Below are positions 1-64,000 of a stretch of DNA of 64,000 bases, in pieces. This DNA is from Actinomycetota bacterium. GTDB lineage: Bacteria > Actinomycetota > Actinomycetes > S36-B12. Positions within the stretch are counted from its first letter, which is position 1, and the number at the start of each line of letters is the position of its first letter. The stretch is taken from contig JAUSDJ010000031.1 of the NCBI GenBank assembly GCA_030650795.1, positions 153,123-217,122 of the forward strand, read 5' to 3'. The translations under genes were made by a program, and so were the position numbers. The notes under the pieces are model-generated. The model made no database searches and was not told where the DNA came from. It worked only from the letters and a program-made list of their open reading frames with translations.

Positions 1-1
1 G

Positions 2-748
2 TCACAGGCACGCGGACCGCTGCTGGCTCTCTCTGACCTCGATCGCGAACGCGGGTTCAACTACTTCGCGGAGCTGGGCATGACTCCAGCCGACTGGTTC
101 GTGACACTCCATGTGCGATCCGATCCGAAGTCAGGGCAGGAGTACGGACGCAATGCGAATGTGCATGACTATGCGCAAGCCATAGACGCGATCACTGCAC
201 AGGGTGGTTGGGTGATTCGTCTGGGATCCGCTGACATGCCTGCGCTCGCCGCTCGGCCGCACCTCATTGATCTGAGCCTTGATCCACACCGACCCAATTG
301 GGTTGATGTCTTCGCCATCGGCGGCTGCAAGTTCTTCATCGGCACCACCTCCGGGCCACATGCGGCCGCATCAAGCTTCGGCAGACCTGTACTTCTCACC
401 AATGCAACGGGAATCGGGTTCTCGCCATACATGCATCACACACGAGTCATCCCGAAGTTGCTTCGCCGCCAAGGTTCCGGGCAGGTGATGTCCATTCCCG
501 AATTTGCTCAGTCGGGCGCGGCCTTGGTCGACGGCCACCTGCCTGCCGATCTGAGTCATGGCTCGGACCCGTGGGTTTGGCGTGACAACTCTCCAGTTGA
601 GTTGCGCGAGGCCACGCAGGAAATGCTGAATGGCGAGTTCGAACACCCTTCCGATGAACAGCAACGTGCCTACCAGCAGTTGATGCTTCAACTCGGAAGC
701 CTCGCAGCTAGCGCACCGAGCCCTTTCTTCCTTCGGCAGCATCAATAG
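2..748 (+). CDS. putative glycosyltransferase, TIGR04372-like (5' end lies outside window)
   Basis: Reading frame is open from nt 2, with no stop before the listed Met at 80. Aligns by eye with the C-terminal half of ORF 1889-3325: WFVTLHVRS/WFVAMHLRE, GGWVIRLGS/GGFVIRIGN, FFIGTTSGP/FMIGTTSGP, PVLLTN/PVLSTN. Family name is from memory, not searched. Confidence 0.6.
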   Translation, partial: SQARGPLLALSDLDRERGFNYFAELGMTPADWFVTLHVRSDPKSGQEYGRNANVHDYAQAIDAITAQGGWVIRLGSADMPALAARPHLIDLSLDPHRPNWVDVFAIGGCKFFIGTTSGPHAAASSFGRPVLLTNATGIGFSPYMHHTRVIPKLLRRQGSGQVMSIPEFAQSGAALVDGHLPADLSHGSDPWVWRDNSPVELREATQEMLNGEFEHPSDEQQRAYQQLMLQLGSLAASAPSPFFLRQHQ

Positions 749-799
749 CACTGTTTGATCTGTCGCTCGCCTTGTCAGAGCAACGGGTAAGTAGGGTTA

Positions 800-1768
800 T
801 TGACGATGACTGCAACGCAAGCACCGACGCCTGCTGTCCTGCTCATGGTCTTCAATCGCCCGGCCCAAACTGAGCAAGCGGTGTACGCGCTTCTGCGCGA
901 AAAGCCCGCTCGCCTCTACGTGAGTGGTGATGGTCCGCGCACAGGGAATCCGACGGACCAATCCTTGATTGCTGAGGTCTGGCGAATCATTCGATCTGTG
1001 CCCTGGGAGTGCGAAGTCTTCGAACGACAGCTCACCGAGAACATCGGTTGCGGCCCGGGCGTGCGCAGCGGTATCGATTGGTTCTTCGCCTCGGAGGAGC
1101 GCGGGCTGATAGTCGAGGATGACGTGGTCCTTGGTCCAGGCGCTCTTGCGCTCGCCGGGCAGTTGTTCGATATCGGTGAATCGAGCCCAGACATTGGCGC
1201 AATTTCGCTGCTCAACTGTGTCCCAGATGCACAGTTGCGCGATCCGCAGGCTTCCTATCGACGTTCGATCTTCTCCTCCTCCCAGGGCTGGGGCACTTGG
1301 GCACCGATCTGGCAGCGCTCTGCTCGATCACTTGATCAGTGGCGGACCTGGCTCCCCCCCGCGCGACTTCGGGCCATTGGCGGTCGGCATTTCCAGCAGC
1401 GTTGGCAAGGGATATTGGACACCGATTACGCCAGTGGAGCGCTGACGTGGGACTACACATGGCAGGCCGCATTGTGGGCGGCTGGTCTGGACACACTCGT
1501 CGCCAATCGCAACCTCATCGCCAACACCGGGTTTACCCCTGATGCCTCGTTCTCGATTGTCCCACCGTCGTGGTGGCCGCATGAAATTCAGGGCTGGGAA
1601 CCGCCAATGATCGCACCGCCCGCGGATATCTTGGATGCGCACGCTGAGAAGTGGGAGGCCAATCATCGCTATCAAGTCTCTGCACTGTTCGGCCTGCGCA
1701 GTTGGACAGCCAACCGAATCCCGCGTGTGACTGCTGCATATCGAAATCGGCGTTACCGAAGTTCCTGA
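800..1768 (+). CDS. GT-A fold glycosyltransferase (GNT-I-like, EDD motif)
   Basis: 322-aa ORF. N-terminal LLMVFNRP beta-strand start and an IVEDDVVLGP (EDD/DxD-type) motif typical of GT-A nucleotide-diphospho-sugar transferases. TTG at 800, alternative ATG at 806. Confidence 0.5.
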   Translation: MTMTATQAPTPAVLLMVFNRPAQTEQAVYALLREKPARLYVSGDGPRTGNPTDQSLIAEVWRIIRSVPWECEVFERQLTENIGCGPGVRSGIDWFFASEERGLIVEDDVVLGPGALALAGQLFDIGESSPDIGAISLLNCVPDAQLRDPQASYRRSIFSSSQGWGTWAPIWQRSARSLDQWRTWLPPARLRAIGGRHFQQRWQGILDTDYASGALTWDYTWQAALWAAGLDTLVANRNLIANTGFTPDASFSIVPPSWWPHEIQGWEPPMIAPPADILDAHAEKWEANHRYQVSALFGLRSWTANRIPRVTAAYRNRRYRSS

Positions 1769-1888
1769 GGAATCCTCGACATTACAGCGAGACCAGGGTT
1801 GCATGAATCTGACGACCTCGCGGCGTGCGATCTGAGGTCTCGACTACTGCAGCTGCAGCAATACGCACCGCGGCCTTGATCGGCACGC

Positions 1889-3325
1889 TCACACCAAACC
1901 GGGATGACGATCAATGAAGGACTGCGCAATCCGCGCGGTGCCATTGCTGCCAGCAGCCTCAACTAGCATGCGCCAACTTCGCTGGCCTTCGGACTCCTCT
2001 GGTGGCCAGTCTTGCAGCATCTCGTCTACCGCCGCTGCCAGCTCTTCGGGAGAATTCTCAACCCACTGATATCCATTACGGCCACGTTGGTCGACGATCT
2101 CGCCGATGTAGGCATCCGTCCAGGCGAAAGGCGAATCGAGCATTTGAGCAAGGCTCATCGGAGCTTCTTCGCCATGTGCAATCAGCTTTGGCAGGCACAG
2201 TGATCTGGGGTAGTAGACGGCTTTGGCAATCTCTGGTGTATTGGTCGAGAGCACCGGCACACCGAAATTGGGCGCGATGTTCAGCGGCCCTGAAGTTGTG
2301 CCGATCATGAAGCGCGCTGCCGCAATAGCATAGATATCCATCCACGGATCCGGATCGGATGCATGTGCATAGTCGACGAGCCCAGCCATCTTTGGCAGCG
2401 GCGTAGCCGTGCGGTTGCCGATGCGGATCACAAATCCGCCAGCGTCGATAACCCTTTGTGCCGCAAGCAGATAGGACTTGACTTCGACATTGCGGCCGTA
2501 GCCAGGCTGGTTCAATCGATTCTCACGCAGATGCATGGCCACGAACCAATCGCCTGGGCCTAGCCCGAATCCTGCAAGCAGCCGTACTCCACGCTGGTGA
2601 TCGGCCGCAGTGAGTTCAAGGAGTGGCCCACGGCCCTGGGCCTCCCAGAGCTTGGAGTAGTGATTGTGGGCCTTGATGTAGTCCATCGATCCCTGCAAAG
2701 TTCGGACCGAATAGAAGGACTCCATCAACGGCCAAAGCGCATTCTCAAGAGAGCGAGTTGCGGAAGCAGTTGTCTGCACAACGGGGAAATATCGGCTCCA
2801 GAAACTGAGGAAGTCGACATTCGCAGCACCCCCAGTCAGAAGGCAATAAGCCTCAACAGGATTTTCTCCCAACTCGATCATTCGGGCCCGGATTGCCAAA
2901 CCCAAAGCCGTGTGCCCAATTGCTCCCGTGATGCTCTGGCCAATTAATCGCTGGTGAAGTGGATCAATCCCGAGAACTCTGGCTTGAGCATCCTCGATGC
3001 CGTCAGCTTGCGCAAAGGCATTGACTTCTAAGGCCCGATCGGCGGTTTTGAATGCCACATTCCACAGCTGATTCCTCTGCTCCAGAGGATTGTCGATCGC
3101 GACTTCTGCTTCACCCCGCGCACGTGCAAGCTCTGCCCTGGTCTCCAACAGGGATTCATGTCGGTCACGCAACAGTTGCGCGAGAACAAAGAACCGACCA
3201 CGAACGGCCAAACTCACAACGATGGCCACGAACGACCAACTGACCGCAATAAGTGCTGCGACAACGGCCACCAGAGTCCGAAGTCGCTGCATGAGACGAT
3301 GCCTACTGATGGCCGACCCCCGCAA
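1889..3325 (-). CDS. membrane-anchored putative glycosyltransferase, TIGR04372-like
   Basis: 478-aa ORF. N-terminal TM helix (LVAVVAALIAVSWSFVAIVVSLAV) and a coiled region. C-terminal half is paralogous to ORF 2-748 and carries a GT-B-like IGTTSGP...GVPVL motif. Confidence 0.6.
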   Translation of the reverse strand: MRGSAISRHRLMQRLRTLVAVVAALIAVSWSFVAIVVSLAVRGRFFVLAQLLRDRHESLLETRAELARARGEAEVAIDNPLEQRNQLWNVAFKTADRALEVNAFAQADGIEDAQARVLGIDPLHQRLIGQSITGAIGHTALGLAIRARMIELGENPVEAYCLLTGGAANVDFLSFWSRYFPVVQTTASATRSLENALWPLMESFYSVRTLQGSMDYIKAHNHYSKLWEAQGRGPLLELTAADHQRGVRLLAGFGLGPGDWFVAMHLRENRLNQPGYGRNVEVKSYLLAAQRVIDAGGFVIRIGNRTATPLPKMAGLVDYAHASDPDPWMDIYAIAAARFMIGTTSGPLNIAPNFGVPVLSTNTPEIAKAVYYPRSLCLPKLIAHGEEAPMSLAQMLDSPFAWTDAYIGEIVDQRGRNGYQWVENSPEELAAAVDEMLQDWPPEESEGQRSWRMLVEAAGSNGTARIAQSFIDRHPGLV

Positions 3326-3365
3326 TTGCGTGGTTGTCCCGAAGCAGCCAGATCACCGAATCATC

Positions 3366-4064
3366 CTAGAACTGCTCGAGTTCACGGGCCTTTACCAAGG
3401 ACTCCAGAGTGCCGATGTCGATCACCTGAGTCGACATCTTGAGCACATTGATGCGCCCGAGAAGCAAGGGAATCAGATCTCGGCTGATATCAGCCGAGTC
3501 AGGCGGGAGCTGTTCAATTGCGTCAACGATCATCGGCGAGAACGCAAAGGTTGCCGCACTTGCCAGCGCCGTTGGCGGGTTCACCACTTTCTCGTGGAAG
3601 CCAATGACGACCCGGCGGTCATCCAGTTCCACGACCCCGAATGCGCTGGGATCATCAGCGATGAACGTAAGCATCGTCATATCGACGCCGCGAGGTCGCT
3701 CCTGGAATGCGAGTCGAAGTTCGGTGAGATCGAAGTCGAAGTAGTTGTCAGCATGCAACACCATGCCGTCTGATCCTTGGAAGAAATCCCAATTTCGTCG
3801 AAGGGTTCCAGCGGTGCCAAGCAGCATTGGTTCGTGCGTGAGTTGAATTGCATCACGCCACTCACTTGAGCCAACCCATTCGCGAACCTGTGACTCAAGA
3901 TGATGGGTATTGATCAAGAACTCAGTTACCCCGGCGGCAGACAGCTGCCGCAAGAGGCGTCCGAGGATGGGCTCTCCCCCTACTTCAACAAGACACTTCG
4001 GCACCGATTTGGTCAGTTCCCCGAGGCGCGTGCCAAGACCAGCGGCCAAGAGCAGTGCCCTCAC
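3366..4064 (-). CDS. sugar-1-phosphate nucleotidyltransferase (HddC/GmhD-like NTP_transferase)
   Basis: N-terminus MRALLLAAGLGTRLGELTKSVPKCL matches the LAAGxGTRL signature of sugar-phosphate nucleotidyltransferases. The GTG start overlaps the upstream stop (GTGA at 4061-4064). Confidence 0.75.
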   Translation of the reverse strand: MRALLLAAGLGTRLGELTKSVPKCLVEVGGEPILGRLLRQLSAAGVTEFLINTHHLESQVREWVGSSEWRDAIQLTHEPMLLGTAGTLRRNWDFFQGSDGMVLHADNYFDFDLTELRLAFQERPRGVDMTMLTFIADDPSAFGVVELDDRRVVIGFHEKVVNPPTALASAATFAFSPMIVDAIEQLPPDSADISRDLIPLLLGRINVLKMSTQVIDIGTLESLVKARELEQF

Positions 4065-5497
4065 TGTTTGAGCACACCTTGGATGTCGGCGATGGCCAAC
4101 GGCGTATTGCCAATGCGCGAGACCTGAATTGCCGATGCCACCGAACCGAGGACAGCTGCCTCCATGCCCGAGGCGCCACAGGCGATCGCCAAGGCGCTGA
4201 CCACCAGCATCGAATCACCCGCGCCGGCCACATCGAAGGGCCGCTGATTCAGCGCAGCAACCTGATCGGTGATCGCCGGCTCATCAGTGTCCTGCCCGCG
4301 AATCAGCACTCCGTCTCCACCAAGAGTCAAGAACACGAGTCGGGCCTGGGCCAGCTCGCGCAGTTCATCAGCGAGCACCACCAGACCATCATCGCTATTG
4401 CGCGTAGCCAACCGCGCCTCGCGCTCAGTGGGAGTGATCAGGTGCATGCCCTTGAAGCGGGCCACGTTGCCGACCTGCGAGGAGGACTGGCTGTCGGCCG
4501 CAAGCACGATGCCATCGGCTTGGGCGTCGCTGCAGATGCGCGCGACTACAGCTTGCGGCAGGCATCCGTAATTGAAATCTGAGAATATCAGGACATCGGC
4601 GTTGGACAGTTGCTTGTGCACTTCATCGCCGAGTTGCTGCTGAAGTTGCTCGGCAATCGGACCCTGTTGCAGATGACTCACTCGCAGCAAGGTCTTGCCC
4701 GCCGCGCGATAACGCTGCTTCAACGTGGTTGGCCTGTTGGCGTCTTCAATGAGCGTGGTCTCAACGCCGCAGTCCTGGAGGGATGCGCGGATGAACTCGG
4801 CAGTGTCGTCAGCGCCGACCACACTGAACAGCGCGGAGCGGCTGCCAAGCCCAGCGGCGTGAGCAGCAACGATTCCGGCACCGCCCAGGAACAACTCACT
4901 GTCGATGGGAGTCACCACGACAGTTGGATCCTCCTGGGACATTCCTAGTGCATGGCAGGAGATGTACTCATCGGCCATCACGTCGCCGACAACGACAACG
5001 CTGCGTTGCTTGAAGTCCTCAAGAATTCCAAGCAATCGATCAGCGGTGATCCCGTGGCGTTCCATGAAGGCCATCGGCAGGCGCACCTGTGCCCGTTCCA
5101 CAATTCCGCCGTCAAGCCCGAGGTAATCCTCACCGTCGACGAACACCTCACCCGAGCCGAATAGCAGGCTGCCGCCGTAACTGTCGACCACATCCTTCTC
5201 AAGATTCCACCCGAGCTCATGCTCGCGACCCTTGACCACCACGTCGGGCTTGAGATCCAGAATGACATCTTCCAAGGGCTCCTCGATGAGAAATGCCTCG
5301 TCAACAAATCGCAGGCTTCGCACGCCTTCAAGCCGATCGCGCTCGCGAACACTGGCGGCTGACCCGGCCAGTTGGTCACTCAGGATTCCCACGACAAGGG
5401 TGCCCCGCAATTCCTTGGCAAATCGCAGCAGTCGCATGTGCCCTGGGTGGACCACATTGAATACCCCGGATACGAAGGCAGTTCCCGACTCAGGCAC
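4061..5497 (-). CDS. bifunctional cytidylyltransferase-like / PfkB sugar kinase (HldE/RfaE-like, domains in reversed order)
   Basis: N-terminus FVSGVFNVVHPGHMRLLRFAKE is the HxGH nucleotidyltransferase motif. C-terminal 310 aa is ribokinase/PfkB-like (VVVVGDVMADEY ... DVAGAGDSML). AAGGAG lies 6 nt upstream of GTG 5497; the ORF track starts at TTG 5503. Confidence 0.75.
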   Translation of the reverse strand: MPESGTAFVSGVFNVVHPGHMRLLRFAKELRGTLVVGILSDQLAGSAASVRERDRLEGVRSLRFVDEAFLIEEPLEDVILDLKPDVVVKGREHELGWNLEKDVVDSYGGSLLFGSGEVFVDGEDYLGLDGGIVERAQVRLPMAFMERHGITADRLLGILEDFKQRSVVVVGDVMADEYISCHALGMSQEDPTVVVTPIDSELFLGGAGIVAAHAAGLGSRSALFSVVGADDTAEFIRASLQDCGVETTLIEDANRPTTLKQRYRAAGKTLLRVSHLQQGPIAEQLQQQLGDEVHKQLSNADVLIFSDFNYGCLPQAVVARICSDAQADGIVLAADSQSSSQVGNVARFKGMHLITPTEREARLATRNSDDGLVVLADELRELAQARLVFLTLGGDGVLIRGQDTDEPAITDQVAALNQRPFDVAGAGDSMLVVSALAIACGASGMEAAVLGSVASAIQVSRIGNTPLAIADIQGVLKQ

Positions 5498-6557
5498 CTG
5501 CAACTCCTTGGGGTCTCAAATCGATGTAAGGCCGCACAACCGTACCGGCCTCAAGATCAGTGAAGGCTTCACTAATCGAGCCTAGTAAGTAAGAGCGCTC
5601 TAGCAGGATTTCCAGATCAATTCCGAGTTCCTGCACGGCGGTGGCTATGCGCGGGATATCGCGTTCGGGCACGCAGGCCCCGCCCCACGAACCTCGAATG
5701 CTCTTGCCCTGGATCAAATCGTGGGGATCCAGAGAGATCAACTCACCCGCAGCCGGATGCGAGGCGAATACCAAAGAGCCGCTTTTGGGACGCAGGCACG
5801 CGAAGCCGAGTTCGATTGTCTGGATAGATCCCGCGGCCTCCAGGCAGAAATCCGCACCGCCACCAGTCAGATCACGAACAGTGGCGAGGAAATCAACGGC
5901 AGTTGGGTCAAGCACATGACGAGCACCCAGCCTGCTTGCCAAAGCTCGCTTGGCAGCTGAAGGATCAGCCGCGATCACCTGCGCCGGGCACCGACTCAGC
6001 GCCCCAATGAGTGCTGCCATCCCGACGCCGCCAAGTCCAAGCACCAACACTGAGTCGTGCGAACCCAGGTCAATCTCATTGATCGCCATTCCGGCTCCAG
6101 TTAGCAACGCACAGCCGTAAAGCACCGCCGATGGTCCAGTAATCACCGATGGTTGCGGATAGACGCGGCTTTCAGCTGCCACCACGTATTCGCTGAACGT
6201 GGTCACTGGCCCGGAATTGACGGGGCCCGCATCAGAACCGTAGATCGCGCCGGGTGCATCAAGCCCCGCACCCTTGATCCAGCCCAGAATGACCTGATCC
6301 CCTGCCGCCACCTTGGTGACACCAGGTCCGGTGTGAATGACCTCGCCGGATCCCTCATGACCAAGAAGATGCGGCAGCCATGCATCTGCCCCGCGGAGAC
6401 CGCGCACTTCCATCAACTGACTTCGGCACACACCGCTGTAGTCCAGGCGAACGAGCACCTGGCCTAGGGCAAGCTCGGGCGCAGCAATCTGTTCAATTGA
6501 CAGTGCGCCACCGAGCTCACGCAGCACTGCTGCCTGAAAGGCGTCGGGCGAACTCAT
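5490..6557 (-). CDS. zinc-dependent alcohol dehydrogenase family oxidoreductase
   Basis: GHEGSGEV zinc-ADH signature and an LGLGGVGMA Rossmann motif. ATG at 6557 overlaps the stop of the upstream GT4 gene (ATGA at 6554-6557). The longer 6605 start adds an implausible MDGHSHSHSQ leader. Confidence 0.75.
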   Translation of the reverse strand: MSSPDAFQAAVLRELGGALSIEQIAAPELALGQVLVRLDYSGVCRSQLMEVRGLRGADAWLPHLLGHEGSGEVIHTGPGVTKVAAGDQVILGWIKGAGLDAPGAIYGSDAGPVNSGPVTTFSEYVVAAESRVYPQPSVITGPSAVLYGCALLTGAGMAINEIDLGSHDSVLVLGLGGVGMAALIGALSRCPAQVIAADPSAAKRALASRLGARHVLDPTAVDFLATVRDLTGGGADFCLEAAGSIQTIELGFACLRPKSGSLVFASHPAAGELISLDPHDLIQGKSIRGSWGGACVPERDIPRIATAVQELGIDLEILLERSYLLGSISEAFTDLEAGTVVRPYIDLRPQGVAGA

Positions 6558-7684
6558 GCGAATGCCAAATATGCATTGGCTGTGGCTGTGGCTGTGGCCA
6601 TCCAAGTGGATTCCTGCGCACGTTCGCGGCCAAGCCCCTGCTTGGCGACTCGATCAACAGAACTGTTGAGCACACTTTCGATCGTGACGGCCAGGCTCTC
6701 GGCATCGCCTGAACTGAAAAACCAGCCAGCATCACCTGCGACCTCATGGAAGATGGGAATGTCCGAGGCGATGAGCGGACAGCCAGCCGCCGCGGCCTCC
6801 AGGAGTGGCAGCCCGAAGCCTTCCATTTCGGACGGGAAGACAAATGCAGTTGCCCGCTGGTACAGCGCAGCGAGCTCGGCATCAGTCGGGGTCAGAGCGC
6901 AAAAGCGATCAGTTCTTGCCGCCGAACCGACCATGGCGAGTTCCTCGTCAGTCACTGGCGCGCCAGCAACAACGAGGCCGATGTCGTGACCCCGATTGCG
7001 CACAAGTTCCAGTGCTGCACACAGCAAGTCAAAACGCTTGTAGAGCGCCCTGGCACCGACGAACAGGAGATACGGAAATGCGATGGGTGCTTGCACCGAT
7101 TCAGTCTGTTCGAAGAACTCCGATCGCACGCCAAGCGGTGTAACCACGACTTTGGCTTCATTGCCTGGCAGCAACTCATTGAAGAGCCCCGCCGTAGTCT
7201 GCGAAATGGCAATAACGAGATCAGCCCGGCTCGCTAGTTCACGTTTGCCGCGATGTGGATCCGCCCAACGCCTCGCTTCTCCCCCAACGGCGAACATGTC
7301 GTATATGGAGACGGCAATGCGGGTGCCGTGCGCAAGATCGGATTTCATCGGGCGGTAGGACGTGGCATGGAGCCAATCGAATTGCTCGGACTTCCCCCGT
7401 GAGCCTGCCCGGTACCGCAGATAACTGTCCTTGATCAGGTCTTCGCTGTTCACCATGCGCGGCACGCCACGCGGCACCAACCGAAGCGTGGGCATCGCCG
7501 CAGTCATCTCGGGCAGGGCAGCAAGCAGGTGCTCATTACTGCAGCGCGAGAACGTCAGGCTCGGCTCAATGCCCAACTCCGGATGATCGGCCAGACATCT
7601 GATCAACTCCGAGAAGTACCGAGTGATACCGCCGCGCTCCTGGCGCACGAACATCTCGCGGTCATATGCCACGCGCATGCTCAT
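6554..7684 (-). CDS. glycosyltransferase family 4 (GT-B, Glycos_transf_1-like)
   Basis: MSMRVAYDREMFVRQERGGITRY start is typical of GT4. C-terminal FVFPSEMEGFGLPLLEAAAAGCPLIASD is the EX7E-type GT4 motif. Start chosen at the Met preceding the conserved N-terminus. Confidence 0.75.
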   Translation of the reverse strand: MSMRVAYDREMFVRQERGGITRYFSELIRCLADHPELGIEPSLTFSRCSNEHLLAALPEMTAAMPTLRLVPRGVPRMVNSEDLIKDSYLRYRAGSRGKSEQFDWLHATSYRPMKSDLAHGTRIAVSIYDMFAVGGEARRWADPHRGKRELASRADLVIAISQTTAGLFNELLPGNEAKVVVTPLGVRSEFFEQTESVQAPIAFPYLLFVGARALYKRFDLLCAALELVRNRGHDIGLVVAGAPVTDEELAMVGSAARTDRFCALTPTDAELAALYQRATAFVFPSEMEGFGLPLLEAAAAGCPLIASDIPIFHEVAGDAGWFFSSGDAESLAVTIESVLNSSVDRVAKQGLGRERAQESTWMATATATANAYLAFA

Positions 7685-7760
7685 CCCCCATCGCTTTGGA
7701 GTCCTCAGTTCCAGACCACTGACCCTGAAGGGCATCATTTCAGTACCCTCGCCATTCCGG

Positions 7761-8576
7761 ATGCAAGCACTAGCCTTCGGCAGGACAACACGTGGGGAGG
7801 TGGTTGTGCAGACGTTCACGCAACGAGCCAAGGACTCCCTTGCTCGACGCACCCAACCCATCCGCGCTCAACTCACCCGGTCCTGGATCTTTCTTGGGCA
7901 CGAATGCCTGGTGGTCATCCGCAATGGCCGCCGAAGCGAGATCGGATCCTTCGTGATCAGCGATGCAATTCTGGCGCAGATCACCCAGGCGTACGAGCTC
8001 TCAACGGTCATCGAGGCCGAGCCAGCAACGGCCGGGCCAAGTTGGAACAGCGCGGATCTGACAGCGCCGGTGTACGCCAAGTTGAATGCCCATCATGTCT
8101 TTCGTGACGGAGTCGAACTGCTTGCTCAGATCGCCCACTTCGCTGAGGTCTACGACCAGCAGATCCGCGGCATCATCAAAAGCCCGTATCGCATTGTGAA
8201 TATTCGGGCCTGGAGCACCCTGCCTGATCGCGAGGATTTTGGTCCAACCGCCTGGCACACGGATGGCTTCGGCCTAGGTCATATGAAGGCGATGATCTAC
8301 CTCCAGCCACTCGACACGGAGCACGGCGGAATTGCAATCCTCGGTCGTGATCTCATCAACGGATCAGCCGGCACCTGCGTCATCTTCGACAATTCAAGCC
8401 TGCGTCATCGCGGGCTGGCGAGCAGCACTACTGATCGACCAGTGATCGAGGTGACATTGCAGCGTTTGATGAAGCCACCTGCAAGCAAGGCCCCACTGGT
8501 GGGCACCAATAACGACCGGCATATGAAGAGACCCACGTATGCTTACAAGGCCGAGGTCCCGGGGATGCGTACGTGA
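7761..8576 (+). CDS. Fe(II)/2-oxoglutarate oxygenase-like protein (PhyH-like)
   Basis: WHTDGFG (HxD) followed downstream by FDNSSLRHRG (distal His, Arg). Start is uncertain: the ORF opens at 7623 but overlaps the divergent GT4 gene, so the first internal ATG at 7761 is used. Confidence 0.45.
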   Translation: MQALAFGRTTRGEVVVQTFTQRAKDSLARRTQPIRAQLTRSWIFLGHECLVVIRNGRRSEIGSFVISDAILAQITQAYELSTVIEAEPATAGPSWNSADLTAPVYAKLNAHHVFRDGVELLAQIAHFAEVYDQQIRGIIKSPYRIVNIRAWSTLPDREDFGPTAWHTDGFGLGHMKAMIYLQPLDTEHGGIAILGRDLINGSAGTCVIFDNSSLRHRGLASSTTDRPVIEVTLQRLMKPPASKAPLVGTNNDRHMKRPTYAYKAEVPGMRT

Positions 8577-9466
8577 ACGATGGTGTCGCACATCAACTTG
8601 GGCGGGCCAGAAATCTGCTTCGAGAGCCAAGCCTGCTATTTGGGCATCCCAAATGGATCAATGGCCCAGCATCACTGCGATTCCGGGTGAAAAGACTGCT
8701 CACGCCTGCGCACAATCTGAATATCGGCAGCGGGCAGCGGCGCTGGCCGGGGTGGATCTGTCTTGATGAGTTCCATGACCTCGGCACGATCTCGATTGTC
8801 TTTGACGAACGATCTAAGTTCCCGGTGGCAAGCAATTCGATGTCCCTTGCCTACTCCTCCCATTTTCTCGAGCACATTGCCGACGAGGTAGTCGACCAAA
8901 TCTTGCGCGAGACCTTCCGTTGCCTTCAAGTTGGTGATGGATTGCTCCTCAAGATTCCAGATTTCGATATGTTCCTGAATGCCTTTTGCGAAGGCAGGCA
9001 TGAGGTGCTCGACTACATCGGATCTGAATCAGTGGCCTGGACTTGGGCCACTCATCAGGTAGAGGACACTCCAGCCAATCGCCTCTCCATGATGTTTTGC
9101 GGCTACATGAATGAGCAGTACGGCACGCACTTCATCGAGATTCAAGGTCCGCGGAGCTCCGGCAGTTATCACGGCCCGGTACCAATGAATCAAGACGAAC
9201 TCAACGACCTGTTGCTGCATGCAACTTCGGCGCACGCCTTGGCGAAGCAACTTCGGGAGCGCTCGCTCGTGCTAGGAGAAGTCTTCCGATTCAATCACCA
9301 GAATGCTTGGGGTCGGGCAGAATTATTCGCGCTGTTGCGCGAGCACGGTTTTGAAGTTGAGGAACTCGATGATCTGGCCTTAGCCGGATTTGCAACGCGA
9401 ATACCTGATCTTGATCAGTACCGGTCATGGAGCATCTACGTGTTTGCGCGCAAGCCAAAGCCCTGA
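8573..9466 (+). CDS. class I SAM-dependent methyltransferase
   Basis: LNIGSGQRRWPGWICLDE (motif I-like) and SMSLAYSSHFLEHI ... LQVGDGLLLKIPD. The GTG start overlaps the upstream stop (GTGA at 8573-8576). Confidence 0.6.
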   Translation: MNDGVAHQLGRARNLLREPSLLFGHPKWINGPASLRFRVKRLLTPAHNLNIGSGQRRWPGWICLDEFHDLGTISIVFDERSKFPVASNSMSLAYSSHFLEHIADEVVDQILRETFRCLQVGDGLLLKIPDFDMFLNAFCEGRHEVLDYIGSESVAWTWATHQVEDTPANRLSMMFCGYMNEQYGTHFIEIQGPRSSGSYHGPVPMNQDELNDLLLHATSAHALAKQLRERSLVLGEVFRFNHQNAWGRAELFALLREHGFEVEELDDLALAGFATRIPDLDQYRSWSIYVFARKPKP

Positions 9467-9473
9467 ATCAGGC

Positions 9474-10760
9474 CTACAGATTCACCCAACCGCGAGCGTT
9501 CTGACTCTGCGTGGAACCAAGCCGACCCTGGGTGTCGAGCAGCCGGGGGCTGGTCGCAAGCGCCTGCGGGATCAGATAGCAATCATGGGCTTGCAGCAGC
9601 ACTGCGCAATCAGCCAAGGCTGCAGCTGCGGGAAGGTCAACAGCCTTCGGCACCATCACCTCGTCAACGATCCACTCCTCTACGTAGGGATCATGAAACG
9701 TCACAAGCGCACCTTGCCTGCGCAGCTCCTGAAGCACGGCGATCGATGGGCTCTCGCGCAAATCGGCAATATTGGCTTTATAGGTGATGCCCAATAGCAG
9801 AACCGATGCCCCAGCGAGTTCGATCGATTCCTGATTCAACAGTTCCTGCAGCCGATGCACGACGTAGTTGGGCATGCTCGCGTTGATCTCTTGAGCCAAC
9901 TCGACAAATCGAAGACTCTGGCCCAGTTCGGTGCGCACCCGGTGGCCAAGGTAATTGGGATCAATGGGGATGCAGTGCCCACCGACGCCTGGGCCGGGCC
10001 GGAAGGCATGAAAGCCATAGGGCTTGGTCTCGGCGGCGGCAATGACATCCCAGAAGTCGATGCCCAGGAGATGGCTGACCTTGGCGAGCTCGTTGACCAA
10101 GGCAATGTTCACGTGGCGGTAGGTGTTCTCCAGCAGCTTGGCCATCTCAGCCTCTTTCAACCCCTTGGTGCGGACCACCTGCTCGGTCAAAGTCAGATAG
10201 AACTGCTCCGCCCGGTCCGCGCACTCAGTGCTGAAGCCACCGACAACCTTCGGTGTATTGCTGAAATTCCAGCGCCGATTGCCCGGATCAATCCGTTCCG
10301 GACTGAAGGCGAGCGAGAAGTCAACGGTTGCCTTAAACCCATTTCGCTCCAAGATCGGCTTCACGACCTCTTCAGTCGTACCGGGGTAGGTGGTGGATTC
10401 CAGCACCACCAATGGACGCTTGGCCGCATCGATATGACCAGCAATCATGGCCGTGGCGGCCTGAACAGCACGAAGATCTGGGCTGCCGTCGGCAGATAGC
10501 GGGGTTGGAACACAGATGATGAAAACATCAATGTCAGTCAGTTCATTGATGTCATTGGTGGGATGAAATCCTTGTCCGAGCCATTTCCCAACGAGGTCTG
10601 ACGCAATGTCATCGACATGGGATTCTCCAGCCGCTAAGCCGACGACAACCGCCTCATTGACATCGAAGCCCACGACCTGGTGCCCAGCCTCAATGCAGGC
10701 GCCAATCAGCGGCAGCCCGACATAGCCAAGACCGAACACGGCAATTCGCTGACCCACCAC
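9474..10760 (-). CDS. nucleotide-sugar dehydrogenase (UDP-glucose/GDP-mannose dehydrogenase family)
   Basis: IAVFGLGYVGLPL NAD-binding start, central GGHCIPIDP catalytic-Cys motif, length 428 aa. Confidence 0.85.
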   Translation of the reverse strand: MVGQRIAVFGLGYVGLPLIGACIEAGHQVVGFDVNEAVVVGLAAGESHVDDIASDLVGKWLGQGFHPTNDINELTDIDVFIICVPTPLSADGSPDLRAVQAATAMIAGHIDAAKRPLVVLESTTYPGTTEEVVKPILERNGFKATVDFSLAFSPERIDPGNRRWNFSNTPKVVGGFSTECADRAEQFYLTLTEQVVRTKGLKEAEMAKLLENTYRHVNIALVNELAKVSHLLGIDFWDVIAAAETKPYGFHAFRPGPGVGGHCIPIDPNYLGHRVRTELGQSLRFVELAQEINASMPNYVVHRLQELLNQESIELAGASVLLLGITYKANIADLRESPSIAVLQELRRQGALVTFHDPYVEEWIVDEVMVPKAVDLPAAAALADCAVLLQAHDCYLIPQALATSPRLLDTQGRLGSTQSQNARGWVNL

Positions 10761-10840
10761 TCGTCCCCCCGTTCCGGCCTTCTCAGGAAGAGCAGACTAG
10801 TGGGCCTCCTCAGCATGAGGTGACAAATCTCCACTTACTC

Positions 10841-12277
10841 TCACTTGATGGCTTCCGCAAAGGTCATGATCGTGCCCAACAGTTTGACATTGGCTTCGTC
10901 AAGCAGTCGCGCGGCGGACTCCAATTGCTTGCATGTGGTTCGCCCACGTCCCACAACGATCACCGCGCCATCGGCAATAGCGCCGATTACAGCAGCATCC
11001 GTACTCGACAGCAGCGGCGGAGCATTGATGATCACCAGATCCACTTGTGTTTTCAGATCAGCGAGCAGGAGCTCCATCTGCTCGGAGGCCAGAAGGGCAG
11101 TGGCATCGGCGAGATGAGGCCCGCGTGGAAGCACGCGCAGCGCGCCACGATGCCAAGTCAACTCGGCTTGACTCAAGGGCATAACTCCCGCGAGCACGTC
11201 GGGCAGCCCCACTTCAGAGTCAACGCCGAGATACGCCCCCAGTTTGGAATTATGCAAACACGCATCAATCAACATCACTGATCGTCCCGACTCAACAAAA
11301 CTCATTGCAAGATTCACTGCTGTGGCAGTTTTACCCGAGCCAGGGTTTGCACTAGTGATCACCACTGCGGCCGGGAAAACCTTTGACTGCTGAAGAGCTG
11401 CCTGACCAAGCGCCCGCTTGAGATGCTGTTCGATCTCGGGGCGAGGGGTCATCAAGATCTGATTGAAGGACCTCGAGGTTGACGCAATATGACCAAGATT
11501 CTCCGTGCGAAGACACTCCTGCAGATCAGCCTGGGTCTGGATCGGCGCTTGACCGCGCAACCGTGCCGGCAATCGGCTCTTGAGGCTGAATCCGGGCGAA
11601 TTGAACGCAGGCTCATTGAGCGCATCGTCCTGAGCGCCTGTCTCCATCGCATTGGCTACGAGTTGGCCTGCTTGAGCTATCGCGATGAAAGCCTCTGCCA
11701 GCGCTGTTGATGCATGGGCCACCTGATCAAGAGTTCCTCGATGATCAATATCCCCGTGACGATCCTCAATGTCGTCGTGCTGCGGATCCCAGGATGCGAG
11801 CATCCCTCGAGCTGCATCCATCTCAACCACAAGCCAACGAAGTCGATCGAGGGTGGAGTCCGGGAAAGGTTGCGCCCCTGGCGGTGTCGAACCGCTTGCA
11901 ACAAATTGAGCGACCCACGTCGCCAATCGAGCGGCCTGGCGAATCGTGAAGGTGTCTTGCCGGCTTGCCGGATCCATCCGAGCAATCCAAGCTCTCTGAG
12001 TTCGATCAGCCGTCAGCAGCAAATCTGCTCGCTTCAGCAATGCCGGGGTGAGTTGCCGCGAATCGCCAATCGCTCCAGCAAGGCCAACGTAACTTGCTGC
12101 TTGCGGGCACATCGCGTCACCGACCGCGGCAAACGTACCAGCCCAACTCACGTGGACCGCAGGACGAAGCGCAACAAGGGCACTGCGCATCACGCTTGCA
12201 GCCAGCGGCGAACGGCAGACGTTCGCCGAACAAGCAACTAGCACCTCGAAGGATTCCTGCACACGCAATCTTCCCAC
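10841..12277 (-). CDS. fusion of LMW phosphotyrosine phosphatase domain and BY-kinase-like P-loop ATPase domain
   Basis: N-terminus VLVACSANVCRSP is the CX5R(S) PTP loop. C-terminal domain has Walker A SANPGSGKTATAVNLA, Walker A'-like VMLIDACLH and Walker B-like DLVIINAPP. Confidence 0.7.
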   Translation of the reverse strand: MGRLRVQESFEVLVACSANVCRSPLAASVMRSALVALRPAVHVSWAGTFAAVGDAMCPQAASYVGLAGAIGDSRQLTPALLKRADLLLTADRTQRAWIARMDPASRQDTFTIRQAARLATWVAQFVASGSTPPGAQPFPDSTLDRLRWLVVEMDAARGMLASWDPQHDDIEDRHGDIDHRGTLDQVAHASTALAEAFIAIAQAGQLVANAMETGAQDDALNEPAFNSPGFSLKSRLPARLRGQAPIQTQADLQECLRTENLGHIASTSRSFNQILMTPRPEIEQHLKRALGQAALQQSKVFPAAVVITSANPGSGKTATAVNLAMSFVESGRSVMLIDACLHNSKLGAYLGVDSEVGLPDVLAGVMPLSQAELTWHRGALRVLPRGPHLADATALLASEQMELLLADLKTQVDLVIINAPPLLSSTDAAVIGAIADGAVIVVGRGRTTCKQLESAARLLDEANVKLLGTIMTFAEAIK

Positions 12278-12339
12278 TTGGCCGCTATGAGGATGCCAAC
12301 CGCCCAGATTCTCCGCAGGTTACGAGGTCGGATATCAAC

Positions 12340-12804
12340 GTGCTCATCCCCGTCCTCAACCCATTGTTCATTGAGAACGCCCGAAGCATCATGGATCCTG
12401 CTTGGCCGATTTCGTTTGAAATTCACGACTTTGTCCAAGCCGCACTTCCTCATCAATACTCCGCGGTCTACGCCTTGGATGTCCTGGAACACATTGAACC
12501 GCGCGATGAGTTCGATTTTCTCTCGAATTTGGTGGCCTCATTGGTGGACGATGGAATAGCGGTCATCGGCATGCCGAGCATTGAAAGCCAACCCCACGCG
12601 AATCCCGCCAGTCGTGACGGCCACGTCAATTGCAAGTCGGGGCCTGATTTGAAGGAATGCCTCCGGACTCACTTCCAGCAAGTCTTCGTTTTTTCTACGA
12701 ACGATGAGGTGATCCACACGGGGTATCCCCCGATGGCCCACTATTTGCTGGCTCTTTGCGTCGGTCCTATTCGCACCTGTTGGCCAGTGCTGCCAGGACT
12801 CTAG
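12340..12804 (+). CDS. truncated class I methyltransferase-like protein (possible gene remnant)
   Basis: Contains only post-motif-I regions (YSAVYALDVLEHIEP, DDGIAVIGMP). No GxGxG motif in any frame upstream. The ORF track start (12094) overlaps the convergent-strand gene, so the internal GTG 12340 is used. Start is very uncertain. Confidence 0.35.
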   Translation: MLIPVLNPLFIENARSIMDPAWPISFEIHDFVQAALPHQYSAVYALDVLEHIEPRDEFDFLSNLVASLVDDGIAVIGMPSIESQPHANPASRDGHVNCKSGPDLKECLRTHFQQVFVFSTNDEVIHTGYPPMAHYLLALCVGPIRTCWPVLPGL

Positions 12805-13188
12805 AGGTTCATTGAGCATTCCTGAATGGAGCCTCTCCTCGATGGAATCCCCCGCATCTCACCTCGCACAGGCCCGAGCAAGCCCGCGTTGCTTGCGATG
12901 GCTGGGCATGTCGTGAGCCGCTTGGGTCTGCCCGCCACTGGGAGGAGCTGTGCGCGAATACATCGATCTACGCCTCCGCGGCTCGTTCGGTACTGCCACT
13001 TACGCGCAAATCTGAATCGTTGATTCGCCGGCACTAGTCCACGTCTGCCGCAAGCGAATTGGATGGTTTTTTCGTCACGTTCATGTCGCAACTACGTACC
13101 AATTCCTTCAAGGATCGGCCTTCCCCGTTAGCCTGCAAATAGAGCTCCCGATGGGCGCTTGGGCAAACATGCGTCGAGGAGAACTCAA

Positions 13189-13485
13189 ATGAAGAGAACA
13201 CAGAAATTAGCCGCAGCGATCACCGTTATGACTGCCATTCCGTTGGTAGGCCTAGCCCTAGCCATGCCAGCGAATGCCGCTCCAGCAGATCTGCTGGAGG
13301 CGGTAGGGGTTCCAGCAACTGGCCTCTGCACTGATGTCGTGGCACCAGCAGCGAACTTGGCCGGCGTGGCCAATGGCAGTTGGAGCAAGTCATGGGGAGT
13401 GTGGATCTCACCGACCCTTGGTGGTCCGGTGTGCGTTCGCACCCTTTGGTACAACAACTCCACACAGTTGTGGGATCGCCGCTAA
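13189..13485 (+). CDS. small secreted protein (signal peptide, two Cys)
   Basis: GAGGAG Shine-Dalgarno 7 nt before ATG 13189. MKRTQKLAAAITVMTAIPLVGLALAMPANA/AP looks like a Sec signal with an AxA site. Followed by a terminator hairpin. Confidence 0.5.
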   Translation: MKRTQKLAAAITVMTAIPLVGLALAMPANAAPADLLEAVGVPATGLCTDVVAPAANLAGVANGSWSKSWGVWISPTLGGPVCVRTLWYNNSTQLWDRR

Positions 13486-13520
13486 ACGTGCGGCTAGTAC
13501 CACCTGCTTGAAAAGAATGC

Positions 13521-13562
13521 GGCCCCCCGAACTCAACTTGAGTTTCGGGGGGCTTTCTTTCT
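13521..13562 (+). terminator. rho-independent terminator
   Basis: CCCCCCGAACTCAA / TTGAGTTTCGGGGGG stem with one bulge, followed by CTTTCTTTCT. Lies 36 nt after the stop of the small secreted protein gene. Confidence 0.6.
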
Positions 13563-13805
13563 CATGGAGTCTTTCCTCCACAGTGACCGCTCCCCTGGCC
13601 TCCCAGCAGGCCTGCGCATGGCGCGCAAGCCGATGCTTCCTCGATGCCTGCGTGACTCCAACTAATGAGTCGGGAGTCCTGAGTCGCGGGGCGACTTAGG
13701 CGTGGGCGCTCAGGTCGAACTCGGTTTCATAGGCGATACTTCGCACATGTCTTGTCTGATTTGCTTCGGCTTGATCTGCAGTAGTAGTGCTCGTACGGAT
13801 CTATC

Positions 13806-15836
13806 GTGATTGCAGACACCAGCAATCCGGTCCTGATTGCGCCCAACACTTACTGGGTCGGCGTCAATGACCATCCGCTGGGGCTTCAGTGCAACCCATA
13901 TCTGATCCTTGACGGTGATGATGCTGTGTTGATCGATCCGGGGTCAGTCCTCGACTTCGAGTATGTGCGCGCCCAGGTGGAGAAGCTGATCCCAATCAGC
14001 AGCATCAGCACGATCGCACTGAGCCATCAGGACCCTGACCTCTGTTCAAGTGTGACGCTGTTCGAGCGCGCTGGGTTCGAGGGGCACATTGCCACGCACT
14101 GGCGGGCATCGGTTCTCCAGCGCTATTACGGCATCACCTCGCCGTTCTACCTGGTCAATGAGCATCAGTACGCGCTGACGCTGCGGTCGGGCAAGGTCAT
14201 CGAATTCATCCCAACCCCTTACTTGCACTTCCCCGGTGCAGTAGCCACGTTCGATCCGCAGACCAGGGTCCTGTTCTCGGGGGATCTCTTCGGCGCCTTC
14301 TCGACCCACTGGTCCTTTCGCGCCGACAAGTCAACCTATATCGAGGGCATGAAAGCGTTCCACGAGCATTACATGCCCAGCAACGACAACATCCGGCCGG
14401 TGATGGAAATGCTGCTGGCGATGGACATCGACGTCATCGCGCCTCAGCATGGATCCATCATTGATGCCGACATCGCGGACTACATCGTTGCCCTCCGGGA
14501 GCTTGAGTGCGGCACGATGCTCAATCCGATACGGCACGAGCTTGCCGCCTCAGGCGGATTCACCAGCATCGTCGAGCAGGTGATCCGCAGGTTGCAAGGG
14601 CTCTACCAGGCGGACGAGGTGCTCGGCGTCGTGCAGCACATGGAGATGACGATTGATCCTGGAACCTTGACGATTGGGGAATTTTCCTACACCGGCGTGG
14701 AACTGTGGAATGCCCTGTTCCAGACCATGGCTGATGCGGGGAAGCAGTCCTGGCTGACGGCGGTTGAGCCATTGGTCCGCAAGCTCGCAGCCGAGTACGA
14801 CATCGAGATGCCCCAGTACTACCTGAACGAGCGATCGACAACCCAGGTTCGCATCGACCAGCTTGCCCAAGAGATCGACAGTCTGCGCGCGCTCAATGTC
14901 CGCCTGGACACCACGCTGCGCGAATCGGAGGACAAGCTCACCAGATGCCCGCTGACAGGCCTTCGGAATGAGCGCTTCTTCACCGAATTCCTGCCGGCGA
15001 GCGTTGCGCAGGCCGAGGCCGCGGGCCAGGACCTCACCTTGGTCTATGTCGGAGCAGACCGCATCGCTGACGTGACCTATGCACGAGGCAAGCAGGCAGG
15101 CGATGAGGTCATCAAGAGCGTGGGTTACCTGCTTGAGCGGGGATTGGAGCGAAATGAGCAGCTGTTCCGCCTCGATGGCCCCAACTTCGTGCAGATGCTC
15201 ATCGAGGTGTCCGGCGAGCGAGCCGTGCTGACCCGAGTCGAGCGCATCCGTCGCGAGGTTGCCATGTCCACGATCTCACTGGATCCCCTGACGGTCTCCA
15301 TCGGGACGGTATCCCTAAGCGAGGCGCGCACCCATCAGCCAGACCCAGCCGAGCATGCATCGCTCATGGCCCGAACTGGACTGCTGCGTCTTCGTGTCGC
15401 GAGCAATCGCGGCGGCGACACCATCTGCTCGACATCGGACATCGAGCATCCGTCCACCTCGGCCGGAACGATTGTGATCGCCGACCCGGATCCGGTGAAT
15501 ATCGACGTGCTCACGACTGCGCTGCAGGCCATGAACTTCGAGACAATCGGTTGCTCAGATGGGCTTCAAGCGCTTCAGGCGATCGAGCATGGGTCCATCA
15601 GTGTCGTCATCGCCGAGGCGGTCTTGCCGAAACTCGATGGTTTCGCGTTGCGCGAGGCGCTGTCGTCGGCGTCTGCCTTCAGGGAGCTGCCGTTCCTCAT
15701 GATGGGATACGAGAAGGACGCCGAGACAGTCGCTCGCGCCCAGAGCCTGGGGATCAACCACTTCTTCAAGAAGCCATACCTGCTGTCCGAACTGGTCGGC
15801 ACTGTGCGTCTTGAGCAGCGACCGCGTCTGAGATGA
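13806..15836 (+). CDS. di-iron (FDP/ODP-like MBL-fold) sensor with degenerate GGDEF domain and pseudo-receiver domain
   Basis: N-terminus: SHQDPD, LHFPGA, LFSGDLFG, APQHGSII (flavodiiron-like lactamase-fold motifs). Coiled-coil linker. GGDEF fold with RLDGPNF in place of RxGGDEF. C-terminal receiver fold with VVIAEAVLPKLDG (Glu at the Asp position), LMMGYE and FFKKPY. Confidence 0.8.
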   Translation: MIADTSNPVLIAPNTYWVGVNDHPLGLQCNPYLILDGDDAVLIDPGSVLDFEYVRAQVEKLIPISSISTIALSHQDPDLCSSVTLFERAGFEGHIATHWRASVLQRYYGITSPFYLVNEHQYALTLRSGKVIEFIPTPYLHFPGAVATFDPQTRVLFSGDLFGAFSTHWSFRADKSTYIEGMKAFHEHYMPSNDNIRPVMEMLLAMDIDVIAPQHGSIIDADIADYIVALRELECGTMLNPIRHELAASGGFTSIVEQVIRRLQGLYQADEVLGVVQHMEMTIDPGTLTIGEFSYTGVELWNALFQTMADAGKQSWLTAVEPLVRKLAAEYDIEMPQYYLNERSTTQVRIDQLAQEIDSLRALNVRLDTTLRESEDKLTRCPLTGLRNERFFTEFLPASVAQAEAAGQDLTLVYVGADRIADVTYARGKQAGDEVIKSVGYLLERGLERNEQLFRLDGPNFVQMLIEVSGERAVLTRVERIRREVAMSTISLDPLTVSIGTVSLSEARTHQPDPAEHASLMARTGLLRLRVASNRGGDTICSTSDIEHPSTSAGTIVIADPDPVNIDVLTTALQAMNFETIGCSDGLQALQAIEHGSISVVIAEAVLPKLDGFALREALSSASAFRELPFLMMGYEKDAETVARAQSLGINHFFKKPYLLSELVGTVRLEQRPRLR

Positions 15837-18715
15837 CAGCCCTAAGTGAGACTGCCGTACTGCTGCTAGCTGTCGCGTCGATGCTGGCGTGCGCGGCGGC
15901 GGTGCTGGCCACGGTGCTGGCCAAGGCATCGCGGACGCGCCGCATGCGCGTGCAGCGGCAGTTGGAGCACGAGATCTCGCGCCTTGAACCCGGGGATGCG
16001 TTCGCCGCTCCAAAGAGCCAAACTCGTGAGGTCCTTGCTGCCTACGTCGATGTGCGTCAGTCCGCGACCCTGTCCCCGCTGACGGTCGAGGGAGTGCGAG
16101 CATGGCTTGTTGACCAGGGCGTGGAGCGGGTACTGATCCGCAAACTCGGTTCGCGGCGTGCCATTCGGCGTGTTGAGGCGGCGACCGCGCTCGGCTACCT
16201 GCCCGGTGACTCGGTGCGGCAGGCTCTTGTCGATGCCCTGGGGCGTGAACAGCGCGACACTGTGCGGCTGCGGATCGCCGTTGCCCTGCATCAGGTGGAC
16301 CCGGATGCGAGCGTGGCGATCCTCTTGGACAGCATCCTGAGCGCGAGCGAGTGGATTGCGGTTCGTGCCAAGGGCTTACTGTTGGAGGCAGGGCGATCGT
16401 TCTACCTCATTGCGCGCACCATGCTCGCGACCACAGAGACGCGTCTCACCGGCATCCTCATCGACTTCGCGGCCGTGTATCCCGCCACGGACCTGCGCGA
16501 TTTCCTCGTTGCCCGCGTATGGTCGAAGGACGCGGACGTCTCCATTCACGCGGCCCAGGCATTGCGGGCTATGTATCCATCGATAATCGCGGACGAGCGT
16601 TACATGGATCACCCGCTCTGGCAGGTGCGGGCCAATGCCTATGGGGCCTTGGCCAGCACACCGAGCCGTCGAACTCTGGAGCGCCTCCTCGCGCGCACAT
16701 CCGATATGGCTCAGGCGAGCTCCTGGGCGCGAGCGACTCCAGATTACGACCTGGAGTTCGCCGAGTTGCAGGTTGCGGCAGCCAATCTCCTGCGCACTCA
16801 GCCGAGCCTTCTGCCGACCGTTGCCGAGGCGTTCGTTTCCACTGACGTCCCCGAGTACCGGAGTGCCCTGGCGTCGCTGCTCTCCTCACGAATCCAGTAC
16901 TACTTCATGCAACTGATTGGCCCCGACGCCGATGCCGCGCGCGCGATCGTGCGCGCGATCGTGGCCTCAGGCAGGAGCAGTGAGCTGATCGGCTTCTTGA
17001 ATCGCAATCGCAATGTGGAGCTCGAGAACGAGGTCCTTGCATGCATCCAGCCCCTGCTTGAAGCAAGTCCGCAACTGGTGCAGGAGCTGGAGTGGTATCT
17101 CGCGCCGAGGATCCTGGACAAGATCGGCCTCGAAGAGCGCAGTCGCGCCACACCGCCAAGAGTGGAGCAACGCGTCAAGTCGAAGATCGTGCGGATGTAC
17201 GCCCTGCTGGTCGTTGCGCTGCTGGCCTTCCCACTTGCGTTCTGGCTGCTCAACCGCTCGGAGTTCGGTGTGCTCTCTCCACTGGACCTGCTGCGCGAGT
17301 ACGTGACCGCGTGGAACTCGGCTCTGCTGGTGTACATCGCTGCGCTGCAGGTGGCGACTCTCGCCATCCTGGTCTTCGCCGTCATCGGCGTGCGTGCGCA
17401 AGCCAGATCCTGGCGGGCCAAGCCGTACTCGCTGCTGTTTCGTCCCAAGGTGCTGCCGTCAGTCTCGATCGTGGCCCCAGCCTTCAATGAGGAGTCGACG
17501 ATCGTTGAGAGCGCGAGTTCCCTGCTGGGCATCCAGTATCCCGATTTTGAGCTAATCATCGTGAATGACGGTTCCCGCGATGCCACCATGGAGCGACTCA
17601 TCGAGCACTTCGAGCTCGAGAAGGTGGATCGCACGATCCCAACGACCCTGGCGACCAAGGCCGTGCGCGGCATCTACGCCAGTCCCGCGGTCCCGCAGCT
17701 GCTCGTGGTTGACAAAGACAATGGAGGCAAGGCCGACTCCCTGAATGCTGGGATCAACATGAGTACCAAGGAGTACTTTTGCGGCATCGATGCAGACTCG
17801 CTGCTCGAGTCCGACTCGATGCTCAAGGTCGCTGCTGGGTGCCTGGATTCGGTCGACGAGATGGTGGCCGCGGGCGGGAACGTGTTCCCGATCAACGGCT
17901 GTACGGTCGAGCGCGGCGCCCTTGTCAAGGTCGGCCTGGCACGCTCGCCATTGGCGCGGTTCCAGACCATCGAGTACATCCGGGCCTTCATGGCAGGTCG
18001 CGTCGGCTGGGCCTATGTGAAGTCGCTCTTGATCATCTCGGGGGCCTTTGGGCTGTTCCGCAAGGAGCGCGTGATCCAGGCGGGCGGGTACTTGACCGAA
18101 TCGGGTCCTTACCGCCAGGACACCGTCGGTGAGGACATGGAATTGGTCGTCCGCCTGCGACGCGAGATGATCGAGTCGGGTATCCCCCACCAGATCAACT
18201 ACGCCTACAACGCAAACTGCTGGACCGAGGTGCCCGAGACCATCTCTACGCTGCATCGTCAGCGCGACCGCTGGCAGCGCGGACTGGTCGACATACAGTT
18301 CCTGCACCGCAGGCTGCTGCTGAACCCGAGATACAAGTCCACCGGTCTTATCGGGATGCCGTACTACTTCGTGTTCGAGCTGTTTGGCCCGTTGATTGAG
18401 GCGCAGGGGTACATCATGCTCATCCTCGCGGCAATCACTGGGCTGCTTGAGCCGGCAATGGCGATTGCGCTGTTCACGACGATCGTGCTCTGGGGAATCC
18501 TCGTCTCGACCCTGTCGCTGTACATCGCGGAACTCCAAACCAGCTATTTCACTCGACGCGAGATCGCCACCATGCTCTGGTACGCAGTCCTGGAGAATTT
18601 TGGCTTCCGGCAGCTCGCGAGCCTGTGGCGCGTCTCGGGGTTCTTCAGTTCACTGCGCCGACCACGAGGGTGGGGTGAGATGCGCCGCAAGGGGTTTGCA
18701 GTTGCCGCCCAGTGA
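15833..18715 (+). CDS. HEAT-repeat domain fused to GT2 processive polysaccharide synthase (PgaC/IcaA/cellulose-synthase-like)
   Basis: ATGA start/stop overlap with the upstream sensor gene. N-terminal TM helix, then about 430 aa of HEAT/PBS-lyase-like repeats (e.g. RRVEAATALGYLPGDSVRQALVDALG). TM pair, then GT2 core (IVNDGSRD, DKDNGGKADSLN, GIDADS, GAFGLFRKE, QRDRWQRG) and C-terminal TM helices. Confidence 0.8.
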   Translation: MTALSETAVLLLAVASMLACAAAVLATVLAKASRTRRMRVQRQLEHEISRLEPGDAFAAPKSQTREVLAAYVDVRQSATLSPLTVEGVRAWLVDQGVERVLIRKLGSRRAIRRVEAATALGYLPGDSVRQALVDALGREQRDTVRLRIAVALHQVDPDASVAILLDSILSASEWIAVRAKGLLLEAGRSFYLIARTMLATTETRLTGILIDFAAVYPATDLRDFLVARVWSKDADVSIHAAQALRAMYPSIIADERYMDHPLWQVRANAYGALASTPSRRTLERLLARTSDMAQASSWARATPDYDLEFAELQVAAANLLRTQPSLLPTVAEAFVSTDVPEYRSALASLLSSRIQYYFMQLIGPDADAARAIVRAIVASGRSSELIGFLNRNRNVELENEVLACIQPLLEASPQLVQELEWYLAPRILDKIGLEERSRATPPRVEQRVKSKIVRMYALLVVALLAFPLAFWLLNRSEFGVLSPLDLLREYVTAWNSALLVYIAALQVATLAILVFAVIGVRAQARSWRAKPYSLLFRPKVLPSVSIVAPAFNEESTIVESASSLLGIQYPDFELIIVNDGSRDATMERLIEHFELEKVDRTIPTTLATKAVRGIYASPAVPQLLVVDKDNGGKADSLNAGINMSTKEYFCGIDADSLLESDSMLKVAAGCLDSVDEMVAAGGNVFPINGCTVERGALVKVGLARSPLARFQTIEYIRAFMAGRVGWAYVKSLLIISGAFGLFRKERVIQAGGYLTESGPYRQDTVGEDMELVVRLRREMIESGIPHQINYAYNANCWTEVPETISTLHRQRDRWQRGLVDIQFLHRRLLLNPRYKSTGLIGMPYYFVFELFGPLIEAQGYIMLILAAITGLLEPAMAIALFTTIVLWGILVSTLSLYIAELQTSYFTRREIATMLWYAVLENFGFRQLASLWRVSGFFSSLRRPRGWGEMRRKGFAVAAQ

Positions 18716-18793
18716 GCGACAGTCGAGCTTTGGTGAGTGCTTCGTGTGCGATGTATGGACAGATCGGAAGTGGCGAGGGTCAGCACCCTGTAA

Positions 18794-20047
18794 TCAACGG
18801 GACATTATTTGCACTAGACGCTCCGCAGTGGTTTCCAGGCCCCACCGCTCAACTGCAGTCTTCCTTGCGGCCTGGGCGACCCGATCATGGATCGGCGAAG
18901 GTAGTGCGACGATTTCTCGCATCTTCGTGGCGAGATCTCGAACGTCGCCAACACGAAAGCGCGTGAGATGGGCTTGCGCTGTTGGATAGTTTTCGGATAG
19001 TCCCATTGCGACCTCAGCCAGTCCGGCATGAAACGCGACCAATGGAGGCGAACCGCACGCTGCCGCTTCCGCGGCAACCAAGCCGAAGGCCTCGGGAAGC
19101 ACCGACGGCACGACGCTGACTGTCGCCAAGGGCCACAGATGCGCAAGATGACGGTGACCCAGGGGTCCAGTGAACAGGACAGATGATCCGCACTCTGCCT
19201 CAAGTTCCTCGCGAAGCGGCCCGAAGCCCGCAATGACAGCCCGCGCTGGAACATCGAGAAGGGCTCGCATCAGCAGGTCAACACCTTTTTCTTTGCTTAG
19301 CTTTCCCACGTACACAACCGTTGGTTGCTGGTCGGAAAGGAACGCAGTGAGACGGTCGGCGTTACCAGGATCGGGTAAGCGGTAGTTGGATCGATTGCTG
19401 TTTGGCGGGTCCAACTGACATTGAGCAATCAACGATGTTAACGCCTCATCCGGGCTCTGCGGATGAAGTCGCTGGGTGTCGACTCCGGGCGCCACCACAT
19501 GCACGTTGTGTTCGTAGTCGCCAGGACCAACGACCTCGCGCAGCCGGTGAACGATATGTAATGATCCCGCAATAACCGCGTGGGCTTGGCGTAGTGACGC
19601 AACGGCCCACTGGATGAGTTCCGGGTTGCCGCTCATGGCGAATTCAAGTTCAGATCCGTGGACCATCACAGCGAAAGGCAACCCAGACGCCGCACCCACG
19701 GGAGCCCCCATTAGCAGATGGTTGGTGATCAGGAAATCGGCCGGACCTTGAAGCCTGATCACCTCCGCAGCTTGTTGGACGAAGTGTTCGCGCTCCTCAG
19801 AGGCGAAATCCTGGAGGAGCCGCGGCGTCATGTCGGAGTACTGATCGAGGACAAACACCGGAAGGTCGCCATCCATCGGTGGGCGCACCGCGCGTGCTCC
19901 GCCGAGGTCGAACCGAGCCGGATCCGCGTCCTGACTCAAAACGGTCACGTCATGACCCTGGCTGCTCAGCTCACGGGCAATCGATTGGGTGAAAATGTTC
20001 GAACCCGTGCCATCCAGCAAATAGCCATGCCAGATCAAAATCCTCAC
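18794..20047 (-). CDS. glycosyltransferase family 4
   Basis: MRILIWHGYLLDGTGSNIFTQSIARELSSQGHDVTVL start and C-terminal VVPSVLPEAFGLVAAEAAACGSPPLV (EX7E-like motif). Confidence 0.8.
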   Translation of the reverse strand: MRILIWHGYLLDGTGSNIFTQSIARELSSQGHDVTVLSQDADPARFDLGGARAVRPPMDGDLPVFVLDQYSDMTPRLLQDFASEEREHFVQQAAEVIRLQGPADFLITNHLLMGAPVGAASGLPFAVMVHGSELEFAMSGNPELIQWAVASLRQAHAVIAGSLHIVHRLREVVGPGDYEHNVHVVAPGVDTQRLHPQSPDEALTSLIAQCQLDPPNSNRSNYRLPDPGNADRLTAFLSDQQPTVVYVGKLSKEKGVDLLMRALLDVPARAVIAGFGPLREELEAECGSSVLFTGPLGHRHLAHLWPLATVSVVPSVLPEAFGLVAAEAAACGSPPLVAFHAGLAEVAMGLSENYPTAQAHLTRFRVGDVRDLATKMREIVALPSPIHDRVAQAARKTAVERWGLETTAERLVQIMSR

Positions 20048-20393
20048 TGAACGAGCCCCCTAACATCACGCCCGAGCGGGTTGGGGCTACCTGCACCGTA
20101 GCCCCCATTTCAAAGTTTTTGACTTTGCTCCGGCTTCCCGGACACCGATGAGCAGGACACGATGGGGTTTCGGAAGGAGAACGTACCCCTGTGAATACTC
20201 CGTTGGAGTTGCGCCGTAGGTCGCGGGTGTAGGCGAAGTACTCGCATTGGTCTCAAGCGCGAGGAACGACTGATGCATACTCGCGCAATCGTGAAAGCCT
20301 ACGCGGATCTGGTCAACCAGAATTTCGGTGGCGTGATCAACAAAGACAACCCGTCCGGAAACCGGGAGATAGTCAGGCTCCTAATTTGAGTGG

Positions 20394-21191
20394 CTAGTTC
20401 TGGCAGACCTTTTCGATGGCTTTTATCCCCTCAATATCGCCGCTTCCGATCTGCCGATCGACCGGCAAATTGGTATCTAGGTACCTGAACATGACATTGC
20501 TGGGATCGTCGCTGTCTGCAAGACCCAGTGCGTGGCCAAGTTCATGCATGAAGAGCAATCGACGGTCGAAACTGTTTGTTCTGACTAGATAGTCCGTGCT
20601 GACTGCGATATAGCCATTGACGATCTCCTTGCTGCCTGCAAACACTCGACTTGGCGATCCATACCCGACGACGTTCTTTGTGATGATCGACGATTTCGAG
20701 TCGGGAACAAAGTACACGGCAATATTGCGACTAATGTCCTTGACGGGCTTGACCGTGGTGGTCGCATCGTTGTAGGAGACCGCTAGTTCTCCACCATCGG
20801 CAAAGGTCAGCCCCGATGCCTTCGCCCAAGCATCGAAGGCCGCCCCAAGGTCGGGGCGCACGACGGCTGCCTGTTTAGGTGTCAGGTTCGACGTGTCCGT
20901 CGTCCACGAGATGGGAGCCGAGCAGGTGGCCCAACCACTGCCAGCGAATGCCGCATCGGTGTAGATGGAGCCCACACGGGTTGTCCCCCACGCAAGCACG
21001 CTCGTGGCTGCGACGGCTGCAATCGTGCACAACACGGTTATCAATGGGCGCCGCCGATAGGTGAGACGGTAGTGGCGTTCGTATTTGAACCATGTCCGCC
21101 GGCGAGTAATACCGTCATCGAAATAGTCACGCGCACGGCGCAATGGGTGACTCGGATTCCTCCGCTCGTGGCCCAGCGGTGACTCAGACAT
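20394..21191 (-). CDS. membrane-anchored zinc metalloprotease (matrixin/snapalysin-like, HEXXHXXGXXD)
   Basis: HELGHALGLADSDDPSNVMF zinc-binding motif with Asp as third ligand and a Met-turn candidate. N-terminal TM helix LITVLCTIAAVAATSVLAWG. Confidence 0.65.
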   Translation of the reverse strand: MSESPLGHERRNPSHPLRRARDYFDDGITRRRTWFKYERHYRLTYRRRPLITVLCTIAAVAATSVLAWGTTRVGSIYTDAAFAGSGWATCSAPISWTTDTSNLTPKQAAVVRPDLGAAFDAWAKASGLTFADGGELAVSYNDATTTVKPVKDISRNIAVYFVPDSKSSIITKNVVGYGSPSRVFAGSKEIVNGYIAVSTDYLVRTNSFDRRLLFMHELGHALGLADSDDPSNVMFRYLDTNLPVDRQIGSGDIEGIKAIEKVCQN

Positions 21192-21728
21192 CTCGCCTCC
21201 TCAAGGTCAGGCTACGCCACTGCATGAGTTCAAATCTGGATCTTTGCCGCAAAGTGGCTCGGACGGTGTTGAGCACCTGCATTTAGGAGATTAGCAATGC
21301 GAGCGGGACGAGGAGTTCTCCGTCTTGCGCGAACTGGGCGTGGCAAGCAGCCCTCATATCGACACGACGAAGTACTTCGGTATCGCCTTACCGAGATTGG
21401 GCTTCCTTGACGAGGGAGAATTGCCGCGTCAATTGTCCAGATCGTGGACGATGCTCAAGATTGCCGTCACATGGCGATGGCTGTAGAAATTCGAAGTCGT
21501 ACGGGGGCAATTGGTCGGCGAATCAGCTGACGCTATTCATGGATTTTGGCAGGCAGTTGAGCGAATACGGCGACCGAAGACTGCGTCCGCATGCTGCGTA
21601 CCACCAGGTGCGTGGACACTCGTGACGCCTAGGTCCATTTCGGACATTGCTCTGTGCCGCAGTCCATTGAGTCATCATTCTGACTAGCATGAGTGGCCTA
21701 CTGATTAGCTTAATTTGGAGGCCACCAT

Positions 21729-23438
21729 GTGCGTCATGTTCCACGCGCTTCTGATGAGTCGCACGTCACGGAGCTGTTGACGATCATGCAACGCGGGAGC
21801 GGAGGCGGGCTCTATGACCCGTCGGAGAAGCCCGTCGAACTTGACGATGGAGTCTGGTGGGTCGGAGTGCGGCTTTTCGACAACACTTTCCAATGTCATG
21901 CGTACCTCATTGAAAACGGCACGGATTCGGTGCTGATCGACCCGGGTTCCAATGTCACGATTGATGGTGTCCTGGCGAAGGTTCGACAAGTCATGCCACT
22001 GGAGAACATCAAATATCTCGTGTGTCATCACGCCGACCCGGACGTGTGCTCATCACTGCACGATCTGACTGGCATTCTCAAGCGTGACGACGTCCAGGTC
22101 ATCACTGAGTGGCGAGCACGGGAATTACTTGACCATTACGGTCACCGGTTTCCGTACTACCTGCTTGAGGACCACGCTTGGCGCCTTCCGCTCGCAGGCG
22201 ATCGCGAACTCCAGTTCCAACTCACCCCGTACCTACATTTTCCCGGAGCTTTCGTAAGTTTCGACACGCACACCCGTACCCTCTTCTCGGCTGATCTGTT
22301 CGGCGGCTTCGTTCCGGATTCCAATATTCTCATCGGGACCGATCTTGAATACATTCTCGAGGCGGCTCGCCCATTCCATCAGCACTACATGCCGAGCCGT
22401 CAACTGCTTGAATTGGGGCTCACTCGCATCCAGCAGCACTGGCCAAACATTGCTCGCATAGCGCCGCAGCATGGGCACGTCATCGAAGGCGAACTCGTGC
22501 AGCCGGCCTTCGAGGGGCTCAAGCAGTTGGAGTGCGGAATCTTTACTCTCTCCGACGCGGATCTTGATCTTCAACACCTCATGCGCCTGAGCGAAAGCAG
22601 GGCGCACATCCTGCAAGCACTGCTCGAAGCACATTCCCCCAGGGATCTCGTTGCACACATCAACCGAATCCTTCATGACATTCAAATTGCTGCTCAAGTC
22701 GTCCTTCGGCTCTTCCTGCCAGACGAACGCCAGTGGGTGGAATGGGGGGTCGAGGGCGCCAAGACAGTGCACAGTGGGACGCATCGAGGTTGGACCACGA
22801 TCCCGCTAGACGGCATGCCTAAGGCGAATCTCCTAGTAAGCGGGCGCGACGGTGACCCGCTCGACAAAGACTTCACATCGATGCTGGATGCGATGGCGGC
22901 AATCATTCGCCCAACGGTCGAGCAGTATCTGGCCGAGCGGCGACTCCACCAAGAGGCTGAGACCGACCAGTTGACGGGGTTGGGAAATCGTCGAGCGCTG
23001 GAACTGGTCATCCCGGCGGATCGCTACTGTGTCGTGGCAATGGACGTGGATCACTTCAAGCGAGTCAACGACGAATTCGGGCATCCGACTGGGGATCGAG
23101 TGCTGCAAAGGGTTTCCGCGGCTGTTCGCAATACGGCCCGATCCGGGGATGGGGTATTTCGCACTGGAGGTGAGGAGTTCCTTGTCTATTTGCCTAGGGC
23201 GACAAAGGAAGCGGCTTTTCGCGCGGCCGAGCGCATTCGCGCTGCTGTGTCATCCCTCGATCTCACAGGTGAGGCTCCTGGAGGCCACGTCACTCTCAGC
23301 GCTGGCATCGCCGAACTTGAGCGCAGTGATGCCGGTCGCCTCGACGACGTCATGTTGCATGCAGACGAGGCGCTCTATCGAGCCAAGCGTGGAGGACGCA
23401 ACCAAATATCGGTCTACCCGACCACGACGCCGAACTGA
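21729..23438 (+). CDS. di-iron (FDP/ODP-like) sensor diguanylate cyclase (intact GGEEF and I-site)
   Basis: GGAGG 7 nt before GTG 21729. CHHADPD, LHFPGA, LFSADLFG and APQHGHVI motifs are paralogous to ORF 13806. C-terminal GGDEF domain has VAMDVDHFKRVNDEFGH and RSGDGVFRTGGEEF. Confidence 0.85.
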   Translation: MRHVPRASDESHVTELLTIMQRGSGGGLYDPSEKPVELDDGVWWVGVRLFDNTFQCHAYLIENGTDSVLIDPGSNVTIDGVLAKVRQVMPLENIKYLVCHHADPDVCSSLHDLTGILKRDDVQVITEWRARELLDHYGHRFPYYLLEDHAWRLPLAGDRELQFQLTPYLHFPGAFVSFDTHTRTLFSADLFGGFVPDSNILIGTDLEYILEAARPFHQHYMPSRQLLELGLTRIQQHWPNIARIAPQHGHVIEGELVQPAFEGLKQLECGIFTLSDADLDLQHLMRLSESRAHILQALLEAHSPRDLVAHINRILHDIQIAAQVVLRLFLPDERQWVEWGVEGAKTVHSGTHRGWTTIPLDGMPKANLLVSGRDGDPLDKDFTSMLDAMAAIIRPTVEQYLAERRLHQEAETDQLTGLGNRRALELVIPADRYCVVAMDVDHFKRVNDEFGHPTGDRVLQRVSAAVRNTARSGDGVFRTGGEEFLVYLPRATKEAAFRAAERIRAAVSSLDLTGEAPGGHVTLSAGIAELERSDAGRLDDVMLHADEALYRAKRGGRNQISVYPTTTPN

Positions 23439-23635
23439 TAGTTGAGACGGCAATGCGCCGCAGAACCTTCCGCTCCGAATCTCATGCCGCACGCGTGAGG
23501 ACCTTGGCCGAAAGCACGGCTTTACCAGCGGGTATTGGCTGATCGCACAGCGAAATTTTGGTGATCGCAATTTCGAGTCCAACTAAGTGGGTTCAGTTCA
23601 GTTTCTGCGCTGGGGCCTTCAATATGCAAGCAGCG

Positions 23636-24490
23636 TCAGCTAGCAGTAAGACGCTCAGCCGAGTCAACAACATTGGCCAGCAGCATGGCTCGCGTCATGG
23701 GGCCGACGCCGCCCGGATTTGGCGCAAAGAAGTCAGCGACTTCCATGACATCAGGATGAATGTCGCCAACAAGACCTGCATCGGTGCGGGTGATGCCAAC
23801 GTCTAACACCGTAGCTCCCGTGCGAACGAGATCGGGAGTGATCATGTGTGGTACGCCAGCTGCCGCAACGATGATGTCGGCCTGACGAAGAAAGGCGCCA
23901 ACTTCACGCGTTCCCGTATGACAAAGGGTCACCGTTGAGTTCTCCGAACGACGAGTCAGCAGCAGGCCAAGCGGACGACCCACCGTGATGCCACGGCCAA
24001 CGACAACAACATGCGCGCCTTCAATTTCGACCGCATACGTGCGAAGCAACTCAACGATGCCGCGTGGAGTGCAGGGCAGCGGTGCGGCAACTCCTAGAAC
24101 GAGGCGGCCAAGGCTCATCGGGTGCAAACCATCGGCATCCTTCAGCGGATCCATCAGCTCAAGCACGCGATTGGCGTCCAGATGCTTGGGCAGCGGCAAC
24201 TGCACGATGTAGCCTGTCACAGCTGGATCCAAGTTCAGCCGAAGGATTTCCGACTCCAGCTCAGCCTGCGTAGTTGAGGCAGGAAGGTCAACGCGGACCG
24301 AGGCGATGCCCACTTCCTGGCAATCTCGGTGCTTGCCGCGCACATATGTCTGACTGCCTGGATCATCACCCACGAGAACAGTGCCTAACCCAGGAGTGAT
24401 CCCACGGGCGCGCAGAGCATCGACCCGTATCTTCAGTTCGCCTTTGATTCGTGCCGAGGTTGCCTTGCCATCCAGTATCTGTGCGGTCAC
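23636..24490 (-). CDS. folD: bifunctional methylenetetrahydrofolate dehydrogenase / methenyltetrahydrofolate cyclohydrolase
   Basis: Full-length match to the FolD pattern: [10 protein letters not shown]..., [37 protein letters not shown]. Confidence 0.95.
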
Positions 24491-24638
24491 GGGGCGATCC
24501 TCTCACTCAGCAATGCCCTACGACGCGGCCCACGTCCACAGCACAGCCACAAGTGCTGTCGCCCGCACTTCGATCTTTCTAGCCTCCACAAATGATCCGG
24601 GAACTCCAAGATTGCCCAATTGCAAGTCCACCAACAAA

Positions 24639-24655
24639 GGTATACTTTCTATACC
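24639..24655 (+). promoter_or_regulatory. palindromic putative BrnA operator in the brnTA promoter region
   Basis: GGTATA-CTTTC-TATACC perfect inverted repeat 20 nt upstream of the brnT ATG. TTGCAA (24620-24625) and TATACT (24641-24646) are candidate -35 and -10 hexamers, though the 15-nt spacing is short. Confidence 0.3.
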
Positions 24656-24674
24656 CCAGAGCCGGGTTTCTGGG

Positions 24675-24956
24675 ATGAATCTGAGATTTGAGTTCGACGC
24701 GGTCAAGAGCAAGCGCAACAAATTCAAGCACGGGATCGATTTCGTCGAAGCGCAAGAGCTATGGGAGGACGACAATCTCATTGCGAGTGTGACGGACTTC
24801 GAAGGCGAGGTCCGATTCACCGTAATCGGAGTCGCGGATAGCCGCCATTGGACGGCGGTCATCACCTACCGCCACGCAGCAGTTCGCATCATCTCGGTGC
24901 GCAGAGCAAGAAGACAGGAGGTAGAAGCATATGAAGCCCAAGCGCATCACGGCTGA
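24675..24956 (+). CDS. brnT: BrnT family ribonuclease toxin
   Basis: MNLRFEFDAVKSKRNKFKHGIDFVEAQELWED ... RIISVRRARRQEVEAYE matches the BrnT pattern (FxWDxxKxxxNxxKHGxxFxEA, RIISARxA). The long upstream extension in the ORF track overlaps folD and is rejected. Confidence 0.8.
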   Translation: MNLRFEFDAVKSKRNKFKHGIDFVEAQELWEDDNLIASVTDFEGEVRFTVIGVADSRHWTAVITYRHAAVRIISVRRARRQEVEAYEAQAHHG

Positions 24957-25227
24957 AGAATTTGATGCCAAATTTGACGCCGGTGAGGACATCAGTGAAT
25001 ACGTTGATTGGTCAAAGGCTACGCATCCCATGCGTGAGATTCACCGAGTCAACGTCGACTTCCCAAAATGGGTGGTCTTCGCCATGGATCGTGAATCAGC
25101 ACGCCTGGGCATCACCCGCCAGTCCCTGATCAAAATGTGGATCGCCGAGCGAGTCGACCAGTTGCCTTCTATTCAAGCGCTCAATCAGAGCGCCATGGAG
25201 CGCCCAGAAAAGCGGACCAAGGACTAA
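24931..25227 (+). CDS. brnA: BrnA family antitoxin (RHH/CopG-like)
   Basis: 98 aa, overlaps brnT by 26 nt. ITAEEFDAKFDAGEDISEYVDWSKA ... [32 protein letters not shown] is the typical BrnA layout. Confidence 0.8.
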   Translation: MKPKRITAEEFDAKFDAGEDISEYVDWSKATHPMREIHRVNVDFPKWVVFAMDRESARLGITRQSLIKMWIAERVDQLPSIQALNQSAMERPEKRTKD

Positions 25228-26262
25228 CACCAACTGATGCGCCCAACTACTGCGCCCCCACGGGCGAGCGCGGTTCGAGGCCGCAACGGCCACCGAGACA
25301 AAGGCCAGCAGCACGCCCAGCACCAACCCAATTGTCACCTCAGCGCCACCAACAGGGGCAAAGATGTCCAGGGTCATTGATCCGATCAGTTGGCCTGAGA
25401 TGCTCAACAGCGCAAAGAGCAGCACGCCGACCAAGGGAACAGTGAAGGCACTGATGGTGATGAAGGCAATACCGATCAGCCCGCCGAGGTAGGCCCACCA
25501 TGGCGCGTTCAAGAAACCGCCCACCCCGTTGCCCAACACCAGCCAGCCGAATCCCAAGGCAGCGCCCAACACCAGCCAGCCGAAGACGAAGTTCAAGAAA
25601 GTCGCGGAGAGCGGCACACCAGTGGAGGTCGACACTCTGCCGTTGTAAGCCGCTTGCACAGAGAACATCAAGCCGCCGATGAAAGCCATCACCACGGGCA
25701 AGACCGGAATCGCCCCATTCCCCATTCGTTGGCCTACTGCCAACGTGACCGCGACAATCGCAATGAAAGCCGAGATCACTCGACGCACGGTGATCGGCTG
25801 AATTCCGGCCGGTCCCAGGCCCAGCCGATCAACGAGCAGCGAGCTTGAACTCTGTCCAGCCACAACCGCGATGGTGAATACCGCGACGCCGACCAGCGGG
25901 ACAGCGCCAGCCTGCACAGCAACGAAGAAGCCACCCAAGATGCCGCCCAAGATCTGCCACCAACGCAGTGCTCCGGCGCGAATGAGTGAGGGAATGCGGG
26001 TAACTCCTGAGCGAACCCGCGTTGAGAAGACCAAGGACATGACAATGAGCCCCGAAGTGAAACTCCACGAGGCAGCACCGAGGCTATTTTCCATGTCGTG
26101 CGAAAGCTCGCCATTCATCCGCGCTTGCAGCGAGGTCAAGGCACCCACAATCACCGAGATCGTCGCCGGAATTGCGATCGGAAACCGCGGATGAATCAGC
26201 CTCGTCAGTGGAAGAAGTGCCGTGTACCCGTGAGATACAAGGTCACGCCGGCAGCGGCGCAT
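25096..26262 (-). CDS. DMT-superfamily membrane transporter (duplicated DUF606/YdcZ-like)
   Basis: About ten hydrophobic helices. Internal duplication visible ([11 protein letters not shown] in the first half, [11 protein letters not shown] in the second). True start is probably downstream of 26262, since that start overlaps the purH 3' end. The 3' tail overlaps brnA on the opposite strand. Confidence 0.6.
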
Positions 26263-27803
26263 ACCGCAATGACCTCTTCATCGCGGATCGAACCGCCCGG
26301 CTGAACGATCGCCGAGACACCGGCCGCAATCAACAACTCAGGACCATCAGCGAAGGGGAAGAAGGCGTCAGAGGCGGCAACCGAGCCAGCCGCACGATCA
26401 CCGGCACGTGAAATTGCAAGAACGCATGAATCCACCCGATTGACCTGACCCATGCCAACGCCGACTGCTGCGCCATCTGATGCCAGCAGGATTGCATTGG
26501 ACTTCACTGAACGAACAGAACGCCAAGCGAAGGCGAGATCGGCAAGAGTCGAAGCAGACGCGGGCGAGCCCGCAGCCAGAGTCCAGGACGCAGGATCATC
26601 GCCATCAGCATCAATGGAATCTGTTACCTGAATAAGTGCGCCCCCCGAGATCGGTCGCAGCTCAGTTGAAGCGCCAGTAACAGGTGCTGGCACAGACAAC
26701 ACGCGCAGGTTCTTTTTTGCGGAAAAGAACTCAAGTGCTTCAGAAGTGAACGAAGGAGCTACGACAACTTCGGTGAAGACATCGCCCATTGCCTCTGCCA
26801 TTTCCAGAGTCACCTCACCGTTCGCAGCAACGACTCCGCCGTAGGCCGAAACCGGATCCGTGGCAAAGGCACGCTTGTATGCAGCCGCAATCGACGAGCC
26901 AATTGCGATGCCGCAGGGATTGGCATGCTTGATGATCGCAACACAAGGCGAGGCATGGTCGAATGCTGCACGTCGAGCAGCATCAGCATCGACGTAGTTG
27001 TTGTAGCTCATCTCCTTGCCCTGGTATTGCACGCCTGAAGCAAGACCGGGAGCACCAAGAGACGACACATAGACAGCAGCCGACTGGTGCGGATTTTCGC
27101 CGTAACGCAGCACTGAGCCCAAGGTCCACGACGCACCAGCCCACACCGGGAAGCCAGAAGCAGAGGGCGAAACCACTGAGCCGAGCCATGAGGCAACGGC
27201 TATGTCATATGAAGCGGTGTGCGAAAAAGCATCGCGAGCCAAGGCCGCACGTGCAGAAAGATCAAAGCCGCCATCAGCAACCGCAGCAAGCACAGATGAA
27301 TAAAACGAAGGCGATGTCACGATCGCAACGTTCGCGTAGTTCTTTGCAGAAGCACGCACCATCGTCGGTCCGCCAATGTCGATCTGCTCAACGCACTCGT
27401 CAACCGAAGCGCCCGAGGCAACGGTCTCGGTGAACGGATACAGATTGACGATCACCAGCTCGAATGGGGCGATGCCCAACTCTGCCAACTGCGAAACGTG
27501 CGACTCCTTGCGCAGATCAGCCAGCAACCCACCGTGCACATGTGGATGCAGAGTCTTCACACGACCATCGAGGCACTCAGGAAAACCAGTGATCGAATCG
27601 ACCGGTGTCACAGGCACGCCCGCTGCAGCGATGACCCCAGCAGTGGAACCCGTTGACACAATCTCGACCCCAGCAGCATGAAGTCCGCGAGCCAGTTCCT
27701 CCAGCCCTGTCTTGTCATAGACCGACACCAATGCCCGACGAACAGGGATCCCCCCAACGATCGTTGGCGACGAGGGTGTGGATGCAGCAGCACTCATGAT
27801 CAA
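26205..27803 (-). CDS. purH: bifunctional AICAR formyltransferase / IMP cyclohydrolase
   Basis: [32 protein letters not shown] and a C-terminal ...GTRHFFH end are characteristic PurH. Confidence 0.95.
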
Positions 27804-28390
27804 GCTCCGTTCGGATGGTTGTGCAGATTGCCAGTGGCCAAGAATCGAAGAAGCACCTCAACCAGCAGCGAGCGCTCCTGGGTCTTTATGCGTTCGTGTA
27901 GAGAGGACTCATCATCGGTGGGAAGAATCGAAACTGCGCGCTGAGCGATGATCTCGCCGGTGTCTACCCCCGCATCAACGAAGTGCACCGTGCAACCGGT
28001 AACCGTGACGCCATAGGCCAGCGCATCGCGCACCCCGTGCGCACCAGGAAAGGACGGCAGCAATGCCGGATGGGTGTTGATGATCTGCCGGGGAAAGCGC
28101 GAAAGAACCGAAGGCCCAATCAGCCGCATGAAACCGGCCGAGACAATCAAGTCAGGCGAAAGGGCGACAAGCTCGGCTTCTAGAGCCTCATTCCACTCAT
28201 CACGCGATGTGAAGTCGGCGGGACTGACACAAAAGGTGGGCACCCGAGATGCACGCGCCCGCACCAAGGCCCCACAGTCAGGCACATCAGAGCCAACGCC
28301 AGCGATATTGGGTCCGACAAAGGAGGAGTCAAGGAGGGCTTGCAGAAGGGTTCCGGATCCGGATGCTAGCACCACAATCCGGGAATCCAC
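27800..28390 (-). CDS. purN: phosphoribosylglycinamide formyltransferase
   Basis: [30 protein letters not shown] and the [17 protein letters not shown] motif. The stop overlaps the purH start. Confidence 0.95.
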
Positions 28391-28443
28391 GACGAAATCC
28401 TAGTGGCACAGACCCAAGCTCAATGCCGTCTGGAACGAGCGAT

Positions 28444-28471
28444 GGGTCACGTCAGCGAACTGATGTGACCC
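28444..28471 (-). terminator. hairpin downstream of secreted-protein gene (terminator-like, no clear U-tract)
   Basis: GGGTCAC-n14-GTGACCC stem-loop about 20 nt after the stop at 28492. Confidence 0.3.
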
Positions 28472-28491
28472 ATCGAAGAAGTGCTCAATCC

Positions 28492-29085
28492 TTAGCGGAC
28501 GAAAACCTTCACGTAGAACGTGTCACCGGTCTTGGGGTTGACCAAGGCCACGATGTACATACCAGGCTTGCCAGCACGGAAGGTCGGCACTTGAACAACG
28601 CCATCAGCTCCGGAGGAGGCAACACCGAGGTCGTAGTACTTGCCGTCGATCTTGAGCTTGATCTGGTAGGTCTCGCCCTTAGGCACGGATATCAGCAACT
28701 TGACGGGTGCTCCCGCACGCACCTTGAACTTGGGGGCACCGCCGATCTTGTTGACAGAGGGATCGTCAACCAAGGTTGGCTTTGTCCTCAGCGCAGTTGC
28801 TGCCGAGACGAGCACAACGCCTGTCCTGGCGCCACCGACTGGCTCCGCTGACGGCGGATTCGTTGCAGAAGCCGAAGGCGTCGGCGTCGGCGTTGCAGAA
28901 GCCGAAGGAGTCGGAGTCGGAGTCGGAGTCGGTGTGGGCGTCGGCGTTGCAGTCGGCGTGGGACATGCCGGCTGTCCGTAGCCGCCACAATCTGCGGCCC
29001 ATGCCTGGGGAGTCACCAGCCCCATACTCAGCACGATCGCACCTGCTGCTGCCACTGTTGAGACCTTGCGCGAGATGGACATCAA
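28492..29085 (-). CDS. secreted Pro/Thr-rich protein with C-terminal Ig-like beta domain
   Basis: Signal peptide MMSISRKVSTVAAAGAIVLSMGLVTPQAWA/AD. PTPTATPTPTPTPTPTPTPSASATPTPTPSASAT linker. Beta-rich C-terminus. Confidence 0.55.
   Translation of the reverse strand: MMSISRKVSTVAAAGAIVLSMGLVTPQAWAADCGGYGQPACPTPTATPTPTPTPTPTPTPSASATPTPTPSASATNPPSAEPVGGARTGVVLVSAATALRTKPTLVDDPSVNKIGGAPKFKVRAGAPVKLLISVPKGETYQIKLKIDGKYYDLGVASSGADGVVQVPTFRAGKPGMYIVALVNPKTGDTFYVKVFVR
28861..28956. repeat. 30-nt tandem duplication followed by GTCGGN hexamer repeats (encodes the PT/SA linker)
   Basis: 28861-28890 gttgcagaagccgaaggcgtcggcgtcggc versus 28891-28920 gttgcagaagccgaaggagtcggagtcgga, then gtcgga/gtcggt units. 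Confidence 0.7.
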
Positions 29086-29205
29086 ACCCCCTGAAGAAAC
29101 GTAGGTTCACGAACTTTTGCGTACTGTACCGCAGAGAAACCTCTGCTTTTCACGATTGAAGCACCCGAATGGTTACGGTCGTGTTTCTTTTCACCACACC
29201 CTAGT

Positions 29206-30978
29206 TCAATTGCAGGCGGCGTCGGAAGCAATTTGCACGACAGGTTGATTGATCATCGGCTGGGTCAGCACTCTTGGCGCAACGCCACCGACGGTGGGCT
29301 CATTGAACGTCACCGACACTGCGCGTTCCTGGCCTCGATCAATCGGCAGATTCAGATACCAGACTTCTCGATCACGCTCGTGCCCGCGATACACCCCATA
29401 TGTCTTGCCATCTAGAGTCGACGAGAGGTAACCCGCGCCCACTGGCGCATAGATGTAGAGCACCATGCTGGTTGACCCCTCCGGCGCCCCCAAGACATCC
29501 GTACGGCCGTAATTGCCCCCCTCTTGCGGGAGGCCAGTTGGAGCGTCATTGCGCACCTTGACAGTCAGTTTCGATTGCTGCTGCTGAGCTGTTGGGCATG
29601 AGCCCACTGAGTAGTCGATGCTCGTCTTGACGAAAGCATCCATCTTGCTTGGAGCTGAGTTGTTCTCCGCGACCGCGACGACAGGACCTGGAGTAGTGGG
29701 CACTGCTCCGCCGAGACTCGTACTCGAAAGCCAGGCTTGTTCCTTCGGGTTCTCACTCCAGATCCTCATGTGGCCCTGCTCAAGGGGTGCCTTCAACGCC
29801 TCCGCCATATCCAGGGGATTCCAGGCCTTGGTCAGGAGCGCAGCGACCACAGCGTTGACGAGAGCCATCGAGACATCGTCGCGCTTCTGCGAATCCGGAT
29901 ACTTGCGGTACACGTCTTGGGTGAAGAACTTCTCGGCATTCTCCGAGGTGATCGTCTCGCCCTTCGCCGAGATCGGACCGATGGCCTTGAGCATGGCCGC
30001 AACGACTGCTGGGTCGATGGCGAGCACGCCGCTGACGGGTACTCCACGCGCCCGCATGTCGGCGACTGCAAGAGCACCGGTCAACGGGAAATGCGCGGAT
30101 CGGCTGAACATGCTCCATTTGGCCAGTTGAGGCCCCCAAAGGTCCTTGGAGTCAGTAGGCACGCCGGTTGTGGGGATGACATTCTTGCGGACGTCCTCGC
30201 TTGTCCCCGACTCAAGAATGCGGACTTTTCCGTTGTCGGAGCGGACATTCACGTAAGCGCCGGGGAAGCCACCTGACCCGCGTGCCTCGGCCGGATTCTG
30301 CAACAGCACCATCCATGTTCGGCTGCTGTCTGATCCCAGCAACGAGGGCAGCCAAGCAGCCGCAGCGACGGAATGGCCAACGAGTTGACCGATGTCCGTT
30401 GCCTGCGCACGCGCAGTTTCGAATCGAGACTTCAGCCCAGGCACCAGGAACGCTGTGGACACGCCATCGAGTCGCGCTTGTGCAGCGTCGACGGAGTCGG
30501 CAAACCGTGCGAGGAAAGGGGCCATACCCGCGATCAAGTCCAGGTCGATGGATCCATCCGCCCGGCGTCCTCGCTCGGTCGCGAGTTTCTGCGCATACGG
30601 CAGCAGCGGCTCGCCGGCCACCGCCAAGTCGTCAGCAGAGCGCCCCAGTGCCGAGACTGCTTTGGCTGACTGGCCCATAAGTGGCACACGGGAGAGGAGT
30701 CGCCATTGCAGGGATCGCGTGGAATCGCCAAGCTCTTGTGCTGAAGCAGCGAGTTCAGGGAACTGCTCAGTGGCCGCATTCCAGTCCTGATCTTTCAGCG
30801 CGGCTTCGAAGCGGTTGGCCTCCTGCTGGAACGAGAGCGCTCGTTGACCAGTCTGGACCCATCCTAATGCGAGCCAGATTGTGATCAAGGCTGCGACAGC
30901 GACGACGAGACCGGAGACCAAACGTCGTTTCGGAGTGCCGATCACCGAATCGACAATCTGCTGGGCTCGAATCCTCAC
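29206..30978 (-). CDS. DUF4012-like membrane-anchored extracytoplasmic protein
   Basis: N-terminal TM (LVSGLVVAVAALITIWLALGWV) and the segment LLQNPAEARGSGGFPGAY, which resembles the conserved DUF4012 core as I remember it. Commonly found in actinobacterial glycan loci. Confidence 0.55.
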   Translation of the reverse strand: MRIRAQQIVDSVIGTPKRRLVSGLVVAVAALITIWLALGWVQTGQRALSFQQEANRFEAALKDQDWNAATEQFPELAASAQELGDSTRSLQWRLLSRVPLMGQSAKAVSALGRSADDLAVAGEPLLPYAQKLATERGRRADGSIDLDLIAGMAPFLARFADSVDAAQARLDGVSTAFLVPGLKSRFETARAQATDIGQLVGHSVAAAAWLPSLLGSDSSRTWMVLLQNPAEARGSGGFPGAYVNVRSDNGKVRILESGTSEDVRKNVIPTTGVPTDSKDLWGPQLAKWSMFSRSAHFPLTGALAVADMRARGVPVSGVLAIDPAVVAAMLKAIGPISAKGETITSENAEKFFTQDVYRKYPDSQKRDDVSMALVNAVVAALLTKAWNPLDMAEALKAPLEQGHMRIWSENPKEQAWLSSTSLGGAVPTTPGPVVAVAENNSAPSKMDAFVKTSIDYSVGSCPTAQQQQSKLTVKVRNDAPTGLPQEGGNYGRTDVLGAPEGSTSMVLYIYAPVGAGYLSSTLDGKTYGVYRGHERDREVWYLNLPIDRGQERAVSVTFNEPTVGGVAPRVLTQPMINQPVVQIASDAACN

Positions 30979-31029
30979 CTGACCTCGTCCCTGGTCTGTG
31001 CAATCACCCGGGCATCGTAAGCCGAGCCC

Positions 31030-31839
31030 TCAGCGTCTCCGCAATCCCCGGACTTCGCGCCCAATCGATGTGTTGCCCATGGACCAGGCGGCATTGCGCA
31101 AGTGCTGTGAGATCGTCGAGATATCCAACTCCGCCGCCAGTTCGGAGCGCAATGAACGCAAGTGCCGACGTACGGGGCCTGGTATTGCATGGGTACTGAG
31201 TTGACCGCCATGCACGCGATGCGTTCCCACGATCTCTGGATCTGTGGCAAGGCTGTAGCCGCGAATTGCCAATCGCAAATAGAGGTCATAGTCGATACAC
31301 CTGGTCAAGGTTTCGTCATAACCGCCCACTGCTTCCAAAGCCGAACGCCTGGCCAGAGTTGCACTGTGAACAAATGGATTGCGTTGCGTCAATCGAAGGC
31401 GCGCTTGCATCGGGTTCAATCGATCCACTTGTCGAATTCCTAAGGAACTTCCATCCGCATTCATCGTTCGAGCAGCCCCACCAACCAGTGCCACCCCTGG
31501 AAGATTTCGGATCAGGTCGGTCTGTCGCGCTAGCCGATCAGCATCCGCGAGGTCATCCCCGTCGAGCGCAGCTACGTACTCTCCATCAGCTTGCTCGAGC
31601 CCAAGGTTGCGGGCCCGAGCTGGCCCGTGACGCTGCGCCAAGCGAACAAAGGTGAGCCCGCTAGGCGCGTCAAAATCGCTTGCATCCATCCCTGAACAAC
31701 CGTCTAACACCACAATGACCTGCGCCGCAACAGCAATCTGTGCAAGTGAGCTGGCAACAGCCTGTCGTAGCCATTCGTCCGTCCGGACAGCCGTGATGAC
31801 AATTGATGCGCCAGAGGATGAGGCGTCGCCATTGGACAT
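31030..31839 (-). CDS. glycosyltransferase family 2
   Basis: SIVITAVRTDEWLRQAVASSLAQ ... VIVVLDG ... VAALDGDDLADADRL (DxD), a GT-A fold pattern. Confidence 0.7.
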   Translation of the reverse strand: MSNGDASSSGASIVITAVRTDEWLRQAVASSLAQIAVAAQVIVVLDGCSGMDASDFDAPSGLTFVRLAQRHGPARARNLGLEQADGEYVAALDGDDLADADRLARQTDLIRNLPGVALVGGAARTMNADGSSLGIRQVDRLNPMQARLRLTQRNPFVHSATLARRSALEAVGGYDETLTRCIDYDLYLRLAIRGYSLATDPEIVGTHRVHGGQLSTHAIPGPVRRHLRSLRSELAAELDISTISQHLRNAAWSMGNTSIGREVRGLRRR

Positions 31840-31993
31840 TGCGTCACCGTATACGCCACGTTCATACGGGCAGGAATTCCAGTTTACGAATCGCCAGCGC
31901 GCCCTTACTCCATTCTCCCGCGGAGTGAGGCAGGCGTAGTCATTCGATGAAGTAAAGTCACGAGCACGGGCACGGTTGATTTAGGGGACGAGC

Positions 31994-34906
31994 ATGGGGG
32001 CCGACACGAGTGGGGCGACTTCGCCACACCTCGTCCTGCTAGTGCGCCACGCGCTCTACTTGCGGAATTACGAGTCGATGGTCCGGCAGTTGGCTGCGCA
32101 GGACTGGCGCATCACTATCGCAACACTCACGGGCTCGAGACTTGTTGACGAGGGACTCGCCAATGCCCTCGTAGCGGAATATCCGGGCATCACGCGTGCC
32201 GAGTTGCCGCGTGCCCGCGGTGTTATCCAAGATGGCCTCGAGGCTGCATATACGACGCTCGACTGGCTCAGATACTTCGATGCTCGATATGAGGGCTCTC
32301 CGGCTCTCGAAGAGCGGGCGAAGCGACGAGTCTGCCGTCCGTTGAAAGCCCTGCTGAAGATGTACAGAGTTCGCACGAACACACGACGGCGGCTCTCTGC
32401 GCAAACGCGCCTCATGCGCCTGACAGGGCCCTCGCGCCCCAGTTCCTTGGCCCTCAAGTCCCTCGCGGCCCTCAAGCCGACAGTCATGGCCGTGACTCCA
32501 TTAGTCGACATTGATGGAGGCCAACAGGCGTACGTCGATGCTGCCGCCAGGCTCGGCATCCCGTCGGCGCTCCTTGTTGCGAGTTGGGACAACCTCACCA
32601 ACAAGGGTCTTATTCACCGGATTCCGGACCGAGTTGTCGTGTGGAACGAACTGCAGGCCGACGAAGCGTTTCGCTTGCATGGGGTCCCTCGCGATCGAAT
32701 CACGACGACAGGCGCCCAGCTCTTCGATTGGCTGAGGACGACAGATCCCATTCCCGAGCGAACGGCATTCCTGCAATCACTCGGTCTCGATCCGAACAAG
32801 CGCACAATCCTCTACGTCGGCAGCAGCAGCGCTGTCGGGGCAAGGGAATCGCGCTTCCTACTTGAGCAATACATCCCATACCTTCGCGGATACTGGGACA
32901 AGACAGTCGCCCAGAGCAACCTGGTAGTCCGATACCACCCCACGAACCCGATCAAAGGCAGCTGGATTCGCGAGGTCTTCACTCAGTACTCAGCGAAGGC
33001 CGACCCGCTCGCTGGGCAACCGGTTGTGGACGACCGGACCCGTAGGCACTACCGCGCTCTACTTACTCATGCCGACGTCGTAGTCGGCATCAACACCAGC
33101 GCATTTCTCGAGGCCGCAGTCGTCGGCACGCCTGCGATTCCCATCGCATCTCGCCGCCTCAGAACCTCACAGCAGTCGGCGCCGCATTTCCGCCTCCTCG
33201 AATCCGCCGGTCTCTTCGATGAGCCCAGGTCGATCTACGGCAACCTGAATGCCATTGGTGATGTCCTCGCTGACGCCACCCACACGCAAGCTCGTCTCGA
33301 TGACTTCGTCCACAACTTCATAGATCCACCTGATGGGTCTGTTTCGGCCACTGATGCACTGACAGAGGCAATCGAGGCGGCCGAAGCCAAATCCGCCTCC
33401 ACCCCTGCACTTTCACGGAGATCATTCTCGCTCGCGCTGATCGTTCTGTTCATTCTCGGGCTGCTTCGTAAGGCCGACCGGACAGCATCCCGACTCGCTC
33501 GCCGCGCCGGGGGCTTGGTCCACCGCGTCAAGACACTGAGCATGCCCAAGGCCGCGCCTATGGTTGCTCCATCGTCGGACTCAGTACCCGCCGAGCGCCC
33601 GAGACTGACTGCCAAACAACGGGCGAAGGCGAAGAAGACCCATCATCGGCGCAAGACGGTGCTCGCGTTCAAGATCGACACCTACCGAGTCATCTGGGGT
33701 CCCAATCGATACGGGTCCGCCCGCCGGATGCTCAGAAGAGTCAACAAGTTGCTGCGCGCACGCATCCGGAGGGTGCCGGGAGTTGCAAGGCCAACAGGCA
33801 CCGCAAGCACTGGCGCTCAACGGTCAGCGTTTGCGAGCGCCTTCTACCAGAACGTCACTCGGCCAGCCCTGGCACGACGGGACACGAGAGCCGCGGACAT
33901 CCGAATGCGGGAGTTGGAAACCAGTCTCGTCAACGCGGCGGCCTTGGGCAAACCAATAGTCTTCGGGCCATGGACATCTGAAGTCGGATTCGAGTTGCTC
34001 TATTGGATTCCGTACGTGAAAACCCTCGTCGAACGCACTGCGATCGATCCCGGCCAGATCACCATCATCTCTCGCGGTGGCACGTCTGGATGGTACGGGT
34101 TGCCCGGGGCGAACTATCGAGATGTCTTCGAGATACTCGGGCCTTCTGAGTTCCACGATCGCATCGGCAACACCAACACTGGAAAGAAGCAGACGCGGTG
34201 GTCTCCGATCGAACACGAACTCGTCGACCAACTTGCGCCACGTGACGCCTTCATCGTTCATCCGCGCGAAATGTACGAGACCCTGATGCCCTTCTTCGTA
34301 GGGCGCGCGAACCTAGCTTGGCTGGACCGCCTCGTCTCAACCCAGACTGCGACCATGACGCATCCAAGCGTTGGCTCCGATGACCGACAGGACGAAGTCA
34401 CGGCTCGCCTACCAAGTCAGTACATCGCTGTCGGCCTCTACCACAGGCCTTCGTTGACCGCCGACATCAGGGATGCCCGGATTCGGGCGATCGTCGATGG
34501 AGCCAAGAGGATGGGTCTGCCCCTTGTGTCGTTGGAGACAGGGCTGATTCTTGACGACCATCGCGCTCTCGACCTTTCGACGGTCTGGATGTCGCGACCG
34601 CTACTTGGTATCGATGCCCAGAACAACCTTGAGATGCAGACACGGGTGCTTGCAGGTGCACAAGGTTTTGTCTGCACGTACGGAGGACTCAGTTACCTCG
34701 GCGCAGCACTGGGCGTGCCCACGGTGAGTCTCTTCGACGATGAGCAACGCATTCTCTGGCATCACCTTGAGGTCGCCCATCGAAGATTCAGTAGGCTCGG
34801 GGTCGTCTACGAAGTCTCCGACATCTCCAACTTGAATCCGACGTTACTCATTGACTCGTTCACCGCAAACAGCAACTCGACATCGGCCAAGGGGGAAGTC
34901 GCATGA
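31994..34906 (+). CDS. giant dual-module putative glycan polymerase A (KpsC/KpsS-like HP-motif module + GPWxSExGFE module)
   Basis: 970 aa, GGGGA SD before the ATG. N-module motifs: LLVASWDNLTNKG (nt 32582), VVRYHPTNP (nt 32936), VVVGINTSAFLEAAVVGTP, APHFRLLESAG. Central TM/basic linker. C-module motifs: GPWTSEVGFELLYWIPYV, TYGGLSYLGAALGVPTV. Paralog of 36970-39627. Confidence 0.65.
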   Translation: MGADTSGATSPHLVLLVRHALYLRNYESMVRQLAAQDWRITIATLTGSRLVDEGLANALVAEYPGITRAELPRARGVIQDGLEAAYTTLDWLRYFDARYEGSPALEERAKRRVCRPLKALLKMYRVRTNTRRRLSAQTRLMRLTGPSRPSSLALKSLAALKPTVMAVTPLVDIDGGQQAYVDAAARLGIPSALLVASWDNLTNKGLIHRIPDRVVVWNELQADEAFRLHGVPRDRITTTGAQLFDWLRTTDPIPERTAFLQSLGLDPNKRTILYVGSSSAVGARESRFLLEQYIPYLRGYWDKTVAQSNLVVRYHPTNPIKGSWIREVFTQYSAKADPLAGQPVVDDRTRRHYRALLTHADVVVGINTSAFLEAAVVGTPAIPIASRRLRTSQQSAPHFRLLESAGLFDEPRSIYGNLNAIGDVLADATHTQARLDDFVHNFIDPPDGSVSATDALTEAIEAAEAKSASTPALSRRSFSLALIVLFILGLLRKADRTASRLARRAGGLVHRVKTLSMPKAAPMVAPSSDSVPAERPRLTAKQRAKAKKTHHRRKTVLAFKIDTYRVIWGPNRYGSARRMLRRVNKLLRARIRRVPGVARPTGTASTGAQRSAFASAFYQNVTRPALARRDTRAADIRMRELETSLVNAAALGKPIVFGPWTSEVGFELLYWIPYVKTLVERTAIDPGQITIISRGGTSGWYGLPGANYRDVFEILGPSEFHDRIGNTNTGKKQTRWSPIEHELVDQLAPRDAFIVHPREMYETLMPFFVGRANLAWLDRLVSTQTATMTHPSVGSDDRQDEVTARLPSQYIAVGLYHRPSLTADIRDARIRAIVDGAKRMGLPLVSLETGLILDDHRALDLSTVWMSRPLLGIDAQNNLEMQTRVLAGAQGFVCTYGGLSYLGAALGVPTVSLFDDEQRILWHHLEVAHRRFSRLGVVYEVSDISNLNPTLLIDSFTANSNSTSAKGEVA

Positions 34907-36015
34907 TTGTCACGACCGAGGAGTTGAAAGGTCTCCGAGGGAAGGTCGCCATGGTCGATGGCTCCTTCGATCCCTTCCACGATGGGCATGTTGCCTACTT
35001 TCGTTCAGCCGCCGAACTGGGTTTCCCAGTGTTCGTCAACATCGCATCCGAGGCCTGGACATCGAGTAAGCACCTCACGCTGCTCCCACTCGATCGGCGC
35101 ATTCGCGTCATCGATGCGATTGAAGGCGTCGACTACGTCCACTCAGCCCCGATGACCACGGCTGAGGTCCTCAGGGAGCTTCAGCCAGCCATTTATGTGA
35201 AGGGTGCCGACTGGCGTGAACGCGGCCTCCCAGAGGATGAGCAGCAGCTGTGCAAGGAACTCGGCATCGAGATTGCCTATACCGAAACCGCGCTCAACTC
35301 GTCCAGCGCACTCCTGCGTTCGGCCCTGTTCGGGCAGTTCGCCTACGACGAGCTCGACAGGTTCGAGGAATTCATGCGCGATCAGAAGTCCCCGGCCGAT
35401 TCCGACTTCGACAACGACTACTTCCTCGCCGAATGGCGAAAGGGAGACAACTCCTACAACCTCGAACAACGCAGAGCGATCGAGGGCAAGCACCCCGCGG
35501 TGCTCATAGAGGCCTTCCAGCCCAAGAACGTCCTTGACGCCGGCTGCGGTCCTGGCGCTTTGATGACGCTTCTCGACGAACTGGGCGTCGAAGCTCATGG
35601 CGTGGATGTCAGCCCCAACATCCACGAGTTCGCCGAGGCTGCTGTCAAGGATAGAATCATCGTCGCCAGCATCGACGACATGCCCTATGAGGACAACACC
35701 TTTGATCTGGTCGTCTCCCGCGAGGTGCTTGAGCACATACCGGTGCGCGACTACCTCAAGGTGGTCCAGGAACTGTGCCGTGTCTCCGGGAAATACGTGT
35801 ACGTCACCACGCGATTCCACCCGAGTCCCGCATCACTCTTTGATGTGACGACGGAGTTCGAGGCCGATCCCACGCACATCTCCTTGACGGCACAGCCGTT
35901 CCTGCGGATGCTGTTCGTCCTCGCCGGCATGCGACGCCGCAAAGACCTCGAATCACAGATGGACTGGATGGACAAACGCCGAGTCCTCGTCTACGAGAAG
36001 CCACGCGATGAGTGA
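34903..36015 (+). CDS. fusion of cytidylyltransferase-like (HxGH) domain and class I SAM methyltransferase domain
   Basis: ATGA overlap with the upstream gene. N-terminus VAMVDGSFDPFHDGHVAYF (TagD/RfaE-domain-II-like). C-terminus VLDAGCGPGALMTLL ... FDLVVSREVLEHIP. Confidence 0.75.
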   Translation: MIVTTEELKGLRGKVAMVDGSFDPFHDGHVAYFRSAAELGFPVFVNIASEAWTSSKHLTLLPLDRRIRVIDAIEGVDYVHSAPMTTAEVLRELQPAIYVKGADWRERGLPEDEQQLCKELGIEIAYTETALNSSSALLRSALFGQFAYDELDRFEEFMRDQKSPADSDFDNDYFLAEWRKGDNSYNLEQRRAIEGKHPAVLIEAFQPKNVLDAGCGPGALMTLLDELGVEAHGVDVSPNIHEFAEAAVKDRIIVASIDDMPYEDNTFDLVVSREVLEHIPVRDYLKVVQELCRVSGKYVYVTTRFHPSPASLFDVTTEFEADPTHISLTAQPFLRMLFVLAGMRRRKDLESQMDWMDKRRVLVYEKPRDE

Positions 36016-36964
36016 ACTCGACACGGTCGTCGGCCCGACCTACGACTGCGTGATGACCTACCACAGCAACCCCTACACCTGCGGCATCGCCCGCTTCAAC
36101 CATCGCCTGGCCGAGACACTCGGCGTCCCGCTCGTCGACTTCAACGAGATCGGAGCTGGCCAAGTCCACGCACCTCTCGTTTCGGTGAATGCGTCAGAGG
36201 TCGGTACTGACATGGAAGGGCTCGGCGACCAACTCAATGGGGCCTTCGACCGCTACGGCCTGTTCCTGCATGACTACTGGGGTACCGAGGCGGAGATCGA
36301 CCTCATTGCCAAAGCACACGGAGTATTCGCCGCCCACAACCGCATCGGCGAAGAAATGCGGGCACACCGATCAGACGTCGTCGATGCGTTCTGCCCGGGC
36401 GCCGAACCACACCAGGAGTTCGCAGAGCCGGACCTGCGACTGCTCACCTTCGGCATGGCGCACAAGATCCGCGCCGAGCGCTACGCGCGGCTTGGTGACC
36501 TCCTCGCACGAGACGAACGAAGCTACCGGCTGGACATCTCAACTGCACTTCACGAGGGAACACGGTTCGACGAGGCCCTCTTCGAGATCTCTGACGGCAT
36601 CCGCCACGTGTTCAAGGGCCAGGTTCGCTTCCTTGGATTCTTGTCGGATGATCTTGTCTCTGAGCACGTCCGCAGGGCCGACCTACTCGTGGCGTTCTTC
36701 CCGCGCGGCGCGCGGGAGAACAACACATCCGTCCTGTCCGCGATGGCGCATGGCACGCCGGTCATCACGAACCTCGACGAGTTCTCCCCGTCGTTCATGC
36801 GCCACGGCGAGAGCGTCCTGGACATCACTCAGGTTGAGGCGATCCCGTCACGGGAGGAGCTCCGCGAAATCGGGGCTCGAGCACGGATCGCGTCCGCGCA
36901 GCACGGCTTCAAGCAACTGGGCGACCTCATCTCGGAGCGGAGCTCCGGCGGGTTCAGGGAATAG
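36008..36964 (+). CDS. GT-B glycosyltransferase (GT4-like)
   Basis: N-terminal NPYTCGIARFN motif (CGIA motif of some GT4 enzymes). C-terminus FLGFLSDDLVSEHVRRADLLVAFF ... SVLSAMAHGTPVITN. Start may be the internal Met at 36053. Confidence 0.5.
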   Translation: MSELDTVVGPTYDCVMTYHSNPYTCGIARFNHRLAETLGVPLVDFNEIGAGQVHAPLVSVNASEVGTDMEGLGDQLNGAFDRYGLFLHDYWGTEAEIDLIAKAHGVFAAHNRIGEEMRAHRSDVVDAFCPGAEPHQEFAEPDLRLLTFGMAHKIRAERYARLGDLLARDERSYRLDISTALHEGTRFDEALFEISDGIRHVFKGQVRFLGFLSDDLVSEHVRRADLLVAFFPRGARENNTSVLSAMAHGTPVITNLDEFSPSFMRHGESVLDITQVEAIPSREELREIGARARIASAQHGFKQLGDLISERSSGGFRE

Positions 36965-36969
36965 CGTCG

Positions 36970-39627
36970 ATGCGGATTCTCTTCGCCATGCTGCATCCCG
37001 GCTACCTACGCAACTACGAGTCAACGATTATTGAACTGTCTCAACGGGGACACCACATCACCGTCGACTTCGCCCAGCGGGAGAAGCAGCGCATCGCGTC
37101 ACCCTTGCAGCGTCTCAAGGAGGAGGTGCCTGGCATCGACATGCGCGATGTCGGGATCCTGTCGCGGGGCAAGGATCAATGGGCTCCGGTCGCCGATGCG
37201 CTGCGCATGGCCGTTGACGTCAACCGGTATGCAGATCCGCGATACTCACGGGCCGTCCTGCTTCGCGATCGAATGGTCGACAAATTCCAACGCCTCCCTC
37301 TTCCGGCATCTGAGGCAATCACGCAACGAATCCTTCACATGCAAAGTGATCGGGCACGGGCTCATTTTCAGCGAGCCGCCATCCGCATGGACATGGCCTT
37401 GCCCTTGAAGGAGCACCTGATAGACACCCTTGAACTCATGCAGCCCGACGTGATCGTCGTTACCCCAATCGTCAACGCAGGCTCCCGCCAGGTCGATGTT
37501 GTTCGTCACGCCCAAGCGCTCGGCATTCCCGTAGCCGTCGCAGTGGCCAGTTGGGACAACCTCTCAAACAAAGGCCTTCTGCGGTGCAACCCTGACCGGG
37601 TGTTCGTATGGAACGAGGCTCAGCGGACAGAAGCTGTGGAGATGCACGGGATCGATCCAAACACGATAGGGGTTACGGGTGCCCAACTGTTCGATCATTG
37701 GTTCACATGGAAGCCGACGCGGTCCAGAGACTCCTTTGTCCATGGATCGGGCCTTGACCCGAGCAAGCCGTACTTCCTTTGGTTGGCCTCGTCACCGTTC
37801 ATCGGTGGTGACCGTGAGGTCGAGTATGTGATGCGTTGGGTAAGCCGCCTGCGGACGCAGCCTGGCGCGATCGCGGACGTGGGCGTGATGATCCGCCCGC
37901 ATCCCCAGTCGACAGCGCCCTGGACGGGAGTGGACCCCTCAACGCTAGGTAATACCGTCATCTTCCCGCGGTTGGGAGCAAATCCGATCGACAGCGATAG
38001 CCGTCAGGACTTCTTCGAGTCGATCTACTACTCGGCCGGAGTAGTAGGGATCAACTCGAGTGCGATGATCGAGTCCGCGATCGTCGGCAAAGCTGTCTTC
38101 ACAGTCACAGCCCCAGAATTCGCCGAAGTACAGGGCGGAACAATCCATTTCTCCCACCTTGAGGATGCTCTTCTTACTCGAGCCGACTCTGACGATGACC
38201 TGTTCCGGCTCCTCAGCGATTCAATGGAGCACCCCGAGGCGATGGCCGACAAGAATCGGCTCTTCCTCGAGTCCTTCATCCGCCCGCACGGCCTGGATGT
38301 ATCGGCTACAGAGCGGCTAGCCTCCGAGATTGAGGACCTTGGGCGTCGGCCAAGGAAAACGCCCTACTACGGGCGTCGCGGGGACTCCATGCGCCGCGTC
38401 GTGCTGCACGGTGTGCGCCTCGCCATCGCCGCCAAGGCGCGCCAGCAGCAAGCGCCCTTCGCCGGCCTTCCCTCGGCTCGGCCGATTCTCCACGTAAGTG
38501 GTCGGTCATCGATTTCAGAGAGCGGGGCCCGCGTGTCCAAAAAGAACCCATCGTGGCAGGAACGCGCTGTCGACACCACACCTCATGCTGTGACTGCTGA
38601 CGATGTGTTCGAGTCGGAAGGGCTCGCGGAGGGCGAAGAAGATCTCTCCTTGGTCCGCATGGTCATCGATCCGTCGAAACTCGATCAGGAGATTGCCAAC
38701 CAGCTGAAACGGATCGCCAAGAGCGACTCACCGATCATTGTCGGACCCTGGACATCCGAACTCGGCTTCGAATTGCTGTACTGGGTGCCGTTCTTGCGCT
38801 GGGCGCTGGGCAACTATGGAATCGATCCGGGGCGCGTGGTCTCAGTGACTCGGGGGGGCGCCGGCCCAGTCTTCTACGCCGGAATCGCCTCCAAACACGT
38901 CGAGATATTCGACCTCATGGGACACGAGCAATTCAGAGACGAACTCACCAAGCGCTGGGCAACCCGGGGCGGGCAGAAACAATCCGAATGGAGCCCGCTG
39001 GACACAGAGCTGATCGCCCGAGTCGAGCAGCATTTAGGGATCGGATCATTCGACATCATCCATCCATCATCGATGTACAGGCTCTTCGCGTACTTCTGGC
39101 GGGATCGAATGCCGCTCCAAATGCTTCGGGAGCGACTGGTCTTCGCCCCCTTCGCAGTACCCGAGCTTCCCGAAGAACTGGCGTCTCGACTGCCGGAAGA
39201 GTTCGATGCCGTCCGCTTCTATTTCCGGCCGTCGTTTCCCGACACGCCAGCCAATCGCGAGTTGATCCAGCGGCTGGTCAGCCGGCGACGCAATGAGCGT
39301 CCAGTTGTCTTGCTGTCGACCGGAATCAGGTTCGATGACCACGAGGAGCACACCTTCGGCCAGGATCAGAACGTCATCCACATTAACGACGCGATGACAC
39401 CCGAGAACAATCTGGCTGTCCAAGCCGCCGTCATCGCGCGCGCTTCTAGCGTGTTCACCACCTACGGTGGACTCGCCTACCTGCCCCCGTACTACCGCGT
39501 GCCGGTCTATTCGTTCCACTCTGAAGCAGAGCATCTGCTAGACAACCATCAGACGGTGGCGAACCTACAAAGCCGTCTACTGAGAACACGCAGCTATACG
39601 CTCTCGGCTGACGCGCAGTTGTGGTGA
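36970..39627 (+). CDS. giant dual-module putative glycan polymerase B (paralog of 31994-34906)
   Basis: 885 aa. MRILFAMLHPGYLRNYES, VAVASWDNLSNKG, VMIRPHPQST, VVGINSSAMIESAIVGK. C-module GPWTSELGFELLYWVPFL, TTYGGLAYLPPYYRVPV. Confidence 0.65.
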   Translation: MRILFAMLHPGYLRNYESTIIELSQRGHHITVDFAQREKQRIASPLQRLKEEVPGIDMRDVGILSRGKDQWAPVADALRMAVDVNRYADPRYSRAVLLRDRMVDKFQRLPLPASEAITQRILHMQSDRARAHFQRAAIRMDMALPLKEHLIDTLELMQPDVIVVTPIVNAGSRQVDVVRHAQALGIPVAVAVASWDNLSNKGLLRCNPDRVFVWNEAQRTEAVEMHGIDPNTIGVTGAQLFDHWFTWKPTRSRDSFVHGSGLDPSKPYFLWLASSPFIGGDREVEYVMRWVSRLRTQPGAIADVGVMIRPHPQSTAPWTGVDPSTLGNTVIFPRLGANPIDSDSRQDFFESIYYSAGVVGINSSAMIESAIVGKAVFTVTAPEFAEVQGGTIHFSHLEDALLTRADSDDDLFRLLSDSMEHPEAMADKNRLFLESFIRPHGLDVSATERLASEIEDLGRRPRKTPYYGRRGDSMRRVVLHGVRLAIAAKARQQQAPFAGLPSARPILHVSGRSSISESGARVSKKNPSWQERAVDTTPHAVTADDVFESEGLAEGEEDLSLVRMVIDPSKLDQEIANQLKRIAKSDSPIIVGPWTSELGFELLYWVPFLRWALGNYGIDPGRVVSVTRGGAGPVFYAGIASKHVEIFDLMGHEQFRDELTKRWATRGGQKQSEWSPLDTELIARVEQHLGIGSFDIIHPSSMYRLFAYFWRDRMPLQMLRERLVFAPFAVPELPEELASRLPEEFDAVRFYFRPSFPDTPANRELIQRLVSRRRNERPVVLLSTGIRFDDHEEHTFGQDQNVIHINDAMTPENNLAVQAAVIARASSVFTTYGGLAYLPPYYRVPVYSFHSEAEHLLDNHQTVANLQSRLLRTRSYTLSADAQLW

Positions 39628-39697
39628 TGCGAATGACGTCGACCCAACGACAGGTCACCGAGAATCCTCTGCCCAGACCCTTCGGACACCGAACAAG

Positions 39698-40816
39698 ATG
39701 AGCGAATTGCACGCGTTAGCGGAAGCGAAGACATCTCGCGCGGTCCCGCTATCAAGTGCGGCCACACCTCTGTGGCCTCGAGTCGGGCGGAAGGCGACCA
39801 CGTGGTTCGCCACCCGCCTGTATGCGCACGAGTGTGGCGTCGAGTCTCCCGGAGCGACGCCGCCAGAGGAACTGCCTCTTTGCTACGCGCCCGTGCAGAC
39901 CAGCAAGGGACGTCCACGCGCTCCGCGGATACCCCCGGAGTTGGCCGGATACCCGATCCAGGCACACTCCGGGCCGTATGCGTTCGAGCGTTCGCCGCAT
40001 CGCCTCGCCGAGACCACGGTGTTGCTCGCGCTGATCGTCCTACGGCGATCGTTGGGGCACACACGGCATCCATGGATCTGGGTGGCCGTCCGCCAGTTGA
40101 TGATCGTCGCACCCCTCGTCGCGGTCGCCGGGGCATCTGGCAACGCGGTGCTGGTCGCACAGGTGATTGTGGTTGCGAGCCTGGCCCGGATCGCGGCGCG
40201 CGCGTATCGTTTCCGACACTGGGCAGCGAGCTATCACAGGCGTGCGTGTCCTGCACCTGAACAGTTCGGCACACTCAGGGTGGTAGATCTCGCCGGGGCA
40301 AACGGCGCAGTTATAGAAGTCACACCGGTCTTGATCCTGGGCGCTGTCGTCTGGGTCATCGTCAGCCCGCGACTGGCATTGCTGCCAGTGTTCGTGTTCA
40401 CAGTCCTTATGGGCGTCCTGGTGACCTACGTCGTTTCTATCTGCCTGTTGCCTGTCCTAGCACGAATCGAGGCCGCCGATCATCCAGATGTGCGACCAGT
40501 ATTCATGCTGTCCATGACGTTCGTATTCGCCCTCGGGATGCTTGTCTTCTCGCCATCCAGCGTTCTGAGTGTGCCCGCACCGCTCCTCGAAGCCCTCCAG
40601 TGCCTGCCTTGGCTCCCGTGGATCTTCCTTCCCCTAAACGTCGGGACGCACACCGCGCCGGTCTGGACTCTCGGGGTGAGCGCGCTCCTTACCGTCGCCA
40701 GCTGCCTGGTCCTGTGGCATTTCGGTGCCATCGGGTCGCTCGACGAAGAAGACGACACTGACGACGAAGACACGCAGGATGACGAAGACGAAGGATCCCG
40801 GGGACGTAGACGATGA
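39698..40816 (+). CDS. polytopic membrane protein with poly-acidic C-terminal tail
   Basis: At least 6 hydrophobic helices from about aa 110. The tail is LDEEDDTDDEDTQDDEDEGSRGRRR. GC-rich third codon positions support this frame over the antisense ORF 39594-40274. Start is uncertain. Confidence 0.5.
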   Translation: MSELHALAEAKTSRAVPLSSAATPLWPRVGRKATTWFATRLYAHECGVESPGATPPEELPLCYAPVQTSKGRPRAPRIPPELAGYPIQAHSGPYAFERSPHRLAETTVLLALIVLRRSLGHTRHPWIWVAVRQLMIVAPLVAVAGASGNAVLVAQVIVVASLARIAARAYRFRHWAASYHRRACPAPEQFGTLRVVDLAGANGAVIEVTPVLILGAVVWVIVSPRLALLPVFVFTVLMGVLVTYVVSICLLPVLARIEAADHPDVRPVFMLSMTFVFALGMLVFSPSSVLSVPAPLLEALQCLPWLPWIFLPLNVGTHTAPVWTLGVSALLTVASCLVLWHFGAIGSLDEEDDTDDEDTQDDEDEGSRGRRR

Positions 40817-41466
40817 CAGCGGGCAACGTTCGGCCAGAGGGCACACGGCCGATCCTTCTTCTGGACCTAGACGAAGTGCTGTTCCCCTTCGCCGACGCGT
40901 ACGATCGATGGCTGGCATGCAGGCGGGGATACGGCCTCGACCCGGTGCTGAAGCGCGCGTACGACGTCGGCGCGGCAGCTGGATCAGGACACCGCGAGCT
41001 CGCCGTTCAGTTTGTGAACGACCCGGCCGTGATCGCCACGGTGCCGCCTCGAAGCAACGCACGCTCTGCGCTGCGCGTGTTGGAACAGACCTACACCCTG
41101 ATGGCCTGCACGAGTCGAAGGGAGGCTCTCGAAGGCGAGGCGACGCGAGCGTGGCTACGCCGCTATTTTCCGGAGGTCAACGAAGCACTGTTCACCTCCC
41201 AGGATCACTCGTCGCCGGTAAGGACGAAGGCGGCATTGGCCGAGGAGGTCGGCGCCGCCGCGCTAGTAGACGACACCATGCAGCACCTCGCGGATCTGCC
41301 TCCGACATGTGTCGGTCTGCTGCTCAAACGGCCGCCCGGCATGCAAAGTGAACCTGGTTCTCGCCACTGGGCAACAACAGTTAGAGTGCTGCTCGAACCG
41401 GGCCACAGGCCAGAACCAGCCTCCGGGGAGGCACGGGTATTGGCCGAGGAGGGAAGGAACCGATGA
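40813..41466 (+). CDS. HAD-superfamily hydrolase (phosphatase-like)
   Basis: ILLLDLDEVLFPF is HAD motif I (DxDx[TV]). ATGA overlap with the upstream gene. Confidence 0.55.
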   Translation: MTAGNVRPEGTRPILLLDLDEVLFPFADAYDRWLACRRGYGLDPVLKRAYDVGAAAGSGHRELAVQFVNDPAVIATVPPRSNARSALRVLEQTYTLMACTSRREALEGEATRAWLRRYFPEVNEALFTSQDHSSPVRTKAALAEEVGAAALVDDTMQHLADLPPTCVGLLLKRPPGMQSEPGSRHWATTVRVLLEPGHRPEPASGEARVLAEEGRNR

Positions 41467-42371
41467 ACGACCTGGACGACCTCAAGCGTGAAAAGCGTCG
41501 GCTCAAGAAGACACCAGCATGTGACTCCTGCGGGCGGCGAGACATGCCCGCCGAGCTTCTAAACCGCAAGGGCACGTGGGATTCAATGGTGGCCATCGGG
41601 CAGAAGTTTGCCGTCACGTCTAGCGATGTTCCACTCATCGTTCGCATCGGTGATCGCGGCACAGGCCGAACAGAATTCGTCAAGGGCGGCGCGGGCAGCG
41701 AGAAACTTGCATTCGCCGCAGGTGTCGCAGGACTGGATCTACCGATTCGGACCCTCATCGATGTCGGGGCCGGCATTGGCAGCGTCAGCATCCACGCGCT
41801 GCGCCAAGGCGTCGCCGAGAGCGCTTTCGCGATCGAGCCCGACGATGACGCGCTCAGGCTCCTGCGGGCGAACATCGCGCTCAACGGCGTCGAGGACCGC
41901 ATGCGCGTCAGCCCCCAAGCCCTCGGAGGGATCAACGATGAATTCGGATTCCTCGTCAGGGGGAAGGACTCCTCCGCCTCCCGGATCTTTCCTTCCTTCT
42001 CCACCTACGCCAGCCGACCGGAAGCAGTAAGGGTGGCCTTGAACTCGCTCGATGAAGTGGTGCCGGATCTTGACCCCGCGCGCGACCTCGTTTGGATCGA
42101 TACGGGCGGCTCCGAAGGGGCCGTACTGCAGGGAGCACTCAAGTGTATTGCGCTCGGAGTGCCAGTGGTCCTGCAATTCACCCCCCGGGCTATCCACCAG
42201 TACGGCAACTACTCTGCTGTCGCTGACGCCGTAGCCGCCTACGGGGCCTGGTTCGATGTCGACGCGGCGGACACCACTCCACATTCGCTCTCGTACCTGA
42301 GCGACCATTATCAGAGTTCCGCCGTCGCCCCCACCGGCGTGACCCGCACCATTCTGCTGGCGAAGCCCTGA
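41463..42371 (+). CDS. FkbM family methyltransferase
   Basis: LIDVGAGIGSVSIHALRQG ... AIEPDDDALRLLRANIALNGVEDRM ... WIDTGGSEGAVLQGA, the typical FkbM layout. ATGA overlap upstream. Confidence 0.7.
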   Translation: MNDLDDLKREKRRLKKTPACDSCGRRDMPAELLNRKGTWDSMVAIGQKFAVTSSDVPLIVRIGDRGTGRTEFVKGGAGSEKLAFAAGVAGLDLPIRTLIDVGAGIGSVSIHALRQGVAESAFAIEPDDDALRLLRANIALNGVEDRMRVSPQALGGINDEFGFLVRGKDSSASRIFPSFSTYASRPEAVRVALNSLDEVVPDLDPARDLVWIDTGGSEGAVLQGALKCIALGVPVVLQFTPRAIHQYGNYSAVADAVAAYGAWFDVDAADTTPHSLSYLSDHYQSSAVAPTGVTRTILLAKP

Positions 42372-42782
42372 GTCGCAGTCCAGAAGCTCGGCGGAGAATA
42401 GAGACGACCGCGCTCGGGCAGCAAGCGTGCCACTGTGAATGAAGAGCTTCCGAAACACCATCGCCCGTCGCTCCTCGACGGTGGTCAGTCTCCGCACGGT
42501 GCGTTGGCCGATACCAGCTCCTGACCATCGATAACTCAACCTACGTTGCCTACCACGACGCGCCCGGTGATCGGCGCAGACCTTCGGCTTGGATAGCGAG
42601 GCGATCAAGTTCCGCACGATCGTCGGCGTCGATCACACGACCAACGTGTCATCGGGCGCTCGCAGTCCCGCGTTCCTGGCAGCGGCTGGTCTCCGTCGTG
42701 TGGAGAGTTCGCGCACGATGACGACGATCTCGTCAGAAGACGTCAAGTCCTACACCGGTTTCGGGCTACCCCGTCTCCGAAC

Positions 42783-44360
42783 TCAAAGTCCGTACTGTCC
42801 TTCCAGCAGATCGTTGCTGTCCCGAACAAAGGCGTCGATCGCAAGCGCCGGACTCGCCGACTGAGGGCTGGCGCCGATCCTTCGCACTGGTCCGGCGACA
42901 AGTTCCGTCGCGAGTTCCGCAATGGCTGCGACCGTACGCTCGCGGGCATCGGGTGGGCCTGCCGGATTTCCCAGGAAGTCCCGAACAAATGCCGCCGAGG
43001 AAGGATCCTCTGTTCGGCTTTCAATGAGGCTGGATACTCGATGCGGCAATTCGGCAATTGAGGCCGTACCCATCCCCGAGTCCAGCAGGTACTGGAAGTG
43101 GGGAGCGTTGCGCTGCCAGACATCGAACTTCCCATCCACAAGGATTATTGTCGACTTGCCCGAGAGCGCAGCCTCAAGTATGGCGCTGGAGTTCACTCCG
43201 ATCACCACATCGGCGGCCATGATGGCGTCCGCCAGGTTCTCGATCTGACCGCGGACGTCGACCGTGACGTCGGGTGCGAGATCCTGGAAACCCTTCGCCA
43301 CCTCCGGAGTCATTGGGGGGTGCTTCGGATGCTTACGCATCACTACCCGAAGACGCACACCCCCATGCTGGGCCGCACCGATGAGCTCCTGGCAGGCCGC
43401 GAGGAGCACCTCCGGCTCGCCTTGGCCCATGCTGCCTGAAGATCCGAGAATCAACACTGTGGCGTCGTACGGGTCAGCGGGCCTCGCATCCCGGACAGCG
43501 TCCAAGTACCGACGATGTGCCTCGCTGAACCGGTAGGCGCCGCCGATTCTGTATGGCACGTCTAGACCGTGCAGTCTGGCCGCTTCCTCAGCCAAGGTGG
43601 CATTCCAATACACCGCACCGTCCGGGGAGACGCTGGTCGTTCCCTTGGTTGTGCCGTTGTCCCAACTGTAAGGAATCATGACCACGGGTGTGCCCCGCCT
43701 TCGGGCCGCTAGTGCAACCCGAACATCCATAACATGGGTCTCTGTCGGGAAGTACAGCTTGGACACCACCACGCAGTCGGCACCGCTGAATTCGAGAACG
43801 TGCTCCAACCCTGGATCCTGCGGAGCGTGCCATTCGGCCAAGCGCCGCAATTGCCGCACTCCCGCTACGTGATCACGGGATGCCTTGTCCCCCAACAAGC
43901 GATTGAGCCTCTCAAACAAGGCGTCCAAGTTCTGCAGGTCAATCTCGGCACTTGACGCCAGAGTCGGGCGAAGCCTCAGCCGAAGCGCCTTCGACAGGCG
44001 CCGCCGGAAGGTCTCGCGGTATGCCCGAGACATGGCGAGGCTGGGATGGACCTTGAACAGGGAGGACGCCGTGAGATGGGTGAGGTAGGAATAGGCGTTG
44101 ATCAGGCCTTCATCGGCGCGAGAAGACTCGTCAAGCGCGTACGAGCCATCGTGTTCGCCGGAGTAAAATTCCCTTCCCGCCGAAACCGCCGCGATTCTTG
44201 CCGCGCTGAGTGTGAGCGGGCTCCCCTCCGGAAGGACCATGCGTATGTGCTCCACGTTCCGGCCATCAACGCTGCTGACGCCATGGAGCCAGCGAAGGTA
44301 GTTCACAGACTTCGACGCACCCGCCGAGTTGGCCCAAAGGATCCTCATGGGCTGTCCCAC
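42783..44360 (-). CDS. stand-alone KpsC/KpsS-like HP-motif module (paralog of the N-modules of the giant proteins)
   Basis: VVMIPYSWDNGTTKG, VVMRKHPKHP, VVIGVNSSAILEAALSGKS and APHFQYLLDSG align with the N-modules of 31994 and 36970. An alternative ATG lies at 44348. Confidence 0.6.
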   Translation of the reverse strand: MGQPMRILWANSAGASKSVNYLRWLHGVSSVDGRNVEHIRMVLPEGSPLTLSAARIAAVSAGREFYSGEHDGSYALDESSRADEGLINAYSYLTHLTASSLFKVHPSLAMSRAYRETFRRRLSKALRLRLRPTLASSAEIDLQNLDALFERLNRLLGDKASRDHVAGVRQLRRLAEWHAPQDPGLEHVLEFSGADCVVVSKLYFPTETHVMDVRVALAARRRGTPVVMIPYSWDNGTTKGTTSVSPDGAVYWNATLAEEAARLHGLDVPYRIGGAYRFSEAHRRYLDAVRDARPADPYDATVLILGSSGSMGQGEPEVLLAACQELIGAAQHGGVRLRVVMRKHPKHPPMTPEVAKGFQDLAPDVTVDVRGQIENLADAIMAADVVIGVNSSAILEAALSGKSTIILVDGKFDVWQRNAPHFQYLLDSGMGTASIAELPHRVSSLIESRTEDPSSAAFVRDFLGNPAGPPDARERTVAAIAELATELVAGPVRRIGASPQSASPALAIDAFVRDSNDLLEGQYGL

Positions 44361-44512
44361 GCCCCCTCCCCTTCAGCAGACGAACACGACTTGATATGTC
44401 CGACTCGAGCTCGACTGCGGCAGCATAACGTCGTCCAAACTCCACCCCGCTGATCGCACCGAATATGATTCCTCGGGCGGATGACACGAAGTCGTAGCGA
44501 AACGGAGGGCAC

Positions 44513-45655
44513 ATGAAAGTCGTGCTCCACCCTGGCATGCCCAAAGCTGGCAGCACGACGATCCAAACCTACTTCCGAGCCCACGAGGACGAGCTCCGCT
44601 CCAGTGGCATTGGGTACATCCAGCCAGAGGGAGTCACTTCTGGGCTCCCAGCACAGGTCATCTCAAAGTTGGACGACCTCCTGGATGTCGATAATCCCAC
44701 TCATGTGGTCGTCTCCCACGAATCCCTTATCGAAATCGGCTCGGACACGCTTTACCCATTTCTCGACGAACTCCGTTCCCGCGACGTGACTATCGAGGTC
44801 GTCATCATCGTACGGCCGCTAGGCGAGTGGGCGGTGAGCAAAGAGAAACAGCGACTGAGGTCCCTGAAGGGGACCGCCTCTCCCAAGCGACCTGCCGTGG
44901 AGAAGTGGTTCAGCACCTGGATGGCGCCAGAGGCCGAGGATCGAATCGGGAGTCCCATCCGATTAGTGGACCTCCACGCGGCAGAAGGTCTGATTCCCGC
45001 ATTCATGAATTCGGCTGGCCTGCCACTGCCAGACAGCTGGCCTCAGGTCACATCGCTTGCCGTCAATCGGTCACCAGTTGAGCGGGATCTTGCCATCTAC
45101 CTCGTTCTCAATGACGCGATTCGCTGGGCTCAAGAGGAGTGGCCCGAGGACGAGCGAACATCGAACGGAAGGCATCTCCGAGAGATTCGTCAATTCATAG
45201 CGGAGATCCTGGCGTCCGGGGACCACCACCGCACGCCCCGCGAGCTCGGTCTCGATGAGGACCTGCGCAGCCGCCTTCTCGTGCACTTCTTCGATGACCT
45301 CGAAGCGACCCTTTCGGACCGACTGCAACAGCAGAAACCCGAAGCCGCCGAGCGAGTCCGCAAGCTCACCCAGGAGGCGCTTACTATCCTGCGCGCAGGA
45401 CCTAGGTCCGAACGCTATGTCAACGCTCGGGTGAAGAGTTTCCTGGCCGGTCTGGCCACACCCATAGCGGAATCCGAGGCCAGGTTCCGCACATGGACGG
45501 TGCAGAATCACGCGACTGAATTAGCCGCACTCATGCTCCCCGAACCGGTCAAGAAGAAGGGCGGAAAGCCAATGGCCCAAGTAGCCAAGGAAGGACCCGC
45601 GGCCGATTTGCGACATCGCCCAGCCTCGCAGAAGACTGGCTCCGCTAGCGCCTGA
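44513..45655 (+). CDS. sulfotransferase-fold-like P-loop protein
   Basis: MKVVLHPGMPKAGSTTIQ (PKxGST 5'-PSB-like loop), VVVSHESL, IIVRPLGEWAVSKEKQ (3'-PB-like RxxxxxxS). Paralog at 55342-56286. Confidence 0.4.
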   Translation: MKVVLHPGMPKAGSTTIQTYFRAHEDELRSSGIGYIQPEGVTSGLPAQVISKLDDLLDVDNPTHVVVSHESLIEIGSDTLYPFLDELRSRDVTIEVVIIVRPLGEWAVSKEKQRLRSLKGTASPKRPAVEKWFSTWMAPEAEDRIGSPIRLVDLHAAEGLIPAFMNSAGLPLPDSWPQVTSLAVNRSPVERDLAIYLVLNDAIRWAQEEWPEDERTSNGRHLREIRQFIAEILASGDHHRTPRELGLDEDLRSRLLVHFFDDLEATLSDRLQQQKPEAAERVRKLTQEALTILRAGPRSERYVNARVKSFLAGLATPIAESEARFRTWTVQNHATELAALMLPEPVKKKGGKPMAQVAKEGPAADLRHRPASQKTGSASA

Positions 45656-46361
45656 CTGTGATGTACTCGGACCGCACGTCGCCCGACGTCTTGCTGATCC
45701 GCTGAGCATCGACCGTCACATCTGTGAAGCCGTGCCGCCCGAGCAATTCACGGATCTCAAGCACGTTGGCGCCCGCAACCTCGATTAGGCAGGACTCGAC
45801 GCCCTTCAGAGTGGCTGAAGCTCCGCGCAGCACCTCGACCTCGTGACCCTCAACGTCGATCTTGAGGTACCGGGGGGCGGGCAGCCCGGACGCCACCATT
45901 TCATCAACCGTCGTGATAGGAACCTCGACGATCTGATCGTTGGCCTTCGTCCGCGCCTTCGTAGACGCGACCCTGGCCTTTCCGTAGTAGCTCTCGTGAC
46001 TGCCCACGAACAACTGTGCGATGCCAGGTTGCGAACCCACCGCTTTCGGCACGACGAGGACCTGATCTTCGAAACCGTTCTGGCGGATATTGGCGACCAA
46101 TGCCTTGCGCACATATGGATTCGGCTCGAAGGCGACAAGCCGGGATGGGTCGCCGCTCGCCTTCGCCGCGAGCAGCGTGAACTCGCCTACGTTGGCCCCG
46201 ATATCCCAGATCGGGCCTGCCTGCGCCGAACAGGCCAGGAACCAGTCGACGGTGAACGACTCCTTGGGTGATCGCAGATACGGTTCGCCGTCAGGGATCG
46301 TGGGTCGAATCATGTAGAACTTGTGATTTCCCACGCTGACGACAGCGAACTTCCTGCTCAT
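45645..46361 (-). CDS. FkbM family methyltransferase
   Basis: IWDIGANVGEFTLLAAK ... AFEPNPYVRKALVANIRQNGFEDQV ... LKIDVEGHEVEVLRGA. Start placed at MSRKF (46361), preceded by GGTGG. The ORF track extension to 46616 overlaps the upstream gene. Confidence 0.7.
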   Translation of the reverse strand: MSRKFAVVSVGNHKFYMIRPTIPDGEPYLRSPKESFTVDWFLACSAQAGPIWDIGANVGEFTLLAAKASGDPSRLVAFEPNPYVRKALVANIRQNGFEDQVLVVPKAVGSQPGIAQLFVGSHESYYGKARVASTKARTKANDQIVEVPITTVDEMVASGLPAPRYLKIDVEGHEVEVLRGASATLKGVESCLIEVAGANVLEIRELLGRHGFTDVTVDAQRISKTSGDVRSEYITVRR

Positions 46362-46456
46362 CGAACCACCCCACCCTGCACGTCCATAGGACGTCGCGAC
46401 GAACCGAACGCTATCCGACCGACCCCGGGTTAACGCGGCCGGAGCGCCACGGTCGG

Positions 46457-47428
46457 TCACGCAATCGACTGTATCGAGAACGGCAGCCCCGGATCTCGCT
46501 TCACGGTCTTGGTGTTTGCCGAGGCCAACGCCTCGGCCAACACCGAGAAGTGGCGGCTGAAAACGATGGCAGGGTTGCGGTAGTACGTCATCACAGGTGT
46601 TCGCGTATATAGGCATAGGTATGAGAACCCCCCATAGGTACCCTTAAAGGCTCGGGCACTTGCCAGCAACTGGATCTGGTCGGCGATGTTCGTACGCTCG
46701 CTCGCCGTGTCAGCAGTAGGCAGGTCGAGATTCGCGCAGATCTGGGAGAATGGTTCATCAACGCCGAGGTTCTTCGACGGTTTCGCGAACGGCCGCGAGT
46801 CTTCGAGTGTGTGCCGATTGACGATCGCCAGGACAGGTCCTGCGTCGCGAGCCTGTTTGCAGATCTCACTCACGCGTCGCATGTTTTCGGTGGTGGCTTT
46901 CATCTGCGCCCCGAACCAGAACTTCAGAATCACGTTATCCGTCCGCTCGACACGGACGACAGCCGCTCGCGGAAAGGTAAGTGCCCGGGATCCAAAGCGC
47001 CGGATCGCAACGTGCATGAGATCGGCGCTTACGACGTGACTGCCAGCCAGACCCGCTGATGAGATTAGTTGCCACTCCCAGTCACTTGTGCCCGTCTTGT
47101 GGTTCTTTGCCCGCAATCCGCCATCAATCAGACGCTGGGTATCTCGCGCGACATATTCTTCCGGGCTCACTACATCAAGGACGTCCACGTATTCGAACGG
47201 GATGCCGATAGCACGGTAGAGATCTGCAGTCCCGCCTCGGCTCATCACCACAACGCGATGGCCGTCGAGTGCTCCTGACGTGGCGAGTGTAGTTATTTGA
47301 GGTATCCAATAGAGGGTCTCGAATCCGACCTCGCCGAGAAAGGGGCCGAACACCACAGTCGCGGCCTTCGCTTGAGGAATTCCGAATAGAGCGGTCAACT
47401 GAGAGGCGACGGACGGGTACTTCATCAT
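46457..47428 (-). CDS. stand-alone GPxxGExGFE module protein (paralog of the C-modules of the giant proteins)
   Basis: VVFGPFLGEVGFETLYWIPQI, VVVMSRGGTADLY and FKGTYGGFSYLCLYTRTPV align with the C-terminal modules of 31994 and 36970. Confidence 0.55.
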   Translation of the reverse strand: MMKYPSVASQLTALFGIPQAKAATVVFGPFLGEVGFETLYWIPQITTLATSGALDGHRVVVMSRGGTADLYRAIGIPFEYVDVLDVVSPEEYVARDTQRLIDGGLRAKNHKTGTSDWEWQLISSAGLAGSHVVSADLMHVAIRRFGSRALTFPRAAVVRVERTDNVILKFWFGAQMKATTENMRRVSEICKQARDAGPVLAIVNRHTLEDSRPFAKPSKNLGVDEPFSQICANLDLPTADTASERTNIADQIQLLASARAFKGTYGGFSYLCLYTRTPVMTYYRNPAIVFSRHFSVLAEALASANTKTVKRDPGLPFSIQSIA

Positions 47429-47714
47429 GCCCCCTCTGGCTCGGCGTCAGCATTCGGGGAACCCGTCCATCTGCAGACTCACTGTCGCTTGGCAACGGAC
47501 TCTATCAAGCAAGGCGTGGCGAAAGGCGAACTATGGAGAGGCCCGACGACGCCTGACCGGGGACGAAGGACCAGCGGCACAGCCCCGCCGCCGTAGCGCG
47601 AATTCACTCCTTACCACTGACCGCGAAACCCGGAAGCAATCTTGTGCGGCTAGGGTGTGCTTGTCGCAATAAGCGAGCTTGCTCGGCACTTGCCGACAGC
47701 CCAAAGGAGGCATC

Positions 47715-48764
47715 GTGGGTTTCATTGAGGACCTGAAGACTGAGGGCGACGGCGCCTTTCATGTGATTGCTGAGATCGGACACAACCATCAGGGCAGTCT
47801 TGAAAAGTGCATGGCGCTCTTTGATGCCGCCAAGCGTGCTGGCGCGCATTCCGTGAAGTTGCAGAAGCGCGACAACAAATCCCTTTACACGCCTTCAGTT
47901 TTCAACGAGACATATAACAGCACCAATGCCTACGCCGATACCTATGGAGCACACCGCGAGGCACTGGAATTCGGCAAAGACGAGTATTACGCGCTCAAGA
48001 AGTACGCCGAATCACTCGACATCATGTTCTGGTCTACCGCCTTCGACATCCCTAGCGTGGACTTCCTCGTCGATGTTGGCATCCCCGCGATCAAGATTGC
48101 TTCTGGCGACATCCGCAGCCACCACCTGCAGGAGTACGCGGCATCCACCGGGCTGCCTGTCGTGTTCAGCACTGGCGGAGCGACGATGCTGCAGGTACAG
48201 GCAGCACACGATGTGGTCTCAGCCCACACAAGCGAGTTCGCGATTCTCCAATGCATCGCTTCATACCCGGCACCATTTGACCAGTTGAATCTGAATGTCA
48301 TTCCGTCCTACATGCAGCATTTTCCCGATGCGGTCATCGGCTATTCCGGGCATGAGAATGGCATCGCCATGTCCAATGTCGCCTACGTCTTGGGCGCGCG
48401 TGTCATCGAGAAGCACTTCACCCTCGATCGCACAATGAAGGGCACCGATCACGCGTTCAGCCTCGAGCCCGAGGGCATGCGCAAGCTCGTTCGCGATCTT
48501 GAGCGCACGCGCCTGGCGATGGGGTCAAGTGTCAAGGAGCCCCTTGACCTCGAACTGCCGGCCGTGACCAAGATGGCGAAGAAAGCCGTGGCCGCACGCG
48601 ATCTCAAGGCAGGCGAGATCCTGCATCTGTCTGACATCGAGTTCCGCTCCCCTGGCAATGGCATTGCGCCGGACGAGGCGCACCGGATGTACGGACGCGT
48701 CTTGGCGCGCGATGTCGTGTGCTACGAGGACCTCAACTTCGTCGATTTCATCTCTGCTGACTGA
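47715..48764 (+). CDS. NeuB-family ulosonic/nonulosonic acid synthase (PEP-condensing) with C-terminal SAF domain
   Basis: AAAGGAGG 5 nt before GTG 47715. VIAEIGHNHQGSLEKCMALFDAAKRAGAHSVKLQKR is the NeuB signature. C-terminal VAARDLKAGEIL is SAF/antifreeze-like. Substrate specificity is not assignable. Confidence 0.85.
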   Translation: MGFIEDLKTEGDGAFHVIAEIGHNHQGSLEKCMALFDAAKRAGAHSVKLQKRDNKSLYTPSVFNETYNSTNAYADTYGAHREALEFGKDEYYALKKYAESLDIMFWSTAFDIPSVDFLVDVGIPAIKIASGDIRSHHLQEYAASTGLPVVFSTGGATMLQVQAAHDVVSAHTSEFAILQCIASYPAPFDQLNLNVIPSYMQHFPDAVIGYSGHENGIAMSNVAYVLGARVIEKHFTLDRTMKGTDHAFSLEPEGMRKLVRDLERTRLAMGSSVKEPLDLELPAVTKMAKKAVAARDLKAGEILHLSDIEFRSPGNGIAPDEAHRMYGRVLARDVVCYEDLNFVDFISAD

Positions 48765-49556
48765 ATGGACAGACTTGATGGAAAATCGGCCGTCGTCATC
48801 GGAGCCGATGGAAAGTTAGGTCCGATCTGGATCGAGGCGTTGTTCGAGGCCGGCGCAACCGTAACGGCGCTCTGTGAGCCAGGTCGGGCACCGAGTGATC
48901 GACTGAAGTCACTGATCGATACCGCTAGCGGTCAGATTCGGCTTGGCTCCTGCGACGTCTCGGACCCTGATTCAGTCCAGTCAGCGCGCGACGCCGTTAT
49001 CGCCGACGTCGGAGCCATCGATGTCCTTGTCGTCAACGCCGGGATCGACACCCCACCCGGTGCCACCGCCACGTGGGCCTTGGGCGAGTTTCCAGTCGCG
49101 TTGATGCGCAGAATCCTCGAAGTGAACGTCATCGGGGCCTTCAATGTCATGCAGGTCTTCAGCACCTCCATGCTCCCTGGGGGCTCGGTGATTGCCGTTG
49201 GCTCCATGTATGGCTCCAGCGCCCCTATGGCCACTTTGTATGACCACATCGAGACCGAGCCTGCCTTTCTCAAGCCGCCTGCCTATGGCGCCTCCAAGTC
49301 CGCGCTCAGCAATCTCGTCAACTGGTTGGCGGTCCATTGGGCGCCAACCGGATTGCGCTTCAACACCCTCAGTCCAGGCGGAGTGGCCGGCGGTCAGGAT
49401 CCCGAGTTCATCCGCAAGTTTAGCGCAACGGTTCCCATGCATCGACTGTGCGAGCCCGAAGAGTTGAAGGGCCCTCTGCTCTTCCTCGCGTCTGATGCCT
49501 CGTCCTACATCACGGGCTCCGAACTCCTGGTGGATGGAGGTCGACACGCATGGTGA
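48765..49556 (+). CDS. short-chain dehydrogenase/reductase (SDR)
   Basis: VVIGADGKLGP cofactor loop, NAGI, YGASK (YxxxK). Confidence 0.8.
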   Translation: MDRLDGKSAVVIGADGKLGPIWIEALFEAGATVTALCEPGRAPSDRLKSLIDTASGQIRLGSCDVSDPDSVQSARDAVIADVGAIDVLVVNAGIDTPPGATATWALGEFPVALMRRILEVNVIGAFNVMQVFSTSMLPGGSVIAVGSMYGSSAPMATLYDHIETEPAFLKPPAYGASKSALSNLVNWLAVHWAPTGLRFNTLSPGGVAGGQDPEFIRKFSATVPMHRLCEPEELKGPLLFLASDASSYITGSELLVDGGRHAW

Positions 49557-51007
49557 CCACGACCCTGATCGGCTGCAACATCATCGACGGCGATGACACT
49601 GTCGCCGCGAACGCCCAACTTGTTGATCGCTTCGGCCCGGCAGATGGCACTCTCGCTGGACAGCGAGTCGAATCCGGTGCTGCAGAAATCGATCAGGCGC
49701 TGGCTGCCGCGCGCGCCGGTCAGGCTGCTTGGGCCGCCACCACACCGGTATTCCGTGGTGAGTTGCTGCGCGCTATCGCGCGCGAGCTCGACGCTCGGAT
49801 CGAGACGCTGGCGCACCTCGTGCATCTGGAGACTGGCAAGAGCTTGGCCATGGCGCGCGGCGAGGTGCGTGGTGCAATTGAGCTCGCCTATTTCACAGCA
49901 GCAGAGGGCCGGCGCTTCTACGGCCGCACCACCACCAGTGCGATACCTGGCAAACAAGTCTCAACGTGGCGAGCACCCATCGGCGTAGGAGCACTCATCG
50001 CCGCGAGCAATACGCCGGTTCCCAACTACGCCTGGAAGGTGTTTCCAGCGCTGCTGGCTGGAAATTCAGTAATCCTCAAGCCCAGCGAGCACACCCCCTT
50101 CTCCGCGGTGGAGTTCGTTCGGATCTGCCTTGACTGCGGAGTCCCGGCCTCGGCCCTGCAACTGATTCAGGGAAGCGGCCCGGGCACCGGCTCGACGTTG
50201 GTTGAGTCCAAAATCGAATTGGTCTCTTTCACTGGGAGTGCGGCTGTTGGGCGCGGCATTCTTGCCAGCGCAGGCGGCCGCCTCATTCGTGCAGCCGTCG
50301 AACTTGGCGGCAAGAACGCGATGATCGTGTGCGACGACGCTGACCTGTCCGCTGCAGCCGACGCTGCTGTGGCCTCGGCGTTCTCCAATGCTGGCCAAAG
50401 GTGCGCCGCCACCAGCCGCATCATCGTTATGGGCAGTGTGTACGAGGAGTTCACCAGACTGCTGCTCGAACGAACCTCGGCCCTGACCTTGCACGGACAA
50501 GACGACTCGGTTGGTCCGGTCATCGGCGAAATCGCCGTCGCGCGCATCACCGCTGCCGTCTCGGGCGCGGCCGAGCGGGGCGCAACGCTTCTCGCTGGTG
50601 GACCAGATTCAGTCCCCGGCTCACTTGCAGGTGGCTGCTTTGTCGCTCCCACCATCCTGGCCGATGTGCCGGCGGACGATCCGATCTCGGTCGAAGAGGT
50701 GTTCGGGCCGGTGGCCAATCTCTACCGAGTTGGCAGTTTTGCCGAGGCGATTGCCCTGGCTGCGCAAACTGAGTACGGACTCACAGGTGCGATCTGGACC
50801 GACTCTGTGGATCGCGCATTTCACTTCACTTCAACCGCACGGGTCGGCATGGCTGTAGTGAATGGGCCGACATTCGGCAGTGAGCCGCACATGCCTTTCG
50901 GCGGCTTCGGCTCGTCTGGCAATGGCACCCGCGAATGCGGCACAGAGGTCTTCGACTTCTATACCGAACTGCGCACAGTGGCAGTGCTCACTCGCGAGCC
51001 GAGATGA
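49550..51007 (+). CDS. NAD(P)-dependent aldehyde dehydrogenase
   Basis: VELGGKNAMIV, FSNAGQRCAATSR (catalytic Cys), EEVFGPV. Overlaps the SDR stop. Confidence 0.85.
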   Translation: MVTTTLIGCNIIDGDDTVAANAQLVDRFGPADGTLAGQRVESGAAEIDQALAAARAGQAAWAATTPVFRGELLRAIARELDARIETLAHLVHLETGKSLAMARGEVRGAIELAYFTAAEGRRFYGRTTTSAIPGKQVSTWRAPIGVGALIAASNTPVPNYAWKVFPALLAGNSVILKPSEHTPFSAVEFVRICLDCGVPASALQLIQGSGPGTGSTLVESKIELVSFTGSAAVGRGILASAGGRLIRAAVELGGKNAMIVCDDADLSAAADAAVASAFSNAGQRCAATSRIIVMGSVYEEFTRLLLERTSALTLHGQDDSVGPVIGEIAVARITAAVSGAAERGATLLAGGPDSVPGSLAGGCFVAPTILADVPADDPISVEEVFGPVANLYRVGSFAEAIALAAQTEYGLTGAIWTDSVDRAFHFTSTARVGMAVVNGPTFGSEPHMPFGGFGSSGNGTRECGTEVFDFYTELRTVAVLTREPR

Positions 51008-51765
51008 CGGCAGTCGCCCTCATTCCCGCTCGCTCTGGCAGCAAGCGCATCCCCGGAAAGAACACGCGACTGCTGGCTGGGCATCCGGTTATCGCGTACA
51101 CGATTGCCAGTGCGATCTCATCAGGAGTGTTCGACCGCGTGATTGTCAGCACCGATGATGCCCCGACCGCCGCTGTGGCGACGTACTACGGAGCCGAGGC
51201 GCCCTTCCTGCGCCCGGCTGAACTGTCCCAGTCTGACTCCGCAGACATCCTCTGGGTACTCCACGCACTCGACTGGCTGGACAACGAGGGTGAACTGCCA
51301 GATGTCTGCGCGCTCTTGCGGCCAACCAGCCCACTTCGGCAGCCTGCGTCCATTCGCCAGGCGATGGATCAATTCACCCAGTCCGATGGCTATGACTCGA
51401 TTCGTGCGGTCACTCGCTGCGAGCAGCACCCGGCGAAAATGTGGGTGCTCGATGAGGATCGCCTCGGCATGAGCCCACTTCTGCCGGTATTGGAGGATGC
51501 CGTTCCGGCGCACAGTCGGCCATACGACACCCTCCCCGAGGTCTATGTACAGGATGCGAGCCTTGAGATCTTCTGGACCCGTACCGCACGCGAGCTCGGT
51601 TCGATTGCCGGTACGCGAATCATGGCTTGGATCACCCCAAGCCCCGAGGGCATGGATCTCAACTTCCCGGCAGACTGGACTCTGCTCGCCGATCTCGTTG
51701 CCCGAGAACCTTCAGTCCTGCCGACAATCCTGCAACCGCCGTATCAAGATCAGGGGATGAACTAG
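51004..51765 (+). CDS. CMP-ulosonic acid synthetase (acylneuraminate cytidylyltransferase family, NeuA/KdsB-like)
   Basis: ALIPARSGSKRIPGKN signature. ATGA overlap with the ALDH stop. The ORF track start at 50935 is rejected. Confidence 0.8.
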   Translation: MTAVALIPARSGSKRIPGKNTRLLAGHPVIAYTIASAISSGVFDRVIVSTDDAPTAAVATYYGAEAPFLRPAELSQSDSADILWVLHALDWLDNEGELPDVCALLRPTSPLRQPASIRQAMDQFTQSDGYDSIRAVTRCEQHPAKMWVLDEDRLGMSPLLPVLEDAVPAHSRPYDTLPEVYVQDASLEIFWTRTARELGSIAGTRIMAWITPSPEGMDLNFPADWTLLADLVAREPSVLPTILQPPYQDQGMN

Positions 51766-53657
51766 TGCCGACCGCCGATGTTTGCTTTGTGCCACAGACC
51801 TTTCTGTCTCAAGTCCTCGCGGCACCTGCCCCACTTACACAACGCGTCACTGCGTTCGCAGAGCTCTCGCGCATCAACACTCTGGGCATGATCATGATGG
51901 CCGGGTCAGGGCACATCGGCTCAAGCTTCAGCTCTGTCGACATCATGTCGTGGGTGCTTGCTGGCGAGCTCGCGCATCACACTGAACAACCAAATCCTGG
52001 GCGCTTCTTCTCGTCGAAAGGACACGATGCGCCAGCCATGTATGCGGTGAACATCGGCCTGGGTCGAATCGATGAAAGCCTCCGCACCAAGTTGCGGCGC
52101 CTCGATGGTCTGCCCGGCCACCCCGACACCTCCATTCCTTCCATGATCACGAACACCGGCTCGCTGGGCATGGGCATCTCCAAGGCCAAGGGCTTCGTCT
52201 TCGCCGACCGCCTCAAGGGCGCAGAACTGCCTACATATGTACTCCTGGGCGATGGTGAGCTGCAAGAAGGGCAGATCTACGAATCCCTCGCAGGCGCAGT
52301 CAATGCCGGCTACTCATCGATCACCGCGATCATCGACTGGAATCGGATTCAGTCGGACACCTGGGTCAGCAAGGTCTCCGACCTTGGCGACATCGAAGCG
52401 AAGTTCGCGTCCTTCGGCTGGAACGTTCGCGCCTGCGATGGCAACGACGTCGAAGCAATCGCCAGTGCCCTCGCTGAACTGCGCGATGCACAAGGACCAG
52501 GCGTGCTCATTGCTCACACAGTGAAGGGCAAGGGTGTCTCATTCATGGAGGATTTCGCTCCGGACGGGGATCTCTACGCCTTCCACTCCGGCGCACCCGC
52601 CATTCCGGTGTACCTGGAGGCATTGGCCGAACTGCAAGCTCGCGCAGGAGTCCTCGTTGGCGAACTGGGCCTGGGTGAAGTGTCCTACGAGACTGTTCTG
52701 CTTGATCGCCCGGTCGCTCCAAAGCCGACCACGCTCGTGGAATCCTGGTCCAACGCCCTCGGTGCCATGGCCGCACGCCGCGCTGATGTCGTGGTGCTGG
52801 ATGGCGACCTGCGCAAGGATCTCGGGCTGGTGCAATTCGCGGCCGAATACCCGGAGCGATTCATCGAGTGCGGCATCGCCGAACAGGACATGGTCTCGCA
52901 GGCCGGCGCGCTGGCGCTGAGCGGGCTTCTTCCGATCTCCTGCTCGTTTGCCTGCTTCCTCACCACCCGACCGCACGAGCAGATCCTGAACAACGCCTCT
53001 GAAGGCACGCACCTGCTCTATGTCGGCGCACTGGCCGGCATCATTCCGGCCGGACCAGGCCACAGCCACCAAGCCGTGACCGACGTTGCCGTGATGAATG
53101 CACTCAACGGCATGCTGATCGCCGAGCCATTCCATCCCTCCCAGATGTCCTCGATCGTCGCGACATTGACTGATGTGCATGACGGACCTGCTTACCTGCG
53201 CATCTGCAGCGTGCCACTGCCATTCGAGGAGATCCCAGAGCCAGACCTTCTCGACATCGGCAAGGGTCAGGTGCTGCGCGAAGGAAGCGATGTGGTCCTG
53301 TTTGCTTCGTCAGCGCCGCTCGTGCTGCAGGCCCTTCGGGCAAGCGATGCGCTCAAGGAGCTTGGGATCTCGGCAACGGTGGCCGCAACTCCTTGGCTGA
53401 ATCGCATGGACCCCGACTGGATGGCCTCTCTAGTGTCGCCTGGCAAGCCACTTGTGGTCATCGAGAACCATGTGCGTTCCGGCGGCTTCGGCTCCACTGT
53501 TGCGGGCGCGCTCGTGCAAGCAGGCATTGCAGTGCCATGGCTTCATGTGTGCGTCGAAGGCAAGCAGGCTTGCGGCACTAACGACGAAGCCTTGGCCTTC
53601 CATCGGCTCGATGCTGCGTCAATCACCAGCCGTGTGCAGGCCTTCGTCAACGCGTAG
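51765..53657 (+). CDS. transketolase-family ThDP enzyme (N- and C-terminal subunits fused)
   Basis: GSGHIGSSFSSVDIMSW and GDGELQEGQIYE (ThDP motif) in the N-half; ECGIAEQDMVS in the pyrimidine-binding half. GTG 51765 overlaps the upstream TAG by 1 nt. Confidence 0.8.
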   Translation: MPTADVCFVPQTFLSQVLAAPAPLTQRVTAFAELSRINTLGMIMMAGSGHIGSSFSSVDIMSWVLAGELAHHTEQPNPGRFFSSKGHDAPAMYAVNIGLGRIDESLRTKLRRLDGLPGHPDTSIPSMITNTGSLGMGISKAKGFVFADRLKGAELPTYVLLGDGELQEGQIYESLAGAVNAGYSSITAIIDWNRIQSDTWVSKVSDLGDIEAKFASFGWNVRACDGNDVEAIASALAELRDAQGPGVLIAHTVKGKGVSFMEDFAPDGDLYAFHSGAPAIPVYLEALAELQARAGVLVGELGLGEVSYETVLLDRPVAPKPTTLVESWSNALGAMAARRADVVVLDGDLRKDLGLVQFAAEYPERFIECGIAEQDMVSQAGALALSGLLPISCSFACFLTTRPHEQILNNASEGTHLLYVGALAGIIPAGPGHSHQAVTDVAVMNALNGMLIAEPFHPSQMSSIVATLTDVHDGPAYLRICSVPLPFEEIPEPDLLDIGKGQVLREGSDVVLFASSAPLVLQALRASDALKELGISATVAATPWLNRMDPDWMASLVSPGKPLVVIENHVRSGGFGSTVAGALVQAGIAVPWLHVCVEGKQACGTNDEALAFHRLDAASITSRVQAFVNA

Positions 53658-53676
53658 GTCAGATACCGTCAAGCAC

Positions 53677-55335
53677 ATGCGAGAACGCGTGCGCGCACTC
53701 CTGCGCCCACTTGCGCGCAGGCACGCGAGTCGCCGCTACCTCCCGAACTGGTCAGCCCTCGGACTGCCAGCGCACGAAAGTCCTAACGGAAGCCGCGTGC
53801 TCCTGGCGACCATGGCAGGAGGAAATCTGCAGGCCATGAATGTCGAACGCCTGCTCGCAGCGGCACTCACCGTGCGAGGCCATCACGTCGATGCAGTGCT
53901 GTGCGACGGAGCTCTTCCGGCCTGCATCGAATGCAGCTACCTCGTGATCGCACCGAGCAGGATGGCATCGGCCGGACCGTCAGAATCAATGTGCAGGCAA
54001 TGCACGGCAACAGGCGTGCGCGCATTGGAGTCCGCCGGGGCCAGCTTGCACTCTCTCTCAAAGTGGATCCTGCCCGAGGATCACGCTGAGGCCGAGCGAC
54101 TCAGCGAGTCAGCGTTGGACGTGGCATCACTGACTCTCGACGACATCGCCATCGGGCAGCATGCCCGAGCGGGAGCCCTTCGGTTCGAGGCGCGGGCAGT
54201 GCTCGCTGATGGGCCCGAGAGTCAACGGATCCTCTTGCGCTATCTGCGCGCTGCGGTGCTGACCTGTCGAGCAACGCAAAGGATGATTGAAGACCTCGCC
54301 CCAGATGTCATCGTGCTGCAGCACGGCATCTATGTGCCTCAGGGCGTCGTCGTCGAGACCGCCAAAACGCAAGGAGTTCGGGTTGTCACCTGGACTTCCG
54401 GCTACCCGGAATCATCGATGCTCTTCGCCCATGGTGATACCTACCACCGAACAATGCTGGCCGAGACTCCTGCCGACTGGGCAGACGTTGAGTGGACTCC
54501 GCAGCGTGCGCAGGCAACGCGCGAATACCTGGACTCACGTCGCACAGGATCACGCGATTGGATTCGGTTCGGCTCGGCGCAAGCCTCTGCCTTGGCAGAG
54601 TCATTGCCCCAAGTCGTGCTGGATCCAAGACCATTGGTGCTGGTGCTGCCCAATGTCTCGTGGGATGCCCAGATCCATTTTGAGGGGCGCGCCTTCGCAT
54701 CGCAGACCGACTGGCTTCTGCACACCATCGAGTGGGCACGCACCAGGCCAGATCTCCAAATCGTCATTCGTGCGCATCCGGGCGAGGTGACCGGATTCCT
54801 GCCAGCGCAGGATCCACTTCGCGAAATCCTGCCGATCGCTCACCTCCCAGAGAACGTGAGCTTCGTGGATTCCACTTCTCCAACATCCACCTATGAACTT
54901 GTCGATCTGGCAAACGTCGTCATTGTGTATGGCACAAAAGTTGGAGTCGAGGCCTTGGCTCAAGGTCGGCCGGTGATCACCGTGGGTGAAGCGTGGATCC
55001 GAGGCAAGGAACTCTCTATCGACGTGGAGACATCAACTGAGTACCAAAGGGTCCTTGATCAACTTCCCTTCGCTGACGGGATTGCCCCCGAGCACACTGA
55101 TCGTGCGCTTCGATACGCGCATCACCTGTTCCTGCGGCGCATGATTCCGGTGCGCGCACTCCAACGGGTTACCCATCCCGGACCAGGCCGCCCGCTGTAC
55201 TGGGCGGTCGTGCCCGCGCGCCAATCGCTTGCTCCAGAGCAGGATACTGGTCTGGATGCCGTCTGCAAAGGCATCGTCGAAGGTACCTCGTTCGTTCTTG
55301 ACTCGGCTTCTCCTCCACAGCCCCCAGCGGCATGA
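53677..55335 (+). CDS. KpsC/KpsS-like (Capsule_synth-like) putative ulosonic-acid transferase
   Basis: LVLVLPNVSWDAQIHF, IVIRAHPGEV and VVIVYGTKVGVEALAQGRPVI resemble the LQVxxDxQ / HP / NSxxGxEAL pattern of KpsC/KpsS as I recall it. Start is at MRERV, just after the transketolase stop. Confidence 0.5.
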   Translation: MRERVRALLRPLARRHASRRYLPNWSALGLPAHESPNGSRVLLATMAGGNLQAMNVERLLAAALTVRGHHVDAVLCDGALPACIECSYLVIAPSRMASAGPSESMCRQCTATGVRALESAGASLHSLSKWILPEDHAEAERLSESALDVASLTLDDIAIGQHARAGALRFEARAVLADGPESQRILLRYLRAAVLTCRATQRMIEDLAPDVIVLQHGIYVPQGVVVETAKTQGVRVVTWTSGYPESSMLFAHGDTYHRTMLAETPADWADVEWTPQRAQATREYLDSRRTGSRDWIRFGSAQASALAESLPQVVLDPRPLVLVLPNVSWDAQIHFEGRAFASQTDWLLHTIEWARTRPDLQIVIRAHPGEVTGFLPAQDPLREILPIAHLPENVSFVDSTSPTSTYELVDLANVVIVYGTKVGVEALAQGRPVITVGEAWIRGKELSIDVETSTEYQRVLDQLPFADGIAPEHTDRALRYAHHLFLRRMIPVRALQRVTHPGPGRPLYWAVVPARQSLAPEQDTGLDAVCKGIVEGTSFVLDSASPPQPPAA

Positions 55336-55341
55336 ACCTGG

Positions 55342-56286
55342 TCAGTCAGTGGCTGCGACTTCAGCGGCCTTGATTTTTCGCGCCCTTCGGGATGCGGCAC
55401 GGGTGCCAACAAGTGCTAGCACCTCACTCCGCAGCGGTTCTTCCAATGTCTCTTCCAATGCCAACCGAAGCCTGCCCGCAGCCTTGTTCGCTTCGCGCAC
55501 TGCCTTGGGGCTGGGCCGCTCGTCAACTGGCCGATCCCATTGTTTGGCGAGAGCGATGATCCGCTTGATGTAGTCGTAGGACTCGGCGTCGCTCCGAATC
55601 GAATCAAGGCCTTGTCTGGCACTCAGTAAGTCGCCCAATTTTCTCGTGATTTCGATGAGATCGAGCGCCCGAGTGGAGACGCTCCGATTTGACCACATCC
55701 CAAGCGCCTGCGGATCAAACTCCACGTGCGCCAGGCCCAATGCCGCGAGGAATCGCTGAGCGAGCGGCTCCTCGCCGACCAGCGGAAGCAGAACAATGTC
55801 ACGCTCTGCGCTTTGCTCGTAGGCCCACGTGGACCACACATTGAGCCAGACATCGAGATCCCCAACATCGAGCTGGACATCGAGCTGCTCCGATTTCTGC
55901 TGGGAAGGCCGCGCGGGCAAAGCCTGCGCGCGTTGATTCATCCGCGAGAGGGTCCAATCCTCGAGTAGTCGCAGGACGAATACGACAGTGATCGAATCGA
56001 AGTGATGCGCGATTCCGTTCATGAGTCCATCGATACCTGCGGGATCCAAAGTGCAGAGGAACTCTGATGAGAGGATCACAACTTCAGCCGGATCTTCGCC
56101 GATGATGTCCGGCCAGAGTCGCGGGCGTTGCCCACTCGCCAGAGTCTGCACAAGTTTGGTGGGACGAAGTCGCACGAAGCTCACATCATGCGCTGCCAGG
56201 ATTTCAGTTGAGCGTGCGAATCCGTCCTGCAATGACGTCGATCCACACTTCGGCAGACCCACATGCAGGATGAGTCGCTTAGGCAC
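55342..56286 (-). CDS. sulfotransferase-fold-like P-loop protein (paralog of 44513-45655)
   Basis: MPKRLILHVGLPKCGSTSLQ, VVILSSEFL, VFVLRLLEDWTLSRMNQ. Confidence 0.4.
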   Translation of the reverse strand: MPKRLILHVGLPKCGSTSLQDGFARSTEILAAHDVSFVRLRPTKLVQTLASGQRPRLWPDIIGEDPAEVVILSSEFLCTLDPAGIDGLMNGIAHHFDSITVVFVLRLLEDWTLSRMNQRAQALPARPSQQKSEQLDVQLDVGDLDVWLNVWSTWAYEQSAERDIVLLPLVGEEPLAQRFLAALGLAHVEFDPQALGMWSNRSVSTRALDLIEITRKLGDLLSARQGLDSIRSDAESYDYIKRIIALAKQWDRPVDERPSPKAVREANKAAGRLRLALEETLEEPLRSEVLALVGTRAASRRARKIKAAEVAATD

Positions 56287-56303
56287 AGTTCAGCGATCCG
56301 AAC

Positions 56304-56930
56304 TCAAGGCGCGATCTGTTCGTGATTGAACTGTCGGTACATGTGCGCAGTGAACAGGGCCGTGAACGGCAAGGTCAGCAGTGTCAGCACACCGAAGAAC
56401 AAGGTGCCCGACAGGCTCACGATGACGTTCAGGATGGTCATGATCGCCGCTGGGCCGATGTTCATGCGAATGGCTTCGAAACTCGATCTGATGGCTTGTC
56501 CGACATTTGATCCCCTGTCGAGCACAAAGAAGGGGCCAAGTTGGAGAAAGAAGATCACGAAGAAGGCCGGAAGGATGCACAAGAGCAGGCCAACAATGGT
56601 GAGTGCGATGTAGGCGAGCACGAACAGGATGTAGCGGCCAAGGTTCTGCATGGTGAGCATGTCCGCAAAACTCGGCTCGTGGCCTTGGGTGGTGCGCAGG
56701 GCTGCGCGATCAACGCCGATGGCGGCGAACGCTGAAAGCAGAAGAAAGACGAAGGTAAGGATCAGCAGGGCGAAGGCGCCCGCGCCTGCTTCGCTGAACA
56801 GGCGCTGAGCGACCTGCGCAATGAACTGGGTGACCATGACCACGGCGGCCAGAGCCAGCAGTGGCACCGCATTCGCGCGAAAGGTGTCAAAGGCCCAGAT
56901 CAGAGCCTTTCGAACGTCGGGCTTATCCAT
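56304..56930 (-). CDS. integral membrane protein (conserved backbone, unknown function)
   Basis: Start at MDKPDVRKALIWAFDTF. Four to five TM helices. The ORF track extension to 57260 overlaps the upstream gene. Confidence 0.5.
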   Translation of the reverse strand: MDKPDVRKALIWAFDTFRANAVPLLALAAVVMVTQFIAQVAQRLFSEAGAGAFALLILTFVFLLLSAFAAIGVDRAALRTTQGHEPSFADMLTMQNLGRYILFVLAYIALTIVGLLLCILPAFFVIFFLQLGPFFVLDRGSNVGQAIRSSFEAIRMNIGPAAIMTILNVIVSLSGTLFFGVLTLLTLPFTALFTAHMYRQFNHEQIAP

Positions 56931-58275
56931 TGATCTGCTCGCTCTCGTGGTCTGGAGCGGCTGATGCTTCCACATCTTGGACGCTCTTCGCCCCAGCTGT
57001 CTCTGCCGATGGGCTTTTGGCCTGTGGCTGCGCATCGGGCATAGCGTCATCGCCTGTTGGAGTCGGCTCGGCGTTGTAGTACTTGTCTCGCGGCTGTTCA
57101 ACCTCTGGCGGTGGCACCGTGCGCAGCGCGAGGGCTGTTGGCACGGCTCCGATCGCGGTGAGGCCAAAGGCAAGCAGACCAACGAATACGGGGTCCGGTC
57201 CGATGCTGAGCAGGCGGACGTCCCCGAGTGATCCGGCGCTGAGCGAAGTGAGTAGACCAATCACCACACCGACCACTACGCAGGCAGCTGTGGCACTTGC
57301 GAGGCGCATGAGTGCTGGCAGCGGTCCGCCTCGCACGCAAGTGATACCAACGCCAACACCGATGATCACAGCGATGATCGGCAGACCCCAGGCGAGCGGC
57401 CCGACTCGCTCTGGCAGCGCGGCCAGCAGCGGGAAGGCAGGAAGCTCGGTCGGTGGTGGCGTGGGCATGAACGGCGACAGGCCAATGCCCGGTCCGATAG
57501 CGATGCCTGGCCCAAGCAGGTAGGCGGTGGACCAGAGGACGAGCACTGGGAGGTAGCCGATGCAGGCAATCACGATGAGCAGGCCGCCGAAGACTCCAGC
57601 ATCGAGGAACTCCAGAATCTCGCGGGCCTGCCAGAAGTGCCAGATCAGCGAGATCAGTGCCAGTACGGCGCCAGCACCGAGCAGGCCGAGCATTCCCGCT
57701 GCTCCCGCTCGCAGGACAGTCCAGATGTCCTTGGGGATCAGCTTGAGCAAGGCCCTGCCCTGATCAGTTGTCCTGCCGAGGGCAACCGCGAAGGTCACAG
57801 CGGCGATCACAGCCCCTGTGAGCGCCGCTTGGCCTGTGGGGGCTTGCAGCCCCGGGGTGGCTGTGATCGCTGCGACCGCGGCCATCACGACCGCGTAGGT
57901 CAGCGTTGCAACGGCGAGAAGGATGCCAAGTTCGAGCCTGCCAGAGCGCTTGGTGGCGCGGCCGAGCATGAGGCCAGCACGGTAGAGGGCGAAGATCACG
58001 ATGATCACCAGGCCCCATGGCAGGATCGAGTACTTCACGCTGCCGTTGTTCAGCGGCACATTCTGGATGCCGAGCCAAGCCCCGCCGATGAGATCAAAGA
58101 GCTCACGCGGTCCATTTGAACCGTGCTCTGTGGTGAGCCAGGCCGCCCAGATGGGAATGCCGATGAGGACGAAGCTGCTTGCCGCGGCAAAGAGGACTCC
58201 GATAGGAGCGATGAACCACCGCGGATGGAGTCGGGAAGTCAGCGCTTTCAGGTCGTTCATCACCGGCGCGCTCAC
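56923..58275 (-). CDS. polytopic membrane protein (PerM/DUF6350-like?) with acidic/Pro-rich C-terminal tail
   Basis: 450 aa, more than 10 TM helices. Its position between sucCD and purNH recalls the mycobacterial membrane proteins in that interval. Homology not verified. Confidence 0.5.
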   Translation of the reverse strand: MSAPVMNDLKALTSRLHPRWFIAPIGVLFAAASSFVLIGIPIWAAWLTTEHGSNGPRELFDLIGGAWLGIQNVPLNNGSVKYSILPWGLVIIVIFALYRAGLMLGRATKRSGRLELGILLAVATLTYAVVMAAVAAITATPGLQAPTGQAALTGAVIAAVTFAVALGRTTDQGRALLKLIPKDIWTVLRAGAAGMLGLLGAGAVLALISLIWHFWQAREILEFLDAGVFGGLLIVIACIGYLPVLVLWSTAYLLGPGIAIGPGIGLSPFMPTPPPTELPAFPLLAALPERVGPLAWGLPIIAVIIGVGVGITCVRGGPLPALMRLASATAACVVVGVVIGLLTSLSAGSLGDVRLLSIGPDPVFVGLLAFGLTAIGAVPTALALRTVPPPEVEQPRDKYYNAEPTPTGDDAMPDAQPQAKSPSAETAGAKSVQDVEASAAPDHESEQING

Positions 58276-58298
58276 TGGTCCACCATTTCAGACTTTGG

Positions 58299-58331
58299 TG
58301 CACTGATCGTGGACCTGCCGTGGGTGTTCGA
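58299..58331. repeat. left copy of 33-bp direct repeat flanking the AbiE cassette
   Basis: tgcactgatcgtggacctgccgtgggtgttcga versus 59899-59931 tgcgctgatcgtggacctgccgcctgtgttcga. 29 of 33 positions identical, with an 18-nt perfect core, exactly 1600 bp apart. Confidence 0.75.
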
Positions 58332-58450
58332 GAGCTCACCCCACTCTGTAGGGGTGAATAGGACAACACCGACCTTGAAGTGTGTATAAAAAAAAGTCTG
58401 AAACATTTCTGATATGCTTTCACGCAGGTTCTTTACACAGGAGATGCCCG

Positions 58451-59278
58451 ATGCGTACGCTTTCCGCAGTACCGATAGCGCGCCTTCGCGATGACATTGT
58501 CGGACGTGGCATCAGCGCACTCACGCTCAATGAGGTCGTTGCACTGACGGGACTCACGCGCGGTTCGGCTCGTGAGGCAATGAGGCGGACTCGCGCTGCG
58601 GGCCACTTCTTCGCTCCCACTCCCGGCCTCTACATCCCCATACCATCGGAGTATTCAAGCTGGGGCGTCGTGCCCGCCATGGACTTCATCGATCAGATGA
58701 TGGGCTTTCTCGGAAGGTCGTATTGCGTCGGACTGCTGTCGGCTGCAGAACTGCATGGCGCCGCACACCAGCGCCCGCAGGTGTTCCAGGTGATGGTCGA
58801 TCGCCCCCTCGCAAATCGTGACATCGAGCGTGTCCGGCTTCGCTTCTACGAGCGCGTCGATGTCGGTCACACGCCGGTCGTTCTCAAGAACTCACGCACT
58901 TCACAAGTGCGTGTTTCCTCTCCTGAGACGACGGTGTTGGACCTTGTCGATCGGCCACGCGACTCAGGTGCGCTATTCAATGTTGCCACTGTCATCGGTG
59001 AATTCGTGCAAGAAGAACTACTCGACGCTGAGACGCTGGTGGCCCTCGCTTCGTCCTACCCACTCGCCACGGCCCGCAGGCTCGGTTGGCTGCTCGACCG
59101 CGACGCCGAGTTCGTTGAGACGACCACGCTGTCAGCGCCCCTCCAGGAGTTCGTCAACAGTCGAACGACCGAGGGGAAAAGGTCAGTTGACATGCTCGAT
59201 GCCAGCGGGCCACGACGCGGCAAGGCGAACAAGAAATGGGGAATCATCGAGAATGTCGAAGTGGAGCCTGACCTGTGA
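58451..59278 (+). CDS. abiEi: AbiEi family type IV TA antitoxin / transcriptional regulator
   Basis: LTLNEVVALTGLTRGSAREAMRR wHTH N-terminus. GVVPAMDFIDQMMGFLGRSYCVGLLSAAELHGAAHQRPQVFQVM is the conserved AbiEi core. An AT-rich promoter region lies upstream. Confidence 0.8.
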   Translation: MRTLSAVPIARLRDDIVGRGISALTLNEVVALTGLTRGSAREAMRRTRAAGHFFAPTPGLYIPIPSEYSSWGVVPAMDFIDQMMGFLGRSYCVGLLSAAELHGAAHQRPQVFQVMVDRPLANRDIERVRLRFYERVDVGHTPVVLKNSRTSQVRVSSPETTVLDLVDRPRDSGALFNVATVIGEFVQEELLDAETLVALASSYPLATARRLGWLLDRDAEFVETTTLSAPLQEFVNSRTTEGKRSVDMLDASGPRRGKANKKWGIIENVEVEPDL

Positions 59279-59890
59279 TTCCTCAAGCAGTGATTCAAGC
59301 CTGGGCAGTGGATCGACCCTGGCCGACTTTGGTGGCCGTGGAGCAGGATCTTGTGCTGGCCAGACTCATTGTCGAGCTTGCAGCCCATCCGATGCTCAGC
59401 AACGAACTCGTCTCTCGCGGTGGCACATGCCTTCATCAACTCGTGCTGAATCGACCGCGCCGCGAGCCTGCGCATCAAAGTCGAGATCAACACTCACGAG
59501 ACATCGCCAGCATTGCCCACCATCAGAATGCCCTTCGCCGTCAAGAGTGAGTGGTTCACTGGGAACGCGGAAGTGCACACCTTCGCGGTGGCCGAGTTGT
59601 TCGCTACCAAGATCCGGGCTCTGTATCAACGAAGGAAGGGTCGCGACCTCTTTGACATGTGGCTCGGCCTCACCGAACTTCAGATGCCGGGGTCACAAAT
59701 TGTCGGAGCATTCGGGCCCTACCGCCCCGCTGGCCTCACAGCGACCCTCGCGGAGGAAAACCTGCGGGAGAAGCTCAACAATGCACAGTTCCGATCAGAC
59801 CTGGATGCACTCGTCTCAGTGTGGCCGCCTGCGTTCGACATTGACGATGCTGCCGAGCTCGTCATCGCCGAAGTGTTGCGATTGTTGTAG
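59275..59890 (+). pseudogene. abiEii: AbiEii nucleotidyltransferase toxin, disrupted (frame change plus internal deletion)
   Basis: Frame 1 (59275-59550) gives the N-terminus up to LVSRGGTCLHQLVLNRPRR, then nonsense. Frame 2 resumes at about 59444 with LRIKVEINTHETS...ELFATKIRALYQRRKGRDLFDMW. The expected RxSxDxD catalytic segment between GGT and KVEIN is absent. Confidence 0.65.
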
Positions 59891-59898
59891 CTCACGAA

Positions 59899-59931
59899 TG
59901 CGCTGATCGTGGACCTGCCGCCTGTGTTCGA
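59899..59931. repeat. right copy of 33-bp direct repeat flanking the AbiE cassette
   Basis: See the left copy. Lies immediately 3' of the GGDEF-EAL gene stop codon (59932-59934, minus strand). Confidence 0.75.
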
Positions 59932-61221
59932 TCAAGAATGCAGATAGACGTTCTTGAAGAGCTCACTGATCTGGCTTGGCGGCACAGCTTCGGAGTAGAG
60001 GAAACCTTGTGCGCTCGGGCAGCCAACTGATCTGAGGTATGCCGCCTGATCTGCGTTCTCGACTCCCTCGGCAGTGACATGAAGGCCGAATTCTCGGGCC
60101 AAGGCCACAATCCCAGCAATCAGGCGTCGGTCAATATCACTGGTCAATACGTTGGCCACAAAACTCCTGTCAATCTTCACAACATCTACAGGGTATTCGC
60201 GTAAGTAGGCCAATGACGCAAAGCCGGTACCGAAGTCATCAATGGCAATCCGTATTCCACGGTCGCGAATGCCAAAGACATTTGCTCGCACCGTGGGGGT
60301 TGGACGCAGCAGAGCAGTCTCAGTGATTTCAAAGCACAACAGTTCGGGGCGAACCGAACTGGAAATCAGCGCTCGATCCATGGTGTCCAGCAATGTCGGC
60401 ATCGACAGTTGCAATGCCGAAACATTGACGCGCACGAGCAGTGCCCGTTCTGGATGCTCAATCGCCCAATTGGCAGCCTGATGGAAGGACTGCTCGATAA
60501 CCCAACTGCCAATCTCCAGAATCAGACCAGTGTCCTCAGCAGTGCGAATGAACTCTTCAGCAAGTCGCATGTTGCAACCCGGACGAAGCCACCGAATCAG
60601 TGCTTCAACTGCCCTGATTTCTCCAGATTCGAGATCGATCTCGGGTTGGTACCAAACGTGTAATTCTTCTCGCTCGAGTGCAGCGCTCAGTTGATTTTCA
60701 GCTGTGACGCGTGCAAGCACCGCAGCTTGAATATCCGAGTTGAAAAAGGCCATTTGGTCGCGACCCTCTGATTTGGCAGTGGCCATCGCTGTTTCGGCTT
60801 CGTGTATCACAATCTCGGGTTCGCTCTGATCACTCGCAATTGCCACGCCAACGCTGACAGTGGTGAATAGTGAATTGCCAAAGACTTCAAGCGCATCATG
60901 GAATTCATTGATGATGCGCATGGCCGCACGAACAGGCTCGGTGGGGTTGCTCAGTTCGCGAATGACAACCAAGAACTCATCGCTGCCTGCACGAGCAACG
61001 AGATCACTGCCTCGAACGGTCGCCTTGATTCGCTCGGCGGCCGCGCGAAGAAGTTCATCACCAACACGGCGACCAAGCGCTTCATTGACTTCGGTGAATC
61101 GATCCAGTCCAATCATCAGGACTGCAGTTGCTCGACCTGAACGGCGACTGGAACTCAGCGCGCGGCCCAACTCAGCCAGCAGGGCGTCGCGGCTGGCGAG
61201 ACCGGTCAACTGGTCTTGCAT
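59932..61221 (-). CDS. GGDEF(GSDEF)-EAL protein, probable c-di-GMP phosphodiesterase, no N-terminal sensor domain
   Basis: Begins directly with MQDQLTGLASRD. The A-site reads RAGSDEF and RGSD is at I-site spacing. The EAL domain has EALIRW, NVSALQL, EITE, DDFGTGFASL, KIDRSF, AEGVEN and QG, so all catalytic positions are present. Confidence 0.85.
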   Translation of the reverse strand: MQDQLTGLASRDALLAELGRALSSSRRSGRATAVLMIGLDRFTEVNEALGRRVGDELLRAAAERIKATVRGSDLVARAGSDEFLVVIRELSNPTEPVRAAMRIINEFHDALEVFGNSLFTTVSVGVAIASDQSEPEIVIHEAETAMATAKSEGRDQMAFFNSDIQAAVLARVTAENQLSAALEREELHVWYQPEIDLESGEIRAVEALIRWLRPGCNMRLAEEFIRTAEDTGLILEIGSWVIEQSFHQAANWAIEHPERALLVRVNVSALQLSMPTLLDTMDRALISSSVRPELLCFEITETALLRPTPTVRANVFGIRDRGIRIAIDDFGTGFASLAYLREYPVDVVKIDRSFVANVLTSDIDRRLIAGIVALAREFGLHVTAEGVENADQAAYLRSVGCPSAQGFLYSEAVPPSQISELFKNVYLHS

Positions 61222-61374
61222 CGCTACTTCACCAACTCAACCACCGGGAGCCTCCGCTTACTATCCAGATTCGGCCCAAGGCTACCGTGGAGAAGCCCCT
61301 CAAAAGTCGTCATATCTATGTATTCTTTCCCCATCCACTATTGACTTGTTTATTGATACATAGGACCATGCCAT

Positions 61375-61974
61375 ATGGCCTCGAAATCCGGACGGCGTCC
61401 CACTCCTCCATTGGCCCAACTCTTTGCCAGCGCAACACTGCCACGCCTTCTGGCTGCGCTCTTCCTGCACGATCGGATCAATGTCACTCAACTCGTCCAG
61501 AATGTGGGTGTGAGTCGAGCTGTTGTCAGTCGAGAGCTTGCCCGGCTTGATGAGCTGGGTCTGCTTGAAAGCAAACGTGAGGGCAACATCCGCTGGGTGT
61601 CGATCATTGAACATTCCGAAGTGGCTGCTGCTTTGCGCACACTCGCACTCGCCTCCTATGGCCCGCCCGCAGTTGTAGCTGGCGAGTTTGCATCAATTGC
61701 TGGTGTTGAGCGGTGCTTCATATATGGCTCCTGGGCATCACGCAATGCCGGAGTGCGCGGCGCGCTTCCGCGCGATGTCGACGTACTGCTCATCGGCAAT
61801 CCCGATCGCGACAAGGTTTTCCAGGCCGAAGCGCGTGCCGAATCTCGACTCGGGCGCGAAGTGAACACAAGAACTCTCAGCGAACGAGAGTGGACCAGCG
61901 ATGCTGATCCGTTCTTTGCGGCATTGAAGGAACGCCCACTATTCGAAGTGAAGCCTGATGACAACAGAAAATGA
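61375..61974 (+). CDS. winged-HTH fused to minimal nucleotidyltransferase (MNT-like antitoxin candidate)
   Basis: LPRLLAALFLHDRINVTQLVQNVGVSRAVVSRELARLDELGLL (ArsR-like wHTH), then FIYGSWASRNAGVRGALPRDVDVLLIG (GS...DxD NTase motif). Confidence 0.6.
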   Translation: MASKSGRRPTPPLAQLFASATLPRLLAALFLHDRINVTQLVQNVGVSRAVVSRELARLDELGLLESKREGNIRWVSIIEHSEVAAALRTLALASYGPPAVVAGEFASIAGVERCFIYGSWASRNAGVRGALPRDVDVLLIGNPDRDKVFQAEARAESRLGREVNTRTLSEREWTSDADPFFAALKERPLFEVKPDDNRK

Positions 61975-62461
61975 TCTGCCGCGCAACGCAGAAATCATTG
62001 CGTCGATGTTGCGAGCCAATCAGCTCGAGAGCGTTCCAGTCTCGATCCAGCTCGCAACCGAGCTGATCGACAAGGCCAATGGTCGCTTGCGATCTGTTGT
62101 GCGCTCACTGGATGCCGATGACCTTGGTGAATGCGCGTCGCCGCTGTGGGATGCCATCCGGCTTTCACTTTCAAGCGTTCTTCAAGCCCAAGGATTGCGC
62201 GCTGGCGGTGCAAAGGGTCACCACTTAAATGTCCTTGAGGCGATCGAGGCTCAATACGGGCACCATCCTGAGATTGGTCCGCAGATGGCTCGCGTTCGTC
62301 GGATTCGCAGCGATCGAAACAAGGATGAGTACCCAGCCCGGCTCGGTGAGGACACCGCCGACAAAGCAGACCTCACCGAAAGCCTTCGAGTGGCCCATGA
62401 ACTTCTCGCTACAAGTGAGCGCATTGCCATGAAGATTGCGCCATTCGACCGAAGTGTCTGA
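61958..62461 (+). CDS. HEPN-like helical protein (toxin candidate)
   Basis: Overlaps the upstream gene by 17 nt. All-helical composition. GLRAGGAKGHH fits Rx4-6H spacing, and the later RRIRSDRNKDEY resembles RN..EY HEPN variants. Assignment is tentative. Confidence 0.4.
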   Translation: MTTENDLPRNAEIIASMLRANQLESVPVSIQLATELIDKANGRLRSVVRSLDADDLGECASPLWDAIRLSLSSVLQAQGLRAGGAKGHHLNVLEAIEAQYGHHPEIGPQMARVRRIRSDRNKDEYPARLGEDTADKADLTESLRVAHELLATSERIAMKIAPFDRSV

Positions 62462-62491
62462 ATGCTTCGGCATGTTTGCTACTTTTGTTGA

Positions 62492-63364
62492 TTAGCCCCT
62501 GATCATGATTTCGCGCATCAGGCGGGCAGTCGCACTCGGCGTCTTGCCTACCTTCACACCAACAGCCTCGAGCGCTTCCTGCTTGGCTGCCGCGGTGCCG
62601 GCCGAGCCCGAGACGATGGCGCCAGCGTGACCCATCGTCTTGCCCTCAGGAGCAGTGAAGCCAGCCACGTAGCCGACAACCGGCTTGGTGATATGCAGAC
62701 CGATGTACGCAGCCGCGCGCTCTTCAGCATCGCCACCGATCTCACCGATCATCACGATGGCGTCAGTGTCGGGGTCATCCTGGAATGCCTGGAGGGCATC
62801 GATGTGGGTGGTGCCGATGATTGGGTCGCCACCGATGCCAACGCAGGTGCTGAAGCCGATGTCGCGCAACTCGTACATCATCTGGTAGGTCAGGGTGCCC
62901 GACTTCGAGACGAGACCGACGCGGCCTGGCTTGGTGATGTCGGCCGGGATGATGCCGGCATTGGACACACCGGGTGAAATGACGCCCGGGCAGTTCGGGC
63001 CGATGACGCGCGTCTTGCCCGAGTTCTGCGAGAGCTGGAAGAACTTCGCGGTGTCGTGAACGGGGATGCCTTCGGTGATGAGGATCAGCAAAGGGATCTC
63101 AGCGTTGATGGCTTCTTCAACCGCACCGATGGCGAACTTCGGTGGCACAAATGCCACGCTGACGTTTGCACCGGTTGCGGCGATTGCATCGCCAACGGTG
63201 TTGTAGATCGGGATGCCGTCAAGATCCTGACCGGCCTTGCCCGGGGTCACACCGGCCACCACATTGGAGCCTGAGGCAACCATGCGACGGGTGTGCTTGC
63301 TGCCCTCTGAACCAGTCATGCCCTGGACCAGGATCTTGCTTTCGCTGTTCAGCCAAATAGCCAT
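62492..63364 (-). CDS. sucD: succinyl-CoA ligase subunit alpha
   Basis: [46 protein letters not shown] phosphohistidine loop. Confidence 0.95.
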
Positions 63365-63376
63365 GTTCGTATGCCT

Positions 63377-64000
63377 TTACTTTCCGGCCTTGCGTGCTGC
63401 TGCCAATTCGGCAGCGCGACGCGCAGCATCGTCCATGGTCTCGACCATTTCGATTAGTGGGTGATTCGCCTTGGTGAGGATCGCGCGACCTTCGATCGCG
63501 TTGTTGCCATCGATGCGAGCAACGATTGGCTTGGTCAGCGTTGCGCCCTTGGCTTCGAGCATCTCAAGTGCCTGCAGGATGCCGTTGGCCACAGCGTCAC
63601 ACGAGGTGATGCCGCCGAAGACGTTGACGAACACCGACTCGACCTCAGGGTCGTTCAGGATGATGTCCAGCCCATTGGCCATTACCTCTGCGCTGGCGCC
63701 ACCACCAATGTCGAGGAAGTTCGCGGGCAGGATGCCACCGAACTCCTCACCGGCGTATGCAACGACGTCAAGGGTGCTCATCACGAGCCCGGCACCGTTG
63801 CCGATGATGCCGACCTCGCCCTGCAGCTTCACGTAGTTGAGATCGAACTCCGCTGCGCGCAGCTCGATCGGGTCGGTCGCCTCGCGGTCGATGAGATCTT
63901 CGTGCGAGAGGTGACGGAAGTTGGCGTTGTCGTCGAGGGTGACCTTGCCGTCCAGTGCGAGCACCTTGCCGTCGGGGGTGAGCACGAGTGGGTTGACCTC
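63377..64000 (-). CDS. sucC: succinyl-CoA ligase subunit beta (C-terminal part; 5' end outside window)
   Basis: [42 protein letters not shown]. The frame stays open to the window end. Confidence 0.95.

Follow-up and report, generated by a model that had tools for sequence, protein, structure and literature searches.

A predicted ODP-GGDEF sensor diguanylate cyclase encoded near a polysaccharide synthase cassette in an Actinomycetota bacterium

Results

The window, the whole 64,000-nucleotide stretch of DNA that was analysed, carries on its forward strand a gene that encodes an ODP domain, a GAF-like module and a GGDEF domain. The open reading frame occupies 21729..23438 and, counted from a GTG at 21729, gives 569 aa, the numbering used here for residues. 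This GTG has GGAGG at 21717-21721, 7 nt ahead of it. The ATG at 21786 is the more likely start, because it is the one used in the NCBI entry (MDO8732919.1, 550 aa) and because DNA similarity to the closest relative, L001, begins at 21782; the gene would then occupy 21786..23438. A scan for consensus promoters upstream of the gene found none, and terminator-like matches were no better than those obtained with shuffles. Rfam revealed no riboswitch or other RNA, either in the whole window at gathering thresholds or in 12700-23700 at E<=1. Every motif quoted for this protein in the preliminary description was recovered from the translated frame, including CHHADPDV (aa 99-106, nt 22023-22046), LHFPGA (aa 169-174), LFSADLFG (aa 185-192) and APQHGHVI (aa 245-252) in the N-terminal part, and DVDHFKRVNDEFGH (aa 439-452), RSGD (aa 471-474, nt 23139-23150) and GGEEF (aa 480-484, nt 23166-23180) in the GGDEF domain.

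Matches in Pfam, the PDB and Foldseek indicate that aa 35-272 (21831..22544, forward strand) form a metallo-beta-lactamase di-iron sensor domain of the ODP type. The Pfam ODP family (PF19583) matched aa 54-249 with an E value of 9e-53 and 179.5 bits, relative to a curated cut-off of 27.2, and profile positions 1-194 of 194 were covered. Sequence matches to the PDB included 6qrq (5e-23) and 6qnm (1.6e-16). The AF2 model of the full-length protein had a pLDDT of 88.6, and Foldseek superimposed the modelled ODP domain on 6qrq and 6qwo with TMt values of 0.79-0.84 and an rmsd of 2.8-3.4. Alignment with the flavodiiron proteins (FDPs) placed FDP H79/E81/D83/H84/H146/D165/H226 opposite H101/D103/D105/V106/H170/D189/H248, so that V106 stands in place of an FDP His. 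In ODPs, the Gln adjacent to the His of motif 5 substitutes for the missing His (PMC7785958), and this Gln is present here as Q247, in PQHG. The predicted ligands, all on the forward strand, are therefore H101 (22029), D103 (22035), D105 (22041), H170 (22236), D189 (22293), Q247 (22467) and H248 (22470), and the same pattern is found by alignment in the crystallised ODPs of T. maritima and T. denticola. In the 121 sequences of the family that were examined, H101, D103, D105, H170, D189 and H248 were invariant, and Q247 was kept in at least 90%.

Mapping the ligands onto the sequences of ODP and FDP structures thus predicts a complete metal site, with all seven ligands, both in this protein and in a second ODP protein encoded at 13806. 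The preliminary description had noted that HxExDH is replaced by HxDxD[VL] in both proteins, and had read this as a shared deviation from the classic ligands. The substitution is real (HADPDV in the 21729 protein), but it is no peculiarity of the two proteins: it is the ODP signature, and appears as HQDPDV in 6qrq and 6qnm.

The region between the ODP and GGDEF domains matched no Pfam family, even at E<=10. Models suggest that a small alpha/beta domain resembling GAF (aa ~273-378) comes first and precedes a long signalling helix (aa ~380-412), the two being encoded at 22545..22964 on the forward strand. Modelled alone, the GAF-like domain had a pLDDT of 86.9, and its top-ranked Foldseek matches were all GAF structures (3p01, 4g3k, 3ci6), with modest E values of 5e-4 to 1e-3 and modest TMq values of 0.5-0.62. 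The helix leads into a GGDEF diguanylate cyclase domain (22956..23414, forward strand, aa 410-562), which was identified both by Pfam (PF00990, aa 410-559, E 3.8e-36) and by matches to SadC (1e-29) and WspR (3e-26) in the PDB. Residues D439, D441, K444, N447, D448, D456, R471, D474, R478, G480, G481 and E483 were invariant in 66 homologues, and K553 and R557 were at least 90% conserved; taking the alignments together, the catalytic and I-site residues showed no variation over 66-121 homologues. RSGD is followed by GVFRT and then GGEEF, which places the RxxD I-site five residues ahead of the A-site. Every catalytic residue and every residue of the I-site, the site of product inhibition, is accordingly present, and the domain is predicted to be a cyclase. 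The earlier proposal of a di-iron-type sensor joined to a GGDEF domain with intact GGEEF and I-site is thus borne out by the Pfam matches and by residue conservation.

We also considered that the N-terminal domain may be an enzyme, either an O2 or NO scavenger or a hydrolytic metallo-beta-lactamase, with a GGDEF domain that works independently of it. It is homologous to the catalytic cores of FDPs and to members of the Lactamase_B superfamily, which is consistent with this possibility. However, FDP His84 and Glu81 are replaced, as they are in sensor ODPs, and the protein lacks the flavodoxin or rubredoxin domain from which electrons would come. Pfam detected no flavodoxin/FMN domain, the C-terminal part being GAF-like and GGDEF, and the lack of a flavodoxin partner domain suggests a sensor and not a reductase. 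The GAF-like domain and signalling helix lie between the N-terminal and GGDEF domains, an arrangement shared with other sensor cyclases, and ODP domains are found fused to many different signalling outputs. An enzymatic role is therefore scarcely credible.

The protein belongs to a widespread family. Species-representative genomes, a set that does not include the window's own genome, contained 271 relatives, the best of them 55% identical. Separately, the best 120 of 1751 matches were all ODP-plus-GGDEF proteins of about 490-600 aa. GGDEF was the commonest fusion partner of ODP, occurring in 34/74 sampled representatives of the closest relatives; histidine kinase, MCP, EAL and SpoIIE were the other outputs. 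ODP-GGDEF proteins are present in freshwater Actinomycetota, in picocyanobacteria and in other phyla, and their hosts include Nanopelagicales and Cyanobium/Synechococcus, members of the oxic freshwater plankton. C56, H57, C99 and H100 are invariant in the clade of the 21729 protein and absent from the T. maritima and T. denticola ODPs. The literature that we searched contained no biochemically characterised ODP-GGDEF protein. On present evidence, the 21729 protein is an already annotated member of a known family and not a new kind of system.

Upstream, at 13806..15836 on the forward strand, lies a gene for an ODP protein with a degenerate GGDEF domain and a pseudo-receiver (100% identical to MDO8732915.1). 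Pfam assigned it an ODP domain (4.7e-60), a weak GGDEF domain (1.7e-14) and a REC domain. At the GGEEF position it has RLDGPNF, it has no RxxD, and the pseudo-receiver has a Glu at the phospho-acceptor position. The N-terminal motifs were said to be the same in the two ODP proteins; LHFPGA is indeed identical, and the others are similar only (SHQDPDL, LFSGDLFG and APQHGSII). The stop of this gene is overlapped by 4 bp, which couples the two translationally, by a gene for a HEAT-repeat protein with a processive-type GT2 glycosyltransferase (15833..18715, forward strand), which has a weak PgaC/IcaA-like match. The 13806 protein had already been described as tied to the synthase, and the overlap agrees with this. 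The same two-gene cassette was found in Desulfosporosinus, L001 and L086, and ODP-pseudoGGDEF-pseudoREC proteins, which are also present in Clostridia, invariably come fused to a HEAT-GT2 synthase gene. Between the cassette and the ODP-GGDEF gene, on the reverse strand, lie genes for a GT4 glycosyltransferase (18794-20047) and a matrixin-type M10 peptidase (20394-21191), the latter also present in the L001 cluster. We identified no c-di-GMP receptor in the cluster, the synthase having no PilZ domain and the GGDEF domain of the 13806 protein no RxxD.

The preliminary description proposed that a sensor had been duplicated, that one copy had remained active while the other had lost catalysis and now served the synthase alone, and that both formed one c-di-GMP circuit with an EAL protein encoded at 59932-61221. 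The two proteins do have ODP and GGDEF-type domains and are encoded within 8 kb of each other. Some features of L001 would also fit this account: both genes are adjacent and divergent there, a PAS-GGDEF-EAL gene occurs in the same cluster, and the cluster has been kept together despite an inversion. The phylogeny of the two proteins argues against it. Their ODP domains are 38% identical, which is no closer than cross-family pairs in general (35-43%), whereas identity reaches 61-64% between each domain and the family to which it belongs, a family that extends to other phyla, and only 37-39% between each domain and the opposite family. In 300 neighbor-joining (NJ) bootstrap replicates, scored as unrooted bipartition counts, the two domains were sisters in 0/300, and in 100% the domain of the 13806 type fell with the crystallised chemotaxis ODPs instead of the 21729 type.

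The history of the degenerate domains points in the same direction. The GGDEF motif of the 13806 protein is lost, as had been proposed, but a local loss of catalysis does not follow, since the domain is degenerate in 121/121 ODP-GGDEF-REC sequences examined, Clostridia among them. As judged from these alignments, the degenerate GGDEF domain, together with the Glu-bearing receiver, is ancestral to the whole ODP-pseudoGGDEF-REC family. In addition, the 13806-type gene and its GT2 cassette occur without any ODP-GGDEF gene, ODP-GGDEF genes occur without a 13806-type gene in 79/79 other genomes, and the segment comprising the 13806-type and GT2 genes is higher in GC and GC3 than the ODP-GGDEF gene. 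The EAL protein does contain an EAL domain, but by domain content it is a GGDEF(GSDEF)-EAL protein and not EAL alone. Its gene lies at a distance of 36 kb, with toxin-antitoxin-like genes around it and no context that would support a circuit. Sequence comparison thus indicates that the two ODP proteins belong to different ancient families that were brought together and not duplicated in place, and we consider local duplication with a shared circuit to be very improbable.

Discussion

Our results support the interpretation that the gene at 21729 encodes a cytoplasmic ODP-GGDEF sensor diguanylate cyclase that acts by the mechanism outlined below, and that the 13806 protein has a separate origin; we assign this reading as a whole a probability of about 0.7. 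ODP is an Fe(II)/O2 sensor that is also found fused to signal-transduction domains (PMC6978683, PMC7666581, PMC7319448). By analogy with the chemotaxis ODPs, the domain would load two Fe(II) and react with O2 to give a stable peroxo-diferric state. The apo, ferrous and peroxo states may differ in conformation or in subunit association, and the GAF-like module and helix would transmit this difference, altering how two GGDEF domains meet. The altered pairing would raise or lower c-di-GMP synthesis, with the I-site capping the output. The clustering of the gene with the pseudo-ODP and HEAT-GT2 cassette, the GT4 gene and the M10 peptidase gene suggests that what it controls is likely to be a trait of the exopolysaccharide or biofilm kind.

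It is conceivable that a protein of the same architecture uses its binuclear site to sense a signal other than O2, such as NO, H2O2 or the availability of Fe(II) alone (apo or metal-loaded site), or that the site binds a different metal, for example Zn or Mn. The ODP domains of this clade share only 26-29% identity with the crystallised ODPs and stand about as near to FDPs, which reduce NO or O2, so what they sense (O2, NO, Fe(II) or a different metal) could differ from the ligand of the characterised proteins. ODP has been described as a sensor of both Fe(II) and O2 (PMC6978683), a Zn-reconstituted structure exists (6qwo), and the hosts include oxic freshwater plankton, for which O2 is rarely limiting and iron is. 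Against this, the first-sphere ligand set matches that of the O2-binding ODPs. We regard a signal other than O2 as unlikely, although it deserves serious consideration.

The ODPs of T. maritima and T. denticola share with the 21729 protein the fold, the arrangement H-x-D-x-D-[VILF]...H...D...Q-H, the 'FH..YM.S' helix and a C-terminal 'xCG' motif, and likewise have no flavodoxin domain. The chemotaxis ODPs, however, are stand-alone proteins of about 250 aa that act via a partner chemoreceptor on CheA (PMC6978683, PMC7666581), whereas the ODP domain at 21729 is fused through the GAF-like module to GGDEF. The FDPs, such as Moorella thermoacetica FprA (1ycf) and E. coli NorV, have a homologous metallo-beta-lactamase di-iron core that agrees with the 21729 protein at five of the seven ligand positions (H, D, H, D, H). 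They differ in having HxExDH, a flavodoxin domain and reductase activity, while the 21729 protein has HxDxDV, no such domain and no predicted reductase role.

Among cyclases, the globin-coupled DosC/DgcO (4zve) aligns with the 21729 GGDEF domain at 2.6e-24 and has a similar order of parts, namely an O2/iron-binding sensor, a helical linker and a GGDEF domain with an I-site. The two sensors have unrelated folds, a haem globin in DosC/DgcO and a metallo-beta-lactamase binuclear site in the 21729 protein. In Vibrio cholerae, a di-iron cyclase of the haemerythrin type follows a similar sensor-linker-GGDEF logic with a four-helix haemerythrin fold instead. The best whole-chain Foldseek matches were the Idiomarina bacteriophytochrome cyclase 5llw and P. 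aeruginosa Dcsbis (4zmu), in which a GAF-type module is likewise followed by a long helix that feeds the GGDEF dimer. In contrast to those proteins, the GAF-like module of the 21729 protein is minimal, has no Pfam match and follows the ODP domain, and it is probably a transmitter and not the primary sensor.

Few non-haem sensor domains for O2/Fe(II) are known; ODP is one of them, and work on it has been confined to stand-alone accessories of chemotaxis. The fusion of ODP to GGDEF is common in abundant freshwater plankton, both in Actinomycetota of the Nanopelagicales type and in Cyanobium/Synechococcus. The 21729 protein is a clean, full-length example with intact catalytic residues, encoded near a polysaccharide synthase, and is therefore a reasonable candidate for iron/oxygen control of c-di-GMP and aggregation in such bacteria.

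Linkage of the two ODP genes is confined to this lineage, in which it is seen in the window and in L001, the genes lying side by side and divergently oriented in the latter. In 79 further genomes that carry an ODP-GGDEF gene, the second ODP gene and the synthase gene are both absent within 10 kb of it. It is plausible that the two genes are functionally coupled. A more specific proposal, that in this lineage the ODP-GGDEF protein and the 13806 protein form a single iron/oxygen-gated switch on the HEAT-GT2 synthase, seems to us quite doubtful. If true, such a switch would control exopolysaccharide synthesis without a PilZ or RxxD receptor, and would link a glycosyltransferase to c-di-GMP and to a di-iron sensor in a new way. 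Possible routes for it include pairing through the ODP or GGDEF domains, or a pseudo-enzyme that relays locally made c-di-GMP.

Architecture of the ODP-GGDEF protein

The open reading frame at 21729..23438 (+) was present as reported in the preliminary description, and all of the motifs quoted there were found in their places; the window belongs to a metagenome-assembled genome of Actinomycetota and has a GC content of 59.7%. The encoded protein (MDO8732919.1, named 'diguanylate cyclase' by NCBI; here the 21729 protein) contains a metallo-beta-lactamase type ODP domain (PF19583, aa 54-249, Pfam 9e-53) and a GGDEF domain (PF00990, aa 410-559, 3.8e-36). Its start is ambiguous by 19 codons. A GGAGG stands 7 nt upstream of GTG 21729; ATG 21786 is the NCBI start, most homologues have N-termini close to its Met, and position 21782 is where DNA similarity sets in with the closest relative, which is from another assembly. 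We favor ATG 21786, and residues are numbered in the 569-aa frame.

Among solved structures, the N-terminal half was closest to the ODPs of T. maritima (6qrq/6qwo, 5e-23) and T. denticola (6qnm/6r9n, 1.6e-16), which outranked the flavodiiron proteins, or FDPs (1ycf, 4e-11). ODPs are Fe(II)/O2 sensors in chemotaxis (PMC6978683, PMC7666581). An AlphaFold2 model with 66 homologues as input had a mean pLDDT of 88.6, and its N-terminal domain matched 6qrq/6qwo with TM 0.79-0.84. In a joint alignment, FDP residues H79, E81, D83, H84, H146, D165 and H226 corresponded to H101, D103, D105, V106, H170, D189 and H248. The resulting HxDxD[LV] motif had been regarded as an oddity shared with the neighboring protein encoded at 13806..15836 (+) (the 13806 protein), but it is the signature of the ODP family, because both crystallized ODPs have the identical ligand pattern (HQDPDV ... 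LH ... D ... PQHG). The apparently deviant motif is therefore already explained by the family. Q247 in APQHG, conserved at 90% or more across the family, is the glutamine that stands in for the missing third His (PMC7785958), and the 13806 protein has its equivalent (APQHGS). Since the ligands and this glutamine are all there, the metal site of both proteins is complete by the ODP rule, as read from the alignment; ligand mapping had been proposed as a check, and it revealed a whole ODP ligand set rather than a site incomplete in both. Pfam detected no flavodoxin domain in the 21729 protein, and its N-terminal domain therefore cannot act as an FDP-type reductase.

Three cysteines, C56, C99 and C269 (21894, 22023, 22533), were invariant or almost so in the ODP-GGDEF family. 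C269 is part of an xCG motif kept in all ODP groups, including the crystallized ones, whereas the chemotaxis ODPs lack C56 (QCH) and C99 (CHH). A redox or metal role for these residues is possible.

Within the output domain, the canonical five residues separate the I-site RSGD (471-474) from the downstream GGEEF (480-484). An alignment of 66 homologues showed D439, D441, K444, N447, D448, D456, R471, D474, R478, G480, G481 and E483 to be invariant, and K553 and R557 almost so; RxxD-x5-GGEEF was kept in all of the commonest segment variants of a 121-sequence family alignment. The nearest solved GGDEF domains were those of active cyclases, namely SadC (1e-29), WspR and DosC. Because the catalytic and I-site residues are intact and these relatives are active, we predict that the protein is a catalytically competent, product-inhibited diguanylate cyclase. 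Some family members, mostly from Acidimicrobiia (L047, L050-L054, L057, L062, L068 and L083, loci in other genomes), carry GGEE[M/I/L/V] where others have GGEEF, and retain RxxD and the remaining catalytic residues.

No Pfam model matched the linker (residues ~273-412), even at E<=10. Modeled with confidence as an isolated domain (pLDDT 86.9), it is predicted to fold into two helices and a five-stranded sheet, followed by a 30-residue helix leading into the GGDEF domain. Its top-ranked Foldseek matches were all GAF domains (3p01, 4g3k, 3ci6), at modest scores (E from 5e-4, TM 0.5-0.62), and the best whole-chain matches were the GAF/PHY-helix-GGDEF cyclases 5llw and 4zmu. We read the modeled linker as a minimal GAF-like transmitter module with a signaling helix.

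Alignment and modeling together demonstrate the domain identities, the intact ligand and catalytic residues, and a predicted order of ODP, GAF-like module, helix and GGDEF. By analogy with what is published on ODPs and on helix-coupled GGDEF cyclases, the ODP domain may change its conformation or association when the binuclear site is loaded with iron and binds O2. Relayed through the GAF-like module and helix, this change would affect how two GGDEF domains meet productively, and the I-site would cap c-di-GMP output. The sign of the response is not predictable, and O2, Fe(II) and NO are candidate physiological ligands.

Distribution of the family

By its sequence, the 21729 protein is a well-preserved representative of a widespread, database-recognized ODP-GGDEF family, not a new kind of system. 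A whole-protein search gave 1751 matches at E<=1e-10. The best 120 of these were all ODP plus GGDEF proteins of ~490-600 aa with 46-89% identity, from Actinomycetota MAGs (Nanopelagicales and relatives) and freshwater picocyanobacteria (Cyanobium, Synechococcus, Vulcanococcus). Screening a single genome for each species turned up 271 relatives, in a range including Acidimicrobiia, Nitrospirota (Magnetobacteriaceae), Spirochaetales, Desulfobacterota and Planctomycetota, among others. With the ODP and GAF-like parts as query against 50%-identity representatives, 974, 481 and 169 clusters were obtained at E cut-offs of 1e-3, 1e-10 and 1e-30, respectively. All 74 evenly sampled representatives contained ODP, partnered with GGDEF (34/74), REC (17/74), histidine-kinase ATPase (6/74), MCP signaling (4/74), EAL, SpoIIE or nucleotide cyclase (1/74 each). 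From this variety, ODP is a modular sensor domain, with GGDEF the most frequent output among the sampled relatives. A literature search found no paper characterizing an ODP-GGDEF protein. The picocyanobacterial proteins (P0071, P0073, P0090, P0091, P0107; L019-L045) are 47-50% identical to the actinobacterial ones and nest among them in a neighbor-joining (NJ) tree. This placement suggests transfer between phyla in a shared freshwater habitat.

Separate origins of the two ODP proteins

The preliminary description interpreted the 21729 and 13806 proteins as a duplicated sensor of which the latter copy had lost catalysis. The 13806 protein (100% identical to MDO8732915.1) contains ODP, a weak GGDEF and REC by Pfam, and its homologues form a distinct, equally well-defined family whose members, ~675 aa long, share this three-domain layout, extending to Clostridia (Desulfosporosinus, Acetobacterium, Desulfitobacterium) at 42-46% full-length identity. 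All 121 members examined had a degenerate GGDEF motif (e.g. KLQGFTF, RLDGPNF) and no RxxD, with the metal motifs preserved. The degeneracy is thus as claimed, but because it is family-wide, the loss of catalysis is, from these sequences, ancestral to the family and not a local event after duplication. The two ODP domains are only 38% identical; mean identities were 64% within and 39% between families for the 21729 domain, and 61% and 37% for the 13806 domain. Of 300 NJ bootstrap replicates scored by unrooted bipartitions, 100% recovered the ODP-GGDEF family as a monophyletic group, 100% separated 13806-type and crystallized chemotaxis ODPs from 21729-type proteins and FDPs, and 0% placed the two proteins as sisters. 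Composition also differs between the 13806 and synthase segment (GC 0.62-0.65, GC3 0.77-0.79) and the 21729 gene (0.56-0.59 and 0.64). On these identities, bootstraps, ancestral degeneracy and compositional gaps we reject duplication, beyond the common ancestry that trivially unites every ODP domain. The observations of the preliminary description stand, and its interpretation is borne out in part: the joining of a di-iron-type sensor to a GGDEF domain with intact GGEEF and I-site holds, the duplication does not.

At the position of the CheY phospho-acceptor, Asp57, the REC part of the 13806 protein (~15450-15836) carries Glu (E604), and 118/121 family members have Glu there. With the degenerate GGDEF, this suggests a pseudo-cyclase and pseudo-receiver, independent of phosphorylation and catalysis, behind an apparently intact di-iron site. 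Given the family-wide degeneracy, the NCBI label 'diguanylate cyclase' for MDO8732915.1 is probably wrong.

Gene neighborhood

A 4-bp overlap joins the 13806 gene to the gene for a 960-aa HEAT-repeat GT2 glycosyltransferase (15833..18715, +) with a weak PgaC/IcaA-type match. This two-gene cassette, a more unusual object than the 21729 gene, recurs in Desulfosporosinus acidiphilus, in L086 (an actinobacterial contig, where it lies within a histidine operon) and in L001 (the cluster of the closest relative), and its 4-bp overlap is common to Actinomycetota and Clostridia (Desulfosporosinus). It spans 13806-18715 in the window, 8001-13036 in locus L005, 1683-6616 in L086 and 4717-9620 in L001. 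Its GC and GC3 exceed those of its surroundings in the window, suggesting horizontal transfer as one unit. No c-di-GMP receptor was evident: the synthase lacks PilZ, the degenerate GGDEF lacks RxxD, and neither kind of site could be seen in either protein of the cassette.

Linkage of ODP-GGDEF with the cassette was seen only in the window lineage. An ODP-GGDEF gene was absent near the cassette in D. acidiphilus and L086 and present only in L001, and none of 79 other genomes had a second ODP gene or synthase within 10 kb of the ODP-GGDEF gene. The window order is ODP-pseudoGGDEF-REC, GT2, GT4 (-), M10 peptidase (-), ODP-GGDEF; that of L001 is PAS-GGDEF-EAL (-), M10 (-), GT2 (-), ODP-pseudoGGDEF-REC (-) and a divergent ODP-GGDEF (+) whose product is 81% identical to the 21729 protein. 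Retention of the cluster through this inversion is suggestive of functional coupling, on the basis of two related genomes.

The EAL protein that had been assigned to the same circuit (59932-61221, -) is encoded 36 kb from the 21729 gene and is a sensor-less GGDEF-EAL protein; its motif reads GSDEF, its RxxD is intact and its EAL site is apparently complete. The gene is flanked (58382-59278 and 61375-62461) on one side by an AbiEi antitoxin gene and on the other by an HTH gene with a small ORF, a toxin-antitoxin-like setting. A similar gene lies within 10 kb of ODP-GGDEF in 6/79 other loci, at best a weak hint of association.

Upstream of the synthase cassette, 9474-12277 (-) contains a UDP-glucose/GDP-mannose dehydrogenase gene and a gene fusing a low-molecular-weight phosphotyrosine phosphatase to a ParA/Wzc-like ATPase, a predicted content that fits a polysaccharide-export locus.

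What the first reader, a model, noticed from the sequence alone, without database searches (positions are those of the whole stretch)
31994..47428. Family of uncharacterised two-module giant enzymes plus stand-alone copies of each module (putative ulosonic-acid polymerases)
Seen, the two giant proteins: 31994-34906 (970 aa) and 36970-39627 (885 aa) are collinear paralogs.

Seen, module 1 motifs:
- (V/A)ASWDNL(T/S)NKG
- R-x-HP (VVRYHPTNP / VMIRPHPQST)
- VVGIN(T/S)SA(F/M)(L/I)E(A/S)A(V/I)VG

Seen, module 2 motifs:
- GPWTSE(V/L)GFELLYW(I/V)P
- SRGG / TRGG
- TYGGL(S/A)YL

Seen, stand-alone copies: module 1 recurs alone at 42783-44360 (YSWDNGTTKG, MRKHPKHP, VIGVNSSAILEAALSG). A more distant copy is at 53677-55335 (VSWDAQIHF, IRAHPGEV, GTKVGVEALAQG). 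Module 2 recurs alone at 46457-47428 (GPFLGEVGFETLYWIP, TYGGFSYL).

Established: an HP motif in a GT-B fold is typical of CMP-sialic-acid and CMP-Kdo dependent transferases, that is bacterial sialyltransferase families and KpsC/KpsS.

Inference: these are dual-domain polymerases that alternate a CMP-activated ulosonic acid with a second sugar. Module 2 is a fold or family I cannot name, and it may be undescribed.
Basis: partly seen in the sequence, partly recalled or inferred. Interest (0 to 1): 0.85.

Follow-up and report, generated by a model that had tools for sequence, protein, structure and literature searches.

The report
Two-module glycan-building enzymes, unnamed families
Two very large proteins in an actinobacterial cell-surface sugar cluster each fuse two ordinary-fold glycosyltransferase modules from widespread families that no database names, and gene neighbourhoods suggest, but do not prove, that one module adds a sialic-acid-like acidic sugar.

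Summary
G1 (31994-34906) and G2 (36970-39627) are collinear paralogs, and every quoted motif is present. Module 1 (M1) recurs alone at 42783-44360 and module 2 (M2) alone at 46457-47428.

Both modules are canonical GT-B glycosyltransferase folds, not new folds, but neither reaches any Pfam or NCBIfam threshold.

- **M1:** it is a remote branch of the TagB/TagF-like superfamily, which includes the Tannerella nonulosonic-acid transferases. It is not a KpsC-type enzyme, because it lacks the QXXXD aspartate and has a normal N-domain. M1 genes sit next to NeuB, NeuC or CMP-synthetase genes in 24 of 40 full-length related loci from many phyla. Stand-alone M1 homologs lie inside neuB-neuC-neuA operons.
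- **M2:** its nearest structures are GT9 heptosyltransferases, at only 11-16% identity.
- **ORF 53677-55335:** this is a genuine Capsule_synth (KpsC/KpsS1-like) protein, distantly homologous to M1. Its "SWD" is the KpsC nucleophile site, not M1's SWD.

Most likely reading (about 0.5): G1 and G2 alternately add a CMP-activated ulosonic acid (M1) and a second sugar (M2), as KrkA does. The donors and any polymerase activity are inferred only. This is a new variant of a known kind.

The parts
31994..34906 (+). G1, a 970-aa two-module protein. M1 is aa 1-480 (31994-33433). The linker is aa ~480-635 and holds a hydrophobic segment at aa 472-495 and a basic stretch. M2 is aa 635-970 (33896-34903).
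   Evidence: Translation. Identical to NCBI MAG protein Q7L55_10235. Paralogy with G2. AF2 models: M1 pLDDT 89.5, M2 pLDDT 86.6. Hydrophobic segment.
36970..39627 (+). G2, an 885-aa two-module paralog. M1 is 36970-38409 and M2 is 38665-39624.
42783..44360 (-). Stand-alone M1 (525 aa). Its N-terminal ~215 aa are divergent.
   Evidence: Weak NF046086 and TIGR04396 hits.
46457..47428 (-). Stand-alone M2 (323 aa).
   Evidence: Listed as P0167 = Q7L55_10285.
53677..55335 (+). Capsule_synth-type (KpsC/KpsS/KpsS1-like) transferase. It is the last gene of the ulosonic-acid operon and is distantly homologous to M1.
   Evidence: Pfam PF05159 at 36.9 bits, above the cut-off of 20. PDB KpsC 6mgd at E 0.016, with its N-V-S-W-D aligned on Q-V-E-S-D165, the nucleophile motif (PMC10148158). 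hhalign to M1 gives 96%.
34903..36015 (+). Fusion of a cytidylyl/adenylyl-transferase-like domain (PF01467) with a class-I methyltransferase. Its start overlaps the G1 stop.
   Evidence: The best NCBIfam match is rfaE_dom_II at 61.5 bits, below its cut-off. Among related loci it travels with M2.
36008..36964 (+). A 318-aa protein with a GT4-type C-terminal half. It is a conserved partner of the nucleotidyltransferase fusion.
   Evidence: Pfam Glyco_trans_1_4 at 27.6 bits. Co-occurs with the PF01467 gene in 13 of 18 loci that hold it, p 2.5e-8.
47679..53657 (+). Ulosonic-acid cassette: NeuB-like synthase (47679-48764), SDR (48765-49556), aldehyde dehydrogenase (49550-51007), PseF-like CMP-sugar synthetase (50935-51765) and a transketolase-like enzyme (51627-53657).
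   Evidence: The same gene order is found in many phyla.
41463..42371 (+). FkbM-family methyltransferase.
   Evidence: TIGR01444 at 72 bits.
45645..46616 (-). Second FkbM-family methyltransferase. The listed start overlaps the stand-alone M2 gene, so the true start is probably further downstream.
   Evidence: FkbM genes occur in 19 of 80 related loci, and some are fused to M1.
39698..41466 (+). An unnamed membrane protein with about 5-6 hydrophobic segments (39698-40816), followed by a HAD/NT5C-like phosphatase (40813-41466). Both are in the G1-G2 operon.
31030..31839 (-). GT2 glycosyltransferase, divergent from G1.
29206..30978 (-). DUF4012 membrane-anchored protein at the left edge of the cluster. 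It is syntenic in a related genome.
44513..45655 (+). A 380-aa protein with an N-terminal PKxGST loop. It is a paralog of 55342-56286(-).
   Evidence: paralogy E 2e-13. No Pfam hit even at E<=1.
55342..56286 (-). A 314-aa paralog of 44513-45655 at the right edge of the cluster.

Best explanation
The 27-kb cluster (29.2-56.3 kb) of this actinobacterial MAG makes an acidic cell-surface glycopolymer.

The NeuB-SDR-ALDH-CMP-synthetase-transketolase operon makes a CMP-activated 3-deoxy-2-ulosonic acid. Its exact structure is unknown. No aminotransferase or acetyltransferase genes were found, so it is probably not a Pse/Leg-type diamino sugar.

M1 is a canonical GT-B enzyme of the TagB/TagF-like, nonulosonic-acid-transferase-like superfamily. 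It binds a cytidine-nucleotide donor in its C-terminal domain through three elements: R313-x-H315-P316 after C-beta2, N367-T-S after C-beta4, and E373 on the following helix. It most probably transfers the ulosonic acid. The invariant D199 (SWD) or H229 of the N-terminal domain would act on the acceptor.

M2 is a GT-B enzyme whose nearest structures are GT9. It probably adds a second sugar from a nucleoside-diphosphate donor. That donor may be the product of the adjacent RfaE-domain-II-like nucleotidyltransferase-methyltransferase fusion. Invariant E29/E33 after N-beta1 would serve as base, and TYGG after C-beta4 would bind the donor.

Fusing M1 to M2 in G1 and G2 lets one polypeptide add the two residues alternately. 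It would act as a bifunctional elongating enzyme or polymerase, like KrkA or the meningococcal W/Y capsule polymerases. The stand-alone M1 and M2, the KpsC-like transferase and the GT2 would prime, branch or cap the chain. The methyltransferases would decorate or terminate it.

Shown: homology, folds, motifs, architectures and gene neighbourhoods. Inferred: donors, acceptors, catalytic residues and processivity.
For: **Fold and family**
- Both modules give confident GT-B models.
- All 16 M1 domains tested hit NF046086, the T. forsythia Pse/Leg-derivative transferase family. This is their top NCBIfam match, best E 1.1e-7 (PMC5420450).
- M1 is an end-to-end homolog (hhalign 99.9%, E 4e-35, 425 columns) of a stand-alone family found in Rhizobium, Polaromonas, Herbaspirillum and a Rickettsiales MAG.
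- That family lies directly beside or overlapping neuB / Epimerase_2 (NeuC) / CTP_transf_3 genes in all four loci examined.

**Neighbourhood of M1 proper**
- In the 40 species-representative loci with full +-10 kb flanks, 24 hold NeuB, a CMP-synthetase or NeuC. 24 hold an ABC transporter.
- Single M1 genes are operonic with the same NeuB-SDR-ALDH-CMP-synthetase-transketolase cassette in Alphaproteobacteria, Gemmatimonadales, Methyloversatilis and Vicinamibacteraceae.
- M1 is specifically, though distantly, related to the cluster's Capsule_synth protein (controls).

**Modularity typical of glycan polymerases**
- Among the 338 retrieved proteins in which an M1 or M2 domain was detected: M2 alone 178, M1-M1 93, M1-M2 61, M2-M2 2. 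One each of M1-M1-M1, M1-M1-M2, M1-M2-M1 and M2-M1-M2.

**Other support**
- Within cassette-bearing loci, the PF01467 fusion and its GT4-like partner travel with M2: counts 9/2/2/5.
- Precedent exists for a one-protein Kdo+ribose polymerase (PMC12887879).
Against: - No biochemical data exist for any member.
- Foldseek's top 50 PDB matches for M1 hold no sialyltransferase, KpsC, WbbB or TagF structure.
- All named-family hits for M1 are far below threshold: at most 28 bits against a cut-off of 200.
- 16 of the 40 full-length loci show no ulosonic-acid marker within 10 kb.
- A Capsule_synth transferase that could itself be the ulosonic-acid transferase is present in the same operons.
- The superfamily also contains CDP-glycerol phosphotransferases.
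- No ABC transporter or other recognised exporter is in the window.
- The locus statistics ignore phylogenetic non-independence.
Confidence: 0.5

Rival explanations
1. M1 is a TagF-like phosphotransferase. It would transfer a polyol-phosphate or sugar-phosphate from a CDP-activated donor made by the adjacent PF01467 nucleotidyltransferase. G1 and G2 would then be teichoic-acid-like polymerases (a TagF-like module plus a glycosyltransferase module), making a phosphodiester-linked polymer.
For: - Full-length M1 homologs in the bridging family reach the Pfam gathering score of PF04464 Glyphos_transf. Scores are 25.6-43.8 bits against a cut-off of 22.1, covering profile positions 134-366 of 367 (homology).
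- A PF01467 cytidylyltransferase-like gene directly follows G1 here and in syntenic loci.
- The Tannerella transferases were themselves noted to resemble TagB (PMC5420450).
Against: - No M1 domain hits PF04464 at E<=0.1 (0 of 16).
- The PF01467 domain scores 61.5 bits to heptose-1-P adenylyltransferase domain II but only 21 bits to glycerol-3-P cytidylyltransferase.
- Seven cassette loci lack M2. Five of them also lack both the PF01467 gene and its GT4-like partner, yet they have M1 operonic with NeuB and a CMP-synthetase.
- The bridging family sits inside neuB-neuC-neuA operons, with no CDP-polyol genes in view.
Confidence: 0.2
2. G1 and G2 are bifunctional but not polymerising. Each module would add one residue once, as an adaptor, branch or cap. 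This would resemble the terminating Kdo module of WbbB, or KpsC building only a short linker. The bulk polymer would be made by other enzymes.
For: - The cluster holds nine glycosyltransferase-type modules (3 M1, 3 M2, Capsule_synth, GT4-like, GT2), more than a disaccharide repeat needs.
- M1-FkbM methyltransferase fusions in related loci look like chain-terminating assemblies.
- No exporter is encoded next to G1 or G2.
Against: - Tandem and mixed arrays of M1 and M2 next to ABC transporters in 24 of 40 loci resemble known polymerases.
- Many Vicinamibacterales loci hold several M1 and M2 modules, and the marker scan picked out no other transferase type there. That scan had no GT2 or general GT4 marker, so other transferases may be present.
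Confidence: 0.2
3. M1 is an ordinary NDP-sugar glycosyltransferase (GT4/GT28-like). Its nearness to ulosonic-acid genes would only reflect that both belong to surface-glycan loci. The Capsule_synth protein would be the sole ulosonic-acid transferase.
For: - The best structural neighbours are UDP-GlcNAc 2-epimerases, MurG, MshA and MGD1.
- 6 of 16 M1 domains weakly hit the GT4 N-terminal domain.
- Capsule_synth genes accompany the cassette.
Against: - M1 has R-x-HP plus N-T-S in place of the glycine-rich diphosphate loop.
- Profile comparison links M1 specifically to Capsule_synth-type and PF04464-type families, which use cytidine-nucleotide donors.
- At least two cassette loci (L050, L058) have M1 but no Capsule_synth gene in view.
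Confidence: 0.1

Closest known systems
Tannerella forsythia Pse/Leg-derivative transferases Tanf_01245 / TFUB4_00887 (NCBIfam NF046086, 'BFO_1060 family')
   Same: GT-B type with an HP motif and a noted TagB-like relationship. The genes lie next to CMP-nonulosonic-acid biosynthesis genes. This is the top NCBIfam hit for all 16 M1 domains tested (PMC5420450).
   Different: Scores are at most 28 bits against a family cut-off of 200. Those enzymes are single-module proteins of about 445 aa acting in protein O-glycan assembly. Their activity is itself supported only genetically.
TagB/TagF CDP-glycerol glycerophosphotransferases (Pfam PF04464) and TagF-like capsule polymerases
   Same: Same superfamily, reached through the bridging family. 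They use a cytidine-nucleotide donor. TagF-like modules fused to a glycosyltransferase module form polymerases (from my own knowledge, not checked here).
   Different: M1 itself does not reach the Pfam model. Its neighbourhood points to CMP-ulosonic acids rather than CDP-polyols.
Retaining ulosonic-acid transferases KpsC/KpsS (GT107), WbbB (GT99), KrkA (GT140) and KpsS1 (GT118)
   Same: They share the HP motif and a CMP-ulosonic-acid donor. KpsC has tandem modules, and KrkA is a two-module Kdo+ribose polymerase (PMC10148158, PMC12887879). The window's ORF 53677-55335 does belong to this group, and M1 is distantly homologous to it.
   Different: M1 has a full canonical N-terminal Rossmann domain. 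It has Ser, not Asp, at the QXXXD nucleophile position. It gives no Capsule_synth hit. A double-displacement mechanism of that type is therefore unlikely.
GT9 heptosyltransferases WaaC, WaaF and TibC (comparison for M2)
   Same: These are the nearest solved structures: Foldseek E 2.6e-5 to 1e-4. The TYGG...P region aligns with the GT9 donor-binding loop.
   Different: Identity is only 11-16% and TM-scores are 0.40-0.46. Only 1 of 15 M2 domains touches PF01075, and that hit is below its cut-off. The N-terminal GPWxSExGFExLYWxP signature is specific to M2.
Bifunctional capsule polymerases that alternate a sialic acid with a hexose (N. meningitidis W/Y SiaD)
   Same: One polypeptide with two glycosyltransferase modules, one using a CMP-sugar and one an NDP-sugar (from my own knowledge, not checked here).
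   Different: The glycosyltransferase families are different, and no sequence relationship was detected here.

Membership tests
GT107/GT99/GT140/GT118 retaining ulosonic-acid transferases (tested for M1) | Match to Pfam Capsule_synth (PF05159) above the gathering score | tested here: not met
   0 of 16 M1 domains hit at E<=0.1. By contrast, ORF 53677-55335 scores 36.9 bits against a cut-off of 20.
GT107/GT99/GT140/GT118 retaining ulosonic-acid transferases (tested for M1) | Invariant QXXXD motif carrying the Asp nucleophile after the first strand of the C-terminal domain | tested here: not met
   The hhalign alignment puts the Capsule_synth N-V-S-W-D on M1 'Y-V-G-S-S-S', where S277 is invariant. 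That Asp aligns with D165 of KpsC 6mgd (PMC10148158).
GT107/GT99/GT140/GT118 retaining ulosonic-acid transferases (tested for M1) | [quoted passage not shown] | tested here: not met
   The M1 model has a seven-stranded N-domain. It matches ordinary GT-B structures (epimerases, MurG) with target-normalised TM-scores up to 0.67. The criterion comes from PMC10148158 and PMC12887879.
GT107/GT99/GT140/GT118 retaining ulosonic-acid transferases (tested for M1) | HP motif in the C-terminal domain | tested here: met
   R313 and P316 are invariant, and H315 is conserved in at least 90% of sequences. The motif aligns with the HP of the Capsule_synth protein.
TagB/TagF Glyphos_transf (PF04464) (tested for M1) | Match to PF04464 above the gathering score (22.1 bits) | tested here: not met
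   0 of 16 M1 domains hit. Full-length homologs in the bridging family do reach it, at 25.6-43.8 bits. M1 is therefore a superfamily relative, not a family member.
TagB/TagF Glyphos_transf (PF04464) (tested for M1) | A CDP-glycerol or CDP-ribitol supply gene in the locus | tested here: inconclusive
   A PF01467 domain is present. It scores higher to rfaE domain II (61.5 bits) than to glycerol-3-P cytidylyltransferase (21 bits), and both scores are below their cut-offs.
NF046086 BFO_1060 (Tannerella nonulosonic-acid transferases) (tested for M1) | HMM score above the curated cut-off (200 bits) | tested here: not met
   All 16 of 16 domains hit, but at no more than ~28 bits.
NF046086 BFO_1060 / bacterial sialyltransferases (tested for M1) | D/E-D/E-G motif together with the HP motif | tested here: inconclusive
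   HP is present. No D/E-D/E-G was found among the invariant columns. No reference sequence was available for alignment.
Bacterial sialyltransferase folds (GT38/42/52/80) (tested for M1) | Structural match to a solved sialyltransferase | tested here: not met
GT9 heptosyltransferases (tested for M2) | Match to Pfam PF01075 or the NCBIfam heptosyltransferase models above cut-off | tested here: not met
   1 of 15 domains scores 19 bits against a cut-off of 22. NCBIfam scores are 12-14 bits against cut-offs of 170-437.
GT9 heptosyltransferases (tested for M2) | GT-B fold closest to WaaC, WaaF or TibC | tested here: met
   Foldseek ranks 1-7 are GT9 structures, E 2.6e-5 to 1.4e-4.
GT9 heptosyltransferases (tested for M2) | ADP-heptose as donor | not testable with these tools
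   There is only the circumstantial co-occurrence with an rfaE-domain-II-like gene.
Multi-module glycan polymerases of ABC-transporter-dependent pathways | Two or more glycosyltransferase modules in one polypeptide | tested here: met
Multi-module glycan polymerases of ABC-transporter-dependent pathways | ABC transporter (ABC2 permease plus ATPase) in the locus | tested here: inconclusive
   None is in the window. One is present in 24 of 40 full-length related loci.
Multi-module glycan polymerases of ABC-transporter-dependent pathways | Iterative, alternating addition of two residues | not testable with these tools
   This needs an enzyme assay.

The most novel reading that the evidence does not exclude
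M1 and M2 would found two new glycosyltransferase families. Their fusions would be single-protein polymerases that build alternating [ulosonic acid - sugar] polymers ('teichulosonic-acid-like') in Actinomycetota, Acidobacteriota, Alphaproteobacteria, Planctomycetota and others. The conserved NeuB-SDR-ALDH-CMP-synthetase-transketolase cassette that feeds them would make a ulosonic acid (possibly a dicarboxylic 'ulosaric' acid) whose pathway has not been described.
Probability: 0.3. Interest if true: 0.72.

Novelty: new variant of a known kind. Interest (0 to 1): 0.55.

Why it matters
**Scale.** M2 is found in 1,654 protein clusters at 50% identity. None carries a functional name or a Pfam domain, apart from two automatic labels.

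**Where they sit.** They lie in surface-glycan loci of abundant but poorly studied soil and water bacteria, such as Vicinamibacterales.

**What would follow.**
- If M1 transfers nonulosonic or other ulosonic acids, it would be a large new source of enzymes for a class of transferases that is scarce and sought after.
- It would also make testable which enzyme builds ulosonic-acid polymers in Gram-positive walls.
- The accompanying five-gene cassette points to an undescribed acidic sugar.

**Limits.** The fold, the modular logic and the general chemistry all have clear precedents (KrkA, KpsC, SiaD W/Y, TagF-like polymerases). This extends a known theme and is not a new principle.

Tried and rejected
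1. Sequence searches of the PDB with G1, stand-alone M2 and both profiles gave nothing useful. There was no hit for G1. M2 gave only WaaC at E 1.1, and the M1 hits were chance matches.

3. I briefly considered that the PF01467 fusion replaces the CMP-synthetase, because 10 of 13 loci with both NeuB and PF01467 showed no CTP_transf_3 gene. I rejected this as an artefact. In those loci NeuB-SDR-ALDH lies at the edge of the +-10 kb stretch, and the cassette order puts the CMP-synthetase just beyond it.

5. tblastn of M2 and of stand-alone M1 against plasmids found nothing. M1 found only one record.

6. I tested whether the two PKxGST proteins are sulfotransferases. There was no Pfam hit at E<=1, and only the loop matched real sulfotransferases of locus L084 (E 0.1-0.45). 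This stays unresolved.

7. Literature searches for the NeuB + transketolase + aldehyde dehydrogenase cassette found nothing. A search on heptulosaric acid returned no paper that describes it.

8. I could not check whether the Streptomyces coelicolor teichulosonic-acid cluster (SCO4873-4882; PMC13011467) contains an M1 homolog, because no sequence was available.

Full report
**Source and setting.** G1 is identical to a hypothetical protein (Q7L55_10235) of an Actinomycetota MAG. The finding lies in a glycan cluster of about 27 kb (29.2-56.3 kb), bounded by purN/purH on the left and a DUF6350 gene on the right.

The genes form four units.
- **Operon A**, with overlapping stops and starts:
  - G1 (31994)
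  - a PF01467 nucleotidyltransferase fused to a methyltransferase (34903)
  - a GT4-like 318-aa protein (36008)
  - G2 (36970)
  - a membrane protein (39698)
  - a HAD-like phosphatase (40813)
  - an FkbM methyltransferase (41463)
- **Stand-alone M1** on the minus strand (42783-44360).
- **A minus-strand pair:** stand-alone M2 (46457-47428) and a second FkbM methyltransferase.
- **Operon B**, divergent from that pair:
  - a NeuB-like synthase
  - an SDR
  - an aldehyde dehydrogenase
  - a PseF-like CMP-sugar synthetase
  - a transketolase-like enzyme
  - a Capsule_synth protein (47679-55335)

No ABC transporter or other recognised exporter is in the window.

**Check of the observation.** All quoted motifs are present.
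- G1 and G2 align in two collinear blocks, E 1e-49 and 2e-41.
- Stand-alone M1 and M2 match G1 at E 1e-23 and 2e-19.
- In alignments with outside homologs the motifs are invariant or nearly invariant columns.

The family is large. At least 597 stretches in species-representative genomes carry the M1 motif and were confirmed as relatives of M1. 1,654 clusters at 50% identity match the M2 profile, 844 of them at E<=1e-30.

An M1 or M2 domain was detected in 338 of the retrieved proteins. Their architectures were M2 alone 178, M1-M1 93, M1-M2 61 and M2-M2 2. There was one each of M1-M1-M1, M1-M1-M2, M1-M2-M1 and M2-M1-M2.

Carriers include Vicinamibacterales, Alphaproteobacteria (Tistlia consotensis), Methyloversatilis thermotolerans, Svornostia abyssi, Planctomycetota, Gemmatimonadales, Nitrospinota and Acidimicrobiia. 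Apart from two automatic labels ('ADP-heptose:LPS heptosyltransferase', 'predicted glycosyltransferase'), all are 'hypothetical'. Almost none has a precomputed Pfam domain.

**What M2 is.**
- The AlphaFold model built from a 15-sequence alignment is confident: pLDDT 86.6, pTM 0.87.
- Foldseek against the PDB puts GT9 heptosyltransferases first (WaaF 1psw at 2.6e-5, then 3tov, TibC and WaaC), followed by generic GT-B enzymes. Identity is 11-16% and TM-scores are 0.40-0.46.
- By sequence, only 1 of 15 M2 domains touches PF01075, and that hit is below threshold. The NCBIfam heptosyltransferase hits are 12-14 bits. The PDB profile search gives WaaC at E 1.1.

M2 is therefore a GT-B glycosyltransferase of an unnamed family with GT9 as nearest neighbour. 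It is not a new fold.

Its invariant residues sit where GT-B enzymes place their base and their donor-binding loops: E29 and E33 after N-beta1, D220-D221-H222 after C-beta2, and T261-Y-G-G after C-beta4. The assignment of roles to these residues is inference.

**What M1 is.**
- The model is confident: pLDDT 89.5, pTM 0.89. It is a canonical GT-B with a helical insertion at aa 77-160.
- The top 50 Foldseek matches are UDP-GlcNAc 2-epimerases (including NeuC), MurG, MshA, MGD1 and plant C-glycosyltransferases. None is a KpsC, WbbB, TagF or sialyltransferase structure.
- Pfam gives only weak hits: GT4 N-domain in 6 of 16 domains, Epimerase_2 in 2 of 16, and nothing for Capsule_synth or Glyphos_transf.
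- NCBIfam is consistent but weak. All 16 domains have NF046086 as their top hit, best E 1.1e-7, about 28 bits against a cut-off of 200. NF046086 is the Tannerella forsythia Pse/Leg-derivative transferase family. Those enzymes carry HP and D/E-D/E-G motifs and were noted to resemble TagB (PMC5420450).

Three profile comparisons place M1 more firmly.
1. M1 against the family of ORF 53677-55335 gives 96% probability, E 4.9e-9, 246 columns. The controls were M1 against M2 at 0.7% and M2 against that family at 2%.
2. A tblastn hit on a Rhizobium sp. WL3 plasmid led to a stand-alone family of 450-490 aa. That family aligns with M1 end to end: 99.9% probability, E 4e-35, 425 columns. It shares SWD(Q/N)xT(T/N)KG and R-x-HP.
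3. Members of that bridging family reach the Pfam gathering score of PF04464 (TagB/TagF). Scores are 25.6-43.8 bits against 22.1, over profile positions 134-366 of 367.

M1 is thus a remote branch of the TagB/TagF-like superfamily, whose known members use cytidine-nucleotide donors. It is distantly related to Capsule_synth enzymes.

**Why M1 is not a KpsC-type enzyme.** Retaining Kdo/Pse transferases (GT99, GT107, GT118, GT140) have two defining features. They have a strongly reduced N-domain, and they carry a QXXXD aspartate nucleophile (PMC10148158, PMC12887879).

ORF 53677-55335 passes the Capsule_synth threshold. Its N-V-S-W-D aligns on Q-V-E-S-D165 of KpsC 6mgd, and D165 is the nucleophile named in PMC10148158. 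In the M1 alignment that position is Y-V-G-S-S-S, with S277 invariant.

The HP and G-x-(N/T)...E equivalences are correct.

**Gene neighbourhood.** I scanned 76 species-representative loci and 4 metagenomic loci, each with +-10 kb, using markers taken from the window and from L002/L003.
- Among the 40 representative loci with full flanks, 24 hold NeuB, a CTP_transf_3 CMP-synthetase or a NeuC-like epimerase. 24 hold an ABC transporter, and 30 hold M2.
- A block recurs across phyla: (M1-M2, M2) - PF01467 fusion - GT4-like - (epimerase/dehydratase) - NeuB - SDR - ALDH - CMP-synthetase - transketolase - Capsule_synth.
- Single M1 genes directly follow or flank the five-gene cassette in L006, L037, L045, L050 and L058.
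- The bridging-family M1 homologs lie beside neuB, neuC and neuA in Rhizobium WL3, Polaromonas YR568, Herbaspirillum and a Rickettsiales MAG. In two of these the genes overlap.
- Within the 18 cassette-bearing loci, the PF01467 fusion or its GT4-like partner accompanies M2. Counts are both 9, M2 only 2, partner only 2, neither 5; p 0.049, uncorrected for relatedness. This suggests that these two genes serve the M2 step and not ulosonic-acid synthesis.

**Mechanism proposed.** Shown: two GT-B modules per protein, cytidine-nucleotide-type motifs in M1, and the association with a CMP-ulosonic-acid pathway. Inferred: the rest.
- M1 transfers the CMP-activated ulosonic acid.
  - H315 of the HP motif and N367-T-S handle the phosphate, and E373 binds the ribose.
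  - D199 or H229 acts on the acceptor.
- M2 adds a second sugar from a nucleoside-diphosphate donor.
- The fusion alternates the two additions.

KrkA of E. coli K13 is a direct precedent: a Kdo-transferase module plus a ribosyltransferase module that iteratively add both sugars (PMC12887879).

**Rival explanations.**
- **TagF-like phosphotransfer.** This is kept alive by the PF04464 link and the neighbouring PF01467 gene.
  - It is weakened because the PF01467 domain looks more like heptose-1-P adenylyltransferase than like TagD.
  - Five of the seven cassette loci without M2 also lack the PF01467 gene and its partner.
- **Non-processive bifunctional transferase.**
- **Ordinary NDP-sugar transferase.**

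**Verdict.**
  - The link to ulosonic acid rests on context and remote homology, not on KpsC or sialyltransferase similarity.
  - M2 is an unnamed family with a known fold.
- These are new, large sequence families within a known enzyme logic.

Noticed in passing
window 47679-53657; also L006, L008, L028, L037, L045, L050, L058: A five-gene cassette (NeuB-like synthase, SDR, aldehyde dehydrogenase, PseF-like CMP-synthetase, transketolase-like enzyme) keeps the same order in Actinomycetota, Alphaproteobacteria, Betaproteobacteria, Gemmatimonadales, Acidobacteriota and Ca. Auribacter. It has no aminotransferase or acetyltransferase. Its sugar product is unknown, and I found no paper describing it.
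   Followed up: partly
window 44513-45655 (+) and 55342-56286 (-): Two paralogous proteins (E 2e-13) carry an N-terminal G-x-PK-x-GST loop like the PAPS-binding loop of sulfotransferases. They have no Pfam match even at E<=1. A related locus (L084) has two genuine sulfotransferase genes next to its M1 homolog.
   Followed up: partly
L028 9974-12295; L002 (829-aa ORF); L049 (752-aa ORF): An M1 module is fused to an FkbM-type methyltransferase. This could be a chain-terminating or chain-modifying assembly.
   Followed up: no
window 33407-33478 (G1 aa 472-495): G1, but not G2, has a hydrophobic segment of about 20 residues followed by a very basic stretch between its two modules. It may be a membrane anchor. 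A true transmembrane pass would put the two nucleotide-sugar-dependent modules on opposite sides of the membrane, which seems unlikely.
   Followed up: no
window 1889-12277: A second polysaccharide locus holds an NTP_transferase, an HldE-like protein with reversed domain order (PF01467 then PfkB, 4061-5503), a zinc alcohol dehydrogenase, a GT4, a UDP-glucose/GDP-mannose dehydrogenase, and a fusion of a low-molecular-weight phosphatase with a Wzc-like ATPase (10841-12277).
   Followed up: no
window 13806-18715 and 21729-23438: There are two ODP-type metallo-beta-lactamase-fold proteins fused to GGDEF domains. One has a receiver domain and lies directly upstream of a 960-aa GT2 protein with HEAT repeats. 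This looks like a c-di-GMP-linked exopolysaccharide synthase. A GGDEF-EAL protein lies at 59932-61221.
   Followed up: no
window 58382-59278: An ORF with an AbiEi antitoxin C-terminal domain lies just right of the glycan cluster. The related locus L001 has an AbiEii/DUF6036-type gene near its cluster.
   Followed up: no
L001 (ERZ25074234 contig, 3.46 Mb): A related genome keeps the order DUF4012, G1, nucleotidyltransferase-methyltransferase, GT4-like, G2, membrane protein. G1 identity there is 53%, so the two-giant arrangement is conserved and not a recent duplication.
   Followed up: partly

Follow-up and report, generated by a model that had tools for sequence, protein, structure and literature searches.

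A conserved gene cassette for a probable ulosonic acid, with a transketolase-like enzyme, in an uncultured Actinomycetota bacterium

A six-gene operon on the forward strand of DNA from an uncultured Actinomycetota bacterium (positions 47715-55335 of the window, the 64-kb stretch analysed here) encodes a NeuB-like ulosonate synthase, a classical SDR, an aldehyde dehydrogenase (ALDH), a CMP-ulosonate synthetase, a fused transketolase and a KpsC/KpsS-like glycosyltransferase. Its gene families, operon structure, conservation and the residue patterns of its synthase and transketolase support the description of a non-canonical operon given in an earlier note on this DNA; no paper on the gene set, nor on its route, was found in the searchable literature. 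We tentatively propose that the pathway begins with synthesis of a Kdn-type nonulosonic acid, whose side chain would then be shortened to give a seven-carbon dicarboxylic sugar for CMP activation and polymerisation.

Operon layout and conservation across phyla

The operon opens with the synthase gene (47715..48764; Pfam NeuB and SAF, 249.6 bits), of the putative 9-phosphate-synthase (NANS/Kdn-9-P synthase) type, which starts at GTG 47715 behind the ribosome-binding site AAAGGAGG. It is followed on the same strand by genes for the SDR (48765..49556; adh_short_C2, 132.4 bits), the ALDH (49550..51007; Aldedh, 446.8 bits), a NeuA/PseF-type cytidylyltransferase or CMP-transferase (51004..51765; CTP_transf_3, 72.8 bits), the transketolase (51765..53657; Transketolase_N, Transket_pyr and Transketolase_C at 85.5, 80.7 and 61.5 bits) and the KpsC/S-like protein (53677..55335; Capsule_synth, 36.9 bits over partial coverage, gathering score 20). 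The six family assignments of the earlier note all hold in Pfam, including the fusion of both transketolase halves in one 630-aa protein, where the three transketolase domains are found; the note counted seven genes, of which six were found, and its own title names six functions. The junctions and overlaps it reported are exact, and the genes are translationally coupled at them: TGAATG links synthase and SDR (48762-48767), ATGGTGA is shared by SDR and ALDH (49550-49556), ATGA by ALDH and CMP-transferase (51004-51007), and TAGTG by CMP-transferase and transketolase (51763-51767). The KpsC/S-like gene starts at ATG 53677, 19 bases past the transketolase stop; an upstream TTG of the long open reading frame was rejected as its start. 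A hairpin and T-run directly past the last gene (55351..55379, forward strand) is the sole terminator-like site on this strand within 47200-56400 in a consensus scan, and counts as weak evidence because such sites are fewer than in shuffles. The six genes appear to be co-transcribed.

A search for the same arrangement in other genomes, as the earlier note had suggested, returned 48 related loci with enough flank, spanning more than 12 phyla, in which cassette members were sought within 10 kb. Most share the order synthase-(phosphatase)-SDR-ALDH-CMP-transferase-transketolase-(phosphatase)-KpsC/S-like. The SDR and the ALDH are each present in 44 of the 48, the transketolase in 41 and the CMP-transferase, mostly adjoining the transketolase, in 40; all four occur together in 33. 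Within the 10 kb, the SDR was not found in four Anaerolineales loci, the ALDH in L007, L031, L045 and L074, or the transketolase in L019, L030, L048 and L071, where SDR and ALDH are present. KpsC/S-like homologs occupy the equivalent position in 21 of the 48 loci, and the CMP-transferase and transketolase often form a separate adjacent pair, apart from the other genes in planctomycete loci. The layout was also met independently in further loci that we inspected. This arrangement is far beyond chance, and the transketolase, ALDH and SDR, their order conserved across these phyla, belong integrally to the cassette, as the earlier note held, rather than being passengers.

Synthase, condensing substrate and phosphatases

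The synthase scores 272 against the NCBIfam NeuB model (threshold 399.65) and 211 against that for PseI (threshold 340.25), and so falls short of both. In alignment with NmNeuB, Arg314 is replaced by Ser312 and Glu134 by Asp132; the aspartate is present in all 84 family members, none of which has Arg at position 312. In BLASTP, the match to human NANS (sequence entered by hand) is gap-free, with 221 bits and 36% identity over 319 residues, versus 132 bits for NmNeuB. Asp at the Glu134 site has been reported for archaeal and eukaryotic synthases, and the site has been placed near the ManNAc-6-P phosphate (PMC8208679). By these features the synthase resembles the animal/Kdn type, which uses sugar 6-phosphates. 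It shares with animal NANS and NanS both the aspartate and the lack of an Arg314 equivalent, but it is bacterial and lies within an operon of tailoring enzymes, with ManNAc-6-P supply genes absent nearby.

A Pfam scan of roughly 50 open reading frames, spanning the entire window, gave zero matches to the Epimerase_2, sugar 4,6-dehydratase, DegT and acetyltransferase families, which confirms the absence of 2-epimerase, 4,6-dehydratase, DegT aminotransferase and N-acetyltransferase noted previously. The sole Formyl_trans_N match in the window is the housekeeping purN, adjoining purH. The established Kdn route from Man-6-P, which has three enzymes (PMC6200933), needs no precursor genes and so matches their absence. 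In Bacteroides thetaiotaomicron and Prymnesium parvum this route comprises a Kdn-9-P synthase, a Kdn-9-P phosphatase and a CMP-Kdn synthetase (PMC6200933). The cassette similarly combines a NeuB-family synthase of the phosphorylated-substrate type with a NeuA/PseF-type cytidylyltransferase, would have no need of amino-sugar precursor genes, and in 17 related loci has a YrbI-type phosphatase beside the synthase. Unlike the Kdn pathway, it adds a conserved SDR, ALDH and transketolase-like enzyme and a dedicated KpsC/S-like transferase, and the window's cassette is without a phosphatase. Since the synthase lies below both thresholds and the operon is non-canonical, the product is probably a CMP-activated acidic sugar other than Neu5Ac, Leg or Pse, in keeping with the earlier suggestion of one unlike the described nonulosonic acids.

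A phosphatase is present in 33 of the 48 related loci, as a YrbI/KdsC-type enzyme directly after the synthase in 17 and as another HAD type after the transketolase in 16 further loci; the two never co-occur. These dedicated phosphatases make a common sugar 6-phosphate, for which no special supply is required, the most likely substrate for condensation. A phosphatase gene is absent from the six genes of the window's own cassette. A HAD-superfamily candidate lies 7 kb upstream (40813..41466, forward strand) and is a possible substitute; its translation shows a motif I, DLDEV, and a DD motif further on, and it has a weak Pfam NT5C match. A 47% identical homolog is found in L001, the nearest complete relative, which is also without either phosphatase type of the related cassettes.

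Enzymes for tailoring, activation and transfer

The nearest solved structure to the cassette transketolase is human transketolase, with DXP synthases clearly weaker; the cassette enzyme also matches the DXP synthase N-terminal domain model weakly, and scores below the NCBIfam transketolase threshold (363.6 versus 488). Like true transketolases (human TKT, E. coli TktA, yeast TKL1) and the split bacterial ones, it has the three-domain fold, the ThDP and Mg motifs and the catalytic histidines, and the catalytic and cofactor residues H37, H77, H110, H258, D155, N185 and E366 (human numbering) show no variation within the cassette family. In contrast, five residues, kept in every true transketolase as contacts to the sugar phosphate and the donor C4 hydroxyl, are invariably replaced. 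Human R318/S345/H416/D424/R474 become V/D/L/P/S in the window; across the family, R318 is replaced by V or I, S345 by D, H416 by L or Y, D424 by P, and R474 by S, T or I, at a spacing of 27/71/8/51 versus 27/71/8/50 in the human enzyme. This pattern recurs in 51 transketolases from cassettes and in 120 homologs drawn independently from databases, and argues that the enzyme lacks a sugar-phosphate site and does not act on sugar phosphates; with that site gone, it cannot be the pentose-phosphate enzyme. We propose instead that it cleaves a terminal two-carbon ketol.

Among solved structures, the SDR family profile has as its best named relatives galactitol dehydrogenase, gluconate 5-dehydrogenase, mannitol 2-dehydrogenase, polyol dehydrogenase, sorbitol dehydrogenase and KduD. 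The galactitol, mannitol, sorbitol and polyol enzymes and gluconate 5-dehydrogenase convert -CHOH-CH2OH to -CO-CH2OH, a terminal ketol such as transketolases require in their donors, and we propose that the SDR acts on the side chain of the sugar, oxidising its penultimate hydroxyl. The ALDH family retains its catalytic motifs (ELGGK in 59 and GQRC in 60 of 60 members); its best NCBIfam families, 2,5-dioxovalerate and alpha-ketoglutaric semialdehyde dehydrogenases, are both far below threshold and provide weak evidence for action on the terminal aldehyde of a 2-keto acid. We propose that it turns a new C7 aldehyde into a carboxylate. The similarities of both SDR and ALDH are to broad families, far below any curated threshold. 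The CMP-transferase scores 129.6 bits against NCBIfam PseF (threshold 205.7) and at most 42 bits against KdsB models, and is by these scores of the nonulosonate rather than the KdsB type.

The KpsC/S-like protein, whose roughly 550 residues include a long N-terminal half rich in cysteine, is a candidate transferase for the CMP-sugar. It matches E. coli KpsC (6mgd) at E = 0.016 in phmmer; its family profile did not match KpsC in the PDB. It shares with the KpsC and KpsS beta-Kdo transferases its Capsule_synth membership and an H-P motif, here within an invariant R-x-H-P-x-E, but is very distant from these Gram-negative proteins and has a Gram-positive host. Upstream, also on the forward strand, lie two large GT-B-like paralogs sharing 31-33% identity: a two-domain protein (31994..34906; weak Glyco_transf_9 match; homologs in 32 related loci) and a second protein (36970..39627; weak MGDG_synth match; homologs in 36, that of L001 being 60% identical), the latter with a weak profile link, at a probability of 40%, to the H-P region of the KpsC/S-like family. 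Between them are a cytidylyltransferase-methyltransferase fusion (34903..36015; Pfam CTP_transf_like and Methyltransf_11; ~50% identical homologs in 19 related loci) and a GT1-like glycosyltransferase (36008..36964; weak Glyco_trans_1_4 match; ~40% identical homologs in 22), whose homologs typically lie immediately upstream of the synthase gene. An FkbM-family methyltransferase on the reverse strand (45645..46616; Pfam Methyltransf_21, TIGR01444) has homologs in 14 related loci; in L002, L003 and L021 an FkbM gene adjoins that of the synthase.

Proposed route and alternatives

We infer the substrate, step order, trimming chemistry and product of the pathway as follows. The synthase would form a Kdn-like core by condensing PEP and a common hexose 6-phosphate, for which mannose 6-phosphate is the simplest candidate, and a phosphatase would release the free nonulosonic acid. 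The SDR would then oxidise the penultimate (C8) hydroxyl to create a terminal ketol; the C6/C7 configuration of Kdn and Neu5Ac, read from C9, is D-threo, as transketolase donors require. Cleavage between C7 and C8 by the transketolase-like enzyme would remove the two-carbon ketol and leave a C7 aldehyde on the pyranose ring, which the ALDH would convert to a carboxylate. The resulting 3-deoxy-hept-2-ulosaric acid would be activated by the cytidylyltransferase and added to a polymer by the KpsC/S-like enzyme, perhaps together with both large GT-B-like proteins. A precedent is the Shewanella Kdo8N pathway, in which, as outlined in PMC5125639 (citing Gattis et al. 2013), KdnB oxidises the tail of the free ulosonic acid before activation; unlike the route proposed here, that outline has an iron alcohol dehydrogenase (KdnB) and an aminotransferase (KdnA), an unshortened chain and an amine product. 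Against the cleavage step stand the released two-carbon fragment, which is without an explained fate, and the loss of the usual phosphate-binding acceptor site.

Tailoring after condensation nevertheless fits the evidence better than the earlier proposal that an aldose is assembled by ketol transfer before it joins PEP, which found no support. Making or tailoring an unusual aldose for the NeuB-like enzyme would account for the canonical precursor enzymes missing from the whole window and for the conservation of transketolase, SDR and ALDH alongside the synthase. Such a role is unlikely, however: transketolases make ketoses and ALDHs destroy aldehydes, so neither would give the free aldose needed, and the cassette has no isomerase or kinase. 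Moreover, the synthase type and co-occurring phosphatases indicate a phosphorylated aldose, all the transketolase phosphate-binding residues are lost, and a central metabolite such as Man-6-P requires no supply pathway. It is similarly improbable that the chain is never shortened, the SDR and ALDH oxidising the terminal CH2OH to yield a nine-carbon diacid and the transketolase serving separately, e.g. in another carbon-carbon reaction. The four transketolase-less loci, which have synthase, phosphatase, SDR and ALDH, suggest that the last two might function with no cleavage step, provided that the missing gene is not located elsewhere in the genome, and the frequent pairing of CMP-transferase and transketolase, set apart in planctomycetes, points the same way. 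Yet the SDR's closest named relatives oxidise secondary (penultimate) rather than primary hydroxyls, and a transketolase conserved in so many loci would be left roleless; the CMP-transferase is also missing from two of the four loci, so the pair may simply lie elsewhere.

ThDP enzymes add two-carbon units in branched-sugar pathways, and the altered substrate site, which is not that of a standard transketolase, together with the weak DXP synthase matches, would suit a carboligase or decarboxylase that adds such a unit to an SDR-made keto or aldehyde group, giving a branched or extended ulosonic acid. We consider this quite doubtful, as the ALDH would have no obvious role, the catalytic histidines typical of transketolases are all kept, and true transketolases are the nearest solved structures. 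That three unrelated metabolic genes were inserted by chance into an ordinary Kdn/Neu5Ac-type operon is scarcely credible; each does come from a large housekeeping superfamily, but the gene order and the overlaps between stop and start codons, shared by most of the 48 loci, contradict it, as does a transketolase unfit for the pentose-phosphate pathway.

The product predicted by trimming of a Kdn-type acid, in which a carboxylate replaces the side chain, is a sugar of the same type as the Dha (3-deoxy-D-lyxo-hept-2-ulosaric acid) found in plant rhamnogalacturonan II. NeuB-type enzymes set C4 opposite to that of Kdo or Dha, so the predicted product would be an isomer of Dha rather than Dha itself. 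How Dha is made, and in which nucleotide form, is not yet known (PMC12168206). Overall, the cassette would supply a CMP-activated, nitrogen-free ulosonic acid that is built into a cell-wall or surface glycopolymer.

A six-gene cassette conserved across bacterial phyla

The operon at 47715-55335 on the forward strand was described in an earlier note as comprising seven genes; gene boundaries read from the sequence give six, and the description is otherwise borne out in its coordinates, its families and its fused transketolase. The NeuB-like synthase gene (47715-48764) has a GTG start four bases 3' of AAAGGAGG and meets an SDR gene (48765-49556) at a TGAATG junction. The aldehyde dehydrogenase (ALDH; 49550-51007), cytidylyltransferase (51004-51765) and transketolase-family (51765-53657) genes follow with ATGGTGA, ATGA and TAGTG overlaps, respectively, and a Capsule_synth-family gene, described here as KpsC/S-like (53677-55335), opens with an ATG 19 bases past the transketolase stop. 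All six families are supported by Pfam, and the 630-aa transketolase features all three transketolase domains. Directly after the last stop lies a terminator-like hairpin (55351-55379, forward strand), a weak consensus match and the sole one on that strand in the region. The GC content of the operon (0.61-0.62) is the same as that of its surroundings, which rules out a horizontally acquired island by composition. Approximately 50 ORFs were called across the window and scanned against Pfam; none is a UDP-GlcNAc 2-epimerase, sugar 4,6-dehydratase, DegT-type aminotransferase or acetyltransferase, in agreement with the earlier observation that the canonical precursor enzymes are absent from the window.

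Among homologs of the synthase, a few are close (91% and 69-72% identity), and a very large group lies at 53-60%. The same gene neighbors were found in four homolog contexts, namely a 3.46-Mb genome and Acidimicrobiales, Gemmatales and Vampirovibrio MAGs. A scan of one genome per species, in which the window's own species was not among the genomes returned, yielded 80 loci with synthases 51-59% identical, distributed throughout Planctomycetota, Vampirovibrionia and other Cyanobacteriota, Gemmatimonadota, Acidobacteriota, Actinomycetota, Chloroflexota, Methylomirabilota, Pseudomonadota, Bacteroidota, Verrucomicrobiota, Bdellovibrionota, Desulfobacterota-type lineages, Elusimicrobiota and others. 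Components were counted by tblastn with the window proteins in the 48 loci having at least 7 kb upstream and at least 8.5 kb downstream. The SDR and the ALDH were each detected in 44/48 loci, the transketolase in 41, the cytidylyltransferase in 40 and the KpsC/S-like protein in 21, while 33 of the 48 feature SDR, ALDH, cytidylyltransferase and transketolase together. The usual order is synthase-(phosphatase)-SDR-ALDH-cytidylyltransferase-transketolase-(phosphatase)-KpsC/S-like, and a search begun from the transketolase recovered the same gene set around it. A close relative (L088, 87% identity) carries the identical six genes, with a right-hand flank that matches up to sucD. The cassette is common in uncultured and environmental bacteria, and its cultured carriers include Tistlia consotensis, Pedobacter superstes and Paucidesulfovibrio longus, in which the order is synthase-SDR-ALDH-transketolase.

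The arrangement that the earlier note proposed to look for in other genomes is thus found, with its order kept, in many phyla. Its recurrence with the same neighbors removes the explanation that the transketolase, ALDH and SDR genes are unrelated passengers, and their recurrence in the 48-locus set places all three in the pathway. Exceptions do occur: the SDR is missing in four Anaerolineales loci, the ALDH in four loci, and the transketolase in four loci that retain SDR and ALDH. Two of these transketolase-less loci also lack the cytidylyltransferase, so the usual pair may sit elsewhere in the genome. Gene content at two loci did not resolve the exceptions; L021 features unrelated extended-SDR sugar-nucleotide genes, and L071 (Ferrovibrio) a second NeuB and an amino-sugar set. 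In the latter, a second NeuB-family gene, a PIG-L deacetylase, a DegT aminotransferase and a formyltransferase-like gene (3651-4796 and 18275-20151) surround the transketolase-less version of the cassette, and the locus appears to contain two interleaved ulosonic-acid pathways. That the cassette comprises a conserved, uncharacterized pathway to a CMP-ulosonic acid, with the three enzymes as integral members, is much more secure than the specific reaction scheme proposed below.

The wider glycopolymer locus and its surroundings

The KpsC/S-like protein matches Pfam Capsule_synth at 36.9 bits (gathering score 20) over profile positions 145-275 of 310, and its homologs in the nearest complete relative (L001) and in two further cassette loci (L005 and L088) bear the same precomputed match. 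Against the solved KpsC structure 6mgd, phmmer returned E = 0.016, and the H-P motif is present; a family profile of the protein searched among solved structures gave no match to KpsC and a single chance match otherwise. Its single-sequence structure model (pLDDT 33.5) was too low in confidence to use.

Several genes upstream of the cassette have homologs in the related loci. Two large paralogous proteins of 970 aa (31994-34906) and 885 aa (36970-39627), 31-33% identical to each other, have homologs in 32 and 36 related loci, respectively. Neither belongs to a Pfam family at normal thresholds; their GT-B matches (MGDG_synth, Glyco_transf_9) are weak, as is a resemblance to the H-P region of the KpsC/S-like family. 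They may be the polymerizing transferases. Also recurrent are a cytidylyltransferase-methyltransferase fusion (34903-36015; approximately 50% identical, 19 loci), a GT1-like protein (36008-36964; 22 loci), two proteins without a Pfam family (42783-44360, 18 loci; 46457-47428, 14 loci) and an FkbM methyltransferase (45645-46616; 14 loci). As these upstream genes recur, the functional unit is probably a glycopolymer locus of approximately 24 kb (approximately 31.0-55.3 kb), with the six-gene sugar cassette at its right end. The fusion at 34903-36015 joins a TagD/CCT-like cytidylyltransferase to a SAM methyltransferase; the Gemmatales locus L003 encodes the two parts as individual genes. The fusion protein could produce a methylated head group in CDP-activated form.

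Sulfotransferase genes or genes of PAPS synthesis (CysH-like; CysN/C-like with APS kinase) adjoin the cassette in planctomycete and Vampirovibrio loci, at 3009-4133 and 11699-12886 in L003, 16745-19581 in L005, and 2923-4086 and 11349-12824 in L007, which suggests that the polymer is sulfated in these lineages. Genes of the WcbI and GSCFA families are found beside or inside the cassette of the closest relatives (L088, 3906-5823; L001, 14132-16053; L087, 3104-3943), and in L001 they sit between the cytidylyltransferase and the transketolase. No WcbI or GSCFA homolog was found in the window, so its sugar probably lacks one modification that the relatives have.

Elsewhere, the polysaccharide genes of the window include those for GT2 and GT4 transferases, for a UDP-glucose/GDP-mannose dehydrogenase, for an HldE-like kinase-cytidylyltransferase and for a tyrosine-kinase/phosphatase fusion; the housekeeping genes purN, purH, folD, sucC and sucD are present too, as are DUF4012 and DUF6350 genes. 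By its purH homologs, the best of them 94% identical and located on a metagenome contig, the organism falls within uncultured Actinomycetota. A separate sugar-activation set lies on the reverse strand at 3366-6605, comprising an NTP_transferase, a zinc alcohol dehydrogenase and an HldE-like fusion of PfkB kinase and cytidylyltransferase; it is approximately 42 kb away from the operon, and no link to the cassette was found. The region 13806-23438 looks like a c-di-GMP-linked exopolysaccharide module: two ODP (di-iron, metallo-beta-lactamase-like) sensors fused to GGDEF domains (13806-15836, which also features a receiver domain, and 21729-23438) enclose a GT4 gene and a GT2 protein of 960 aa that contains HEAT repeats (15833-18715). 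Convergent with the operon, a 314-aa gene (55342-56286, reverse strand) ends 6 bases past it and is kept in L088 (65% identity). Its product carries a P-loop-like motif, GLPKCGSTS, close to the N-terminus, which raised the idea of a sulfotransferase; this was rejected, as Pfam returned no family for the protein even at E = 5. Further downstream, an AbiEi antitoxin gene (58382-59278) is followed by a C-terminal AbiEii toxin fragment (59513-59890; profile positions 114-219 of 238), which together resemble an eroded type IV toxin-antitoxin pair; in L088 nothing of this kind is inserted between the DUF6350 and GGDEF-EAL genes.

A probable phosphorylated-substrate synthase and an altered transketolase

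The synthase comprises a NeuB TIM-barrel domain and an SAF domain by Pfam, and its His/Glu/Lys/Ser metal and PEP positions are invariant in 84 sequences. It scores 272 bits against the NeuB model TIGR03569 and 211 bits against the PseI model TIGR03586, below the respective thresholds of 399.65 (equivalog) and 340.25, and Pfam detects no PseB/C/H/G-type genes (dehydratase, aminotransferase, acetyltransferase) in the window. Arg314 of the Neisseria meningitidis enzyme (NmNeuB), which contacts the N-acetyl group, aligns to Ser312 of the window synthase, the column having been marked with the R314 mutant entries 4ipi and 4ipj; Arg occupies this position in 0/84 family members. This arginine is essential for activity in bacterial NeuB (PMC8208679). 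NmNeuB Glu134 is replaced by Asp132, invariant in 84/84 family members; E134D is the state of archaeal and eukaryotic synthases in a large survey, and residue 134 is located near the ManNAc-6-P phosphate (PMC8208679). In BLASTP the synthase is 36% identical to human NANS (221 bits, gap-free over 319 residues), a figure that is a lead and not a database result, and it scores 132 bits against NmNeuB. As judged from its sequence, the synthase is of the 9-phosphate-synthase, phosphorylated-substrate type, closer to NANS than to bacterial NeuB.

A dedicated phosphatase of either of two types is found in 33/48 loci. A YrbI/KdsC-type phosphatase directly follows the synthase in 17, and a different HAD phosphatase follows the transketolase in 16 others, the two never occurring together; among solved structures, the YrbI-type protein has matches in KdsC and Kdn-9-P phosphatase. 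Both types are missing from the window and L001. These two alone share a candidate HAD-like phosphatase with a DLDEV motif (40813-41466; 47% identity), 7 kb upstream of the cassette, which may be a third, non-orthologous substitute for the sugar-phosphate phosphatase of other cassettes. The cytidylyltransferase matches Pfam CTP_transf_3 at 72.8 bits and the PseF model at 129.6 bits (threshold 205.7), with KdsB models at no more than 42 bits; these scores assign it to the nonulosonate (NeuA/PseF/LegF) type, not the Kdo type. The known Kdn route starts at mannose 6-phosphate and needs only a synthase, a phosphatase and a cytidylyltransferase (PMC6200933); a route from mannose 6-phosphate requires none of the canonical precursor genes, which would explain their absence.

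The nearest solved structure to the transketolase-like enzyme is human transketolase, and its best NCBIfam transketolase model, NF004559, scores 363.6 bits, below the threshold of 488. In human numbering, the catalytic residues H37, H77, H110 and H258, together with the Mg ligands D155 and N185 and the cofactor-activating residue E366, are invariant in 51 cassette sequences and in a second set of 121 sequences. The substrate-binding residues are replaced. R318, S345, H416 and R474 form the substrate phosphate site of every true transketolase, and D424 is the Asp that reads the donor C4 hydroxyl; these roles are established from the human, E. coli and yeast enzymes. In the window protein R318 is Val (mostly Val or Ile across the family, also Ser, Ala, Gln, Leu and Cys), S345 is Asp (invariant), H416 is Leu (Leu or Tyr, one Phe), D424 is Pro (invariant) and R474 is Ser (Ser, Thr or Ile). 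Throughout the family, Arg is absent from the R318 and R474 columns, and His from the H416 column. The spacing of these positions (27, 71, 8 and 51 in the window protein, 27, 71, 8 and 50 in the human enzyme) indicates that the transketolase alignment is sound, and the same signature occurs in every one of 120 independent database homologs. The family divides into two subtypes (L/S and Y/I), and the phosphate site is gone in both. We looked for conserved new basic residues able to bind a carboxylate and found nothing convincing in the transketolase. Going by these substitutions, the enzyme cannot be a pentose-phosphate transketolase, and it probably neither forms nor consumes sugar phosphates as a normal transketolase would.

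A profile of 20 cassette SDRs searched against solved structures placed galactitol dehydrogenase, gluconate 5-dehydrogenase, mannitol 2-dehydrogenase, a polyol dehydrogenase, sorbitol dehydrogenase and KduD as the top named relatives, behind one unnamed structure. Such enzymes oxidize the hydroxyl adjoining a terminal CH2OH to generate a CH2OH-CO- ketol, the group that a transketolase donor must have. The ALDH retains its catalytic motifs, and its best NCBIfam families are the 2,5-dioxovalerate and alpha-ketoglutaric semialdehyde dehydrogenases, which oxidize the terminal aldehyde of a 2-keto acid. The similarity scores of both proteins fall far below curated thresholds, and these likenesses are no more than suggestive.

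A proposed side-chain trimming pathway

The earlier note envisaged a new sugar whose aldose is assembled by ketol transfer before condensation with PEP. A new sugar is indeed probable, and the three enzymes do belong to its pathway; it is the order of events that we would revise, since they more likely act after condensation than before. In the scheme that we consider most likely, each enzyme is used once. The synthase would condense a hexose 6-phosphate with PEP to a nonulosonate 9-phosphate, a phosphatase would release the free nonulosonic acid, and the SDR would oxidize C8. The transketolase-like enzyme would then take off C8-C9 as ThDP-bound glycolaldehyde, leaving a C7 aldehyde on the pyranose ring, which the ALDH would convert to a C7 carboxylate. 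The resulting 3-deoxy-hept-2-ulosaric acid would be activated by the cytidylyltransferase and transferred by the KpsC/S-like enzyme.

Kdn and Neu5Ac, viewed from the C9 end, have a D-threo configuration at C7 and C6, as transketolase donors require, and this established stereochemistry counts in favor of trimming. Loss of the Asp for the donor C4 hydroxyl fits a substrate in which the corresponding oxygen (O6) lies in a ring. KdnB of the Kdo8N pathway provides a precedent for oxidizing a free ulosonic acid at its tail ahead of activation (PMC5125639). Against the fit, the usual acceptor site is gone, so the scheme leaves the fate of the two-carbon fragment unexplained, and we know of no glycan structure from any cassette carrier. 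We advance the scheme as a whole tentatively, with confidence somewhat short of even. A fuller claim seems to us less likely than not: that the cassette is the first route for making a CMP-activated heptulosaric (dicarboxylic) sugar, in which a nonulosonic acid loses its last two carbons in a transketolase-type step. That step would be a reaction new for the transketolase family, the product would represent a class of surface sugar not seen before in bacteria and widespread among those of soil and freshwater, and the route would be a template for the biosynthesis of plant Dha.

We file the cassette as a form of CMP-ulosonic acid biosynthesis, a known kind of system. Its core works like the Kdn/9-phosphate route, whereas for its tailoring part we found no described counterpart. 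If the trimming scheme is right, the predicted product is the same kind of sugar as Dha, the 3-deoxy-D-lyxo-hept-2-ulosaric acid of plant rhamnogalacturonan II. It would not be Dha itself, as NeuB-type enzymes set C4 opposite to that in Dha. How Dha is made and what its nucleotide form is have yet to be established (PMC12168206). No paper on this gene set or on bacterial ulosaric-acid biosynthesis was found in the searchable full-text literature, which omits most subscription journals, so an earlier description is possible.

Nonulosonic and related acidic sugars influence the binding of cations, phages, toxins and host receptors to bacterial surfaces, and to our knowledge only a handful of biosynthetic routes to them have been described. 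The availability of cultured carriers opens the question to direct test. Should trimming prove true, bacterial glycobiology would gain a new sugar class, enzymology a transketolase whose substrate is a sugar acid without phosphate, and the origin of heptulosaric acids such as plant Dha a concrete hypothesis.
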